Assembly (NCBI RefSeq): GCF_020745735.1
Contig: NC_083435.1
Coordinates: 13,671,201-13,735,200 of the forward strand
Direction: 5' to 3'
Source: Hemiscyllium ocellatum
Taxonomy: Eukaryota
Length of the DNA stretch: 64,000 nt
Part shown: positions 1-64,000 of the stretch, piece by piece
Layout of the letters: every line of letters starts with the position of its first letter
How positions within the stretch are numbered: position 1 is the stretch's first letter
Translations under genes and position numbers: made by a program
The notes under the pieces: generated by a model
Database searches by the model: none
Seen by the model: only the letters and a program-made list of their open reading frames with translations
Told to the model about the DNA's origin: nothing

Positions 1-180
1 TAGATTTTTTCAATATGTAACATTTCTCCATCTTCCTTGCACCAAAGTGTATCCCCTCACAATTCTCTGTAATGAACTTGAAGGCCCACCCAACTATCCA
101 CTCCACCAACAGCGTACTATCCTTTCTAAATGCTCCACTGCTGTGCTCATACTTTGAAATTTTCCTGACTTTCGCGTCAA

Positions 181-437
181 CAGAAACTTTGAATTTGTCT
201 CCTGTACATTAAGCCCAAGAAAATTTATTTTTTCATCACACAAGCTTCTGAAGCCAGAAATAGTCGAATGAGCATCTGCTAAATTATTTCTAATGCAATT
301 ATTACCCTTTTTCAATGGACCCATTATTTTCACAACGTCATGGACTGAAGGGGAGTTGCTCTCCCATCTTTTCAGCGAGAATGCTGCTCCATGAAAACAG
401 ACATTACGACTACGGCTCAAAGTGTAGGATTTCATTG
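181..437 (-). pseudogene. Decayed NCR3/NKp30-like V-J exon (copies at about 14197-14454, 28675-28931, 44537-44803)
   Basis: Acceptor ttttag|CA in phase 1. The translation aligns by eye with the V exon at 57133-57474: TLS(C/R) vs TLNC (unit 2 keeps TGT), GAAF-S vs GAAY-W, ENNSP vs DNNP, NNCIRNNLAD vs NNRIFINISD, and VQETNSKF (one base change each from GQGT) vs GNGTKLEV. The A strand is missing and key Cys/Trp residues are lost. Confidence 0.65.
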
Positions 438-679
438 CTAAAACATTAAAAATATTTTAATTTGGAATTGGTCACATCCTCGGAATTTTGTAACCATTAA
501 CAGTATGTACCAAAGCAAGCCATTACCATGGGTGCTAAAATTTGAAAATTTGCATAATGTAACAAATATCCTAGCGTTCACATAGAGGATTGTAATAATT
601 CTCAATTTGTACAAATATCCGAATAATAGTTCAGGAGCTATTCGTTGTGATGGAGCTAGATAGGATAAATTTAACTCAC

Positions 680-752
680 CAATGCAGAGTGCAAAAGAAA
701 CCAGCTGCATAAAGGCAATTCGCTGGATTATCCACATCGTCCATTTGCCCAT
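680..752 (-). pseudogene. Leader (signal peptide) exon MGKWTMWIIQRIAFMQLVSFALCI of the array receptor gene (copies 14697-14767 with a 2-bp deletion, 29174-29246, 5' half only at ~45359-45396)
   Basis: ATG, 24 codons, then G|GTGAGT (phase 1). The last 10 codons MQLVSFALCI|G match MQLIFFPLMV|G of the leader at 62960-63020 in register, with 21/31 identical bases and the same donor. Confidence 0.75.
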
Positions 753-1315
753 AATAAAGATATGCAGTCTTTAAAAGTGTAGCCCCTAAATAAACAGTCT
801 CAATACATGGGCGTGTACGGAATAATTTGTGGTCTATCTTTGTGGGCGTATAGATTTTCTGTCATTGTACTTTGCAGAGGGAAATGGCCCAACCACAAGA
901 TCTTCAAAATAGAGGTCACCAAATAAAATGCCACATTACTAGCTATTTTGGAAATTAAAAAGCAGAGGCAATATTTCAATGTAAATGAACCCTTCGTGCG
1001 GCTGTGTGATTTTGCTGTACACCAATGTTAGGTTTCAATAAATTTCAACATTGTTCGCTGTAAATGGACGGAAACTCACAATCTAGTAGCATTTGGAAGT
1101 GTTCTGACAGTGAGTCAATAAATAAAAACAACTTACTCAGAGGTCCATTCATCGGACTCACAGTCCATGGAAACAAATGTTAAACAGAGCCCACGACAAC
1201 AAAATTGAATTCACTCCTACAGCATTCCAAAAGCAGAAGGTCAAATGCATGCATGTGAACCATTGAAAGGTGGTTTTAGTTAGATCATTAGTTTAATGCT
1301 AAGGTCGACTCTTAG

Positions 1316-1630
1316 CGGGGCCTGGTGCCTTAGTGACTTAGTGGTTAACCTTGCTACCTCACAGTGCTAGAATCCCAGGTTCAATTCCAGTCTCGGGCTG
1401 TTGCCTCTGTGGAGTTTGCAAGTTCTCCCGTGTCTGCGTGGATTTCCTCCCACCATACAAAGGTGTGCAGGTTATGTGGATTAGCTCTGCTCAATTGTCC
1501 ATAGGGTTAGTAGCATTAGTCAGCTGTATATGTAGTGTACGGGAATGGGTCTGGGTGTGTTTCTCTTGGTAGGGTCGGTGTGGATTTGTTGGGCCGAAGG
1601 GCCTGTTTCCAACCAGTAGGAAATCTAAAC
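1316..1630 (+). mobile_element. HE1-like V-SINE (copies about 15329-15640, 29797-30085 with 5' deletion, 45958-46272)
   Basis: tRNA-derived head (tagtggtt A box, ggttcaattcc B box), V-domain tgtggagtttgcaagttctcccgtgtctgcgtgg, and CR1-like tail gccgaagggcctgtttcc. Confidence 0.85.
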
Positions 1631-2099
1631 TTACCCAGTTGGTAACGGTAACACTGCTGGTCACTTTAAAATGTCAAGCATGTGACAACACCATTCTACA
1701 AATAAGACACTACCCTAGATTCAAAACAAAATCTTTAACGACAGCGTCTAAATGCATGCAAACTGCTGTTGACTTTCCTGGTGATTAAATATTTAATTGT
1801 ACCCGACAGCCACGGCCTTGCTCTGTTAATGTTTTTTAAAAGTCGGAGCAATTTTAGCTGACACTACCACGTGTAAACGTAAATTTGCACTGAGTGGACT
1901 GTGGTCGTTTTTCAAAAACTGCTTTTTAAACATTCTTTCACACATCCTGAGTCTCTCTGAAAAGACCATAATGCGATTCCCCTCGCAATTCACACTTGAG
2001 CTATGTGGCACTTTTGGATAAGTGCAACAACGTTTTGAGTCTCAAGGTTCAATTCGACTAGAAGGAGTAAATATGACACTTTCCTACAAGTTCTTTCTT

Positions 2100-2415
2100 T
2101 ATTATGATATATCCATGGTAACTGAGCGTGTGATTAGCTTCAAGTGAATCTCTTTTTTAAAAATGCAGTTTACATTCCAACAGTTTTCTTGATGGGATTT
2201 GAGTGTTAGTATGGACATCTGGTTATCTGGCCCAGTCACACGGTTTTTATGCCAACATCTTCTACAAGAAAAGAAATACAGAGTTTTGACATACCAACGG
2301 TGAGCAATGGCGACATGGTTCCAAGTCAAGATGTTAAGGTGTCTGTCTTGGACAGGGATGGCAGTTATTGGTGCTTGCATGCATTTTCTGCCCTTGCTGT
2401 TCTGGCCAAAGTACC
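2100..2415 (-). pseudogene. Second decayed V-set Ig exon (copies about 16100-16415, 30554-30869, 46750-47047)
   Basis: Acceptor ttactag|GG in phase 1, in frame with ORF 2102..2437. ITAIPVQDRHLNI matches ITATEGQSVTLNC of the intact V exon in register. It is followed by RWY, HKNRV (cf. YEARV), SILTLKS and a frameshifted G-M-Y-T-C remnant (ggaatgtaacctgt in unit 2). The 3' end is uncertain. Confidence 0.55.
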
Positions 2416-2909
2416 CTAGTAATTCACAGCTGTGCACTTTGCAAATAGTTTTTGTAAAACTCTGTTTCTGTGAACAACCTCCAGCTTCGAAAGTAGTACT
2501 TTTAGCATACCCTCAGGGGACACATGTCCTAACATTGACAGATATTGTTTAAAAAAACATATGCTTCATTAATGGTCATTGGGAAACATCTATGATCCTC
2601 AAATGGTCTGTCTACATATTATTGCACACGTGTAGCAAAGCAAGCAATGCATAACTCCTCTCGAAATGAATTGGTAATACTCTCAGGTCAAGAGCAATGA
2701 GAGAATGGCAGCGAATGCGGGCCATCCTATGGTACTCAAATCTGACAGAAGAATAAATAACAACATGCAGTCAGTGACAAAACAAAGTAAAGTAGTGTGA
2801 ATAAAAATTTATTCACACAACCAGTGGTCAAGATCTGGAAGGAACTGTCTGAGAGTTGAGGGGACTTCATTCGAATTCATTCAAACATATTGTGACTCTT
2901 GGTTTTTAA

Positions 2910-5900
2910 AAGAAATCGTGAGACCTGGACATCGCTGGCTACCCAGCATTTATTGCCCATCCCTAATTGCCCTTGAGAATGCGGCGGTGATCTGCCTTAT
3001 TGAACCGCTACTGTCCATATACTGTAGGTAGACTCATAATACCATGAAGGAGAGAGTTCCAGGATTTTGAACAGGTACAGTGGAAGAACAATGAGATAAT
3101 CCCAAGTCAGGACGGTGTGTACCTTGGAAGGGAACATCCAGATGGTGGCGTTAACATGTAGCTGCTGCATTTGTGCTTCTTGATGGAAGTGGTCATGGTA
3201 TGGAAGCTACTGCTTAAAGATGTTGGGTGACTTTCTGCTGGGCATCTTGTAGCTAATACATACTGGAGCTACTGAGTGGTGAAGCATCGGTATGGATGTT
3301 AGTGAATGTTCTGCTAATCAAGAGAGACGTTTTGCCCTGAAATGTCGGTAGTGATGGAATCAGCGATGGCAATGCCGTTGAATGCCTTAGGGGTGGTGGT
3401 TCGACTGTCTGTTATTGGAGGTGATCATTGCCTGGCATTTATGTTGTGCAGTTGTTACCTGGCACTTTTTGCTCTATACTTGGATATTGAAAACAGTTTC
3501 TTGCATTTGGACATGGATTACTTGAGTCACGAATGGTGATACCATTGGTGAAGATTCCCACATCTGACCTTATAATGGAGGGAAGGTCATTGATGAAGCA
3601 ATTGAAGATGGTAGGGCCTGGAATACTAACCTGAGGAACTCCAGCAAATATGACCTAGGATTGAGCCAATTGAACTTCAACAACTACAGTTTTGAGCAGA
3701 GTGGCGAGGAGAGAGGGTGGAGAGGAGTGAGGGCTGCCGGGAAATTTTTAAGTGGGTGAAATCTGGTGTCTGGCATTGAACCTGGCACCGATGCTCAGAA
3801 AGGAAGGTGGGAGGAGGGGGAAGAATAGAAAAGCACTAATGGTAGGGAACTCAATCGTTAGACGGATTGACTGGATATTTTGTGGTCAGGAACGGGACTG
3901 TCGGAAGGAATGTTGACTCCCCAGTGACAGAGTCTGTGTTGTCGCCGATCGGTTTGACAGGATTCTGAAGGGGGAGGGTGAACAGCCAGAAACCGTGGTA
4001 CAGAAACAGGCAGAAAGGGATTCAGGATCTGAAAATTGACTACAGAGAGCTAGGTTGAAACGTGAAGAGCAGGACGAGTAGAGTAGTGTTCTCAAGTTTG
4101 TTACTGGTGCCACGAAGCAGTGAGGGGAGGAACAGTCAGCAAGTGTAGTTTAACACGTGGTTGGGAGGCTGGTGGTGGATGGAGGGTTTCAGATACTTAG
4201 ATCATTGGGATGCCTTCAGGGGAAGTTGGGGCCTATACAAGCAGGACCAATTGCACTTGAATTGGAGGGGCACAAATGTCCTGGGTGGGAGATTTGTCTG
4301 TGTGGTTGGGGAGTGTTAAACTAGTTTGGCAAGGGGGTGGGAACCACAGTTACTTATCTGAGAGGGAGTAGTTGCAGATGGGGAAGTGACAGGATGTTGT
4401 GAATCTATCAGGAAGGTTTTTCATGTGATGAAACATAGTGATCATTTAAAGTGTATTTGCTTTTACGCAAAGAGTGTCAGAAATAAGAGTGACGAACGGT
4501 GAGTACGGAGCAGTACTTGGGCCTATCATGTTGTGGCCATAACGGAGACATGTGTTTCACAGTGGCAGGAATGGTTGCTAGATGTTCCAGGGTTTAGAGC
4601 GTTTAAAAAAAAAACAAGGAGATTGGAAAAATAGGAGGGGGTATAGCATTGCTAATCAGAGGGTGCATCACAGCTACAGAAACGAAGGATGTTGAGGAAG
4701 GTTTGTCTACTGAGTCAGTGTGGGTGGACGTTAGGAACAGAAAGGAAGCAGCCACGTCATTGATTCTTTTCTTCTAACGACCTCCAAATAGAAGTAAGGA
4801 GATTGAAGAACTCATAGGTCGACAGATTTTGGGGAAATGCAGATGTAGATAGGGGAAACCATAAATGAGTTATTTGCTTCGGTCTTTACGAAGGAAAGAG
4901 ACCTTGTTGTGAATGAGCAGTTTAAGGAGCTGAGTTATGAACTAGAACAGATCATGATGATGAAGCAGAAGTGCTGAGAGGTTTGACAAACATTAGGATT
5001 GCTAAATCCCCAGGCCAGACCAGGTTTATCCAAAGTTGCTCCAGGAAACAAGAATGGCGGTTGCTAAGCATGATGGCAAAGATCTTTGTTTCCTCACTAT
5101 CAATGGGAGTTATACCGGCAGATGAGAAGGAGGTGAATGTTCTTCCTCTTCTTAAGAAGGCGGATAGGGAAATTCCTGACAGTTACAGACCAGTCAGTCT
5201 TACGTCTGTGGTCAGCAAGGTTTTGGAAAGAATTCGGAGGGATAGGATCTGTGACTATGTGGAAAAGCATAGAGTGATTAAATGCAGTCAGCATGGCTGT
5301 GTGAGGGGCAGGTCGTGCCTAACTAATCTTATTGAGTTCATTCAGGCAGTGACGGGACAGGTCAATGAAGGTCATGCAGTGAATGTGGTGTATATGGACT
5401 TCAGCAAGGCTTTTGATAATGTTCCCAATGGTAGGCTCATTCGTAATGTCAGGAGGTATGGGATACAGGGAGATTTGGCTATCTGGATTCAGAATTTGTT
5501 GGCCGACAGAAGGCAGAGAGTGGTTGTAGATGGAAAGTATTCTGTCTGAATGTCAGTAGTGAGTGGTGCTCCGCAGGGCTCTATTTTTAGATCTCTGCTG
5601 TTTGTAGGCTTTATAAATAACTTGGATGAGGAGGTTGAGGTGTGGGTTAGTAAATTTGCCGATGACACAAAGGTTGGACGTGCCATTGATAGCATTGAGT
5701 ACTATTGCAGTCAGTAGCGCAAGGCAGACTGGATGCAGAGCTGCGCTGAGAAATAGCAGATGGAGTTCAACCTGGATAAATGCGAAATGGTGCATTTTGG
5801 AAGGTCGAACTTGAAAGCTGGATATAGGATTAAAGACAAGGTTCTTGGCAGCGTGGAGAAACTGAGGGATCCTGACGTTCAAGTGCATAGATCCCTCAAA

Positions 5901-7290
5901 GTTTCCACCCAAGTGGACAGGGTTGTTAAAAAAAACATATGGAGTTCTGCCTTTCATTGACAGAGGGATCGAGTTTAAGCGCAGCAAGGTTTTGCTTCAG
6001 CTCAACAAGACTCTCGTGAGACCACACTTGGAATATTGTGTTCAGTTCTGGTCCCCATATTATAGGAAAGATACAGAGAATTGGAAAGGATGCAAAGAAG
6101 GTTTACCAGGATGGTACCTGAAGTTGAGAACTTGTCTTGTGAAGAGAGGTTGCCTAAGCTCAGACTTTTCTCTCTCTGGAGAGAAGCAGGAAGAGAGGTG
6201 ACCTAATCGAGTTATCTAAGGTAATGAGAGGCTTGGATAGAGTCAATAGCCAGTGACCTTTCCCCAGGGCAGGATTGACAGGCACGAGGGGTCATTGTTT
6301 TAAGATAATAGAAGGAAGGCACAGTGGAGATGTCACAGATAGGTTCTTTATGCAGAAAGTTGTGAATGCCAGCGGTGGTGATGGAAGCAGAGTCATTAGG
6401 GACACTTAAGCACCTGCTAGACATGCACATGGACGGCGGTGAATTGAGAGGGTGCATATGTTCGGTAATTTTATCTTAGACTACGAATATCCTCGACACA
6501 ACATCGTGGGGTGAAGGGCCTGATCTGTGCTGTACTTTTCTACTTTCTATGTTCTATGTTCTAACCGTCTACCAACCAGCAGAGAGTATACCTCATGAGT
6601 GCCATAAATTTCAGTTTGTTCTGGCTCCTTGATCAAGGTCAAATGCGGCCATGATGTCAAGGGTTGTCACTCTCACTTGAACTCTGAAATTCAGTTCTTT
6701 TCTCCATGGTTGTCATGAGGTCGAGAGCTGAGTGACCTAGTGGAATTCAAACTGGGCATCAGTGAGAAGGTTGTTGCTAAGTCAATCATCCGTGATAGCA
6801 CTGTCTTCAATCTCTTTGCTAATGATTGGGAGGAGGGTGGTGGTGCATTAAATTGACTCTGTTGGATGTGTCCTGCTTTTCGTGTACAGGATATAATCTG
6901 AGCAATTTTCGACATTGTTGGGTAGAGTCAGTGTTATCCCTGAACCGCTGCAGATTGACTAGGAGAGTAATACGTTCTGAAGCACAAGTCATCTGTACTA
7001 TTATGGAATTTCGTCGGGGTCCATTATTTTTGCAGTGCTCAATGTCTCCAAACGTTTCTTGATATCGTATGGAGTAAATCTAAGTGAACACTGACATCTG
7101 CGATGCTGGGGGCCACTGGAGGAGACCCAGTTGGATCATCCAATCAGCACATATGGCTGAAGATTTTACGATTGTTTCAGATATACCTATTGCACTGGTG
7201 TGTTGGACTTCTCTATCATTGAGAATTGAGACATATTTGAAGGCTCTTCCCCCAATGAGTTGTTCAATTGCCGACCACCATTCAAGACGG
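2910..7290 (-). mobile_element. Old non-LTR retrotransposon of L2/CR1 type, split in two by a CR1 insertion (2910-3688 and 6564-7290; copies about 16915-21275, 31370-35727, 47208-51250)
   Basis: Minus-strand RT-like peptides (ITDHLLSNNLLTDAQFEFHQGHSAPDLIT). The two halves join seamlessly (caactaca | accatctacc) when the inner element is removed. Confidence 0.8.
3689..6563 (+). mobile_element. Degenerate HER1/CR1 LINE with part of ORF1 (SGNH-esterase-like), endonuclease and RT (copies 17685-20551, 32139-35003, 47649-50500)
   Basis: ALMVGDSIVRRIDR (ORF 32167..32358), YRPVSLTSVV, VVYMDFSKAFD and CEMVHFGR peptides, and the 3' tail ttctatgttctatgttcta. Many stops and frameshifts are present, and an internal deletion after the endonuclease start is shared by all four copies. 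Confidence 0.95.
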
Positions 7291-7530
7291 GATGTGACAG
7301 ATCTGCAGAGATTTGAAATGAAACAATGAAAGGTTAACGACAGAAAACGGGAAAGAAAAAAGAAATGAAACGCTCGTGTGGATAACACGTGTGAATGCCA
7401 TTGCTCGAGTGCTCGTCTGCAATTCTCCAGTATTTCTATGATCTTAAAGCCCTTGCATTTCTTGTTCGAGCACATCAATGGATTGCAAGATCCTGCCTAT
7501 ACTGCTGTGTCTGTGTATATAGCATGTGAC

Positions 7531-7552
7531 GCCACCAGATGGCGCTGGTGGC
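7531..7552 (+). promoter_or_regulatory. CTCF-like motif inside an 8-bp-arm inverted repeat (copies 21531-21552, 35983-36004, 51502-51523)
   Basis: GCCACCAGATGGCGCTGGTGGC contains CCACCAGATGGCGC, close to the CTCF core consensus. Motif match only. Confidence 0.4.
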
Positions 7553-7789
7553 AATTTTTTGGATAGATTGATAAATATGTCGGTATTCCCTATCGAATTT
7601 TCCGGAGGCCTCATTGAATGCATTTCAAACAGGTGGAACAATAGAATTATGCTTTCTGGCTTAGCGACAGGGATCCTGTCACTGTGCCGACAGGACACAA
7701 ACTCCTCGTTCTATTTTATTTGATCAATCTGTTCGTGTATGTTATTAAAGATCTCTGAAATATGCGAGATTTGAATTCAGGCCTCGTGC

Positions 7790-8010
7790 CTTAGTGGTTG
7801 CACCAAAAGGACCATTAAACTCCTCACTGTAGCGTCTCCCATCCATCCATCTTCAGCTTCTTGAACAAATACCGTGCATCCAACATAAGGTCAGAAGTGG
7901 AGATGTTCATTCAGCATCACAGTTCAGCACTACCCATGATTACTCAACTGCTGTGTAGACCATGGGCAAATGCAGGGCGACCTGGAAAATACCAAGGTTT
8001 GGTCAAAGGT
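7790..8010 (+). mobile_element. Very old LINE RT fragment of the same family as 2910-7290, in the opposite orientation
   Basis: The reverse complement resembles 3545-3650 (acatctccacttctgaccttatg...gaagctgaagatgg). SEVEMFIQHH looks like a decayed SEVGMFADD motif. Confidence 0.55.
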
Positions 8011-8529
8011 GTGGCTCAGGCCACACAAGGTCAAAGCAATGATTGTCGCCAACAAGAGAGAAACGCTGCTGGACATGCAACGGCATTGCTAAAATGAATC
8101 CCTGCTATCAACATCGGATGGATTATCATCGATCAGAAGCCAAACTAGGAGGAGCAATAATCTGCTCGATTTTTGCACTCACCTAAATGTACGTTCGTAC
8201 AAAAGAGTTTATCAAATCTGGAGCGCCGAAACAAAAGAACAAGAGAAGACTCGCAGATCACTAAAGTTTCAATTGTTTTAAGTTATTTCATCACTCTAAG
8301 GCCGGGTTACCTTTGCTGATTGGGGGAGAGATGGAAAGGTGAACTTCATGTAACTTTCGGATGGAGAGATTGTGTAAGAAATGTGCAATCCTGGCATGAA
8401 CATTACCTTAACTATAAAGTTGCAATCATCTTGTTTCAACTGCTGACAGCCAATTCAAATGTTCTACAAGCTTCCATCAGTAGCCGCTTGGTTATTTTAT
8501 TTCCTTCCGCTTACAGTTGGTAGCAATAC

Positions 8530-8697
8530 CTGCAGCTTGCAAGATCGAAACTTAACGTTCCCGTCACAAATTGTGTCAGCATTCCTCCTTGAAGATTCCT
8601 CTCGAAGCCTACTCTAGGAAGATCTTTGCCATCTGTCCTTTGGATAGGCATCGGTTTTGTCTCATTAATATGTTGCGCATCATCATACTTTGTTTCC
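8530..8697 (-). pseudogene. Candidate 168-bp cytoplasmic exon with TKYDD(V/A) motif (copies 22535-22702, 36991-37158, 52475-52642)
   Basis: Acceptor (t)ttaacgcag|G and donor AG|GTATTG or GTTTTG. One frame is open in the copies I translated: ETKYDD(A/V)QHINETKPMPIQRTDGK... Units 2 and 3 read TKYDDV (T-x-Y-x-x-V). Confidence 0.5.
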
Positions 8698-9350
8698 CTG
8701 CGTTAAAAGTGGCAGTACAATGGTAAATTGTTGTGAAATTAAAACGTTTTGGTTTTGCATGCATCCTTTTATGTCCAAGAAAAATCAACTAGTTTCCTGG
8801 AGACTTTTTTCAACAGTTAAATTAATAATATTCAGTTAACTGGCTCAGTAAATGATTTAGCATCTTTTCATTCGTCAGTCCTGCCATCACTGGAATCAAT
8901 GTGGTAAACCTTCAATGCATTCTCAATGCATGAGCATTCCTTAGAAAGGAGGCGGTGACGATGACGTCACCTGGACCAGTAATCTCAAGTTCAACATTAA
9001 TGCTTTAGGAACCATGGCTATTTAAGACCTTTTCACGTTCCCGACTTCTAATAACATTTTAAACCGGCATGTTGTCGGTTGCAGAATGGCAGAAAGAGTA
9101 CAATGAAAGAATTCACGGTTTAATGGCTGCCAAGAGATTAGAAAAAAATGCAAACTTAGACCATTTCCCAACACTTGGAGCCTTGCAAACCATTATTGTA
9201 CCGAAGAATATATGCTCTCAGTAAATTCGGAACAACATCAAATTACACTGATTCAATATCTGTGTGGGTCATTGATTCGGAGCTAATATTTGGTCAGGAC
9301 ACGTGACAGGGCCTACTTTTCCTTCTAAATTGCGTCAACGGGTCATTCAC

Positions 9351-9392
9351 ATCCGCCCCAGAAAGTTAAGTAGAGGCTGCGTTTGAGTTTTC
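9351..9392 (-). pseudogene. Candidate 42-bp juxtamembrane cytoplasmic exon (G)KLKRSLYLTFWGG (copies 23342-23383, 37797-37838)
   Basis: Strong polypyrimidine acceptor ttatttatttttgtcag|GA and donor T|GTGAAT. It is phase 1-1 and in frame with the TM exon, continuing its basic stretch. Confidence 0.5.
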
Positions 9393-9722
9393 CTGACAAA
9401 AATAAATAAGTAAATCCGACAGCGCGGACTTTTGTCAGTACCGCCCGCTTCGATATTTGTGGACTTGAATCTGGAGCCTTGGGATTTCCAGAAATTCACA
9501 CTACAACAGAGGGACAACCCACTACAAGCTTGGAAGGAGCCCAGTTGCATTCGCGTCTTGTTCTCTACCCGTCTGCCTTAAATAGTTCGACACTATTCGG
9601 ACTTTCCTGTCGGGGCACTCATTGAAATGTTGCCAAATAGGAAGATCGTCCCTAAATCAATTACGTATCTGGAATAGGGTATTGCATGATCAGGTTTGCT
9701 TACGTGCAACGAAAATATAAAC

Positions 9723-9833
9723 CTGTAGGTCCCCGCAGCACTCGAACTGTCAAGAATATAATGAGCAGACCTATCAACGTTAGACCGCCGAGTAAAATTG
9801 GTGTAATGTCAGTCTTTGTTTCCACTATGACTC
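9723..9833 (-). pseudogene. Transmembrane exon (G)VIVETKTDITPILLGGL(T/A)LIGLLIIFLTVRVLRG(P/T)T of the array receptor gene (copies 23701-23811, 38157-38267, partial 12676-12772)
   Basis: aattgcag|GA ... ACA G|GTTT(A/G)T; 111 bp, phase 1-1, no stop. About 21 uncharged residues are followed by R-V-L-R. Confidence 0.75.
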
Positions 9834-10097
9834 CTGCAATTAATAGCATGACCACATAGTTTGCGATTCATATTGATAACGACTGACCAATTAAATGACG
9901 CAGTTTCTGTTTTATAAAAAAAATGTTATCAGATCAACGGAACATGATTATTTTGCAGGAAATGGGTGAAGGGAGTTATGGGTCGCGTATTAAAATTTAA
10001 GCTAATTGGCCAAAATAAATTTAAATACACATCGAAAGCGAAAGCCGGTCGGGAAATGGCAACTTGAAGTAAAGGGAATGGCCGCACCATCGCGTAA

Positions 10098-10168
10098 GCG
10101 CCGCTAGTGTAATGGTATCATGCAAGATTCCCATTCTTGCGATCCGGGTTCGATTCCCGGCCGGCGCA
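10098..10168 (+). tRNA. tRNA-Gly(CCC), copy 1; C7:C66 acceptor-stem mismatch and only a TTT terminator
   Basis: GCGCCGC-TA-GTGT-AATGGTA-TCAT-G-CAAGA-TTCCCAT-TCTTG-CGAT-CCGGG-TTCGATT-CCCGG-CCGGCGC-A folds as a cloverleaf and matches the vertebrate Gly-CCC GCGCCGC family as I recall it. Confidence 0.9.
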
Positions 10169-10250
10169 GTGTAGTACTTTATAAAACCAGGAAATATGGG
10201 TTCTGAAGGTCGAAAGCTGCAACTGAAGTCGCTGGTGAAACTCAGCAAAC

Positions 10251-10592
10251 GTCAGAGTCGACATTTCGAGCACTGTGACTCTGCTTTCATTTCACAGGTG
10301 AAGCAGGACCTGCCGAGTTTCGCCAGCAATTCCGGATTTTCTGGACGGTTGAGGAGTGATTTCAATCGCAGAGGCTTGTGAAAGGCAAAAGAGACCCAGC
10401 GTCAGAATAAGGTCAACACTGGAATTCCTTGAGAAGGATCAGTATCAGAAAGGGTTAATGTCAATGGTCAAAACATGGTGGATAAGTGCACTGTTAGGTC
10501 AAGCTAGGAAAAGAGGCAAGTCAAGGAAATGGGTCTTTGTGGGACAACATCAAGGTCAGTTTCTAGTCTTGTGCTTGTCTCCACTAACACCT
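10251..10592 (-). pseudogene. Possible heavily decayed Ig-like exon upstream of the TM exon
   Basis: Acceptor ttcaattgcag. A 342-bp span to a GT carries SLTC, TGA at the Trp position (+16), LRLKSL and FTC (74 codons after the first Cys) in one frame with stops. Other frames give competing readings. Confidence 0.3.
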
Positions 10593-10709
10593 CTGCAATT
10601 GAAATATTTCTCAACACCCTTCGTTTCTTGTGAGTTGCAAATATACTAGTTGGATTCAACAGATCTGCCGGTCATCAGGACAACGTTTTACATACGCTGA
10701 CTGACTTCG

Positions 10710-12675
10710 GGGATCAGTGAAGAAAAAAAGCTTCACATAAATCCCCAGGACCTGATCAAGTGTACCCGAGAACTCTGTGAGAAGCTAAGGAGGTGATTCC
10801 TTTGCTGAGATATTTGTGTCATTGATAGTCACAGGTGAGGTGCCAGAAGACTGGAGGTCGGCTAACGTGGTGTCACTGTTTAAGAAAGGTGGTAAGGTCA
10901 AACCAGGGAACTATAGACCAGTGAGCCTGACGTTGGTGATGGGCAAGTTGTTGGAGGAAATCCTGAGGAACAGGATGCACGTGTATTTGGATAGCTCAGG
11001 AGTATTTAGAGGTAGTCAACATGGTTTTGTGCGTGGGAAATTATGTCTCACAAACTTGTTTTTTTTAATGAAGTAACAAAGAGGATTGCTGATGGAAGGG
11101 CGGTAGGCATGATCTATATGAAGCTGAAAATGTGTTGCTGGTTAAAGCACAGCAGGTTAGGCAGCATCCAAGGAACAGGAAATTCGACTTTTCGGGCCAG
11201 AGCCCTTCATCAGGAGTGGTGTATATGGACTTCAGTAAGGCATTCGGCAAGGTTCCCCACGTGAGATTGGTTAGTAAGGTTAGATCTCATAGAATACAGG
11301 GAAAACTCGCCATTTGGATACAGAACTGGCTCAAAGGGAGAAGACAGAGGGTGGTGTTGGCGGGTTGTTTTTCAGATAGGAGGCCTTTGACCAGTGGAGT
11401 TCCACAAGGATTTGTGCTGTGTCCACTACCTTTCATCATTTATAGAAATGATTTGGATGTGAGCATAAGAGGTATAATTTGTACGTTTGCTGACGACACC
11501 AAAATTGGAGGTGTAGTGGACAGCAAAGAAGGTTACCTCAGATTACAATGGGATCTGGATCAGACGGGCTAATGGACTGAGAAGTGGCAGATGGAGTTGA
11601 ATTTAGATAAATACAATTTGCTGCCTTTTGGGAAAGCAAATCTTAGCAGGACTTATTCACTTAATGGGAATGTTCTGGGCAGTGTTGACAGACCTTTCAG
11701 TACAGTTTCATAGCTTGTTGAAAGTGGAGACGCAGGTAGATAGGAGAGTGAAGAAGGCGTTTAGTATGTTTTCCTTTATTGATCAGAATATTAACTACAA
11801 GACTTGGGTGGTCATGTTGCCGCTGTACAGAACACTGGTTAGGCCACATTTGGATAATTGTGTGCAATTCTGGTCTCCATTCTTTCGGAAAGATGTTGCG
11901 AAACTTGAACGGGTTCAGAAAAGATTTGCAAGGATGTTGCCAGGGTTGGAGGATTTGTGCTATGGGGAGGGGTTGAATATGCTAGGGTTGTTTTTTTCTG
12001 GAGCGTCATAGACTGACGGGTGACCTTATAGAGGCTTATAAAATCATGAGTGGCATGAATAGGATAAATAGACAAAGTCATATACGGACGTTAGTAACGC
12101 GTTTAATGAGGTTCTGCATGGTAAACTAATGGAGAAAGTGAAGTCACATGGTTTTCAAGGGTTCTAGCTAGGTCGGTAAAGAACTCGTCGCGCAATAAGA
12201 GGCAGAGAGTAGTAATTGAAGGGATTTCCTCAAAATGGAGAAAGGTGACCAATTATGTTCCGCAGGGGTCAGTGTTGTGGCCACTGTTGTTTGTAATATA
12301 TATAAATGATCTGGAAGAGGGCACTGTTGGCATGGTCAGCAAGTTTGCAGATGACACGAAGATTGGTGGAGTAGCAGAAAGTCTAAGGGTCTGTCAAAGA
12401 ATACAGGAGGATATACATAGATTGGAGAGTGGCAGATTGATTTCAATCCAGACAAATGTGAGGTGATGCATTTAGGGAAGACTAATTCAACAGAGAATTA
12501 TACCTAGAGGGCATAGGTTTGTTGTGAGAAGGGAAAGATATTTTCATGCAGAGGGTGGCGCATGCATGGAATTAGATGCCAGAGGAAGTTGTGGAGGCTA
12601 GTACAATTCCTATGGATAGGAAGGGTTTGGAAGGGTATTGACGTGTGCTGGCAGATGGGACTAAATAGGGTTGGG
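10710..12675 (+). mobile_element. Degenerate CR1 RT fragments (two adjoining pieces; copies about 24690-26600 and 39140-42445)
   Basis: GEVPEDWRSANVVSLFKKG, NYRPVSL, YMDFSKAF and FADDTKIGG peptides. The ctctatgactctatga tail is present in units 2 and 3. Confidence 0.92.
11121..11215 (-). mobile_element. Short Penelope-like (pLTR-type) insertion with a hammerhead-like core; unit 1 only
   Basis: The minus strand reads CTGATGA-A-GGGC-TCTG-GCCC-GAAAAGTC. The segment is absent at the matching CR1 position in units 2 and 3. Confidence 0.7.
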
Positions 12676-13036
12676 AGCACTCGAACTGTCAAGAATATAA
12701 TGAGCAGACCTATCAACGCCAGACCGCCGAGTAAAATTGGTGTAATGTCAGTCTTTGTTTCCACTATGACTCCTGCAATTAATAGCATGACCACATAGTT
12801 TGCGATTCATATTGATAACGACTGACCAATTAAATGACGCAGTTTCTGTTTTATTAAAAAACAGTTATCAGATCAACGGAACATGATTATTTTGCAGGAA
12901 ATGGGTGAAGGGAGTTATGGGTCGCGTATTAAAATTTAAGCTCATTGGCCAAAATAAAATTAAATACACATCGAAAGCGAAAGCCGGTCGGGAAATGGCA
13001 AATTGAAGTAAAGGAAATGGCAGCCCCAGCGTTTAA

Positions 13037-13107
13037 GCGCCGCTAGTGTAATGGTATCATGCAAGATTCCCATTCTTGCGATCTGGGTTCGATTCCCGGG
13101 CGGCGCA
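13037..13107 (+). tRNA. tRNA-Gly(CCC), copy 2; intact
   Basis: Full cloverleaf with one T50:G64 wobble, CCC anticodon, and a T5 terminator at 13116-13120. Confidence 0.95.
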
Positions 13108-13629
13108 GCGTTGGGTTTTTAAAACCAGGAAATATGGGTTCGGAAGATCGTAAACCAAAACTGAAGTCGCTGGTGAAACTCAGCAAACGTCAGAGTCGAC
13201 ATTTCGAGCACTGAGACTCTGCTTTCATCTCTGCTGACATTTGGCATCCATATTGTTAATTTGTCCTTTTTCCATGTTGTCACGTTTGTTGTCTGTAAAT
13301 ATTTTACAACACATTCTTCCTTTGCCAAAACGCCCCCTTGTTGCTGTAGTTATAAAGTAAGAAAACAGAAATACAACACCATATGGATAGTTTTTAATTC
13401 CACTAATTTTATAGTTCATGGTAACTACTTGCATATCTATAATCTGGGAAATGGAGAATGGCAAACCTGAGCTCTCTATTTTGTTCATTATTTATTGTCA
13501 TTGACCATAATACGTTTGTATATTTTAATACCAAATTGATACAGATTTAGTATGGGAAATAAAGGGTCTTCTGTTTTGCATTTTCAAGGTGAATGATATG
13601 GCTCTCCTTTCATTTTATTTCATTTGAAT

Positions 13630-14100
13630 GTGTGCATTAGGACCAGCAGTAGGCAATTTTAACCAACCTGTATCAACTCTGACATTTGATAAGACCACAG
13701 CAAATCTGATTATGCGCCCAACCTCACTATCCCAATTTCCATGATGCCCTTTTAAGACTCTTCACCCAGAATCTAACTCAGTCCGAAATAATACAATGTC
13801 ACCACTGCATTCACATCTCTTCAATAGGTGACGCTCAAAATTGTACTCCAGCTGAACTCCAATCATTGTTCTGTGTATGTTCATCATAAAAACCCTGTTT
13901 TGTGGTCTATGAAGTCAAACATGCTGCCTGATTTTTAACAGCTCCCTGCCGCTATCTCCTGCCAATTTTAATGACTGTTATGCATATGCACTCAAGGTCT
14001 CTACTCCTTCGTGCTTTAGATTTTTTCAGTATATAGCATTTCTCCATGTTCCTTGCACCAAAGTGTATCCCCTCACAATTCTCTGTAATGAACTTGAAGG
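13630..14100 (-). mobile_element. Minus-strand CR1 remnants at the unit junction (longer versions at about 27040-28570 and 42890-44430)
   Basis: Minus-strand peptides ENCEGIHFGARNMEK and GEDLIEVYKIVRGID, and an inverted CR1 3' end (catggagtcatacagcacagaaacagaccc) at ~27796. Confidence 0.75.
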
Positions 14101-16684
14101 CCCACCCAACTATCCACTCCACCAACAGCGTACTATCCTTCCTAAGTGCTCCAGTGCTGTGCTCATACTTTGAAATTTTCCTGAATTTCATGTCAACAGA
14201 AACTTTGAATTTGTCTCCTGTACATTAAGGCCAAGAAAATTTATTTTTTCATCACACAAGCTTATGCAGCCAAAAATAGTCGAATAAGCATCTGCTAAAT
14301 TGTTTCTAATGCAGTTATTACCCTTTTTCAATGGACCCACTATTTTTCACAACTTCATGGACTGAAGGGGAGTTGTTCTCCCATCTTTTCAGCGAGAATG
14401 CTGCTCCATGAAAACAGACATTACGAGTACAGCTCAAAGTGTAGGACTTCATTGCTAAAACATTAAAAATATTTTAATTTGGAATTGGTCACATCCTCGG
14501 AATTTTGTAACCGTTAACAGGATGTACCAAAGCAAGCCATGCCCATGGGTGCGAAAATTTGAAAATGTGCATAATTTAACAAATACCCTAAAGTTCACAT
14601 AGAGGATTGCAACAATTCTCATTTTGTACAAATATCCGATTAATAGTTTAGGAGCTATTCGTTGTGATGGAGCTACATAGGATAAATTTAACTCACCAAT
14701 GCAGAGTGCAAAAGAAACCAGCTGCATAAAGGCAATTCGCTATTATCCACATCGTCCATTTGCCCATGATAAAGATATGCAGTCTTTATAAGTGTAGCCC
14801 CTCAATAAACAGTCGCAATACATGGGCGTGTATGGAATAATTTGTGGTCTATTTTTGCGCGCGTATAGACTTTCTGTCATTGTACTTTGCAGAGGGAAAT
14901 GGCCCAACCACAAGATCTCCAAAATAGAGGTCACCAAATAAAATGCCACATTACTAGTTATTTTGGAAATTAAAAAGCAGAGGCAATATTCCAATGCACA
15001 TGAATCTTTCCGGCGGCTGTGTGATTTTGCTGTATACCAATGTTACGTTTCAATAAATTTCAACATTGTTCGCTGTAAATGGACGGAAACCCACATGCTA
15101 GTAGCTTTTAGGAGTGTTCTGACAGTGAGTCAATAAAGAAAAAAAATACTCAGAGGTCCATTCATCGGAATCACAATTCATGAAACAAAATGTTAAACAG
15201 AACCCACGAAAAGAAGGCTGAATTCACTCCTAGAGCATTCCAAAAGCAGAAGGTCAAATGCATGCATGTGAACCATTGAAAGGTGGTTTTCGTTAGATCA
15301 TTAGTTTAATGCTCAGATCGACTCTCAGCGGGGCATGGTGCCTTAGTAACTTAGTGGTTAACCTTGCTACCTCACAGTGCTAGAAACCCGAGCTCAATTC
15401 CAGTCTCGGGCAGTTGCCTCTGTGGAGTTTGCAAGTTCTCCCGTGTCTGCGTGGATTTCCTCCCACCATACAAAGGTGTGCAGGTTATGTGGATTCGCTC
15501 TGCTCAATTGTCCATAGGGTTAGTTGCATTAGTCAGCTGTATATGTAGGGTACGGGAATGGGTCTGGTTATGTTTCTCTTGGAAGGGTCGGTGTGGATTT
15601 GTTGGGCTGAAGGGCCTGTTTCCAATCAGTAAGAAATCTAAACTTACCCAGTTGGCAACAGTCACACTGCTGGTCACTTCAAAATGTCAAGTATGTGACA
15701 ATACCATTCTACAAATAAGACACTATCCTACATTTAAAACAAAATTTTTAACGATAGCGTCTAAATGCACGCAAACTGCTGTTGACTTTCCTGGTGATTA
15801 AATATTTAATTGTACCCGACAGCCACGGCCTCGCTCTGTTATTTTTTTTTTAAGTCGGAGCAATATTAGCTGACACTACCACATTAGCACTGAGTGGTCT
15901 GTGGTCGTTATTCAAAAACTGCTTTTTAAATATTCTTTCATATATCCTGAGTCTCCCTGACAAGACCATAATGAGATTCCCCTCGCAATTCACACTTGAG
16001 CTATGTGGCACTTTTGGATAAATGCAACAACATTTTGAGTCTAAAGCTTCAAATCGACTAGAAGGAGTAAATATGGTACTTTCCTTCAAGTTCTTTCTTT
16101 ATTATGATATATCCATGGTAACTGAGCCTGTGATTAGCTTCAAGTGCATCTCCTATTTAAAAATACAGGTTACATTCCAACAGCTTTCTTGATGAGATTT
16201 GAATGTTAGTATGGACATCTGGTTAACTGGCCCAGTCACACGGTTTTTATGCCAACATCTTCTACAAGAAAAGAAATACAGAGTTTTGACATACCAACGG
16301 TGAGCAATGGCGACATGGTTCCAAGTCAAGATGTTAAGGTGTCTGTCTTGGACAGGGATGGCAGTTATTGGTGTTTGCATGCATTTTCTGCCCTTGCTGT
16401 TCTGGCCAAAGTGCCCTAGTAATTCGCAGCTGTGCGTTTTGCGAATGGTTTTTGTAAAACTCTGTTTCTGTGAACAACCTCCAGCTTCGAAATTAGTACT
16501 TTTGGAATACCCTCAGGGGACATATGTCCTAACATTGACAGATATTGTTTAAAAAAAAACAAATGCTTCATTAATGTCCATCGGGAAACATCTATGATCC
16601 TCAAATGGTCTGTCTACATAGTACTGCACACGTGTAGCAAAGCAAGCAATGCATAACTGCTCTCGAAATGAATTGGCAAGTCTC

Positions 16685-16732
16685 TCAGGTCAAGAGCAAT
16701 GAGAGAATGGCAGCGAATGCGGGCCATCCCAT
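16685..16732 (-). pseudogene. Leader-like mini-ORF MGWPAFAAILSLLLT* upstream of the second V exon
   Basis: ACCATGG context in unit 2 (ATA in units 1 and 3, deleted in unit 4). A hydrophobic run ends at acctgag with no intact donor, about 270 bp from the V-exon acceptor. Confidence 0.4.
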
Positions 16733-19700
16733 GGTACTCAAATCGATGGAAGAATAAATAACAACATGCAGTCATTGACAAAACAAAGTAAAGCAGTATG
16801 AATAAAAAATTATTCACACAGCCAGTGGTCAAGATCTGGAAGGAACTGTCTGAGAGTTGAGGGATCTTCATTCGAATCCATTCAAACATATTGTCACTCT
16901 AGGTTGTAAAACAAAACGTAAGACCTGGACATTGCTGGCTAGCCAGCATTGATTGCCCATCCCTAATTGCCCTTGAGAATGCAGCAGTGATCTGCCTTAC
17001 GGAACCGCTATTGTCCATATACTGTAGCTAGACTCATAATACATGAAGGAGGGAGTTCCAGGATTTCGAACAGGGACAGTGAAAGAACAATGTCATATTC
17101 CCAAGTCAGGACGGTGTGTAGCTTGGAAGGAAACATCCAGGTGGTGGCGTTAACATGTAACTGCTGCCTTTGTGCTTCTTGAAGTAAGTGGTCATGGTGT
17201 GGAAGCTGCTGTTTAAAGATCTTGGGTGACTTTCTGCAGGGCATCTTGTAGCTAATACATATTAGAGCTACTGAGTGGTGAAGCATCGGTATGGATATAG
17301 TGAATGTGCTGCCAATCAAGTGAGACGTTTTGCCCTGAAATGTTGGTAGTGACGGAATCAGCAATGGCAATGCCGTTGAATGCCTTAGGGGTGGTGGTTC
17401 GACTGTCTGTTATTGGAGGTGGTCACTGCCTGGCAATTATGTTGTGCAGTTGTTACCTGGCACCTCTTGCTCCATGCTTGGATATTGAAAAGATTTTGTT
17501 GCATTTGGACATGGACTACTGAGTCACGAATGGTGATACCATTGGTGAACATTCCCACGTCTGACCTTATAATGGAGGGAAGGTCATTGATGAAGCCATT
17601 GAAGTGGTAGGGCCTGGAATACTAACCTGAGGAACTCCAGCAGATATGACCTAGAATTGAAACAATTGACCTTCAACAACTACAGTTTTGAACCGAGTGG
17701 CGAGGAGAGAGGGTGGAGAGGAGTGAGGGCTGCCGGGAAGTTTTTAAGTGAGATCTGGTGTCTGGCATTCAACCTGGCACTGAGGCTCAGAAAGGAAGGT
17801 GGGTGGGGGAGAATAGAAAAGCGCTAATGATAGGGGACTCAATCGTTAGACGGATTGACAGGATATTTTGTGGTCAGGAACGGGACTCTCTGAAGGGATG
17901 TTGACTTCCCAGTGACAGGGTCTGGGATATCGCCGATCGGGTTTACAGGATTCTGAAGGGGGAGGGTGAGCAGCCAAAAATCGTGGCACAGATACATCCA
18001 GAAAAGGAATTCAGGATCTGAAAAGTGACTACAGAGAGCTAGGCTGGAAGGTGAAGAGTAGGACGAATAGAGTAGTGTACTCAAGTTTGCAACTGGTGCC
18101 ACGAAACAGTGAGGGGAGGAACAGTCAGCAAGTGTAGCTTAACACGTGGTTGGGAAGCTGGTGCAGGATGGAGGGTTTCAGATACTTAGACCATTGGGAT
18201 GCCTTCTGGGGAAGTTGGGGCCTATACAAGCAGGACCAGTTGCACCTGAATTGGAGGGGCACAAATGTCCTGGGTGGGAGATTTGTCTGTGTGGTTTGGG
18301 ATTGTTTAAACTAGTTTGGCAAGGGGGTGGGAACCAGAGCTACTTATCTGAGAGGGAGTAGTTGCAGATGGGGAAGTGACAGGATGTTGTGAATCTATCA
18401 GGAAGGTTTTCCATGTGATGAAACATAGGGATCATTTAAAGTGTAGCTGCTTTTACGCGAAGAGTGTCAGAAATAAGAGTGATGAACGTTGAGTACAGAT
18501 CAGTACTTGGGCCTATCATGTTGTGGCCATAACGGAGACATGTGTTTCACAGTGGCAGGAATGGTTGATAGATGTTCCAGGGTTTAGAGCGTTAAAAAGA
18601 ACAAGGAGCGTGGAAAAATAGGAGGGGGTGTAGCATTGCTAATCAGAGGGCTCATCACAGCTACAGAAACGAAGGATGTTGAGGAAGGTTTGTCTACTGA
18701 GTCAGTATGGGTGTACGTTAGGAACAGCAAGGGAGCAGCCACATGATTGAGTTTTTTTTCTTCTAAAGAGCCCCAAATAGAAGTAAGGAGATTGAAGAAC
18801 TCATAGGTCGACAGATTTTGGGGAAATGCGGATGTAGATAGGGGAAACCATAAATGAGTTTTTTGCTTCAGTTTTCACGAAGAAAAGGGATCTTGTTGAA
18901 AATGAGCAATTTAAGGAGCTGGGTTATGAACTAGAACAGATCATGATGATGAAGCTGAAGTGCTGAGAAGTTTGACAAACATTAGGATTAATACGTCCCC
19001 AGGCCAGACCAGATTTATCTTAGGTTGCTTCAGGAAAAGAGAATGGCGGTTGCTAAGCTGATGCCGAATATCTTTGTTCCCTCACTCTCACTGGGAGTCG
19101 TACCGGAGGATTAGAAGGAGGCGAATGTTGTTCCTCTTTTCAAGAAGGGGGAATAGGGAAATCCCCGACAGTTACAGACCAGTCAGCCTTACGTCTGTGG
19201 TCAGCAAGGTTTTGGAAAGAATTCGGAGGGATAGGATCTATGACTATGTGGAAAAGCATAGAGTGATTAAATGCAGTCAGCATGGCTGCGTGAGGGGCAG
19301 GTCATGCCTAACTAATCTTATTGAGTTCGTTCAGGCAGTGACAGGACAGGTCAATGAAGGTCATGCAGTGGATGTGGTGTATATGGACTTCAGCAAGGCT
19401 TTTGATAATGTTCCCCATGATGGACTCATTCGAAATGTCAGGAGGTGTGGGATACAGGGAGATTTGGCTGCCTGGATTCAGAATTGGTTGGCCGACAGAA
19501 GGCAAAGAGTGGTTGTAGATAGAAAGTATTCTGTCTGAATGTCAGTAGTGAGTGGTGCTCCGCAGGGCTCTATTTTTAGATCTCTGCTGTTTGTAGGTTT
19601 TCTAAATAACTTGGATGAGGAGGTTGAGGTGTTGGTTAGTAAATTTGCCGATGATGCAAAGGTTGAAGGTGCCATTGATAGCATTGAGGGCTATTGCAGT

Positions 19701-22700
19701 CTGTAGCGCAAGACAGACTGGATGCAGAGCTGGGCAGAGAAATAGCAGATGGAGTTCAACCTGGATAAATGCGAAATGGTACATTTTGGAAGGTCGAACT
19801 TGAAAGCTGGATATAGGATTAAAGACAAGGTTCTTGGCAGCGTGGAGAAACAGAGGGATCTTGACGTTCAAGTGCATAGATCCCTCAAAGTTGCCACCCA
19901 AGTGGACAGGGTGGTTAAGAAAGCATATGGTGTTTTGGCTTTCATTAACGGGGGATCGAGTTTAAGAGCTGCAAGATTTTGCTGCAACTCTACAAGACTC
20001 TCGTGTGACCACAGTTGGAATATTGTGTTCAGTTCTGGTCCCCATATTATAGGAAAGATACAGAGAATTTGGAAAGGATGTAAAGAAGGTTTACCCGGAT
20101 GCTACCTGGAGTTGAGAGCTTGTCTTATGAAGAGAGGCTGCCTAAGCTCAGACTTTTCTCTCTGGAGAGAAGGAGGAAGAGACGTGACCTAATCGAGTTA
20201 TCCAAGATAATGAGAGGCTTGGATAGAGTCAATAGCCAGAGACTTTTTTCCCCAGGGCAGGATTGACTCGCACGAGGGGTAATTGTTTTAAGATAATAGA
20301 AGGAAGGCACAGTGGAGATGTCAGAGATAGGTTCTTTATGCCGAGAGTTGTGGATGCCAGCGGTGATGGTTTAAGCAGAGTCATTAGGGACACTTAAGCG
20401 CCTGCTAGACATTCATATGGACAGCAGTGAATTGAGGGGGTGCATATGTTCGGTTATTTTATTTTAGACTAGGAATATCCTCAACACAACATCGTGGGAC
20501 GAAGGGTCTGTTCTGCGCTGTACTTTTCTACATTCTATGTTCTATGTTCTAACCATCTACCAACCAGCAGAGAGTTTACCTCATGAGTGCCATAAATTTC
20601 AGTTTGCTCTGGCTCCTTGATCAAAGTCAAATGCGGCCATGATGTCAAGGGTTGTCACTCTCACTTGATCTCTGGGATTCATTTCTTTTCTCCATGGTTG
20701 ACCCAAAGTTGTTATGAGGTCGGGAGCTGAGTGACCCTGGTGGAATTCAAACTGGGCATCAGTGAGAAGGTTGTTGCTAAGTAAGTGATCCGTGATGGCA
20801 CTGTCTTCCATCTCTTTGCTAATGATTGGGAGGAGAGTGGTGATGCAGTGAAATGACTCAGTTGGATGTGTCCTGCTTTTCGTGTACAGGATAAAATCTG
20901 GACAATTATCGACATTGTTGGGTAGAGTCAGTGTTATACCTGCACTGCTGCAGATTGGCTGGGAGAGTAACACATTCTGAGGCACAAGTCATCTGTATTA
21001 TTATGGAATTGCGTCGGGGTCCATAATCTTTGCAGTGCCAATGTCTCCAAATGTTTCTTGATATCCTATGGAGCAAATCTAAGTGAACACTGACATCTGC
21101 GATGCTGGTGGCCACTGGTGGAGACCCAGTTGGATTATCCAATCAGCACATATGGCTGACGACGTTTACGATTGTTTCAGATATACCTAATGCACTGGCG
21201 TGTAGGACTTTTCTATCAATGAGAATTGAGACATATTTGAAAGCTCTTCCCCCAATGAGTTGTTCAATTCAAGACTGGATATGACAGATCTGCAGGGATT
21301 TGAAATGAAACAATGAAAGGTTAACGACAGAAAACCGGAAAGAAAAAAATGAAACGCTCGTGCGGAGAACACGTGTGAATGCCGTTGCTCGAGTGGTCTT
21401 CTTCAATTCTGCAGTTTTTGCATGATCGTAAAGCCCTTGCATTTGTAGTTCGACTACGTCAATGGATTGCAAGATCCTGCCTATGACGCCTCACCAAAAT
21501 ACTGCTGTGTCTGTGTATTTAGCATGTGACGTCACCAGATGGCGCTGGTGGCTTTTTTTTTGATAGAGTGATAAATATGTATTTTCTATCGAATTTTCCG
21601 GAGGCCTCATTGAATGCATTTCAAACAGGTGGAACAATAGAATTATGCTTTGTGGCTTAGCGACAGGGAACCTGTCACTGTGCCGCAAGGACACAAACTC
21701 CTCGTTCTATTTTATTTGATCAATCTGTTCGTGTATGTTATTAAAGACCTCTGAAATATGCGAGATTTGAGTTCAGGCCTCGTGCCTTAGTCGTTGCACC
21801 ACAAGGGCCATTATGCTCCTCACTGTAGCGTCTCCCATCCATTCATCTTCAGCTCCTTGAACAAATACCGTGCCTCCATCATAAGGTCAGAAGTGGAGAT
21901 GTTCATTCAGCATCATAGTCTAGCACTACTCATGATTCCTCAGCTACTGAGTAGACCACGCGCAAATGCAGGGCGACCTGGAAAATACCAAGGTTTGGTC
22001 CAACAAATAAAGAGGGACGCTCAGACCACACAAGGTCAAAGCAATGACTGTCGCCAACAAGAGAGAAACGCTGCTGGACATGCAACGGCCTTGCTACTAA
22101 TGAATCCCTGCTATCAACATCCGATGGATTATCATCGATCAGAAGCCAAACTAGGAGGAATAATAATCTGCTCGATTTTTGCACTCACCTAAATGTGCGT
22201 TGGTCCAAACGCGTTTATCAAAGCTGGAGCGCCGAAACAAAAGAACAAGAGAAGACTAGCAGATCACTAAAGTTTCATTGTTCTAAATTATTTCATCATT
22301 CTAAGGTCGCGTTACTTCTGCTGATTGGGGGAGAGATGAGAAGGTGAACTTCATGTGACTTTCGGATGGAGAGTTTGTGTAAGAAATGTGCAATCCAGGC
22401 ATGAACATTACCTTAACTATAAAGTTGCAATCATCTTGTTTCAACTGCTGCCGGCCTACTCAAATATTCTACAAGCTTCCATCAGTAGCCGCTTGGTTAT
22501 TGTACGTCCTTCCTCCTACAGTTGGTAGCAAAACCTGCAGCTTGCAAGATCGAAACTTAACGCTCCCGTCACAAATTGTGTCAGCATTCCTCCTTGAAGT
22601 TTTGTCTCGAAGCCTACTCTAGGAAGCTCTTTGCCATCTGTCCTTTGGATAGGCATCGGTTTTGCCTCATTAATATGTTGCACATCATCATACTTTGTTT

Positions 22701-24068
22701 CCCTGCGTTAAATGTGGCTGTACAATGCGAAATTGTTGTGAAATTAAACGTTTTGGTTTTGCATACATCCTTTTATGGCAAAGAAAAATCAACTGGTTAC
22801 CTGGAGACTTTATTCAACAGTTAAATTAATAATATTCAGTTAAATGGCTTAGTAAGTGATTTAGTGTCTTTTCATTCGTCAGTCCTGCCATCACTGGAAT
22901 CAATGCATTCTCAATGCATAAGCATCCCTGAGAAGGGAGGCGGTGACGTTGACGTCACCTGGACCAGTAATCTCAAGTTCAACCTTAATGCTTTAGGAAC
23001 CAGGGCTATTTAAGATTTTGTTACTTTCCCGACTTCTAATAACATTTTAAACCGGCATGTTGTCGGTTGCAGAATGGCAGAAAGGGTACAATGAAAGAAC
23101 TCACGGTTGAATGGCAGCCAGGAGATTAGAAAAAAAAACACAAACCTAGACCATTTCGCAACCCTTGGACCCTTGCAAACCACTATTGTACCGAAGAAAA
23201 TATGCTCTCAGTAAATTCGGATCAACATCAAAGTTACACTGAGCCAATCTCTGTGTGAGTCATTGATTCAGGGCTAATATTTGGTCAGGACACGTGGCAA
23301 GGCCTGGTTTTCCTTCGAAATTTCGTCAACGGATAATTCACATCCGCCGCAGAAAGTTAAGTAGAGGCTGCGTTTGAGTTTTCCTCTGAAAAATAAATAA
23401 GTAATTCCGACAGCGCGGACTTTTGTCAGTACCGCCCGCTTCGATCTTTGTGGTCTTGAATCTCGAGCCCTGGGATTTCAAGAAATGCACGCTAAACAGA
23501 GCGACAACCCACTGCAAGCTTGGAACGAGCCCAGCTGCATTCACGTCTTGCTCTCTACCCGTCTGCCTTAACTAGTTCGACACTTTTCAGAGGCACTCAT
23601 TGAAATGGTGCCAAATAGGAAGATCGTCCCTAAATCAATTACGTATCTGGATTAGGATACTGCATGATCAGGTTTGCTTACGTGCAGCGAAAATACAAAC
23701 CTGTAGTTCCCCGCAGCACTCGAACTGTCAAGAATATAATGAGCAGACCTATCAACGCCAGATCGCCGAGTAAAATTGGTGTAATGTCAGTCTTTGTTTC
23801 CACTATGACTAATGCAATTAATAGCATGACCACATCGTTTGCGATTCATATTGATAACGACTGACCAATTAAATGCCGCTGTTTCTGTTTTCAAAAAATA
23901 TATTATCAGATCAACAGAACATGATTATTTTCCAGGGTGAAGGGAGTTATGGGTCGCGTATTAAAATTTAAGCTAATTGACCAAAATAAAATTAAATACA
24001 CATCGAAAGCGAAAGCCGGTCGGGGAATGGCAACTTGAAGTAAAGGGAATGGCCGCCCCATCGCGTAA

Positions 24069-24140
24069 GCGCCGCTAGTGTAATGGTAGTCATGCAAGAT
24101 TCTCATTCTTGCGATCCGGGTTCGATTCCCCGGCGGCGCA
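24069..24140 (+). tRNA. tRNA-Gly-derived gene with anticodon CTC (Glu), copy 3; functionality uncertain
   Basis: Anticodon arm CAAGA-TTCTCAT-TCTTG, one extra G in the D loop, C50:C64 T-stem mismatch, intact acceptor stem, and a long T-run terminator. Confidence 0.8.
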
Positions 24141-27100
24141 GTGTCGGGTTTTTTTTTAAAACCAGGAAATATGGGTTCTGAAGGTCGAAAGCTGCAACTG
24201 AAGTCGCTGGTGAAACTCAGCAAACGTCAAAGTCGACATTTCGAGGACTGTGACTCTGCTTTCATCTCACAGGTGAACCAGGACCTGCCGAGTTTCGCCA
24301 GCAATTCCGGATTTTTTGAAAGACTGGGGAGTGATTTCAATCGCAGAGGCTTGTGAAAGGCAAAAGAGACCCAGCGTCAGAATAAGGTCAACACTGGAAT
24401 TCCTTGAAAAGGATCAGTATCAGAAAGGGTTCATGTCAAAGGTCAAAACATGGTGGATAGGTGCACTGTTAGGTCAAGCTAGGAAAAGAGGCAAGTCAAG
24501 GAAAAGGGTCTCTGTGTGACAACATCAAGATCAGTTTCTAGTCTTGTGCTTGTCTCCACTAACACCTCTGCAATTGAAATATTTCTCAACACCCTTCTTT
24601 TCTTGTGAGTTGCAAATAAACTAGTTGGACCTCAACAGATCTGCCGGTCATCAGGACAATATTTTACATACGCTGACTGACTTCGGGGATCAGTGAAGAA
24701 AAATAGCTTCACATAAATCCCCAGGACCTGATCAAGTGTACCCGAGAACTCTGTGAGAAACTAAGGAGGTGATTCTTTTGCTGAGATATTTGTATAATTC
24801 ATAGTCACAGGTGAGGTACCAGAAGACTGGAGATCGGCTCACGTGGTGTCACTGTTTAAGAAAGGTGGTAAGGTCAAACCAGGGAACTATAGACCAGTGA
24901 GCCTGACGTTGGTGATGGGCAAGTTGTTGGAGGAAATCCTGCGGAACAGGATGCACGTGCATTTGGATAGTTCAGGAGTATTTAGAGGTAGTCAACATGG
25001 TTTTGTGCGTGGCAAATTATGTCTCACAATTTTTTTTTGATGAAGTAACAAAGAGGATTGCTGATGGAAGGGCGGTAGGCAGGATCTATATGGACTTCAC
25101 TAAGGCTTTCGACAAGGTTCCCCACGGGAGATTGGTTAGCAAGGTTAGATCTCATGGAATACAGGGAAAACTCGCCATTTGGATACAGAACTGGCTCAAA
25201 GGGAGAAGACAGAGGGTGGTGTTGGCGGGTTGTTTTTCAGACAGGGGGCCTTTGACCAGTGGCGTGATGGGTCCACTAACTTTCATCATTTATAGAAATG
25301 ATTTGGATGTAAGCATAAGAGATATATTTTGTACGTTTGCTGATGACACCACATTGGAGGTGCAGTGGACAGCAAAGAAGGTTACCTCAGATTACAATGG
25401 GATCTTGATCAGACGGGCTAATGGACTGAGAAGTGGCAGATGCATTTTAATTTAGATAAATACAATTTGCTGCATTTTGGGAAAGCAAATCTTAGCAGGA
25501 CTTATTCACTTAATGGTAATGTTCTGGAGAGTGTTGAGAGACCTTTGAGTGCAGTTTCATAGCTTCTTGAAAGTGGAGTCGCAGATAGATAGGAGAGTGA
25601 AGAAGGCATTTAGTATGCTTTCCTTTATTGATCAGAGTATTAACTACAAGACTTGGGAGGTCATGTTGCCGCTGTAGAGAACACTGGTTCGGCCACATTT
25701 GGAACATGGTGGGCAATTCTGGTCTCCATTCTTTCGGAAAGATGTTGCGAAACTTGAACGGGTTCAGAAAAGATTTGCAAGGATGTTGCCAGGGTTGGAG
25801 GATTTGTGCTATGGGGAGGGGTTGAATATGCTAGTGTTGTTTTTTTTCTGGAGCGTCATAGACTGAGGGGTGACCTTATAGAGGCTTATAAAATCATGAG
25901 TGGCATGAATAGGATAAATAGACAAAGTCATATATACGGACTTTAGTAACGCGTTTAATGAGGTTCTGCATGGTAAACTAATGGAGAAAGTGAATTCACA
26001 TGGTTTTCAAGGGTTCTAGCTAGGTCGATAAAGAACTGGTCATGCAACAAGAGGCAGAGAGTAGTCATTGAAGGGATTTCCTCAAAATGGAGAAAGGTGA
26101 CCAATTGTGTTCTGCAGGGGTCAGTGTTGTGGCCACTGTTGTTTGTAATATATATAAATGATCTGGAAGAGGGCACTGTTGGCGTGGTCAGCAAGTTTGC
26201 AGATGACACGAAGATTGGTGGAGTAGCAGAAAGTCTAAGGGTCTGTCAAAGAATACAGGAGGATATACATAGATTGGAGAGTGGCAGATTGATTTCAATC
26301 CAGACAAATGTGAGGTGATGCATTTAGGGAAGACTAATTCAACAGAGAATTATACCTAGAGGGCATAGGTTTGTTGTGAGAAGGGAAAGATATTTTCATG
26401 CAGAGGGTGGCGCATGCATGGAATTAGCTGCCAGAGGAAGTGGTGGAGGCTAGTACAATTCCTATGAATAGGAAGGGTTTGGAAGGATATTGACGTGTGC
26501 TGGCAGATGGGACTAAATTGAGTTGGGATATCAGGTCGGCATGGACGAGTTGAACTGAAGGGTCTGTTTCCATGCTGTACATCTCTATGACTCTATGACG
26601 TCATTTAATCATGCATATTTTTAATGATATTTTGAATTGCTACTTACATTTGGCATCTGTATTGTTAATTTGTCCATTTTCTATCTTGTCACATCTGTTG
26701 TCTGTAAATATTTTACAACACATTCTTTCTTTGCCAAACGCCCCTGGCTTGTTGCTGTAGTTGTAAAGTAAGAAAACAGAAATACAACACCATATGGATA
26801 GTTTTTAATTCCACTAAATTTATAATTCATGGTAACTACTTGCATATCAAAATTGGGGAAATTGAGAATGGCAAACCTGAGCTCTCTATTTTGTAAATTA
26901 TTTTGTTGACATTGACCATAATTCGTTTGTGTATTTTAATACCAAATTGATACAGATTTAACACGGGAAATAAACGGGCCTTCTGTTTTGTACTTTCAAG
27001 GTGAATGATATGGCTCTCCTTTCATTTTATTTCATTTGAATGTGTGCATTCGGACCAGCAATAGACAATTTTAACCAACCTGCATCAACTCTGACATTTG

Positions 27101-30100
27101 ATAAGACCACAGCAAATCTGATTGTGCGCCCAACCTCACTATCCTAATTTCCATGATGCCCTTTTAAGACTCTTCACCCAGAATCTAACTCAGTCCGAAA
27201 TAATGCAATGTCACCACTGCCCGCTGGATCAGAAAAACATGCAGATTAATAGCTGTTTGATAGAATAGAATTCTTCTCAACATCATTTTGTAAATTTGAT
27301 CCCTCATGTTTCTTCTTAATATGTCCCCAAGTTTTAGAAAGGGAAACTTCTTCTCTACATCTAAATCATCAAATCCCTTAGAACCGTGTATGTTTACATC
27401 AGATTATATTACATGACTCGAAACGGCAATGAGTATATCGATAACTTGCCCAGATTTCACAGAATCTCAGAACTGTAAGCGTGTGGAGAAGTACCATTAG
27501 CTCATCATAGATGGAGTGTTTCTTTGAGCATTTGAACTTAAAGTCATACTCCTGCCTTCCCCACATACGCCTGATCACCTTTTTATTTAAACAATCATCC
27601 AGTGCCCTCTTGAATGCTCAACTGAACTTTCCTCAACTACTCAGCTTGTGAAGAATAGTTTGTTTTTTCTAACCTTGCATTTGCTTGTATCACCGAACAC
27701 TTTAAACCTATACCTTCTCAGACTCAATCAATTTCCACATGGGAACACTTTCTCACGATGAACTCTGTTCAGAACCCTCAAAGACTTATGGAGTCATGGA
27801 GTCATACAGCACAGAAACAGACCCTTTGATCATACCAGTCAATACCGAACATAAACCCAAACTAAACTAATCCCACCTTCTTGCTCATGGCCCATATCCC
27901 TCCAAACCTTTCTCATAATCCAAATGTCTTTTAAATATTGTAAATGAACTCATATCCATTACTGCCTCAGGAGCTTCATTCCACATGCAAACCATCTTCT
28001 CCACAAACAGAATTATCCGTCATGGCCTTTTTGAACTTCTCTCCTCTCACTTTAAAAACGTGCGCACAGTCTTGAATTCCCCATCCAGTGGATAAAAAGC
28101 AATTACCATCTATACCCCTCACTATTTTATAAACTTCTATAAGGTCTTCTCCCAATCTTCTACATGACTTCGAAATGTCTATGAAATCTACACTTAGCCT
28201 TTTTGACTCCAGGGAAATTAAGATCATCATCGCAAATCTTTCCACAAAATTAAGTTTCCCATTCCATTCTTCTAAACCTCCTCTGCACACTTTCCGAAGC
28301 ATTCACATCTCTCAGAATTGTACTCCAGCTGAACTCCAATCATTGTTCTGTGTATGGTCATCATATATTCCCTGTTTCTGTGCTCTATGAAGTCAAACAT
28401 GCTGCATGATTTTTAACAGCTCCCTGCCGCTATCTCCTGCCAATTTTAATGACTGTTATGCATATGCACTCAAGTTCTCTACTCCTTCGTGCTTTAGATT
28501 TTTTCAATATGTAACATTTCTCCATCTTCCTTGCACCAAAGTGTATCCCCTCACAATTCTCTGTAATGAACTTGAAGGCCCACCCAACTATCCACTCCAC
28601 CAACAGCGTACTATCCTTTCTAAATGCTCCACTGCTGTGCTCATACTTTGAAATTTTCCTGACTTTCGCGTCAACAGAAACTTTGAATTTGTCTCCTGTA
28701 CATTAAGGCCAAGAAAATTTATTTTTTCATCACACAAGCTTCTGAAGCCAGAAATAGTCGAATGAGCATCTGCTAAATTATTTCTAATGCAATTATTACC
28801 CTTTTTCAATGGACCCATTATTTTCACAACGTCATGGACTGAAGGGGAGTTGCTCTCCCATCTTTTCAGCGAGAATGCTGCTCCATGAAAACAGACATTA
28901 CGACTACGGCTCAAAGTGTAGGATTTCATTGCTAAAACATTAAAAATATTTTAATTTGGAATTGGTCACATCCTCGGAATTTTGTAACCGTTAACAGTAT
29001 GTACCAAAGCAAGCCATTACCATGGGTGCTAAAATTTGAAAATTTGCATAATGTAACAAATATCCTAGCGTTCACATAGAGGATTGTAATAATTCTCAAT
29101 TTGTCCAAATATCCGAATAATAGTTCAGGAGCTATTCGTTGTGATGGAGCTAGATAGGATAAATTTAACTCACCAATGCAGAGTGCAAAAGAAACCAGCT
29201 GCATAAAGGCAATTCGCTGGATTATCCACATCATCCATTTGCCCATAATAAAGATATGCAGTCTTTAAAAGTGTAGCCCCTAAATAAACAGTCTCAATAC
29301 ATGGGCGTGTACGGAATAATTTGTGGCCTATCTTTGTGGGCGTATAGATTTTCTGTCATTGTACTTTGCAGAGGGAAATAGCCCAACCACAAGATCTTCA
29401 AAATAGAGGTCACCAAATAAAATGCCACATTACTAGCTATTTTGGAAATTAAAAAGCAGAGGCAATATTTCAATGTAAATGAATCCTTCGTGCGGCTGTG
29501 TGATTTTGCTGTACACCAATGTTAGGTTTCAATAAATTTCAACATTGTTCGCTGTAAATGGACGGAAACTCACATGCTAGTAGCATTTAGGAGTGTTCTG
29601 ACAGTGAGTCAATAAATAAAAACAACTTACTCAGAGGTCCATTCATCGGACTCACAGTCCATAGAAACAAATGTTAAACAGAGCCCACGACAACAAAGTT
29701 GAATTCACTCCTACAGCATTCCAAAAGCAGAAGGTCAAATGCATGCATGTGAACCATTGAAAGGTGGTTTTAGTTAGATCATTAGTTTAATGCTAAGGTT
29801 AACATTGCTACCTCACAGTGCTAGAATCCCAGGTTCAATTCCAGTCTCGGGCTGTTGCCTCTGTGGAGTTTGCACGTTCTCCCGTGTCTGCGTGGATTTC
29901 CTCCCACCATACAAAGGTGTGCAGGTTATGTGGATTAGCTCTGCTCAATTGTCCATAGGGTTAGTAGCATTAGTCAGCTGTATATGTAGTGTTCGGGAAT
30001 GGGACTGGGTGTGTTTCTCTTGGGTGGGTCGGTGTGGATTTGTTGGGCCGAAGGGCCTGTTTCCAACCAGTAGGAAATCTAAACTTACCCAGTTGGTAAC

Positions 30101-33100
30101 GGTAACACTGCTGGTCACTTTAAAATGTCAAGCATGTGACAACACCATTCTACAAATAAGACACTACCCTAGATTCAAAACAAAATCTTTAACGACAGCG
30201 TCTAAATGCATGCAAACTGCTGTTGACTTTCCTGGTGATTAAATATTTAATTGTACCCGACAGCCACGGCCTTGCTCTGTTAATGTTTTTTAAAAGTCGG
30301 AGCAATTTTAGCTGACACTACCACGTGTAAACGTAAATTTGCACTGAGTGGACTGTCGTCGTTTTTCAAAAACTGCTTTTTAAACATTCTTTCACACATC
30401 CTGAGTCTCTCTGAAAAGACCATAATGCGATTCCCCTCGCAATTCACACTTGAGCTATGTGGCACTTTTGGATAAGTGCAACAACGTTTTGAGTCTCAAG
30501 GTTCAATTCGACTAGAAGGAGTAAATATGATACTTTCCTACAAGTTCTTTCTTTATTATGATATATCCATGGTAACTGAGCGTGTGATTAGCTTCAAGTG
30601 CATCTCTTTTTTAAAAATGCAGTTTACATTCCAACAGTTTTCTTGATGGGATTTGAGTGTTAGTATGGACATCTGGTTATCTGGCACAGTCACACGGTTT
30701 TTATGCCAACATCTTCTACAAGAAAAGAAATACAGAGTTTTGACATACCAACGGTGAGCAATGGCGACATGGTTGCAAGTCAAGATGTTAAGGTGTCTGT
30801 CTTGGACAGGGATGGCAGTTATTGGTGCTTGCATGCATTTTCTGCCCTTGCTGTTCTGGCCAAAGTACCCTAGTAATTCACAGCTGTGCACTTTGCAAAT
30901 AGTTTTTGTAAAACTCTGTTTCTGTGAACAACCTCCAGCTTCGAAAGTAGTACTTTTAGCATACCCTCAGGGGACACATGTCCTAACATTGACAGATATT
31001 GTTTAAAAAAACATATGCTTCATTAATGTCCATTGGGAAACATCTATGATCCTCAGATGGTCTGTCTACATATTATTGCGCACGTGTAGCAAAGCAAGCA
31101 ATGCATAACTCCTCTCGAAATGAATTGGTAATACTCTCAGGTCAAGAGCAATGAGAGAATGGCAGCGAATGCGGGCCATCCTATGGTACTCAAATCTGAC
31201 AGAAGAATAAATAACAACATGCAGTCAGTGACAAAACAAAGTAAAGTAGTGTGAATAAAAATTTATTCACACAACCAGTGGTCAAGATCTGGAAGGAACT
31301 GTCTGAGAGTTGAGGGATCTTCATTCGAATTCATTCAAACATATTGTGACTCTTGGTTTTTAAAAGAAATCGTGAGACCTGGACATCGCTGGCTACCCAG
31401 CATTTATTGCCCATCCCTAATTGCCCTTGAGAATGCGGCGGTGATCTGCCTTATTGAACCGCTACTGTCCATATACTGTAGGTAGACTCATAATACCATG
31501 AAGGAGAGAGTTCCAGGATTTTGAACAGGGACAGTGGAAGAACAATGAGATAATCCCAAGTCAGGACGGTGTGTACCTTGGAAGGGAACATCCAGATGGT
31601 GGCGTTAACATGTAGCTGCTGCATTTGTGCTTCTTGATGGAAGTGGTCATGGTATGGAAGCTACTGCTTAAAGATGTTGGGTGACTTTCTGCAGGGCATC
31701 TTGTAGCTAATACATACTGGAGCTACTGAGTGGTGAAGCATTGGTATGGATGTTAGTGAATGTTCTGCTAATCAAGAGAGACGTTTTGCCCTGAAATGTC
31801 GGTAGTGATGGAATCAGCAATGGCAATGCCGTTGAATGCCTTAGGGGTGGTGGTTCGACTGTTATTGGAGGTGATCATTGCCTGGCATTTATGTTGTGCA
31901 GTTGTTACCTGGCACTTTTTGCTCTATACTTGGATATTGAAAACAGTTTCTTGCATTTGGACATGGACTACTTGAGTCACGAATGGTCATACCATTGGTG
32001 AAGATTCCCACATCTGACCTTATAATGGAGGGAAAGTCATTGATGAAGCAATTGAAGATGGTAGGGCCTGGAATACTAACCTGAGGAACTCCAGCAAATA
32101 TGACCTAGGCTTGAGCCAATTGAACTTCAACAACTACAGTTTTGAGCAGAGTGCCGAGGAGAGAGGGTGGAGAGGAGTGAGGGCTGCCGGGAAGTTTTTA
32201 AGTGCGATCTGGTGTCTGGCATTCAACCTGGCACTGAGGCTCAGAAAGGAAGGTGGGTGGGGAAGAATAGAAAAGCACTAATGGTAGGGGACTCAATCGT
32301 TAGACGGATTGACAGGATATTTTGTGGTCAGGAACGGGACTCTCTGAAGGGATGTTGACTTCCCAGTGACAGGGTCTGGGATATCGCCGATCGGGTTTAC
32401 AGGATTCTGAAGGGGGAGGGTGAGCAGCCAAAAATCGTGGCACAGATACATCCAGAAAAGGAATTCAGGATCTGAAAATTGATTACAGAGAGCTAGGCTG
32501 GAAGGTGAAGAGTAGGACGAATAGAGTAGTGTTCTCAAGTTTGCAACTGGTGCCACGAAGCAGTGAGGGGAGGAACAGTCAGCAAGTGTAGCTTAACACG
32601 TGGTTGGGAAGCTGGTGCAGGATGGAGGGTTTCAGATACTTAGACCACTGGGATGCCTTCAGGGGAAGTTGGGGCCTATACAAGCAGGACCAGTTGCACC
32701 TGAATTGGAGGGGCACAAATGTCCTGGGTGGGAGATTTGTCTGTGTGGTTTGGGATTGTTTAAACTAGTTTGGCAAGGGGGTGGGAACCAGAGCTACTTA
32801 TCTGAGAGGGAGTAGTTGCAGATGGGGAAGTGACAGGATGTTGTGAATCTATCAGGAAGGTTTTCCATGTGATGAAACATAGGGATCATTTAAAGTGTAT
32901 CTGCTTTTACGCGAAGAGTGTCAGAAATAAGAGTGATGAACGTTGAGTACAGATCAGTACTTGGGCCTATCATGTTGTGGCCATAACGGAGACATGTGTT
33001 TCACAGTAGCAGGAATGGTTGATAGATGTTCCAGGGTTTAGAGCGTTAAAAAGAACAAGGAGCGTGGAAAAATAAGAGGGGGTGTAGCATTGCTAATCAG

Positions 33101-36100
33101 AGGGCTCATCACAGCTACAGAAACGAAGGATGTTGAGGAAGGTTTGTCTACTGAGTCAGTATGGGTGGACGTTAGGAACAGCAAGGGAGCAGCCACATGA
33201 TTGAGTTTTTTTTCTTCTAAAGAGCCCCAAATAGAAGTAAGGAGATTGAAGAACTCATAGGTCGACAGATTTTGGAGAAATGCGGATGTAGATAGGGGAA
33301 ACCATAAATGAGTTTTTTGCTTCAGTTTTCACGAAGGAAAGGGATCTTGTTGAAAATGAGCAATTTAAGGAGCTGGGTTATGAACTAGAACAGATCATGA
33401 TGATGAAGCTGAAGTGCTGAGAAGTTTGACAAACATTAGGATTAATACGTCCCCAGGCCAGACCAGATTTATCTTAGGTTGCTTCAGGAAAAGAGAATGA
33501 CGGTTGCTAAGCTGATGGCGAATATCTTTGTTCCCTCACTCTCACTGGGAGTCGTACCGGAGGATTAGAAGGAGGCGAATGTTGTTCCTCTTTTCAAGAA
33601 GGGGGAATAGGGAAATCCCCGACAGTTACAGACCAGTCAGTCTTACATCTGTGATCAGCAAGGTTTTGGAAAGAATTCGGAGGGATAGGATCTATGACTA
33701 TGTGGAAAAGCATAGAGTGATTAAATGCAGTCAGCATGGCTGCGTGAGGGGCAGGTCATGCCTAACTAATCTTATTGAGTTCGTTCAGGCAGTGACAGGA
33801 CAGGTCAATGAAGGTCATGCAGTGGATGTGGTGTATATGGACTTCAGCAAGGCTTTTGATAATGTTCCCCATGGTAGACTCATTCGAAATGTCAGGAGGT
33901 GTGGGATACAGGGAGATTTGGCTGCCTGGATTCAGAATTGGTTGGCCGACAGAAGGCAGAGAGTGGTTGTAGATAGAAAGTATTCTGCCTAAATGTCAGT
34001 AGTGAGTGGTGCTCCGCAGGGCTCTATTTTTAGATCTCTGCTGTTTGTAGGTTTTCTAAATAACTTGGATGAGGAGGTTGAGGTGTTGGTTAGTAAATTT
34101 GCCGATGATGCAAAGGTTGGAGGTGCCATTGATAGCATTGAGGGCTATTGCAGTCTGTAGCGCAAGACAGACTGGATGCAGAGCTGGGCAGAGAAATAGC
34201 AGATGGAGTTCAACCTGGATAAATGCGAAATGGTGCATTTTGGAAGGTCGAACTTGAATGCTGGATATAGGATTAAAGACAAGGTTCTTGGCAGCGTGGA
34301 GAAACTGAGGGATCTTGACGTTCAAGTGCATAGATACCGCAAAGTTGCCACCCAAGTGGACAGGGTTGTTAAGAAAGCATATGGTGTTTTGGCTTTCATT
34401 AACGGGGGATCGATTTTAAGAGCTGCAAGATTTTGCTGCAACTCTACAAGACTCTCGTGTGACCACAGTTGGAATATTGTGTTCAGTTCTGGTCCCCATA
34501 TTATAGGAAAGATACAGAATTTGGAAAGGATGTAAAGAAGGTTTACCCGGATGCTACCTGGAGTTGAGAGCTTGTCTTATGAAGAGAGGCTGCCTAAGCT
34601 CAGACTTTTCTCTCTGGAGAGAAGGAGGAAGAGACGTGACCTAATCGAGTTATCCAAGATAATGAGAGGCTTGGATAGAGTCAATAGCCAGAGACTTTTT
34701 TCCCCAGGGCAGGATTGACTCGCACGAGGGGTAATTGTTTTAAGATAATAGAAGGAAGGCACAGTGGAGATGTCAGAGATAGGTTCTTTATGCCGAGAGT
34801 TGTGGATGCCAGCGGTGATGGTTTAAGCAGAGTCATTAGGGACACTTAAGCGCCTGCTAGACATTCACATGGACAGCAGTGAATTGAGGGGGTGCATATG
34901 TTCGGTTATTTTATTTTAGACTAGGAATATCCTCAACACAACATCGTGGGACTAAGGGTCTGTTCTGCGCTGTACTTTTCTACATTCTATGTTCTATGTT
35001 CTAACCATCTACCAACCAGCGGAGAGTTTACCTCATGAGTGCCATAAATTTCAGTTTGCTCTGGCTCCTTGATCAAAGTCAAATGCGGCCATGATGTCAA
35101 CGGTTGTCACTGTCACTTGATCTCTGGGATTCATTTCTTTTCTCCATGGTTGACCCAAAGTTGTAATGAGGTCGGGAGCTGAGTGACCCTGGTGGAATTC
35201 AAACTGGGCATCGGTGAGAAGGTTGTTGCTAAGTAAGTGATCCGTGATGGCACTGTCTTCCATCTCTTTGCTAATGATTGGGAGGAGGGTGGTGGTGCAG
35301 TGAAATGACTCAGTTGGATGTGTCCTGCTTTTCGTGTACAGGATAAAATCTGGACAATTATCGACATTGTTGGGTAGAGTCAGTGTTATACCTGCACTGC
35401 TGCAGATTGGCTGGGAGAGTAACACATTCTGAGGCACAAATCATCTGTATTATTATGGAATTGCGTCGGGGTCCATAATCTTTGCAGTGCCAATGTCTCC
35501 AAATGTTTCTTGATATCCTATGGAGCAAATCTAAGTGAACACTGACATCTGCGATGCCGGTGGCCACTGGTGGAGACCCAGTTGGATTATCCAATCAGCA
35601 CATATGGCTGACGACGTTTACGATTGTTTCAGATATACCTAATGCACTGGCGTGTTGGACTTTTCTATCAATGAGAATTGAGACATATTTGAAAGCTCTT
35701 CCCCCAATGAGTTGTTCAATTCAAGACTGGATATGACAGATCTGCAGAGATTTGAAATGAAACAATGAAAGGTTAACGACAGAAAACCGGAAAGAAAAAA
35801 ATGAAACGCTCGTGCGGAGAACACGTGTGAATGCCATTGCTCGAGTGGTCTTCTTCAATTCTGCAGTTTTTGTATGATCGTAAAGCCCTTGCATTTGTAG
35901 TTCGACTACGTCAATGGATTGCAAGATCCTGCCTATGACGCCTCACCAAAATACTGCTGTGTCTGTGTATTTAGCATGTGACGTCACCAGATGGCGCTGG
36001 TGGCTTTTTTTTGGATAGAGTGATAAATATGTCGGTATTTTCTATCGAATTTTCCAGAGGCCTCATTGAATGCATCTCAAACAGGTGGAACAATAGAATT

Positions 36101-38524
36101 ATGCTTTGTGGCTTAGCGACAGGGAACCTGTCACTGTGCCGCAAGGACACAAACTCCTCGTTCTATTTTATTTGATCAATCTGTTCGTGTATGTTATTAA
36201 AGACCTCTGAAATATGCGAGATTTGAGTTCAGGCCTCGTGCCTTAGTCGTTGCACCACAAGGGCCATTATGCTCCTCACTGTAGCGTCTCCCATCCATTC
36301 ATCTTCAGCTCCTTGAACAAATACCGTGCCTCCATCATAAGGTCAGAAGTGGAGATGTTCATTCAGCATCATAGTCTAGCACTACTCATGATTCCTCAGC
36401 TACTGAGTAGACCACGCGCAAATGCAGGGCGACCTGGAAAATACCAAGGTTTGGTCCAACAAATAAAGAGGGACGCTCAGACCACACAAGGTCAAAGCAA
36501 TGACTGTCGCCAACAAGAGAGAAACGCTGCTGGACATGCAACGGCCTTGCTACTAATGAATCCCTGCTATCAACATCCGATGGATTATCATCGATCAGAA
36601 GCCAAACTAGGAGGAATAATAATCTGCTCGATTTTTGCACTCACCTAAATGTGCGTTGGTACAAACGCGTTTATCAAAGCTGGAGCGCCGAAACAAAAGA
36701 ACAAGAGAAGACTAGCAGATCACTAAAGTTTCATTGTTCTAAATTATTTCATCATTCTAAGGTCGCGTTACTTCTGCTGATTGGGGGAGAGATGAGAAGG
36801 TGAACTTCATGTGACTTTCGGATGGAGAGTTTGTGTAAGAAATGTGCAATCCTGGCATGAACATTACCTTAACTATAAAGTTGCAATCATCTTGTTTCAA
36901 CTGCTGCCGGCCTACTCAAATATTCTACAAGCTTCCATCAGTAGCCGCTTGGTTATTGTACGTCCTTCCTCCTACAGTTGGTAGCAAAACCTGCAGCTTG
37001 CAAGATCGAAACTTAACGCTCCCGTCACAAATTGTGTCAGCATTCCTCCTTGAAGTTTTGTCTCGAAGCCTACTCTAGGAAGCTCTTTGCCATCTGTCCT
37101 TTGGATAGGCATCGGTTTTGTCTCATTAATATGTTGCACATCATCATACTTTGTTTCCCTGCGTTAAATGTGGCTGTACAATGCGAAATTGTTGTGAAAT
37201 TAAACGTTTTGGTTTTGCATACATCCTTTTATGGCAAAGAAAAATCAACTGGTTACCTGGAGACTTTTTTCAACAGTTAAATTAATAATATTCAGTTAAA
37301 TGGCTTAGTAAGTGATTTAGTGTCTTTTCATTCGTCAGTCCTGCCATCACTGGAATCAATGCATTCTCAATGCATCAGCATTCCTGAGAAGGGAGGCGGT
37401 GACGTTGACGTCACCTGGACCAGTAATCTCAAGTTCAACCTTAATGCTTTAGGACCCAGGGCTATTTAAGATTTTGTTACTTTCCCGACTTCTAATAACA
37501 TTTTAAACCGGCATGTTGTCGGTTGCAGAATGGCAGAAAGGGTACAATGAAAGAACTCACGGTTGAATGGCAGCCAGGAGATTAGAAAAAAAATCGCAAA
37601 CCTAGACCATTTCGCAACCCTTGACCCTTGCAAACCACTATTGTACCGAAGAAAATATGCTCTCAGTAAATTCGGATCAACATCAAAGTTACACTGAGCC
37701 AATCTCTGTGTGGGTCATTGATTCAGGGCTAATATTTGGTCAGGACACGTGGCAAGGCCTGGTTTTCCTTCGAAATTGCGTCAACGGATAATTCACATCC
37801 GCCCCAGAAAGTTAAGTCGAGGCTGCGTTTGAGTTTTCCTCTGAAAAATAAATAAGTAATTCCGACAGCGCGGACTTTTGTCAGTACCGGCCGCTTCGAT
37901 CTTTGTGGTCTTGAATCTGGAGCCCTGGGATTTCAAGAAATGCACGCTACAACAGAGCGACAACCCACTACAAGCTTGGAACGAGCCCAGTTGCATTCAC
38001 GTCTTGCTCTCTACCCGTCTGCCTTAAATAGTTCGACACTTTTCAGAGGCACTCATTGAAATGGTGCCAAATAGGAAGATCGTCCCTAAATCAATTACGT
38101 ATCTAGATTAGGGTACTGCATGATTAGGTTTGCTTATGTGCAGCGAAAATACAAACCTGTAGTTCCCCGCAGCACTCGAACTGTCAAGAATATAATGAGC
38201 AGACCTATCAACGCCAGACCGCCGAGTAAAATTGGTGTAATGTCAGTCTTTGTTTCTACTATGACTCCTGCAATTAATAGCATGACCACATAGTTTGCGA
38301 TTCATATTGATAACGACTGACCAATTAAATGACGCTGTTTCTGTTTTCAAAAAATATATTATCAGATCAACAGAACATGATTATTTTCCAGGGTGAAGGG
38401 GGTTATGGGTCGCGTATTAAAATTTAAGCTCATTGACCAAAATAAAATTAAATACACATCGAAAGCGAAAGCCGGTCGGGAAATGGCAACTTGAAGTAAA
38501 GGGAATGGCCGCCCCATCGGGTAA

Positions 38525-38595
38525 GCGCCGCTAGTGTAATGGTATCATGCAAGATTCCCATTCTTGCGATCTGGGTTCGATTCCCGGGCGGCGCA
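38525..38595 (+). tRNA. tRNA-Gly(CCC), copy 4; intact and identical to copy 2
   Basis: Same 71-nt sequence as 13037-13107, with a T5 terminator at 38605-38609. Confidence 0.95.
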
Positions 38596-39230
38596 GTGTA
38601 GCACTTTTTAAAACCAGGAAATATGGGTTCTGAAGGTCGAAAGCTGCAACTGAAGTCGCTGGTGAAACTCAGCAAACGTCAAAGTTGACATTTCGAGGAC
38701 TGTGACTGCTTTCATCTCACAGGTGAACCAGGACCTGCCGAGTTTCGCCAGCAATTCCTGATTTTTTGGAAGACTGGGGAGTGATTTCAATCGCAGAGGC
38801 TTGTGAAAGGCAAAAGAGACCCAGCGTCAGAATAAGGTCAACACTGGAATTCCTTGAAAAGGATCAGTATCAGAAAGGGTTCATGTCAAAGGTCAAAACA
38901 TGGTGGATAGGTGCACTGTTAGGTCAAGCTAAGAAAAGAGGCAAGTCAAGGAAAAGGGTCTCTGTGTGACAACATCAAGATCAGTTTCTAGTCTTGTGCT
39001 TGTCTCCACTGATACCTCTGCAATTGAAATATTTCTCAACACCCTTCTTTTCTTGTGAGTTGCAAATAAACTAGTTGGACCTCAACAGATCTGCCGGTCA
39101 TCAGGACAATATTTTACATACGCTGACTGACTTCGGGGATCAGTGAAGAAAAAAAGCTTCACATAAATCCCCAGGACCTGATCAAGTGTACCCGAGAACT
39201 CTGTGAGAAACTAAGGAGGTGATTCCTTTG

Positions 39231-40616
39231 AGGGAGTAGGGATAGCCCTAGTAACTATAGGCCAGTGAGTCTGACTTCAGTGGTGGGCAAAGTCTTAGAG
39301 AGAATGGTAAGGGATAAGATTTATGAACATCTAGATAGGAATAACGTGATCAAGGATAGCCAGCATGGTTTTGTGAAGGGCAGGTCGTGCCTCACAAACC
39401 TTATTGAGTTCTTTGAGAAGGTGACTAAGGAAGTGGACGAGGGTAAAGCAGTAGATGTTGTGTATATGGATTTTAGTAAGGCGTTCGATAAGGTTCCCCA
39501 TGGTAGGCTAATGCTAAAACTACGGAGGTATGGCATTGAGGATACATTAGAGGTTTGGATTAGGAATTGGCTGGCTGGAAGGAGACAGAGGGTAGTAGTT
39601 GATGGACTATGTTCATCTTGGAGTGCAGTTACTAGCGGTGTACCACAAGGATCTGTTTTGGGACCATTGCTTTTTGTTATCTTTATAAATGATCTAGAGG
39701 AAGGGCTTGAAAGCTGGGTAAGCAAGTTTGCGGATGACACAAAAGTCGGTGGAGTTGTGGATAGTGAGGAAGGAAGTGGCAGGTTACAGCGGGATATAGA
39801 TAAGTTGCAGAGCTGGGCAGAAATGTGGCAAATGGAATTCAATGTAGCTAAGTGTGAAGTCATTCACTTTGGTAGGAGTAACAAGAAGATGGATTACTGG
39901 GCTAATGGTAGGCTACTTGGTAGTGTGGATGAGCAGAGGGATCTTGGTGTCCATGTACACAGATCTCTGAAAGTTGCCACCCAGGTAAATAGTGCTGTGA
40001 GGAAGGCATATGGTGTACTGGGCTTTATTGGTAGAGGAATTGAGTTCCGGAGTCCTGAGGTCATGTTGCAACTGTATAAGACTCTGGTGCGGCCTCATCT
40101 GGAGTATTGTGTGCAGTTTTGGTCGCCATACTATAGGAAGGATGTGGAGGCATTGGAACGAGTGCAGAGGAGGTTTACCAGGATGTTGCCTGGAATGGTA
40201 GGAAAATCTTATGAGGAAAGGCTGAGGCACTTGGGGCTGTTCTCATTGGAGAAGAGAAGGTTTAGGGGAGATTTGATAGAGGTGTATAAGATGATTAGGG
40301 GTTTAGATAGGGTCGACACTGAGAACCTTTTACCGCTAATGGAGTCAGGTGTTACTAGGGGACACAGCTTTAAATTAAGGGGTGGTAGGTATAGGACAGA
40401 TGTTAGGGGTAGATTCTTTACACAGCGGGTTGTGAGTTCATGGAATGCCCTGCCAGTAGCAGTGGTGAACTCTCCTTCTTTATGGTCATTTAAGCGTGCA
40501 TTGGATAGGCATTTGGAAGTTATTGGGCTAGTGTAGGTTAGGTAGGATTCGGTCGGCGCAACATCGAGGGCCGAAGGGCCTGTACTGCGCTGTATCTTTC
40601 TATGTTCTATGTTCTA
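39231..40616 (+). mobile_element. Young 5'-truncated CR1/HER1 LINE insertion; unit 3 only
   Basis: Absent from unit 2, where the flanks are contiguous (tttg-ctgag-atatttgtat). It has an intact 3' tail tctatgttctatgttcta and no target-site duplication. Confidence 0.95.
39265..40536 (+). CDS. Uninterrupted CR1 reverse-transcriptase ORF fragment (423 aa; the upstream GTG start is not a natural start)
   Basis: YMDFSKAFDKVPH, GVPQGSVLGP, FADDTK and KCEVIHFG motifs with no stops. Confidence 0.9.
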   Translation: MSLTSVVGKVLERMVRDKIYEHLDRNNVIKDSQHGFVKGRSCLTNLIEFFEKVTKEVDEGKAVDVVYMDFSKAFDKVPHGRLMLKLRRYGIEDTLEVWIRNWLAGRRQRVVVDGLCSSWSAVTSGVPQGSVLGPLLFVIFINDLEEGLESWVSKFADDTKVGGVVDSEEGSGRLQRDIDKLQSWAEMWQMEFNVAKCEVIHFGRSNKKMDYWANGRLLGSVDEQRDLGVHVHRSLKVATQVNSAVRKAYGVLGFIGRGIEFRSPEVMLQLYKTLVRPHLEYCVQFWSPYYRKDVEALERVQRRFTRMLPGMVGKSYEERLRHLGLFSLEKRRFRGDLIEVYKMIRGLDRVDTENLLPLMESGVTRGHSFKLRGGRYRTDVRGRFFTQRVVSSWNALPVAVVNSPSLWSFKRALDRHLEVIGLV

Positions 40617-42494
40617 TATTTGTATAATTCATAGTCACAGGTGAGGTGCCAGAAGACTGGAGATCGGCTCACGTGGTGTCACTGTTTAAGAAAGGTGGTA
40701 AGGTCAAACCAGGGAACTATAGACCAGTGAGCCTGACGTTGGTGATGGGCAAGTTGTTGGAGGAAATCCTGCGGAACAGGATGCACGTGCATTTGGATAG
40801 TTCAGGAGTATTTAGAGGTAGTCAACATGGTTTTGTGCGTGGCAAATTATGTCTCACAAATTTATTTTTTTGATGAAGTAACAAAGAGGATTGCTGATGG
40901 AAGGGCGGTAGGCATGATCTATATGGACTTCACTAAGGCTTTCGACAAGGTTCCCCACGGGAGATTGGTTAGCAAGGTTAGATCTCATGGAATACAGGGA
41001 AAACTCGCCATTTGGATACAGAACCTTCTCAAAGGGAGAAGACAGAGGGTGGTGTTGGTGGGTTGTTTTTCAGACAGGAGGCCTTTGACCAGTGGAGTGC
41101 CACAAGGATTTGTGCTGGGTCCACTACCTTTCATAATTTATAGAAATGATTTGGATGTAAGCATAAGAGATATATTTTGTACGTTTGCTGATGACACCAC
41201 ATTGGAGGTGCAGTGGACAGCAAAGAAGGTTACCTCAGATTACAATGGGATCTTGATCAGACGGGCTAATGGACTGAGAAGTGGCAGATGTATTTTAATT
41301 TAGATAAATACAATTTGCTGCATTTTGGGAAAGCAAATCTTAGCAGGACTTATTCACTTAATGGTAATGTTCTGGAGAGTGTTGAGAGACCTTTGAGTGC
41401 AGTTTCATAGCTTCTTGAAAGTGGAGTCGCAGATAGATAGGAGAGTGAAGAAGGCATTTAGTATGCTTTTCTTTATTGATCAGAGTATTAACTACAAGAC
41501 TTGGGAGGTCATGTTGCCGCTGTAGAGAACACTGGTTCGGCCACATTTGGAACATGGTGGGCAATTCTGGTCTCCATTCTTTCGGAAAGATGTTGCGAAA
41601 CTTGAACGGGTTCAGAAAAGATTTGCAAGGATGTTGCCAGGGTTGGAGGATTTGTGCTATGGGGAGGGGTTGAATATGCTAGTGTTGTTTTTTTCTGGAG
41701 CGTCATAGACTGACGGGTGACCTTATAGAGGCTTATAAAATCATGAGTGGCATGAATAGGATAAATAGACAAAGTCATATATACGGACTTTAGTAACGCG
41801 TTTAATGAGGTTCTGCATGGTAAACTAATGGAGAAAGTGAATTCACATGGTTTTCAAGGGTTCTAGGTAGGTCGATAAAGAACTGGTCATGCAACAAGAG
41901 GCAGAGAGTAGTCATTGAAGGGATTTCCTCAAAATGGAGAAAGGTGACCAATTGTGTTCTGCAGGGGTCAGTGTTGTGGCCACTGTTGTTTGTAATATAT
42001 ATAAATGATCTGGAAGAGGGCACTGTTGGCATGGTCAACAAGTTTGAAGATTACACGAAGATTGGTGGAGTAGCAGAAAGTCTAAGGGTCTGTCAAAGAA
42101 TACAGGAGGATATACATAGATTGGAGAGTGGCAGATTGATTTCAATCCAGACAAATGTGAGGTGATGCATTTAGGGAAGACTAATTCAACAGAGAATTAT
42201 ACCTAGAGGGCATAGGTTTGTTGTGAGAAGGGAAAGATATTTTCATGCAGAGGGTGGCGCATGCATGGAATTAGCTGCCAGAGGAAGTGGTGGAGGCTAG
42301 TACAATTCCTATGAATAGGAAGGGTTTGGAAGAATATTGACGTGTGCTGGCAGATGGGACTAAATTGGGTTGGGATATCAGGTCGGCATGGACGAGTTGA
42401 ACTGAAGGGTCTGTTTCCATGCTGTACATCTCTATGACTCTATGACTCCATTTAATCATGCATAATTTTAATGATATTTTGAATTGCTACTTAC

Positions 42495-42603
42495 ATTTGG
42501 CATCCTTATTGTTAATTTGTCCATTTTCCATGTTGTCACATTTGTTGTCTGTAAATATTTTACAACACATTCTTTCTTTGCCAAAACGCCCCCTGGCTTG
42601 TTG
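42495..42603 (-). other. Exon-like 109-bp segment (copies 26648-26754; 13239-13343 with donor destroyed)
   Basis: Acceptor tttctgttttcttactttataactacag and donor GTAAGT. The phase-1 frame is closed and the product is not recognised. Confidence 0.4.
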
Positions 42604-44863
42604 CTGTAGTTATAAAGTAAGAAAACAGAAATACAACACCATATGGATAGTTTTTAATTCCACTAAATTTATAATTCATGGTAACTACTTGCATATCAAA
42701 ATTGGGGAAATTGAGAATGGCAAACCTGAGCTCTCTATTTTGTAAATTATTTATTGACATTGACCATAATTCGTTTGTGTATTTTAATACCAAATTGATA
42801 CAGATTTAACACGGGAAATAAACGGGCCTTCTGTTTTGTACTTTCAAGGTGAATGATATGGCTCTCCTTTCATTTTATTTCATTTGAATGTGTGCATTCG
42901 GACCAGCAATAGGCAATTTTAACCAACCTGCATCAACTCTGACATTTGATAAGACCACGGCAAATCTGATTGTGCGCCCAACCTCACTATCCTAATTTCC
43001 ATGATGCCCTTTTAAGAGTCTTCACCCAGAATCTAACTCAGTCCGAAATAATGCAATGTCACCACTGCCCGCTGGATCAGAAAAACATGCAGATTAACAG
43101 CTGTTTGATAGAATAGAATTCTTCTCAACATCATTTTGAAAATTTGATCCCTCATGTTTCTTCTTAATATGTCCCCAAGTTTTAGAAAGGGAAACTTCTT
43201 CTCTACATCTAAATCATCAAATCCCTTAGAACCGTGTATGTTTACATGAGATTATATTACATGACTCGAAACGGCAATGAGTATATCGATAACTTGCCCA
43301 GATTTCATAGAATCTCAGAATTGTAAGCGTGTGGAGAAATACCATTAATTCATCATAGCTGTACTCTTTCTTTAAGCATTTGAACTTAAAGTCATACTCC
43401 TGCCTTTCCCACACATACCTGCACACCTTGTTATTTAAACAATCATCCAGTGCCCTCTTGAATGCTCAACTGAACTTCCCTCAACTACTCAGCTTGTGAA
43501 GAATAGTTTTTTTTTTCTAACCTTGCATTTGCTTGTATCACCGAACACTTTAAACCTATGCCTTCTCAGACTCAATAAATTTCCACATGGGAACACTTTC
43601 GCACGATGAACTCTGTTCAGAAGCCTCAAAGACTTATGGAGTCATGGAATCATGCAGCACAAAAACAGACCCTTTGATCATACCAATCAATACCGAACAT
43701 AAACCCAAACTAAACTAATCCAACCTTCTTGCTCATGGCCCATATCCCTCCAAACCTTTCTCATAATCCAAATGTATTTTAAACATTGTAAATCACTCAT
43801 ATCCACTACTGCCTCAGGAACTTCATTCCACATGCGAACCATCTTCTCCGCAAACAGAAATACCCGTCATGGCCTTTTTAAACCTCTCTCCTCTCACTTT
43901 AAAAATGTGCGCCCAGTCTTGAACTCCCCATCCAGTGGATAAAAAGCAATTACCATCTATACCCCTCACTATTTTATAAACTTCTATAAGGTCTGCTCTC
44001 AATCTTCTACATGACTTCGAAACGTCTATGAAATCTACACTTAGCCTTTTTGACTCCAAGGAAATTAAGATCATCATCACAAATCTTTCCACAAAATTAA
44101 GTTTCCCATTCCATTCTTCTCAACCTCCTCTGCACACTTTCCGAAGCATTCACATCTCTTCAATAGGTGACGCTCAGAATTATACTCCAGCTGAACTTCA
44201 ATCATTGATCTGTGTATGTTCATCATAAATTCCCTGTTTTTGTGCTCTATGAAGTCAAACTTACTGCTTGATGTTTTAACAGCTCCCTGCCGCTATCTCC
44301 TGCCAATTTTAATGACTGCTATGCATATGCACTCAAGTTCTCTACTCCTTCGTGCTTTAGATTTTTCAATATATAACATTTCTCCATGTTCCTTGCACCA
44401 AAGTGTATCCCCTCACAATTCTCTGTAATGAACTTGAAGGCCCACCCAACTATCCACTCCACCAACAGCGTACTATCCTTTCTAAGTGCTCCACTGCTGT
44501 GCTCATACTTCGCAATTTTCCTGAATTTCGTGTCAACAGAAACTTTGAATTTGTCTCCTGTACATTAAGGCCAAGAAAATTTATTTTTTCACCACACAAC
44601 TTCTGCAGCCAAAAATAGTCGAATGAGCATCTGCTAAATTGTTTCTAATGCAGTTATTACCCTTTTGCAATGGACCCACTACTTTTCACAACTTCATGGA
44701 CTGAAGGGGGGGGGGGGGCGGTTCCTCTCCCACCTTTTCAGCGAGAATGCTGCTCCATGAAAACAGACATTACGACTACGGCTCAAAGTGTAGGATTTCA
44801 TTGCTAAAACATAAAAATGTTTTTAATTTGGAATTGGTCACATCAGCGCGATTTCGTAGTTAA

Positions 44864-44934
44864 GCGCCGTTAGTGTAATGGTATCATGCAAGATGCCCAT
44901 TCTTGTGATCTGGGTTCGATTCCCATGCGGCGCA
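44864..44934 (+). tRNA. tRNA-Gly(CCC)-derived copy 5; probable pseudogene
   Basis: Anticodon loop TGCCCAT (invariant U33 changed to G), C49:T65 mismatch, T7:G66 wobble, and a T6 terminator at 44941-44946. Confidence 0.8.
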
Positions 44935-47900
44935 GTGCCGTTTTTTAAAACCAGGAGTATGGGTTCTGAAGGTCGTAAACCAAAACTGAAGTCGCTGGTG
45001 AAATTCAGCAAACGTCAGAGTCGATATTTCGAGGACTGTGACTCTGCTTTCATCTCACAGGTGAAGCAGGACCTGCCGAGTTTCGCCAGCAATTCTTGAT
45101 TTTTTGGAAGATTGGGGAGTGATTTCAATCGCAGAGGCTTGTGAAAGGCAAAAGAGACCCAGAGTCAGAGTAAGGACAACACTGGAATTCCTTGAAAAGG
45201 ATCAGTATCAGAAAGGGATAATGTCAAAGGTCAAAACATGGTGGATAGGTGCACTGTTAGGTCAAGCTGGGAAAAGAGGCAAGTAAAGGAAAAGGGTCTC
45301 TGTGTGACAACATCAAGATCAGTTTCTAGTCTTGAGCTCGCCTCCACTAACACCTCTGGCAATTCGCTGGATTATCCACATCGTCCATTTGCTCATGATA
45401 AAGATATGCAGTCTTTAAAAGTGTAGCCCCGAAATAAACAGTCTCAATACATGGGCGTGTACGGAATAATTTGTGGTCTATCTTTGTGGGCGTACAGAGT
45501 TTCTGTCATTGTACTTTGCAGAGAGAAATGGCCCAACCACAAGATCTCCAAGATAGAGGTCACCAAGTAAAATGCCACATTACTAGTTATTTTGGAAATT
45601 AAAAAGCAGAAGCAATATTTCAATGCAAATGAATCTTTCGTGCGGCTGTGTGATTTTGCTGTGCACCAATGTTACGTTTCAATAAATTTCAACATTGTTC
45701 GCTGTAAATGGACGGAAACCCACATACTAGCAGCTTTTAGGAGTGTTCTGACAGTGAGAGAATAAATAAAAACAACTTACTCAGAGGTCCATTCACCGGA
45801 CTCACAATTCATGGAAAAAAATGTTAAACAGAACCCACGAAAAGAAGGCTGAATTCACTCCTACAGCATTCCAAAAGCAGAAGGTCAAATGCATGCATGT
45901 GAACCATTGAAAGGTGGTTTTAGTTAGATCATTAGTTTAATGCTAAGGTCGACTCTTCGGGGGGCATGGTGCCTTAGTGACTTAGTGGTTAACCTTGCTA
46001 CCTCACAGTACTAGAAACCCGGGTTCAATTCCGACCTCGGGCAGTTGCCTCTGTGGAGTTTGCAAGTTCTCCCGTGTCTGCGTGGATTTCCTCCCACCAT
46101 ACAAAGATGTGCAGGTTATGTGGATTAACTCTGCTCAATTGTCTATAGGGTTAGTTGCATTAGTCAGCTGTATATGTTGGATACGGGAATGGGTCTGGGT
46201 GTGTTTCTGTTGGGAGGGTCGGTGTGGATTTGTTGGGCCGAAGGGCCTGTTTCCAATCAGTAAGAAATCTAAACTTACCCAGTTGGCAACAGTAACATTG
46301 CTGGTCACTTTAAAATGTCAAGCATGTGACAACACCATTCTACAAATAAGACACCAACCGAGATTACAAACAAAATCTTTAACGATTGTGTCTGAATGCA
46401 CGCAAACTGCTGTTGACTTTCCTGGTGATTAAATATTTAATTGTACCCGACAGCCAAGGCCTCGCTCTGTTAATTATTGTTTTTAAGTCGGAGCAATATT
46501 AGCTGACACTACCACGTGAAAATGTAAATTTGCACTGAGTGGTCTGTGGTTGTTTTTCAAAAACTGCTTTTTAAACATTCTTTCATACATCCTGAGTCTC
46601 TCTGACAAGACCATAATGAGATTCCCCTCACAATTCACACTTGAGCTATGTGGCGCTTTTGAATAAGTGCAACAACATTTTCAGTCTCAAGCTTCAAGTC
46701 GACTAGAAGGAGTAAATATGATACTTTCCTACAAGTTCTTTCTTTATTATGATATATCCATGGTAACTGAGCCTGTGATTAGCTTCAAGTCCATCTCTTT
46801 TTTTAAAAATACAATTTACATTGATGGGATTTGAGTGTGAGTATGGGCATCTGGTTAACTGGCCCAGTCACACGGTTTTTATGCCAACATCTTCTACAAG
46901 AAAAGAAATACAGAGTTTTGACATACCAACGGTGAGCAATGGCGACATGGTTCCAAGTCAAGATGTTAAGGTGTCTGTCTTGGACAGGGATGGCAGCTCT
47001 TGGTGTTTGCATGCATTTTCTGCCCTTGCTGTTCTGACCAAAGTGCCCTAGTAATTCGCAGCTGTGCGTTTTGCGAATGGTTTTTGTAAAACTCTGATTC
47101 TGTGAACAACCTCCAGCTTCGAAAGTAGTACTTTTGGAATACCCTCAGGGGACATATGTCCTAACATTGACAGATATTGTTTAAAAAAAACATATGATTC
47201 ATTAATATCCTTTGTGCTTCTTAATGGAAGTGGTCATGGCAAGGAAGCTGCTGTTTAAAGATCTTGGGTGACTTTCTGCAGGGCATCTTGTAGCTAATAC
47301 ATACTGGAGCTACTGAGTGGTGAAGCATCGGTATGGATGTTAGTGAATGTTCTGCTAATCAAGTGAGACGTTTTGCCCTGAAATGTTGGTAGTGATGGAA
47401 TCAGCGATGGCAATGCCGTTGAATGCCTTTTGCTCTATGCTTGTATATTGAAAAGACTTAGTTGCATTTGGACATGGACTACTTGAGTCACGAATGGTGA
47501 TATCACTTGTGAACATTCCCACGTCTGACCTCATAATGGAGGGAAGGTCATTGATGAAGCAATTGAAGTGGTAGGGCCTGGAATACTAACCTGAGGAACT
47601 CCAGCAGATATGACCTAGAATTGAAACAATTGACCTTCAACAACTACAGTTTTGAACAGAGTGGCGAGGAGAGAGGGTAGAGAGGAGTGAGGGCTGCCGG
47701 GAAGTTTTTAAGTGGGTGAGATCTGGTGTCTGGCATTCAACCTGGCACTGAGGCTCAGAAAGGAAGGTGGGGGGTGCGGAGGGGGAACAGAAAAGCGCTA
47801 ATGGTAAGGGACTCAATCGTTAGACGGATTGACAGGATATTTTGTGGACAGGAATGGGACTCTCGGAAGGGATGTTGACTCCCCAGTGACAGGGTCTGGG

Positions 47901-50900
47901 ATATCGCCGATCGGGTTGACAGGATTCTGAAGGGGGAGGGTGAGCAGCCAAACATCGTGGCACAGATATATCCAGAAAAGGAATTCAGGATCTGAAAAGT
48001 GACTACAGAGAGCTAGGTTGAAGAGTAGGACGAGTAGAGTAGTGTTCTCAAGTTTGCTACTGATGCCAAGAAGCAGTGAGGGGAGGAACAGTCAGCAAGT
48101 GCAGCTTAACACATGGTTGGGAGGCTGGTGCTAGATGGAGGGTTTCAGATATTTAGACCATTGGGATGCCTTCTGGGGAAGTTGGGGCTTATATAAGCAG
48201 GACCGGTTGCACCTGAATTGGAGGGGCACAAATGTCCTGGGTGGGAGATTTGCCTGTGTGGTTTGGGAGTGTTTAAACTAGTTTGGCAAGGGGGTGGGAA
48301 CCAGAGCTACTTATCTGAGAGGGAGTAGTTGCAGATGGGGAAGTGACAGGATGCTGCGAATCTATCAGGAAGGTTTTTCATGTGATGAAACATAGGGATC
48401 ATTTAAGGTGAACCTGCTTTTAAGCGAAGAGTGTCAGAAATAAGAGTGATGAACGTTGAGTATGGATCAGTACTTGGGACTATCATGTTGTGGCCATAAA
48501 GGAGACATGTGTTTCACAGTGGCAGGAATGGTTGATAGATGTTCCAGGGTTTAGAGCGTTAAAAAAAGGAGCGTGGAAAAATAGGAGGGGGTGTAGCATT
48601 GCTATTCAGAGGGCACATCACAGCTACAGAAACGAAGGATGTTGAGGAAGGTTTGTCTACTGAGTCAGTATGGGTGGACGTTAGGAACAGCAAGGGAGCA
48701 GCCAACTGTTTTCTTCTAAAGAGCCCCAAATAGAAGTAAGGAGATTGAAGAACTCATAGGTCGACAGATTTTGGGGAAATGCGGATGTAGATAGGGGAAA
48801 CCATAAATGGGTTTTTTGCTTCGGTTTTCACGAAGGAAAAGGACCTTGTTGTGAATGAGCAATTTAAGGAGCTGGGTTATTAAGTAGAACAGATCATGAT
48901 GATGAAGCTGAAGTGCTGGGAAGTTTGACAAACATTAGGATAGATAAGTCCCCAGGCCAGACCAGATTTATCCTAGGTTGCTCCAGGAAACGAGAATGGA
49001 GGTTGCTAAGCTGATGGTGAAGATCTTTGTTTCCTCACTCCCAATGGAGGATTAGAAGGAGGATTAGGAGGAGGCGAATGCTGTTCCTCTTTTCAAGAAC
49101 GGGGATAGGGAAATCCCTGGCAGTTACAGACAGTCAGTCTTACGTCTGTGGTTTTCAAGGTTTTGGAAAGAATTCGGAGGGACAGGATCTATGACGATGT
49201 GGAAAAACATAGCGTGATTAAATACTGTCAGCATGGCTGCGTGAGGCGCAGGTCGTGCCTATCTAAACTTATTAAGTTCGTTCAGGCAGTGACGGGACAG
49301 ATCAAAGAAGGTAACGCAGTGGGTGTGGTGTATATGGACGTCAGCAAAGCTTTTGACAATGTTCCCAATGGTAGGCTCATTCGAAATGTCAGGAGGTATG
49401 GGATACAGGGAGATTTGGCTGCCTGGATTCAGAATTGGTTCGCAGACAGAAGGCAGAGAGTGGTTGCAGATGGAAAGTATTCTGCCTAAATGTCAGTAGT
49501 GAGTGGTGTTCCGCAGGGCTCTATTTTTAGATCTCTGCTGCTTGTAGGTTTTATAAATCACTTGGATGAGGAGGTTGAGGTGTGGGTTTGTAAATTTGCC
49601 GATGACACAAAGGTTGGAGGTGCCATTGTTAGCATTGAGTACTATTGCAGTCTGTAGAGCAGCGCAGACTGGATGCAAAGCTGGGCTGAGAAATAGCAGA
49701 TGGAGTTCAACCTGGATAAATGGGAATTGGTGTATTTTGGAAAGTCGAACTTGAAAGCTGGATATAGGATTAAAGACAAGGTTCTTGGCAGCGTGGAGAA
49801 ACAGAGGGATCTTGACTTTCAAGTGCATAGATCCCTCAAAGTTTCCACCCAAGTGGACAGAGTTGTTAAGAAAACATATGGAGGTTTGCCTTTCATTAAC
49901 AGGGGGATCGAGTTTAAGAGCTGCAAGATTTTGCTGCAGCTCTACAAGACTCTCGTGAGACCACACTTGGAATATTGTGTTCAGTTCTGGTCCCCATATT
50001 ATAGGAAAGATACAGAGAATTTGGAAAGGATGCAAAGAAGGTTTACCAGGATGCTGCCTGGAGTTGAGAACTTGTCTTCTGAAGAGACGTTGCCTAAGCT
50101 CAGACTTTTCTCTGTGGAGAGAAGGAGGAAGAGAGGTGACCTAATCGAGGTATCCGAGGTAATGAGAGACTTGGATAGAGTCAATAGCCAGAGACTTTTC
50201 CCCAGGGCAGAATTGACTGGCACGAGGGATCATTGTTTTAAGATAATAGAAGGAAGGCACAGTGGTGATGTCAGAGGTAGGTTCTTTATGCAGAGAGTTG
50301 TGAATGCCAGCGGTGGTGGTGGAAGCAGAGTCATTAGGGACACTTAAGCACCTGCTAGACATGCACATGGACAGCAGTGAATTGAGGGGTGTATATCTTC
50401 GGTTATTTTATTTTAGACTAGGACTATCCTCGACACAACATCGTGGGCAGAAGGGCCTGTTCTGTGCTGTACTTTTCTAAGTACTATGTTCTATGTTCTA
50501 ACCATCTACCAACCAGCAGAGAGTTTACCTCATGAGTGCCATAAATTTCAGTTTGCTCTGGCTCCTTGATCAAGATCAAATGCGGCCATGATGTCAAGAG
50601 TTGTCACTCTCACTTGATCTCTGGAATTCAGTTCTTTTCTCCATGGTTGACCCAAGGTTGTAATGAGGTCGAGAGCGGAGTGACCTAGTGGAATTCAAAC
50701 TGGGCATCAGTGAGAAGGTTGTTGCTAAGTAAGTGATCCATGATGGCACTGTTAATTAGATCTTCCATCTCTTTGCTAATGATTGGGAGTAGGGTGGTGA
50801 GGCAGTAAATTGACTCAGTTGGATGTGTCCTGCTTTTCGTGTACAGGACATAATCTGGGCAATTTCCGACATTGTTGGGTAGAGTCAGTGTTATACCTGC

Positions 50901-53877
50901 ACTGCTGTAGATTGGGTAGGAGAGTAACACGTTCTGAAGCACAAATCATCCGTACTATCCTGGAATTTCGTCGGGGTCCATTATTTTTGCAGTCTTCAAT
51001 GTCCCCAAACGTTTCTTAATATCGTATGGAGTAAATCTAAGTGAACACTGACATCTGCGATGCTGGGGGCCACTGGAGGAGACCTAGTTGGATTATCCAA
51101 TCAGCACATATGGCTGAAGATGTTTACGATTGTTTCAGATATACCTAATGCCCTGGTGTGTTGGACTTTTCTATCATTGAAAATTGAGACATATTTGAAG
51201 GCTCTTCCTCCAATGAGTTGCTCATTTGTCGACCACCATTCAAGACTGGATCTGACAGATCTGCAGAGATTTGAAAAGAAACAATGAAAGGTTAACGACA
51301 GAAAACTGGAAAGACAAAAATGAAACGCTCATGCGGAGAACACGTGTGAATGCCATTGCTAGAGTGGTCTTCTTCAACTCTGCAGTATTTCTATGATCTT
51401 AAAGCCCTTGCATATCTAGTTCGAGTACATCAATGGATTGCAAGATCCTGCCTCTGACTCCTCGCCAAAATACTGCTGTGTCTGTGTATATAGCATGTGA
51501 TGTCACCAGATGGCGCTAGTGGCTTTTTTTTGGATAGAGCGATAAATATGTCGGTATTTTCTATCGAATTTTCCGGAGGCCTCATTGAATGCATCTCAAA
51601 CAGGTGGAACAATGGATTTAGGCTTTCTGGCTTAGCGACAGGGATCCTGTCACTGTGCCGCAAGAACACAAACTCCTTGTTCTATTTTATTTGATCAATC
51701 TGTTCGTGTATGTTATTAAAGACCTCTGAAACATGCGAGATTTGATTTCAGGCCTTTTGCCTTAGTGGTTGCACCAAAAGGACCATTATGCTCCTCACTG
51801 TAGCGTCTCCCGTCCATCCACCTTCAGCTTCTTGAACAAATACCGTGCCTCCATCATAAGGTCAGAAGTGGAGATGTTGATTCAACATCATAGTTCAGCA
51901 CTACTCATGATTCCTGAGCTACTGAGTAGACCACGCGCAAATGCAGGACGACCTGAAAATACCAAGGTATGGTCCAAGGTGTGGCTCAGGCCACACAAGG
52001 TCAAAGCAATGACTGTCGCCAACAAGTAAGAATCGCTGCTGGACATGCAACGGCCTTGCTACTAATGAATCCCTTCGATCAGAAGCCAAACTAGGAGGAA
52101 CAATAATCTGCTCGATTTTTGCACTCACCTAAATGTACGTTCGTACAAAAGCGTTTATCAAAGCTGGAGCGCCGAAACAAAAGAACAAGAGAAGACTCGC
52201 AGATCATTAAAGTTTCATTGTTTTAAATTATTTCATCCCTATAAGGCCGCGTTACCTTTGCTGACTGGGGGAGAGATGGGAAGGTGAACTTCATGTAACT
52301 TTCGGATGGAGAGATTGTGTAAGAAATGTGCAATCCTGGCATGAACATTACCTTAACTATAATTTTGCAATCATCTTGTTTCAACTGCTGCCGGCCTATT
52401 CAAATGTTCCACAAGCTTCCATCACTAGCCGCTTGGTTATTGTATTTCCTTCCGCTTACAGTTGGTAGCAATACCTGCCGCTTGCAAGATCGAAACTTAA
52501 CGTTCCCGTCACAAATTGTGTCAGCATTCCTCCTTGAAGATTCCTATCGAAGCCTACTCTAGGAAGGCCTTTGTCATCTGTTCTTTGTATAGGCATCGGT
52601 TTTGTCTCATTAATATGTTGCGCATCATCATACTTTGTTTCCCTGCGTTAACTGTGGCTGTATAATGCGAAATTGTTGTGAAATTAGAACGTTTTGGTTT
52701 TGCATACATCCTTCTTTTACGTAAGAGAAAAATCAACTGGTTACCTGGGGTCCTTTTTCAACAGTTAAATTAATAATATTCAGTTAACTGGCTCAGTATT
52801 GCCGTGCCTACTTTAATCACATAAGAAGATCTGTATTATAGTTTAAGGTTCTAATTCATGATGTCTTGTTCATAATGCCAAAAGCATCTCAAGTATTACA
52901 AAAGATATAGTTCACATTAATGATTAGATACGGCATTGAGAAAAGGGAAATTCGGTGTTCCCTTGTCAAATTAGAAATGTTGTTGCAATCATTATTTCAA
53001 CCCTGGCACGACCGGAGAATCATGGTGTGGTGGCTTTGTCACCTACAGTAATAATACAGATAATACTTAAGGGGCACAGGACTCAAATCCCACCACAGCA
53101 ACTGGAGACGTTTAAGTGTAATTAATGAATCGAAACGGCAAAGTTAGGCTTAGCATCAGCTATGATAAAGGCTTAGCCGTCTTCCCAAACGCCCTAGTCA
53201 GCAGATTGTTGTGGAAGCAAATATGAATAACAAATTCTCAACAACAGCCCATCCCATCAAATAGAGAAATTCCCTCAAAGACCACACGCCCACATAAGAA
53301 ACTGATCACGTCTCAGATCACGTCTGACCGTTCCAGGTAGGACCACAAGAGAAAACTATGGGAGGGTCCGTTCAATAACTAGTATTCAATCATACTCCAG
53401 ACGCCTTTTACTCTTTCGATGTTTGTTTTCCTTTGGTTTTTATCACGTCATGGCCTCAAAATCACTAGGTGTGTTTTACATTTAAACAAGGAAAGTTGAC
53501 GTCTGTTCTTTCTATCAAGCCAACAAAGTCTTAATGTTCGATTGCAGAAACAATCACAGATTACAAAGGGATACATTATTATCTCCTTGTCGATTGGCTG
53601 TATCTTCTTTAGTCAGCTTTGGAAATATGAAGTTATGACATCATATGCATAACAAGTCAGTGACAGCACATGAACCAGCAGTTAAAGGATAAAAAGTGAG
53701 AATGTGATTTTTTTTTAAACAATCTTTTTTAAAGTAAGAATGAAACTTGGCACAACTTTCGTAATTTCAAATCATGCAGTGTTTCTCTGCAACATACTTG
53801 CCTTAGTTTTGGTAATAAGGGATAAAACAGGATTTTGAAAATTTGAAAAGATATAGATGATTGTCTTGATTAAAGTA

Positions 53878-54075
53878 GTGCTGTAAAAGCACAGCAAGTC
53901 AGGCAGCATCCGAGAGCAGGAAAATCTACGCTTCGGGCAAAAGAAATTCATGGTGAAGGGCTTTTGCCTGGAACGTCGATTTTCCTGCTTCTCGAAGCTG
54001 CCCGACCTGCGGTGCTTTTCCAGCACCAGCCTAATCTTGACTCTAATCTCCAGCATCTTCTGTATCCACTTCTGC
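53878..54075. mobile_element. Penelope-like foldback (inverted pLTR-type) element with a decayed hammerhead-like core
   Basis: The left arm aaaagcacagcaagtcaggcagcatccgagagcaggaaaatc is mirrored by gattttcctgcttctcgaagctgcccgacctgcggtgctttt. It belongs to the same family as 11121-11215 and 61485-61612. Confidence 0.7.
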
Positions 54076-54767
54076 CTAGCCAAAAGTCATGCTTATTAAA
54101 GGCCCATTGATAATAAGTGGTTTGGTTGAAAGGTCAGTTTTTGCCTGACCTACTATTTCCAATGCGTTCAGAAGGTCATGAAACATATTTTGCAATGGAA
54201 AATAGAATCCACTTCACAATGCTTGACTATTTCATCCTATAAGCAAATTGCAGAGAAAGAAAAATAATACATTTGAATGATGCAGTTCCAAGAGTACTAA
54301 ATTAAAATCACAACTTTTCATAATATTGCAAGTACAACTACTTCATACTCCACAATATAAGTCCAAAAATATGCTTAAATAATTCCTTATATTTCGATTG
54401 GCCAGAAACTGCTGGTTCTTTCCAATTGATGATGTCAACATTTGTTCATAGCAACCTTCCAGATCTGTAATTTTCTAATTTCCAGAGGTAGCACAATTAA
54501 AGCACAATGAAGAGATATCTTGTAGTTCCATTCAAAATACAGTTAAAAGAACTTAGATGTTTGTAAATGTTCTGCCCTGTTTAACACAAAGCATGGGGGT
54601 AAAGAGGTACTCACTTCAGTTTAGTCAGCCTTACAACAGTCATGGGAAAACTCCTAGAAACCATTATCAGCAACACAACAGAATATTGATATCGCACCTG
54701 ACCAAGTTGCACCAATTTAATAAACCATAACATTTAGGTGTTTAGTTGCATTTGTAATGATACTTAC

Positions 54768-54896
54768 CATTGCATTTGTATTCCAGTTTGCAAATTAGTA
54801 GAATAACGAGTATAAAAACCAGCAAGATTATTGTTGTTCGAAGTACAAATGATAAAGCAGTCTTGAGTTCTACGCAATTTGATATGTTTATCTTCC
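54768..54896 (-). CDS. NCR3: NCR3-like receptor exon 3: stalk and transmembrane (R)KINISNCVELKTALSFVLRTTIILLVFILVILLICKLEYKCN
   Basis: tttcag|GG ... AAT G|GTAAGT; 129 bp, phase 1-1, in frame with the V exon. An Arg sits at the N-terminal side of the TM helix, as in NKp30 (LLLRAGFY). Confidence 0.85.
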
Positions 54897-55569
54897 CTGA
54901 AATGATTAAACACAAGAACCATTTCATTTCTACCAGTTTAATAGCTAGGGTCAAAAATAAGTATCATATACAGAGTTGTAAAATATTCTAGTCCTCGTCA
55001 TATGAATAAAAATACTTTAAGTGGTATCCAACTTATATCATCTTTCTTGTACATGGACTCTCAAATGTCAGCCCCTTCCATTCACTAAAAAATAGATGAA
55101 TGGTTACTTGATCATTTCATGAACACACTGACAGACGCATATTGCAAGAAACTGATATTTCTGAAACTATGTTTGTTTCTTGAATTGCATTATTTCTAGA
55201 ATCTCAGTTGGATCTAATTGCATTCATAATTTCACAATTTCGTGTGCAACCTCAACATAAATCGTTTCGACGATAGAAATCTCAGTCAACTTTCTTCTAG
55301 CAATTATTTTGATATCACTCTGTGTCGGGAATTAAATGTTCACACAAGTCAGTCCTCAGCGATAGCCACATTATTCACATTTTGCTCGACAATACTCAGC
55401 TCTGTGAACCGTGCATTTAGAAAAGCTTCAAATATATTAAGTTGCTTTATGAAATATTGGGCAGACAAAAGAAAATGAGAAATGATATAATAAAGTAACA
55501 GTTAACATTAAGCTTCATTTACTTGCTATACTTCTTGAAGTAAATCGATTTCCATATATGATTATTGGT

Positions 55570-56720
55570 GTCATAGAGCATGAACACAGACCCTTTGCTC
55601 CAGTTCGTCCAATTCGATTCCCAATTTCAAGTAATTCCATTTGCCTACGTTTCGCCCATATCCCTCTAAGTATGTCCTATTCTTGTACCTGTCCAAATAT
55701 CATTTCAATATTGTAAATATATCTCCCCGTCTAGCACTTCCTCTGGCAGTTCACTCCTCATATATTTACCACCCTCTGTGCGAAGCAGTAGTCAAGTATG
55801 TTCCTTTTACATTTTCCCCCTTACCCTAAACCTATGCTATGTAGATTTGAATACCCCCACACCTCCCTCCCCCCTTCCTCACCCCGGGAGAACAGCTTTT
55901 CAATTTACAGTTTCCACGTCTTCATGATTTTATAAATCTCTAACATCACCCTCAACCTCCTACGTTCCAGGGAAAGATGTCATGTCCTATCCAGCTTCTC
56001 CTTGTAGCCCAAACCCTCCAGTCCGGGTAGCATCCTTGCAAATCATTTCTCCACGCTTTTACAATTTCATAGTATCCTTCCTATGGCAGGCGAGTGGAAC
56101 TGTACACAGTAGTCCAAAAGTGGCCTCACCAATATCCTGTACAGTCGCAACTTGAAATCCCAACTCCTATATTCAATGACTAATGAGGGAAGCCATCCTA
56201 TCTAACTGGGACTTTCAAGGACCTGAACCGCTTGGTCTCTCTAATGAACAACACATCCAAGGGCCCGACCATTAACTTTTGAAGTCCTGTCCTGGTTGGT
56301 TTTACCAAAACTCAACACCTAACATTTAAATTAAACTCTATCTGCTACACCTAAGCTCATTAGCCCAGCTGATCATGATCCTGCTGTACTATTGGATAAC
56401 CTTCTTCCCTGTTCAATGTATCACCAATTGCAGCATTGTCCGAAAACTTTCCAGTTATGCATCCTATATTTTCATCCGAATTATTTATTTGAAAGGAAAG
56501 CGACAATGGACCCAGCACTGATCCCGACAGAACACCACTGGTTGCCGGCTTCCAGACTAAAAAATCAATCGCTGATTACAAGCCTCTAATCCAAAAATTA
56601 CCTTGTACGACCACCCCCTGTCTTCTACCGCCAATCCAATTTTGTATTAATCCAATTGGCTAGCCCTCCCTGGCTCCCATGTGATCTAACTTTACTAACC
56701 AGTCCGCCCCGCCGAACTTT
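55570..56720 (-). mobile_element. Decayed CR1 3' fragment in intron 2
   Basis: Starts with an inverted CR1 3' end (tagagcatgaacacagaccctttg), followed by antisense RT-like sequence. Confidence 0.7.
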
Positions 56721-57132
56721 CTCGACGTGCTTATATTGTTTCAAATTTAACGATCATGTAGGAACAGGTTTAATAACGAAACTCTTTAAAGCATACGTCA
56801 CATCATTCAACTCGAATGCATATCATTCATATATAAAATTATTGCACCTGGTTAGTTGGCGGCATACATTTATTGACAACAATTTAGGACAGATTTTAGC
56901 GTTTTGTTAAGGTAGTATTGAATAGTCTCATTTTACCGCATCTATTTCCCTCCATTGGTCATGCCGTCCAGTGCTACTTGCGAAAGACGTCAATTGGCTG
57001 CATTGCTTTAAGAGAATCCGCTAAATGAGTGGTACGGTAATTAAAACTGAGAAAACCGGATCAAATCAATCTTGCATCTGTACAATTCAAGCAGTTTTCA
57101 TTTGCAAAACACTATGTCTATTTATTACTTAC

Positions 57133-57474
57133 GCTTCACCTCCAGTTTGGTGCCGTTTCCATGTCCTTTCCCTGCTCCAACTACAGTTATATGACAGTAA
57201 TAAGTGTCCGAGTCTTTCTCAGTCAAGTCGGAGATATTAATGAAGATCCTGTTGTTGGCAAATGAATCACTGTCTGATGTCTGCACCCGAGCTTCATAAA
57301 GGGGGTTATTATCCAATTTGTACCCATCCAGATTGCCCCGTGTCCAATAAGCTGCACCAATCAGAGATAGAGTTCCTTCAAAATCCAAGGCACAGTTCAG
57401 CGTCACCGACTGCCCCTCTGTTGCAGTTATTAATGGAGGGAACTGGAAGACAGTGACGTTCATCTTCGTACCCA
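57133..57474 (-). CDS. NCR3: NCR3/NKp30-like receptor exon 2: germline-joined V-J Ig domain (113 codons)
   Basis: tttcctatcag|TG ... AAG C|GTAAGT; 342 bp, phase 1-1. Motifs are EGQSVTLNC, IGAAYW, DSDTYYC and VVGAGKGHGNGTKLEV (cf. human NKp30 EGSSAFLPC, IGSVTW, VLGLGVGTGNGTRLVV). The symbol denotes family membership, not proven orthology. Confidence 0.9.
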
Positions 57475-58662
57475 CTGATAGGAAAATAATAACATGATAA
57501 ATGATGAATTCCATTCCTCTCTGCTGCTCTCATACAATTTTCGGTGGTAACTGTAAATATCATGTTACATTATATAAGTACGTAGAAAATGAACAGAGCA
57601 GCAGATAATGGATAGCCAAACATGCGCAAAGAAGTACTTTTTAAAACGTCTTTCGCAAGCCAGTCATGCTCTGGAAAAGCTAAGCAAGTTACATGCTGGT
57701 TGTGTTGTACCATATCTCTGTCTACTCTTCTGAACCAAAATTAAATGCAAGTGCAAATAGGTTACCTCTGATACTGAATTAAATGGTATTCATGTTTCTA
57801 TTATCTCTTGTCACTGGATGGTTATTTTCTAATTCGTAATATTTTCGAGCAATTTGAGAATGTTCTTGCTACATTTCGCAAACGGAGCCCCTCAATTGAC
57901 AAACAATGGCCCACGTTTGTAAAACCCGCTACAAATATATAGCTCCCTCAAGAAGCAAGAATTTGCCACTTGAATTTAACTGATATAGCAGGACAGGTGA
58001 GAATCTGGATTGCATAAACATGGAAAACTAGAAATGGGAAACTGTTGAACGGAGGGCTAAAGATAATTTTGTTTAATGATTGAGGATCAGGAAGCAGAGA
58101 AATCCGAGGAAGTGCAATATGGATTTAGGGACCGTGTTCGAAATGCACATGCAAGTAAGTTCGATGTTCTGCAGACAGACGTTGGCGGGTGGAACTATAT
58201 TATAATGCCAAGAATACAGGCCTTTCCTCAACAGGACGAAGATTGAAAGCCTGATATCCGTGGTTAGAAAGTTGTCTAAATGGTAATGAGTAGGGAGGAG
58301 CATACTGAGGAGACAAAGAAGAAATCCACTTTGTTAGAATAAAGTTGCTATATTTGACTTTGAGCTGTTCCTTTATATAGTAACAACTTGGCTTGATAAA
58401 GTACATATTTACGGGTATTTTCATCGCTTTTTCCTTTTGTCCAGGAAGTGACCAGCCTGTCATAGAAGCTGCAGCTTGAAGGACATCACCCTTTCACAAG
58501 CATGGCTAAGGAGAATATTCACTCTCTTTAACTAATCTGTTTTGCTAATGTTATGAACGTACTATCGAGGCATTCGTACGCTGGAGTAGGACTGAAATCT
58601 CAGGAAGGGACGCTACCACAGCACCACAAAACTTCTCATGTAATTTTTCAAAGGCCAAGTTT

Positions 58663-58937
58663 GGCGGTATTGTGGCTTAGTGGTTAGCATTGCTACCTCA
58701 CAGCAGTAAGGACGCAACGTTCGGTTCCAGCATCGGGGAACTATCTGCTTGGAGGCTGCACATTCTCTCTGTGCGCTTTTTCCCATTGTCCAAAGATGTG
58801 CAGGTCAGGGGAACTGGCTGTGCGAAATCATCTATAGTATTAGGTCCATTTCGTAAGAGGATGGGTTACTCTTTGGAGGGTCGGTGTGGACTTGTTGGCC
58901 TAAGGTGCCAGTTTCCATACTGGAGGGGAATCCAATC
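58663..58937 (+). mobile_element. HE1-like V-SINE in intron 1
   Basis: gtggcttagtggttagcattgctacctcacagc head, decayed V domain, and CR1-like tail. Confidence 0.8.
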
Positions 58938-59584
58938 ACCATAACTAATTGTTGGGAGTGAATTTACAAGCTGGTTGCAGAAAATGGGAGGGCATAAGAC
59001 GAGTGAAAGTGGAGAATTCAATTATTATACTATACACTGGGATATTACTAGTGAGCCAAGAAAACTGGGGGATAAATTGCTGACAAGTAAACAAAAAAAA
59101 CTGTCACAATTAATTTGTTCTGGTCTGAGAATGAAATAAAGCTGGTTTGTACCTTGTTAATATTAAACCCTTGTTCCTATACACGTCTCCGATCTATCAG
59201 CTCTGAGACAAAATATGCGTTATTGACTTTGCTATTCACCTGTCCAATAAATGTAATATTTTATGCGCATGCGGTACACATCCAGAGTTCTCTGCTATTG
59301 CAGACGTTTTGGAATGGCAAACTTGATTTTATGCTATCTCTCCGTGTATTATCTCACACTTCTCTGCAATGAACAGCTAGTCACTCCAACAAGTTGTCAA
59401 TGTCATTTTACACAATACTGAGCACGGTTTGCAATGCTTCCAAGTTATGTGTTATGGTGAGAGGTGTAGGATATACAGATATATATTAGGTTTAATCGTT
59501 GGATTTCAAAGCTGGATGGGTCAGTTAACTTTTTTTTAAAAGTAACTACCAGAGAGAGGCGTAACCTAGTTGGTCTCCGAGGAA

Positions 59585-61200
59585 CGGGACCTTCTGGAGT
59601 ACAACACAATTGTTAAGTGCAGAAGAAGGCCATTCGTCCATTGTGACTGCACAGACATGTTAATTGAGCATCATTGCCAACATACAACCTCTTGGAGTTT
59701 TTCCCCGATACACTTCCAGCTTATTTTTTTAAATCCAACTCATTATCCAATGCTCTCCTCGATGACTCAATTGTACCGACCTCCACCATCTGCCCTAACT
59801 ATACACTGAGTGGAAAGGTTGTGGTTTACAACACCCTCACTTCTTTTGCAGATCATGCCAAATCTATGTCCTTTTGCTCTTGGTCTGTTTATGAACTGGA
59901 ACGCATTCTCACTGTCTGCTCTATCCAGTCTGCTCGTGAGTGTGAAACCTCCACCAGCTCTCTCTTCGTCTCCTTCTCTTCAAGGAAACGGTCCTATATT
60001 TTTCATTCTTTCCGAATAAGTGAATGTTTGCATTTCTGGAAACATTCTTGTAAACATTTTCTGAAACATTTGGATCCTTCTGATAATTCTGCCCAGAACT
60101 ACATACAATCCTCCTTCTGAAGTCTGACAAGTGTCTTGTACAATTTCAGCATCACCTCCTTGCTCTTATACTCTCTGTTGCATGACACGGTATCAAAACC
60201 TTCTTGGATTCCATATACATCACATCAACGGTGTTACCCTTTACCAAGCCTTTATGTTAACTTTTCAAACAGTCGAGTAAGTTACTTGAGGGTGGTTCGG
60301 TAGCTCAGTGGTTGGCACTGCTGCCTCATGGTCCCAGGTTCGATTCTGGCCTCGGGCGACTGTCTGTGTGGAGCTTGCGCATTCTCCCGGTGTCTGCATG
60401 GGTTTCCTCCGGTTTCCTCCCGCAGTCCAGGTGAATTAGCCACTTTAAATTGCCCATAGTGTTAGGTGCATTAGTCAGAGGGAAATGGATCTGAGTGGGT
60501 AACTGTTCGGAGGGCGTGGACTAGTTAGGCTGAAGGGCCTGTTTCCACACTGTCAGGAATCTAATCTAAAACAGCTGAGGATACAGTATGCTTTGCTTAC
60601 TGTTTTTTTCTCTCTCTGTCTATCCCGCCCCTTCAATGATTTATGCGCGTATGCACCCAGGCCTTTCTGCCATCACAACACCTTCACCCCACCTGAGAAT
60701 TATGCCCTCTCTTTTATATTGCATTTCATTGTTATCCTACCAAAATGCGTCACGTAACTTTTCCATGCACTGAAACGGATCATCAACATATCTGCCTACT
60801 CCATCAATTTGTCGCTATCCTTTTAAGTTTCTGAAACGTCTTTTGCACAGTTTACAATTTTCTAAGTTTTGTGCTATCTGAAAACTTTGAAAGTATCCTG
60901 CACACCAAGAAATATATCATTTATATATATCAAGGAAAGCAAGGGATCCAATAACAGGACCTGGGGAACGCCACTACAAACCTTCCTCCTGCCCCAAAAA
61001 TATCCATTAACAATTACTCTCTTATTCCTATCTTTAAACCAATTTTGCACAATGATGCCAGCAACACATCATCACCTGATGATTTCCTCGTAAGTGTGTT
61101 GCATGACACGATATCAAAATCTTTCTTGGATTCCATATATACCACATTAACATTGTTACCTTTTATCAAGACTTTGTTATATTTTCAAACAGTCGAGAAC
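59585..61200 (-). mobile_element. Decayed CR1 fragment in intron 1, interrupted at 60177-60570
   Basis: Antisense RT-like sequence (tacaatttcagcatcacctccttgctctt ... gtatgctttg) continues across the interruption. Confidence 0.65.
60289..60568 (+). mobile_element. HE1-like V-SINE
   Basis: ggtagctcagtggttggcactgctgcctca head, ggttcgattc B box, V domain and gaagggcctgtttccacactgt tail. Confidence 0.85.
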
Positions 61201-61208
61201 GCTTCTTG

Positions 61209-61656
61209 AGAGTGGCACGGTGGCTGGCACTGCTGCCTCACAGCACCAGGGTGCAAGTTCCGATTCTTGCCTCGGGCGGCTGTCTGTGTGGAGTTTGCAC
61301 ATTCTCCCCGTGTCTCCGTGGGTTTTCTCCGGGTGTTCTGGTTTCCTCCCACAGTCCAAAGGTTGCCAGTCCAGGTGAATTGGCCATGCTAAATTGCCCA
61401 TAGCGTTAGGTGCATTAGTCAGAGGGAAATGGGTCTGGGTGGGTTACTCTTTGGAGGATCGGTGTGGACTTGTTGGTTCGAAGGAGAAAGTGAGGAGGAG
61501 CTTAAAAATGTGTTGCTGGAAAAGCGCAGCAGGTCAGGCAGCATCAAAGGACCAGGAGAGCTCCTGAAGAAGGGCTTATGCCCGAAACGTGGATTCTCTT
61601 GCTCCTTTGATGTTGTAGGTTCGAAGGGCCTGTTTCCACGCTGTAGGGAATCTAAT
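61209..61656 (+). mobile_element. HE1-like V-SINE carrying a nested insertion
   Basis: Full V domain (tgtggagtttgcacattctccccgtgtctccgtgggttt). The tail is split by 61485-61612. Confidence 0.85.
61485..61612 (+). mobile_element. Penelope-like foldback insertion with a hammerhead-like core and a 15-bp target-site duplication
   Basis: Flanked by ttgttggttcgaagg (61470-61484) and ttgtaggttcgaagg (61613-61627). Core CTGAAGA-A-GGGC-TTAT-GCCC-GAAACGTG at 61564-61591. Confidence 0.75.
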
Positions 61657-62130
61657 CATTTCCCCGCCATAATGCTCCCATTTTGCTGCAATGCTCTTAC
61701 AGGTATGTTTTTCTACTTGCTCCCTCCAGTTTTTTGCTGCATATATTATGAGTCATGCAGCTATGCTATTTTTGTTCCTTTTTTCTAGTAAAATCGACTT
61801 CGAACCCCTGCAACTTGACTTTCTGCAACACCACAATATTTACTAATGCTAACCCTTGTCCTTTTATTTATTTCCTTTCTTCACTTTCTGAACACATTCT
61901 AACTAGAAATATTTGACACCCAACTGTGCCATTCTTCACACCATGTTTATATTATATCCACAAATTTACAATTCACACATCTTCACTATGTGCCATATAT
62001 TCACGTGCTACACTAAATTTGATTTAGACTCGATTTCTTTCTTCTTTTATGAGACTCCACCGCGAAAACCACCAACTGTCACTACAACAATATTGGAAAA
62101 ACACCCGTCGAGGGACATAGTTTTTTTTTC

Positions 62131-62400
62131 GTGGCAACGTGGTGGTTCAATGGTTAGCACAGTTCCCTCACAAAAACAAGGAGCCGCGTTCAATTCCAGT
62201 CTTGAGCAACTGTCAGTGTAGGGTTTGCAAATTCTCCCGATATCTACGTGGACCTTCCGTCGATTGTTCCTGTTTCATCACAGAATGGAAGCTAAGTGGG
62301 TTAGCCATAGGAAGCACGGGGTTAGCGGATTTGATCTGAGTGGGATGCACTTGGGAATGTCGGTGCAGAGTCGATCGACCGTGTGGCCTGCCTCCACAAT
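62131..62400 (+). mobile_element. Divergent V-SINE
   Basis: gtggttcaatggttagcacag head, gttcaattcc B box and tgtagggtttgcaaattctcccg V-domain remnant. Confidence 0.65.
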
Positions 62401-62959
62401 GCGTCCTGATTCAATTTGGCTAGTACAGGTGCCATTAAACCGAGAGTCTGTCCTCGAATATAAATCCCACCCCCTACACTATCATTCCAGACATTTATTC
62501 GCCTATCTTATCCTTTTATATTTATACTTAATTGCACATGATCAAAGCCATTTCAAACCAAATGTCAACAAAAAGAATGGAAAACCAATACGTTGAGCAC
62601 AGAACAAAATGGTTCAAAGCAAAACGATGATACTTTTTTTTCAAGATGCAAGTAAATTAAAGACAAAACTCTTTTACATTTTATAAAGTAAGTTTATGGT
62701 GCATAAAAATGCGAATAAGATAGCTTCTGATGGAATATTCGCTGCTTTTAAACTGAAACATTATCTAAACGTTAATAGTATTTTCATTATTCAATTAAAT
62801 GCCAAATATATAAATTATACACTCAAATAAAATAACAGTGATTATAGTTAACTAGGGCATTACATACTAACTACTTGTCTAAATACAATAGAACATCACA
62901 AGGCATCAACTGCTAGATAAAGAGTTGTACATAATAACGAATAATATAAGTTCACTCAC

Positions 62960-63020
62960 CAACCATTAGTGGAAAGAAAATGAGCTGCATTGTCATAAAT
63001 TGCCAAATTAAAGTCATCAT
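62960..63020 (-). CDS. NCR3: NCR3-like receptor exon 1: signal peptide MMTLIWQFMTMQLIFFPLMV
   Basis: ATG, 20 hydrophobic codons, then G|GTGAGT. Phase 1 joins TG of the V exon (Val) in frame. Confidence 0.75.
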
Positions 63021-64000
63021 CGATAAAAATAAACTGCAGGAAGAATTAGTTACAATGGCGTTTAAGATGAAAACTGTCAACTCCTTGCCTGTTGACTTCA
63101 CCAATGAATTACTTATTGGTTTTTAATTGATAAAACCACATGCACAGACAACACTGGTGCAGAAAAGGAAATGGATTACTGCCTTCAGCATGGGCTTTTT
63201 AAAAAAATAAATTTGTAAAACGTAATTATAGACAGTACATTTACAGTTGGTGATGCAGTGTATTGTGCATGTCAATAATGCGTTACTGTAGAAACTGATG
63301 ATACTATGGCTTTAAGAGGTATATTTTGTCTTTTGTTTCTATGAAGAAAAGTTGAGACAGAGGCGGCAAGCACTCTACACCAAAGCCAATAAAGTAAACA
63401 GATTGTGAGACCTTTTATGTTAAGTCATACAACAGAAGTAGCCTGAGTGGGTGGGGTCAAGTTCACAAAGAACCAGAAGTTTTTGTTTATACTTGTAGCA
63501 GTTCCTTTGATCTTGAAACTGGAAAGTTATTCCTCTCTCTGTTACAGCTAAAAGCTGGTGTTCTCCTCCTGCTGCTCGAATTACATGTGAGACAATCTAT
63601 TTTGCTTTATTTGTCTTTGGCAAGGAGTGTACTTATGGGATGTTGCTAGATCAGAAAAAGTTAATCAATAGTTTATTATTTTGTTAAGCATTTTGATAGA
63701 GTTACTGTTAAACCAATTATTTTCTTTTGTTTTTATTTTGTGTGTTAATTGCAGTATATGAATAAAATGTGTTTTGCTTCATACCTGCCTGGTTGATCAA
63801 TTGAATTACATCTAGAACACAATGCCTTATGCGTAACATTCAAATAAGAAACGTTATGGCTTAGTGTATCTTCTTCATATATTTTGAGCGAGTTTAGTCT
63901 GGTCCATAACATAATGTATTTACTGTTATGCATTTGTACATTAGACACCACTCCACAAATAAATGTTACTTCTGTCGCTTTTGAGTTGACCAACATAGTC

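Follow-up and report, generated by a model that had tools for sequence, protein, structure and literature searches.

Judged from its sequence, the analysed locus of Hemiscyllium ocellatum comprises an intact gene of the NKp30 (NCR3) family, of predicted activating type, adjoining a tandem array that carries broken receptor exons. The window, i.e., the whole stretch of DNA analysed, has a length of 64,000 nt, and, as stated in the first-pass annotation, all of its receptor-like exons are read from the minus strand. No MHC marker was found in these 64,000 nt, and the window is free of N runs. Homologies, exon phases, lesions, and junctions were read directly from the sequence. With a probability of roughly three in four, the locus combines a functional-looking activating-type NCR3 gene, the decayed array of a second NCR3 lineage, and a chance tyrosine-containing reading frame, the array being a set of decayed exons from a normally inhibitory receptor gene and not an inhibitory partner of the flanking gene. 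The earlier proposal of a paired locus built from the NCR3 lineage was thus upheld as regards the shark NCR3 family and the tandem duplication; pairing with an ITSM-tailed partner was not, with V and ITIM exons missing from the array. The first-pass observations were partly confirmed, and the locus is best seen as an ordinary birth-and-death receptor cluster in which genes were duplicated in tandem and decayed.

The flanking NCR3/NKp30-family gene

The flanking gene is composed of four exons on the minus strand (leader, V-J, stalk/transmembrane with an arginine, and terminal), all of which are kept in Chiloscyllium punctatum. The leader exon (62960..63020), of which both the sequence and the splice phase were read, consists of 20 codons plus 1 nt and ends in a GTGAGT donor. 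The leader region exhibited 98% identity to C. punctatum (L002), and the leader is similar to that of nurse shark NCR3 (P0005). The V-J exon (57133..57474; 342 nt) is a single, non-rearranging exon encoding a V-set domain (Pfam E 7.6e-11) plus a J-like motif. The best PDB match of the V domain was human NKp30 (E 1e-9), about 100-fold ahead of the next match; the four best PDB matches were all NKp30 (E ~1e-9), followed by one at 2.5e-7. This exon showed 90% identity to chiPu_0012136 and 72% to the nurse shark NCR3 QTT61901, and the nearest database relatives of the gene carry the name NCR3. The third exon (54768..54896; phase 1-1) encodes a stalk with a cysteine and the transmembrane (TM) segment with the arginine. 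The V-J exon is predicted to be spliced to it in phase 1, with GTAAGT donors. The arginine and both splice sites of this exon are kept in C. punctatum, and its 3' end is conserved in Heptranchias (L001 20-66). Finally, the terminal exon (54100..54236) supplies 2 nt that finish a glycine codon, followed by TGA at 54234-54232, and then runs into the 3'UTR, thereby adding a single codon to a tail of approximately nine residues. The block containing this exon is 96% identical in C. punctatum, and in Heptranchias (L001 ~3840) the same acceptor is followed by 2 nt and TGA; the one-codon design seems to extend as far as Heptranchias.

The 178-codon open reading frame (ORF) is unbroken in H. ocellatum and C. 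punctatum, with every splice site retained. On the predicted splicing, the flanking gene is a genuine, intact member of the NCR3/NKp30 family. Its assignment to the activating type, already proposed from the TM arginine and the short tail, is supported by the basic TM residue and by the short tail devoid of motifs. The receptor would signal through an ITAM adaptor pairing with the TM arginine, by analogy with mammalian NKp30 and CD3zeta/FcRgamma. Human NKp30 carries a TM arginine and a short tail, as does the flanking gene, and signals through an adaptor. The human protein (PDB 3NOI, 3PV6, 6YJP) also shares the J-like glycine-rich motif ahead of the last strand. In contrast, identity between the V domains is moderate by alignment, the stalk cysteine is found in the shark protein, and the human gene is single copy.

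Structure and decay of the tandem array

Directly downstream of the flanking gene and on the same strand, a tandem array (1..52798, minus strand) is composed of four copies of a unit of approximately 14.2 kb, 91-97% identical by self-BLAST, with unit junctions at 8850/8851, 22854/22855, and 37310/37311. Its proximal end is located at 52798, and its distal end lies beyond the window. The array breakpoint is sharp and, for the first unit, also present in C. punctatum. Leader and uncharged TM exons occur in each unit, and the array, rich in TEs, probably arose when the 5' portion of another NCR3-family gene was amplified in tandem. When the DNA of the flanking locus was compared with that of the array, the matches corresponded to interspersed repeats only, and the V exon was without a match. 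An assembly artefact of collapsed or mis-joined repeats, to which the repeat-rich content and the 99% identity between positions 1-1305 and 28495-29799 could point, is very improbable given that the units are 3-9% apart with copy-specific indels and insertions, that the window contains no N runs, and that the C. punctatum assembly independently has the first unit and its junction.

The leader exons of the array are open in copy a (684..752), whose TM partner is situated outside the window, and in copy c (29178..29246). Copy b (14701..14767) bears a 2-bp deletion resulting in a frameshift, and in copy d (45358..45396) the 3' half and the donor were replaced by a segment of about 505 bp (44861-45364) bearing a tRNA-Gly-like sequence. 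Among the TM exons, those at 9723..9833 (phase 1-1) and 38157..38267 are uncharged and intact, the one at 23701..23811 has lost the acceptor AG and carries a Gly-to-Asp change in the TM, and an extra copy at 12675..12772, truncated at its 3' end and without a donor, is located within a 555-bp intra-unit duplication. All these exons are on the minus strand, and the uncharged TM exon attributed to the array at first pass was confirmed. The TM donor is weak (GTTTAT). All three complete leader-to-TM copies are damaged, and the changes between copies fit neutrality, the counts being too small to show anything else.

The origin of these exons was indicated by comparison with Heptranchias perlo. The leader of copy a and its 5' flank showed 82% nucleotide identity (z 34) to the leader of XP_067830066, and the TM exon at 9723..9833 showed 72-76% (z 30) to the corresponding H. 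perlo exon, with tblastn E values of 1e-4 and 3e-6 for leader and TM exons, respectively. These values support the descent of the array exons from a TM-neutral receptor lineage of the NCR3 family. When annotated orthologues of the array gene were searched for (query P0155), H. perlo itself was the sole match. Of the leader and V-J signature that the array was said to share with the flanking gene, the leader part stands weakly, with a 43-nt similarity that takes in the splice donor (z 5.2); the V-J part does not, as a family HMM scan of the window in six frames found only the flanking V (57457-57134). The similarity between the flanking and array TM exons was not significant.

An ORF that follows the leader, termed here V*, is open in copies a (94..435) and c (28588-28929) and frameshifted in copies b (14110-14452) and d (44450-44801), all on the minus strand. 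As a V exon of the array, V* was rejected: it had no match in Pfam, BLASTP returned E values of 0.28-2, its family HMM score was not above that of shuffles, and its recognition in a protein atlas was low. A weak match to the H. perlo V exon extended over the first 80 nt only (32-34/80, p ~0.0004-0.002), and on these comparisons V* is not demonstrably V-like. Two further V-like relics (7999-7871 and 7632-7516, minus strand) gave collinear weak tblastn matches (E ~0.6 each), and the family HMM lent them no support. As for the tail, exons 4 and 5 of H. perlo and the tail of Pristiophorus were unmatched in the window.

With V and ITIM exons missing and the three complete copies disabled, the array would represent the "death" side of birth-and-death evolution rather than an inhibitory partner, and it is probably not expressed. 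Some observations count against decay. V* remains open for 113 codons in the leader phase in two copies, for which the chance was estimated at about 5%. The TM exon, and the leader together with around 90 nt upstream of it, remain 72-82% identical to Heptranchias, a shark very distantly related to H. ocellatum, suggesting either that function was lost fairly recently or that the exons are still in use. In addition, the most distal copy (leader 752-684) leaves the window, and a complete gene could be situated there.

Continued use could take the form of short leader-TM proteins or of alternative TM-neutral 3' exons of the flanking gene, whose V-J donor (phase 1) would read through to an array TM acceptor (phase 1) to yield a TM-neutral isoform. 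The location of the array downstream on the same strand, the compatible splice phases, the two intact TM exons, and the unusual conservation of the leader, its 5' flank, and the TM exon relative to Heptranchias are all consistent with such use. However, the nearest intact TM exon is approximately 16 kb past the conserved terminal exon of the flanking gene, nothing recognisable was found 3' of its weak donor, the copies bear lesions and neutral change, and no such isoform was found among the related proteins retrieved. We consider expression of these exons, in either form, improbable; if it occurred, one V exon would serve receptors of opposite signalling, and the conservation relative to Heptranchias would mean function.

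The second receptor lineage is probably old, with intact relatives in H. perlo and Pristiophorus japonicus. The uncharacterised H. perlo relative (XP_067830066/XP_067830067) resembles the array in its leader exon with 5' flank and in its TM exon, and its upstream neighbour is a TM-Arg gene. XP_067830066 comprises leader, V-J, an uncharged TM, and a tail with two ITIMs (LHYSQL, LEYASV). The P. japonicus relative (UPI00398E9DB9), which resembles the array in its TM exon, consists of V-J, an uncharged TM, and an ITIM-type tail (VEYASI) within a fused model. In contrast to both, the array has neither a V-J exon nor an ITIM-type tail. The order of TM-Arg exon, terminal exon, and then leader of the ITIM gene is kept with Heptranchias. 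In H. ocellatum, the recognisable remains would correspond to the promoter-proximal region with the leader exon plus the TM exon; the V exon would be gone or beyond recognition, and the ITIM exons would have lain outside the duplicated unit or been lost.

The TKYDD[A/V] reading frame

The first-pass annotation placed tyrosine-motif exons after the array TM. A recurring TKYDD[A/V] ORF does exist, in four copies on the minus strand (8530..8697, 22535-22702, 36991-37158, and 52475-52642); its status as an exon was not sustained on grounds of phase, neutrality, and junction. If it were an exon, the array units would be present or recent leader-V-TM-Tyr-tail genes with an ITSM-like TxYxxV tail, acting as inhibitory or switch partners of the flanking gene and recruiting SH2 phosphatases or adaptors. 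In line with this, the ORF is uninterrupted in each of its four copies as well as in C. punctatum, the tyrosine being retained, which also counts against a chance ORF; AG and GT are present at its ends, and the array TM exon is uncharged. The motif TxYxx(V/I) is literally matched by TKYDDV in two of the four copies, and C. punctatum reads TNYDDV, but the other two copies read TKYDDA and miss it.

The splicing geometry argues against such a tail. The ORF requires phase 2 on both sides, whereas the array TM exon ends in phase 1, the phase of all exon boundaries checked in both the flanking gene and XP_067830066 of H. perlo. A search for an exon bridging the TM and the ORF gave weak candidates only, none of them well sited or with good splice sites. 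Furthermore, the ORF is situated past the unit junction. It is the tandem junction at 8851/8850 that puts the TM exon ahead of it; in C. punctatum, as in the first unit, the ORF comes after the 3' region of the flanking gene and not after a TM exon, an arrangement taken to be ancestral. The ORF was probably part of a segment originally located between the flanking gene and the leader of the array gene, later set behind the TM exon by tandem duplication. Among the array copies its pN/pS was about 1, and relative to C. punctatum 9 nonsynonymous and 4 synonymous changes were counted. No homologue or like tail was found in any of the 157 family members retrieved, the complete tails examined being of the ITIM type, and the array lacks a V exon. 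The intact leader-V-TM-YDDV gene anticipated earlier was not found in the window. An ITSM-tailed partner is about as improbable as continued use of the array exons, and the ORF, as judged from phase, neutral change, and position, in all likelihood arose by chance and is no exon of the array gene. An ITSM-tailed NCR3 relative was the one potentially striking claim for this locus, and it does not stand.

Comparison with other receptor families

Paired activating/inhibitory IgSF families such as KIR, LILR, NITR, and Xenopus XMIV expand by tandem duplication. The present locus resembles them in its same-strand clustering, its tandem copies, its fragments of pseudogenes, and the occurrence of both modes of signalling in a single family. 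True pairs of the KIR/LILR/NITR type have near-identical ectodomains; in contrast, an ectodomain exon is missing from the array, and identity to the flanking V reaches only 42% for the V of the H. perlo homologue. Within the window, similar activating and inhibitory ectodomains were not found side by side, and partners may be located beyond it.

The nurse shark NCR3 QTT61901.1, like the flanking gene, has a single-exon V-J domain and a similar leader, but it combines an uncharged TM with a C-terminal ITIM, unlike the TM arginine and the tail of about nine residues described above. The shark NCR3 family holds TM-charged members and TM-neutral, ITIM-tailed members. The novelty suggested at first for an ITSM-bearing NCR3 relative is also weakened, as TM-neutral relatives with ITIM tails, such as QTT61901, are already in public shark records. 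We take QTT61901.1 to be one of the eight NCR3 subtypes reported by Kinlein et al. (2021, Immunogenetics 73:333). PMC10450919 and PMC12227049 cite this study and the accessions MT914154-61.

For sharks, NCR3 families of several genes that cover both modes of signalling have already been described, and current understanding is unchanged by these findings. With the flanking gene, a hemiscylliid shark gains a clearly delimited NCR3 member of activating type, the locus places activating-type and ITIM-type NCR3 genes in conserved synteny across distantly related sharks, and the array would record the truncation and amplification of one lineage in a fast-evolving receptor family.

An NCR3-family gene beside the array

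The gene flanking the array (63020-54232, minus strand) comprises a leader exon (63020-62960) with a GTGAGT donor, a V-J exon of 342 nt (57474-57133), a stalk/transmembrane (TM) exon (54896-54768) encoding a stalk Cys and a TM segment with Arg and ending in a GTAAGT donor, and a terminal exon, starting at 54236, composed of two nucleotides followed by TGA. All junctions are in phase 1, and the spliced ORF has 178 codons, with a cytoplasmic tail of approximately 9 residues. The first and second introns also hold LINE reverse-transcriptase fragments related to those of the array. According to Pfam, the V domain is a V-set domain (E 7.6e-11), and its best four matches among solved structures were human NKp30 (E ~1e-9; next 2.5e-7), with a glycine-rich J-like motif included in the alignment. 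The closest database proteins were Chiloscyllium punctatum chiPu_0012136 (90%) and chiPu_0012135 (77%), followed by nurse shark NCR3 QTT61901 (72%) and a catshark protein (62%). Kinlein et al. 2021 reportedly distinguished eight divergent NCR3 subtypes.

The closest public relative of the window was C. punctatum, whose locus BEZZ01000537 aligned with 63998-50149 at 91-93% nucleotide identity. This species keeps all four flanking-gene exons and their splice sites intact, with exons 96-98% identical and surrounding DNA 92-93% identical. The coding differences amounted to 18 nonsynonymous and 3 synonymous changes (pN/pS ~1.8), an excess suggestive of either diversifying selection or a relaxed constraint. 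The exons are more conserved than the surrounding DNA despite this ratio, a combination consistent with diversifying selection acting on a receptor of NK type. Heptranchias perlo likewise retains the 3′ end of the TM exon and the unusual terminal exon (acceptor, two nucleotides, TGA), 10 kb upstream of one of its genes in locus L001. Judged from its sequence, the flanking gene is a member of the NCR3 family, and its V-set and NKp30 matches, TM Arg, short tail and conserved exons bear out the first-pass annotation, which had described it as NCR3-like with a TM Arg and a short tail.

Composition of the array and origin of its exons

Self-comparison of the window, which contains no N runs, delimited a tandem array at 1-52798 and a single-copy part at 52799-64000. 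The units measure ~14.2 kb and are 91-97% identical to each other, reaching 99% over one 1.3-kb stretch between two of them. They are full of plus-strand LINE reverse-transcriptase fragments, which account for a large share of each unit (for example, 4971-6201 and 11132-12011; Pfam RVT_1, E 4e-12 and 5e-13). Additionally, ARAGORN identified plus-strand tRNA-Gly(CCC)-like sequences (Rfam tRNA, 43-60 bits) at 10098-10168, 13037-13107, 24069-24140, 38525-38595, and 44864-44934, one per unit, on the strand opposite to the TM exon and ~270 nt away from it; the copy at 24069 has the anticodon CTC, and the one at 44864 is followed by a T-run. A segment of ~505 bp (10095-10600) starts with such a sequence, and a 555-bp duplicate of 9737-10290, found in one unit only (12676-13231), holds both a tRNA-like sequence and a TM exon copy ending 14 nt short of the donor.

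Each unit carries a minus-strand leader-like exon (752-684, 14767-14701, 29246-29178, and 45396-45358; copies a-d), and uncharged, phase 1-1 TM exons lie on the same strand at 9833-9723, 23811-23701, and 38267-38157, with a truncated extra copy at 12772-12675. When the flanking V domain was run as query in an exhaustive HMMER search, the proteins recovered included H. perlo XP_067830067/66 (P0031/P0155), matching both the leader and the TM exon of the array, and one from Pristiophorus (P0006), matching the TM exon. At the nucleotide level, the Heptranchias gene was ~82% identical to the array leader plus ~90 nt of 5′ flank (z 34) and 72-76% identical to the TM exon (z 30). In this gene, the leader, V-J, and TM exons are followed by one of 30 nt and by a final exon encoding two ITIMs (LHYSQL, LEYASV). 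The window and Heptranchias also have a common gene order, i.e., the TM-Arg gene, its terminal exon, and then the leader of the ITIM-type gene. This homology and order indicate that the array exons are genuine remnants of an NCR3-family lineage that is old, TM-neutral, and of ITIM type. The ~90 nt 5′ of the leader ATG (839-753) are ~74% conserved against L001 9909-10000 and may represent a promoter or 5′UTR retained in every unit.

The remaining exons of such a gene were searched for across the window. A six-frame family HMM recovered only the flanking V exon (162 bits; all else <=2 bits), and the Heptranchias V exon matched the flanking V exon (80% over 76 nt) and nothing in the array. Neither the Heptranchias ITIM exons nor the Pristiophorus tail had a match in the whole window. 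An ORF of 113 codons, separated from the array leader by a 250-nt intron and in phase with it, stays open in two copies and carries frameshifts in the remaining two; it had no Pfam match, BLASTP E-values of 0.28-2 against family members, a family-HMM score not above shuffles, and low protein-atlas recognition. Aligned from the acceptor, the first 80 nt of this ORF agreed with the Heptranchias V exon at 32-34/80 positions (null 19.7 ± 3.9), and the rest was not above chance, so a short stub may be all that survives of the array V exon. Tblastn also gave two weak, collinear V-like matches (7999-7871 and 7632-7516, minus strand; E ~0.6 each), with a stretch resembling the conserved "IFINIS" strand of the family; the family HMM did not support them, and they may be either chance matches or the remnant of a very old V exon. 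The Heptranchias genomic V exon (L001 13480-13560) is open in frame upstream of its annotated acceptor (…IFQFSPFITLT…), so the first V-domain strand may be missing from the RefSeq model XP_067830066.

Damage was found in each complete leader-to-TM pairing. In copy b, the leader has lost 2 bp, the post-leader ORF is frameshifted, and the extra TM exon is truncated; in copy c, the AG of the TM acceptor is gone and the TM contains an Asp; in copy d, the 3′ half of the leader and its donor are replaced by the 505-bp segment (44861-45364, a copy of 10095-10600); copy a extends past the window edge. Substitutions among copies of the leader, post-leader ORF, TM exon, and Tyr ORF were compatible with neutrality, at small counts.

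The tyrosine-motif ORF

The first-pass annotation had assigned ITSM (TKYDDV) tail exons to the array gene. The corresponding Tyr ORF (8697-8530, minus strand) is open in 4/4 copies, with TKYDDA in two and TKYDDV in two. Its frame needs phase 2 entry and exit. The array TM exon, however, leaves off in phase 1, and all exon boundaries inspected in XP_067830066 and the flanking gene are likewise phase 1. Direct splicing of the TM exon to this segment would yield a Tyr-free peptide with a stop after 29 codons. A search of every unit for an exon that could bridge the two turned up none with acceptable splice sites, and relaxed thresholds gave only weak candidates. Changes among copies were ~9 nonsynonymous versus 2 synonymous (pN/pS near 1), and those relative to the C. 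punctatum orthologue were 9 and 4, at background divergence. A similar tail was present in 0/157 retrieved family proteins; those examined with a complete tail had ITIM-type motifs.

A sharp repeat junction lies ~155 nt upstream of the Tyr ORF. In units 1-3, this junction is preceded by the intron that follows the TM exon. In the unit directly adjoining the flanking gene, as in C. punctatum, flanking-gene 3′ sequence precedes it instead. If the array arose by simple tandem duplication, the flanking gene was first followed by the Tyr-ORF segment, then the leader, (V), the TM exon, and the true tail, and the adjacency of TM exon and Tyr ORF would be a by-product of duplication. Phase mismatch, lack of a good bridging exon, near-neutral changes, absence of a tail homologue, and the junction all oppose the Tyr ORF as an exon of the array gene, and the assignment was rejected. 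The earlier observation was thus partly confirmed: the uncharged array TM exons stand, and an NCR3-lineage birth-and-death locus is supported by the flanking gene, relic exons, and lesions, but a paired, ITSM-tailed array is not, as it has no recognisable V exon and the Tyr ORF is judged not to be an exon.

Known relatives and the conserved array exons

TM-neutral, ITIM-tailed NCR3 relatives are already public, including nurse shark QTT61901 (C-terminal VEYATI), catshark LOC119976539 (VQYAKV), and the H. perlo and Heterodontus "NCR3-like" models; the nurse shark NCR3 genes MT914154-61 are cited in PMC12227049. The array leader and TM exons are strongly conserved relative to Heptranchias, although the V exon has vanished. 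This would be accounted for most simply by a recent V deletion shortly before amplification; less likely, and more interesting, these exons are still in use.

What the first reader, a model, noticed from the sequence alone, without database searches (positions are those of the whole stretch)
181..752. The 'unique' DNA of the repeat unit hides a decayed leader plus V-J exon pair homologous to the flanking NCR3-like gene
The leader ends MQLVSFALCI|G|GTGAGT versus MQLIFFPLMV|G|GTGAGT. A 242-bp intron leads to an exon that keeps TLSC, GAAF, ENNSP, NNCIRNNLAD and a GQGT-derived VQET in the same order as the intact V exon. About 29 codons are missing. The ORF track alone gives no hint of this, so automated annotation would likely miss it.
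Basis: partly seen in the sequence, partly recalled or inferred. Interest (0 to 1): 0.8.

Follow-up and report, generated by a model that had tools for sequence, protein, structure and literature searches.

The report
Orphan NCR3-type leader exon, no V exon
Each 14-kb repeat unit beside a shark NKp30/NCR3-like immune-receptor gene carries a believable leftover signal-peptide (leader) exon of that gene family, but the piece next to it that was read as a decayed V-J exon looks no more like a V domain than shuffled sequence does, so this is an ordinary gene relic.

Summary
The window is shark DNA, about 92% identical to a Chiloscyllium punctatum contig. It holds four tandem ~14-kb units (1-52798), mostly LINE/SINE, next to one intact NCR3-like V-J exon (57133-57474, minus strand).

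The quoted strings exist, with two caveats. TLSC and ENNSP are found only in unit 2, and by parsimony both are recent unit-2 mutations. In units 2 and 4 NNCIRNNLAD lies in a different frame from TLS./GAAF.

The leader half holds. An unbiased scan with the flanking 37-mer gives 10 mismatches at the three unit leaders and 15 at the next-best site in 128 kb. All leaders share a 58-nt, 19-codon, phase-1 layout. A 25-nt motif ~75 nt upstream recurs at the same offset before a C. punctatum NCR3-like paralogue.

- Smith-Waterman z is -0.8 to +1.3 against shuffles.
- DNA alignment is no better than background.
- Pfam V-set, a family HMM run with --max, and PDB sequences give no V hit; hhalign probability is 0.25%.
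- A search of 1.84 billion proteins returns only repeat-inflated artefacts.

"Exon 2" diverges as fast as its flanks (5.9% against 6.6%; synonymous:nonsynonymous 5:11). It is frameshifted in units 2 and 4.

Best reading: an orphan NCR3-type 5' end followed by non-V DNA. No RNA data were available. Interest is low.

The parts
811..835 (-). 25-nt upstream motif AGACCACAAATTATTCCGTACACGC, 74 nt before the leader ATG. It occurs once per unit (also 14826-14850, 29305-29329, 45455-45479). It contains a RUNX-like core, GACCACA.
   Evidence: 4 matches, 0 expected from shuffles; it matches L002 9959-9983, 78 nt before the leader ATG of C. punctatum chiPu_0012135. In an unbiased scan this was the top hit in the window (z 7.3 and 5.3). 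The RUNX reading is my inference and was not tested.
680..737 (-). Leader-like exon of unit 1: 58 nt, 19 codons (MWIIQRIAFMQLVSFALCI) plus a split G, phase 1. Copies: unit 3 at 29174-29231; unit 2 at about 14697-14752, with a 2-nt deletion between the two ATGs. Absent from unit 4.
   Evidence: 27 of 37 nt are identical to the flanking leader, against a next-best site of 22 of 37. The 64-mer has 25 mismatches, against 31 at the next-best site.
674..679 (-). Intact GTGAGT splice-donor consensus after the leader exon.
   Evidence: Identical in units 1-3.
438..673 (-). Rest of the 242-nt intron-like spacer, ending in ttttag.
   Evidence: It has no significant similarity to the flanking gene's intron 1 (z 1.7-2.2, rank 44-111 of 1252).
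153..437 (-). It is open only in units 1 and 3. Copies: unit 2 at 14169-14454 (frameshift and TGA), unit 3 at 28647-28931, unit 4 at about 44510-44803 (10-nt poly-C insertion plus two 1-nt indels). No V-set signal was detectable.
44845..45357 (-). Unit 4: a replacement of the leader 3' part and intron by a copy of the 10095-10600 element, which carries a tRNA-like SINE.
62960..63017 (-). Candidate leader exon of the flanking gene (MTLIWQFMTMQLIFFPLMV plus a split G, then GTGAGT). It lies 5.4 kb upstream of the intact V exon. Its splicing to that exon is inferred, not shown.
   Evidence: It is conserved in C. punctatum at L001 4399, as is all the flanking DNA.
57133..57474 (-). Intact NCR3/NKp30-like V-J exon of the flanking gene, used as the comparator.
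   Evidence: Pfam V-set, E 4.4e-11; 90% identical to C. punctatum chiPu_0012136, which UniRef names natural cytotoxicity triggering receptor 3; acceptor and donor.

Best explanation
Each 14-kb tandem unit carries the orphaned 5' end of an NCR3/NKp30-like receptor gene. This end consists of a promoter-proximal motif, a 58-nt signal-peptide (leader) exon that ends in phase 1, and an intact GTGAGT donor. It was copied along when the unit was amplified.

The 264-285 nt that follow 242 nt downstream are not a recognisable V-J exon. They are most likely non-coding DNA, either former intron or unrelated sequence, that happens to begin after an AG. In units 1 and 3 they happen to be open because a 1-nt deletion in an A-run fused two frames.

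The relic is not under coding constraint and probably makes no protein.

Shown: the similarity of the leader and of the upstream motif, the absence of V signal, neutral divergence, and the frameshifts.
Inferred: common ancestry of the leader with NCR3-like leaders, non-function, and that the 62960-63017 exon really is the leader of the intact V exon.
For: Leader:
- A scan of both strands with the flanking 37-mer finds 10 mismatches at exactly the three unit leaders, on the gene's strand. The next-best site has 15.
- The 64-mer has 25 mismatches against 31 at the next-best site.
- An in-frame ATG lies 27 nt upstream in the same register. That gives the same 19-codon, 58-nt exon as the annotated leader of C. 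punctatum chiPu_0012135.

Upstream motif:
- The 200 nt before that C. punctatum leader find their best window-wide match just upstream of the unit leaders (z 7.3 and 5.3). The offset is the same: 74 nt against 78 nt before the ATG.

No V signal in 'exon 2':
- Smith-Waterman against the intact V: z -0.3 to -0.8.
- Best of five family members, including a frameshift-corrected unit-2 composite: z no higher than 1.3.
- DNA Smith-Waterman ranks 72nd to 918th of about 1000 tiles.
- tblastn finds nothing. Pfam V-set finds nothing at E up to 10.
- The family HMM, run with --max on all six frames with stops as X, finds nothing there.
- hhalign probability is 0.25%.
- PDB sequences give no Ig chain at E up to 10.
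- The ESM recognition value is below the level that 91 in 100 real proteins reach and 9 in 100 shuffled ones do.
- phmmer against 1.84 billion representatives gives only repeat-summed artefacts.
- Probes for the J/donor, acceptor and YYC regions are at background.

Neutrality:
- Unit 1 against unit 2 differs by 16/269 in 'exon 2', 16/242 in the intron and 4/63 upstream.
- Synonymous:nonsynonymous counts are 5:11 and 5:10.
- There are frameshifts in units 2 and 4 and a stop in unit 2.
Against: - The layout is what an IgSF receptor gene would show: a leader, a short intron, then a segment that is phase 1 at both ends in the open copies.
- A hydrophobic ORF with a phase-1-compatible AG lies downstream at 9833-9723, with copies in other units.
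- Unit 2 shows a Cys, then Trp 16 residues later, then a further Cys. That pattern has about a 2% chance per 90 residues, although the first Cys appears to be derived.
- The leader similarity covers only 37 nt, seven of which are splice-donor consensus. Neither the promoter nor the intron of the flanking gene aligns.
- If the flanking 'leader' was itself picked for its likeness to the unit leaders, the 37-mer statistic is weaker than it looks.
- No RNA data were available for either gene.
Confidence: 0.6

Rival explanations
1. The segment 153-437 really is the V-J exon of an old NCR3-like paralogue. It has lost about 26-29 codons and has decayed beyond what alignment can detect.
For: - Its position and phase directly after an NCR3-type leader.
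- Colinear short motifs.
- C|GAAAGT at 174 sits where AAGC|GTAAGT ends the intact exon.
- The Cys-16-Trp spacing in unit 2 equals that of the intact V.
Against: - Every statistical test is at background.
- A leader at 73% identity is hard to reconcile with uniform neutral decay. By my estimate, on the +5/-4 scoring, the V exon would have to be below about 52% DNA identity to stay undetected. A binomial calculation then gives p of about 0.007 for 27 of 37 matches in the leader.
- TLSC and ENNSP are derived unit-2 mutations.
- Leader introns in the two real genes are 2.6 kb and 5.4 kb, not 242 nt.
Confidence: 0.17
2. Nothing here descends from NCR3. The leader resemblance would be chance plus shared signal-peptide and donor constraints, and the whole stretch would be ordinary intergenic DNA.
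For: - The similarity is confined to 37 nt that include ATG and GGTGAGT.
- Hydrophobic coding is T-rich, which raises chance matches.
- An all-against-all comparison inside 128 kb would yield some 27/37 pairs by chance (my estimate).
- The flanking promoter and intron do not align.
Against: - The scan was directed, and the hit is the unique best, on the gene's strand.
- There is an in-register upstream ATG and the same 58-nt exon length as an annotated paralogue leader.
- An independent colinear upstream motif is shared with that paralogue.
Confidence: 0.13
3. Units 1 and 3 encode a live, lineage-specific type I membrane protein. It would combine an NCR3-type promoter and leader, a novel 95-residue non-Ig ectodomain exon (437-153) and the TM-like exon.
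For: - The frame is open in units 1 and 3, with candidate splice sites in phase 1 at both ends.
- The TM-like ORF has a compatible acceptor.
Against: - By parsimony the open frame arose from a 1-nt deletion.
- Substitutions are neutral (5:11), and the other units are broken.
- No protein among 1.84 billion representatives resembles it.
- The ESM recognition value is below the level that 91 in 100 real proteins reach and 9 in 100 shuffled ones do.
- AlphaFold2 gives a mean pLDDT of 37.9.
- No RNA run holds the stretch.
- About 1.5 stop-free stretches of this length or longer are expected by chance per unit (my estimate).
Confidence: 0.05

Closest known systems
NCR3 / NKp30 family genes of cartilaginous fish: non-rearranging, MHC-linked genes whose V and J segments lie in a single exon. 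PMC12227049 cites Flajnik 2012 and the nurse shark NCR3 genes MT914154-914161.
   Same: - The flanking gene is a clear member: V-set domain, GNGTKLEV J motif, 62-90% identical to proteins that UniRef names NCR3.
- The unit's leader exon shares the length, phase, donor and central MQL[IV] block.
- An upstream motif is shared with family members.
   Different: - The unit has no detectable V-J exon.
- Its TM-like ORF is unrelated in sequence to the flanking gene's Arg-containing TM candidate.
- There is no evidence of expression.
Truncated or processed-out pseudogene fragments ('orphan' leader or 5' exons) in multigene immune-receptor clusters such as Ig/TCR V relics and KIR/LILR fragments. This comparison is from my general knowledge.
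   Same: A 5' fragment of a receptor gene is carried passively inside a segmental or tandem duplication. It evolves neutrally and carries frameshifts and TE insertions.
   Different: Here the fragment is embedded in a TE-rich 14-kb unit amplified about fourfold, and the donor site and ATGs are still intact in three copies.

Membership tests
Immunoglobulin V-set domain (Pfam PF07686), for segment 153-437 | A significant match to the V-set profile | tested here: not met
   no Pfam family at E up to 10, while the intact exon scores 4.4e-11; no Ig chain among PDB sequences at E up to 10.
Shark NCR3/NKp30-like V-J exon, for segment 153-437 | Similarity to family V-J domains above shuffled controls, at the protein, profile or DNA level | tested here: not met
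   z -0.8 to +1.3; hhalign probability 0.25%; the family HMM run with --max gives no hit in any frame. DNA alignment and probes at background.
Shark NCR3/NKp30-like V-J exon, for segment 153-437 | The Cys23 / Trp41 / Cys104 triad and a G-x-G-T J motif | tested here: not met
The first Cys is present only in unit 2 (TGT against CGT elsewhere), so it appears to be derived.
NCR3-like gene 5' end (leader exon), for 680-737 | A 19-codon, 58-nt signal-peptide exon that ends in phase 1 at a GT donor, with sequence similarity to family leaders | tested here: met
   the unique best hit; the same length and register as the chiPu_0012135 leader.
NCR3-like gene 5' end (leader exon), for 680-737 | Spliced to a V exon in mRNA | not testable with these tools
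Functional protein-coding exon (any family), for 153-437 | Purifying selection and a frame kept open among copies | tested here: not met
   divergence equals that of the flanks; synonymous:nonsynonymous 5:11 and 5:10; frameshifts in units 2 and 4 and a stop in unit 2.

The most novel reading that the evidence does not exclude
In units 1 and 3, a 1-nt deletion fused two frames into a 95-codon symmetrical exon behind a still-intact NCR3-type promoter motif, leader and donor. This would be a candidate birth of a new non-Ig ectodomain on an immune-receptor chassis, if it is transcribed and spliced to the TM-like exon.
Probability: 0.04. Interest if true: 0.5.

Novelty: new member of a known kind. 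Interest (0 to 1): 0.15.

Why it matters
The consequences are small. The result adds an orphan NCR3-type leader, with a shared upstream motif, to the picture of a shark NCR3 cluster. It also shows that the tandem array beside the intact gene is not a set of recognisable V-bearing paralogues.

This weakens any reading of the array as a 'paired receptor' family. It also warns against calling V-J relics from short colinear motifs. The shared 25-nt upstream motif may be a usable handle on NCR3-like promoters.

Tried and rejected
- phmmer hits P0005-P0008 looked significant. They are long internally repetitive proteins: one from a metagenome, one from a tick, one TPR protein and one of unknown source. 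Their scores sum many weak repeats, each single repeat having a pairwise E near 1e-5. I rejected them as artefacts.
- Weak V-like blips at 7972-7910 and 7605-7555 on the minus strand (tblastn E 0.3-1.4; family HMM E 3.8-5). They are not reproduced in the other units and are full of stops. Rejected as chance.
- A 17-nt exact match of the chiPu_0012135 leader core at 13650-13634 (E 0.019). It has no ATG or donor. Left as unexplained.
- AlphaFold2 on the unit-1 reading, single sequence: mean pLDDT 37.9, uninformative. I did not run a fold search on it.
- RNA evidence. No run on record as RNA holds the relic or the intact V exon.
- Cross-species check of the relic. The C. punctatum contig runs into an assembly gap (L001 17305-20339, all N) exactly where the array continues.
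- The look-up of encoding contigs for the S. canicula protein P0003 found no record.
- Kinlein 2021 and Flajnik 2012 are not held in the paper library.
- Cytoplasmic-exon candidates at 8530-9392: nothing convincing appeared in any frame.

Full report
**Context**

The window is shark DNA. The region 50149-63998 aligns colinearly at 91-93% identity to Chiloscyllium punctatum contig BEZZ01000537.1.

Positions 1-52798 are about 3.8 tandem copies of a ~14-kb unit, 90-99% identical to each other. The units are largely LINE reverse-transcriptase fragments and tRNA-derived SINEs.

One intact V-J exon lies on the minus strand at 57133-57474:
- Pfam V-set gives E 4.4e-11.
- It carries the motifs GNGTKLEV and DSDTYYC.
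- It is 90% identical to chiPu_0012136 and 62-76% identical to other shark proteins that UniRef names natural cytotoxicity triggering receptor 3.

**The observation**

On the minus strand, unit 1 reads ATG CAG CTG GTT TCT TTT GCA CTC TGC ATT G|GTGAGT, with the ATG at 710 and the donor at 679-674. The flanking site at 62990 reads MQLIFFPLMV-G|GTGAGT.

The donor-to-acceptor distance is 242 nt (679-438, ending in ttttag). The following frame contains GAAF, NNCIRNNLAD and VQET.

- Units 1, 3 and 4 read TLSR and ES(N/R)SP. Only unit 2 reads TLSC and ENNSP.
- The Cys codon is TGT in unit 2 against CGT in the other three, a CpG transition. The Asn codon is AAC against AGC/AGG. Units 1 and 3 are near-identical here and count as one lineage. 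With three roughly equidistant lineages (1/3, 2 and 4), parsimony makes both unit-2 residues derived.
- Units 2 and 4 share an extra A (GTGAAAAAT). By the same logic this is the ancestral state. In the ancestor, TLS./GAAF/.NSP and NNCIRNNLAD/VQET therefore lay in different frames, and the open 95-codon frame of units 1 and 3 is a derived fusion.
- Unit 2 also has a TGA. Unit 4 has a 10-nt poly-C insertion and a further 1-nt deletion.
- Unit 4 has lost the leader 3' part and the intron to a 513-nt replacement that bears a tRNA-like SINE.

**The leader is real**

I scanned both strands of the window, ungapped, with the flanking 37-mer (ATG to GTGAGT).
- The three unit leaders have 10 mismatches each. 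The next-best site anywhere has 15.
- By my binomial estimate, about 1e-3 such hits are expected by chance in 128 kb.
- Extending to 64 nt gives 25 mismatches, against 31 at the next-best site.

Both sequences have an in-frame ATG 27 nt further upstream. That gives 19 codons plus a split G: MTLIWQFMTMQLIFFPLMV in the flanking gene and MWIIQRIAFMQLVSFALCI in the units. This is exactly the 58-nt exon of the annotated leader of the C. punctatum paralogue chiPu_0012135, MVFRQLLVLMLSISFPRSA.

There is an independent second line of evidence. The 200 nt upstream of that C. punctatum leader find their best match in the whole window immediately upstream of the unit leaders, with z of 7.3 for unit 2 and 5.3 for units 1 and 4.
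- The match is a 25-nt motif, AGACCACAAATTATTCCGTACACGC.
- It is present once per unit.
- It lies 74 nt before the ATG in the units and 78 nt before it in C. punctatum.
- The score alone is only borderline: 3 of 20 shuffled queries reached 32 or more. The location is what carries the weight, since only about 8 of 1276 tiles lie just upstream of a unit leader.
- The core GACCACA resembles a RUNX site. That is my inference and was not tested.

Caveats on the leader:
- The similarity to the flanking gene is confined to the 37 nt. Neither the 200 nt upstream nor the first 250 nt of the intron align above background.
- That the 62960-63017 exon is spliced to the V exon 5.4 kb away is inferred, not shown.

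**The V-J exon is not supported**

That is what I found.

| Test | Result |
|---|---|
| Smith-Waterman, BLOSUM62, unit-1 translation against intact V | z -0.31 to -0.84 over four gap settings |
| Best of five family members, including a frameshift-corrected unit-2 composite with X at the break | z -0.2 to +1.3; 11-57% of shuffles do as well |
| DNA Smith-Waterman, V exon plus flanks against all 500-nt tiles, both strands | the four copies rank 72nd to 918th under three scoring schemes |
| tblastn of the V domain against the window | no alignment there beyond a 9-residue, E=202 fragment in a different register |
| Pfam V-set | nothing at E up to 10 |
| HMM of the five family V domains, --max, six frames, stops as X | nothing at the locus |
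| hhalign, family profile against the translation | probability 0.25% |
| phmmer against PDB sequences, which include thousands of V domains | no Ig chain at E up to 10 |
| 32-36-nt probes for J/donor, acceptor and YYC regions | best matches in the expected zones rank 256th, 3625th and 7867th of 128,000 positions |
| ESM Atlas | recognition value 1985; 91 in 100 real proteins reach 2300, 9 in 100 shuffled ones do |
| AlphaFold2, single sequence | mean pLDDT 37.9, uninformative |

Exhaustive phmmer against 1.84 billion representatives gave four hits. All are long, internally repetitive proteins whose scores add up many weak repeats. One is from a metagenome, one from a tick, one is a TPR protein and one is of unknown source. 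None is Ig-like. The same search means that no gene model represented in that library contains this segment.

A loose hallmark pattern (h-x-h-x-C, then W 14-18 residues later, then a further C) is met only by unit 2. It occurs 28 times in the window's six-frame translation, about 2% per 90 residues.

**Constraint**

Between units 1 and 2 the segment differs at 16/269 sites. The intron differs at 16/242, the upstream region at 4/63 and the downstream region at 3/69. Synonymous:nonsynonymous counts are 5:11 for units 1-2 and 5:10 for units 1-4, close to the roughly 1:3 I would expect under neutrality. Together with the frameshifts and the stop, nothing points to coding selection since the units diverged.

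**Consistency argument**

Suppose the segment were a neutrally decayed copy of the same gene as the leader. A V exon at 60% DNA identity or more would then score far above background on the +5/-4 scoring (my estimate). To remain invisible it must be at about 52% or less. At that level, 27 of 37 matches in the leader has a binomial p of about 0.007 (my calculation).

So either the leader has been preserved or refreshed separately, or the segment is not the V exon. The leader introns of the two real genes are 2.6 kb in chiPu_0012135 and 5.4 kb in the flanking gene, not 242 nt. The family HMM finds no V remnant anywhere else in the unit either.

- Position.
- Phase 1 at the acceptor, and phase 1 again at a possible A|GTATGA donor at 152.
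- C|GAAAGT at 174, where the intact exon ends in C|GTAAGT.
- A hydrophobic ORF, VIVETKTDITPILLGG(L/D)..LIGLLIIFLTVRVL. It follows a phase-compatible AG at 9833, 12772 and 38267; at 23811 the acceptor is mutated to AT. Its similarity to NCR3-like TM regions is only marginal (p 0.01-0.04 against shuffles). It also sits at the edge of a duplicated SINE-bearing element.

**Verdict**

The stretch 181-752 holds a credible orphan NCR3-type leader exon with an upstream motif. It is followed by DNA with no demonstrable V-J ancestry that evolves neutrally.

My probabilities:
- Orphan 5' end plus non-V DNA: about 0.6.
- Undetectably decayed V exon: about 0.17.
- Pure chance: about 0.13.
- Live novel gene: about 0.05.

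RNA evidence could not be obtained. The orthologous array in C. punctatum lies in an assembly gap.

Noticed in passing
window 9723-9833 (-), 12757-12772 region (-), 23811 (-), 38267 (-): A hydrophobic TM-like ORF, VIVETKTDITPILLGGL.LIGLLIIFLTVRVL. It follows a phase-1-compatible AG, which is mutated to AT in unit 2, and is open in all four copies found. It lies at the edge of a ~550-bp internally duplicated element that also carries a tRNA-like SINE, so it may be repeat-borne rather than a true exon. Its similarity to NCR3-like TM regions is only marginal.
   Followed up: partly
window 54768-54896 (-): A candidate TM exon of the intact gene: RKINISNCVELKTALSFVLRTTIILLVFILVILLICKLEYKCNG. It has a good acceptor (catttcag) and donor (GTAAGT), is in phase with the V exon, and has an Arg inside the hydrophobic span, as in activating NKp30.
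   Followed up: partly
window 10098-10168, 13037-13107, 24069-24140, 38525-38595, 44864-44934 (+): Five Rfam tRNA hits (43-60 bits), all inside copies of one repeated ~500-bp element. They are probably tRNA-derived SINE heads rather than tRNA genes.
   Followed up: no
L001 17305-20339 (C. punctatum BEZZ01000537.1): The C. punctatum assembly breaks into a run of N about 3 kb into the first repeat unit. At least one unit predates the species split, but the copy number there is unknown.
   Followed up: no
window 13634-13650 (-): A 17-nt exact match (CTGCTGGTCCTAATGC core) to the leader exon of C. punctatum chiPu_0012135, about 550 nt downstream of unit 2's 'exon 2'. It has no ATG or donor, and BLAST E is 0.019. 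It could be a second leader scrap or chance.
   Followed up: partly
window 1-1305 vs 28495-29799; 15356-24780 vs 29797-39230: The units are mosaics. Unit 3 is 99% identical to unit 1 over the leader region but 96.9% identical to unit 2 over the next 9.4 kb. This points to unequal crossing-over or gene conversion within the array.
   Followed up: no
window 57475-57514 (-): An in-frame Met, MEFIIYHVIIFLSV, runs straight into the V exon across its acceptor. In principle it could serve as an intron-less signal peptide, an alternative to the leader 5.4 kb upstream. RNA data are needed to decide.
   Followed up: no
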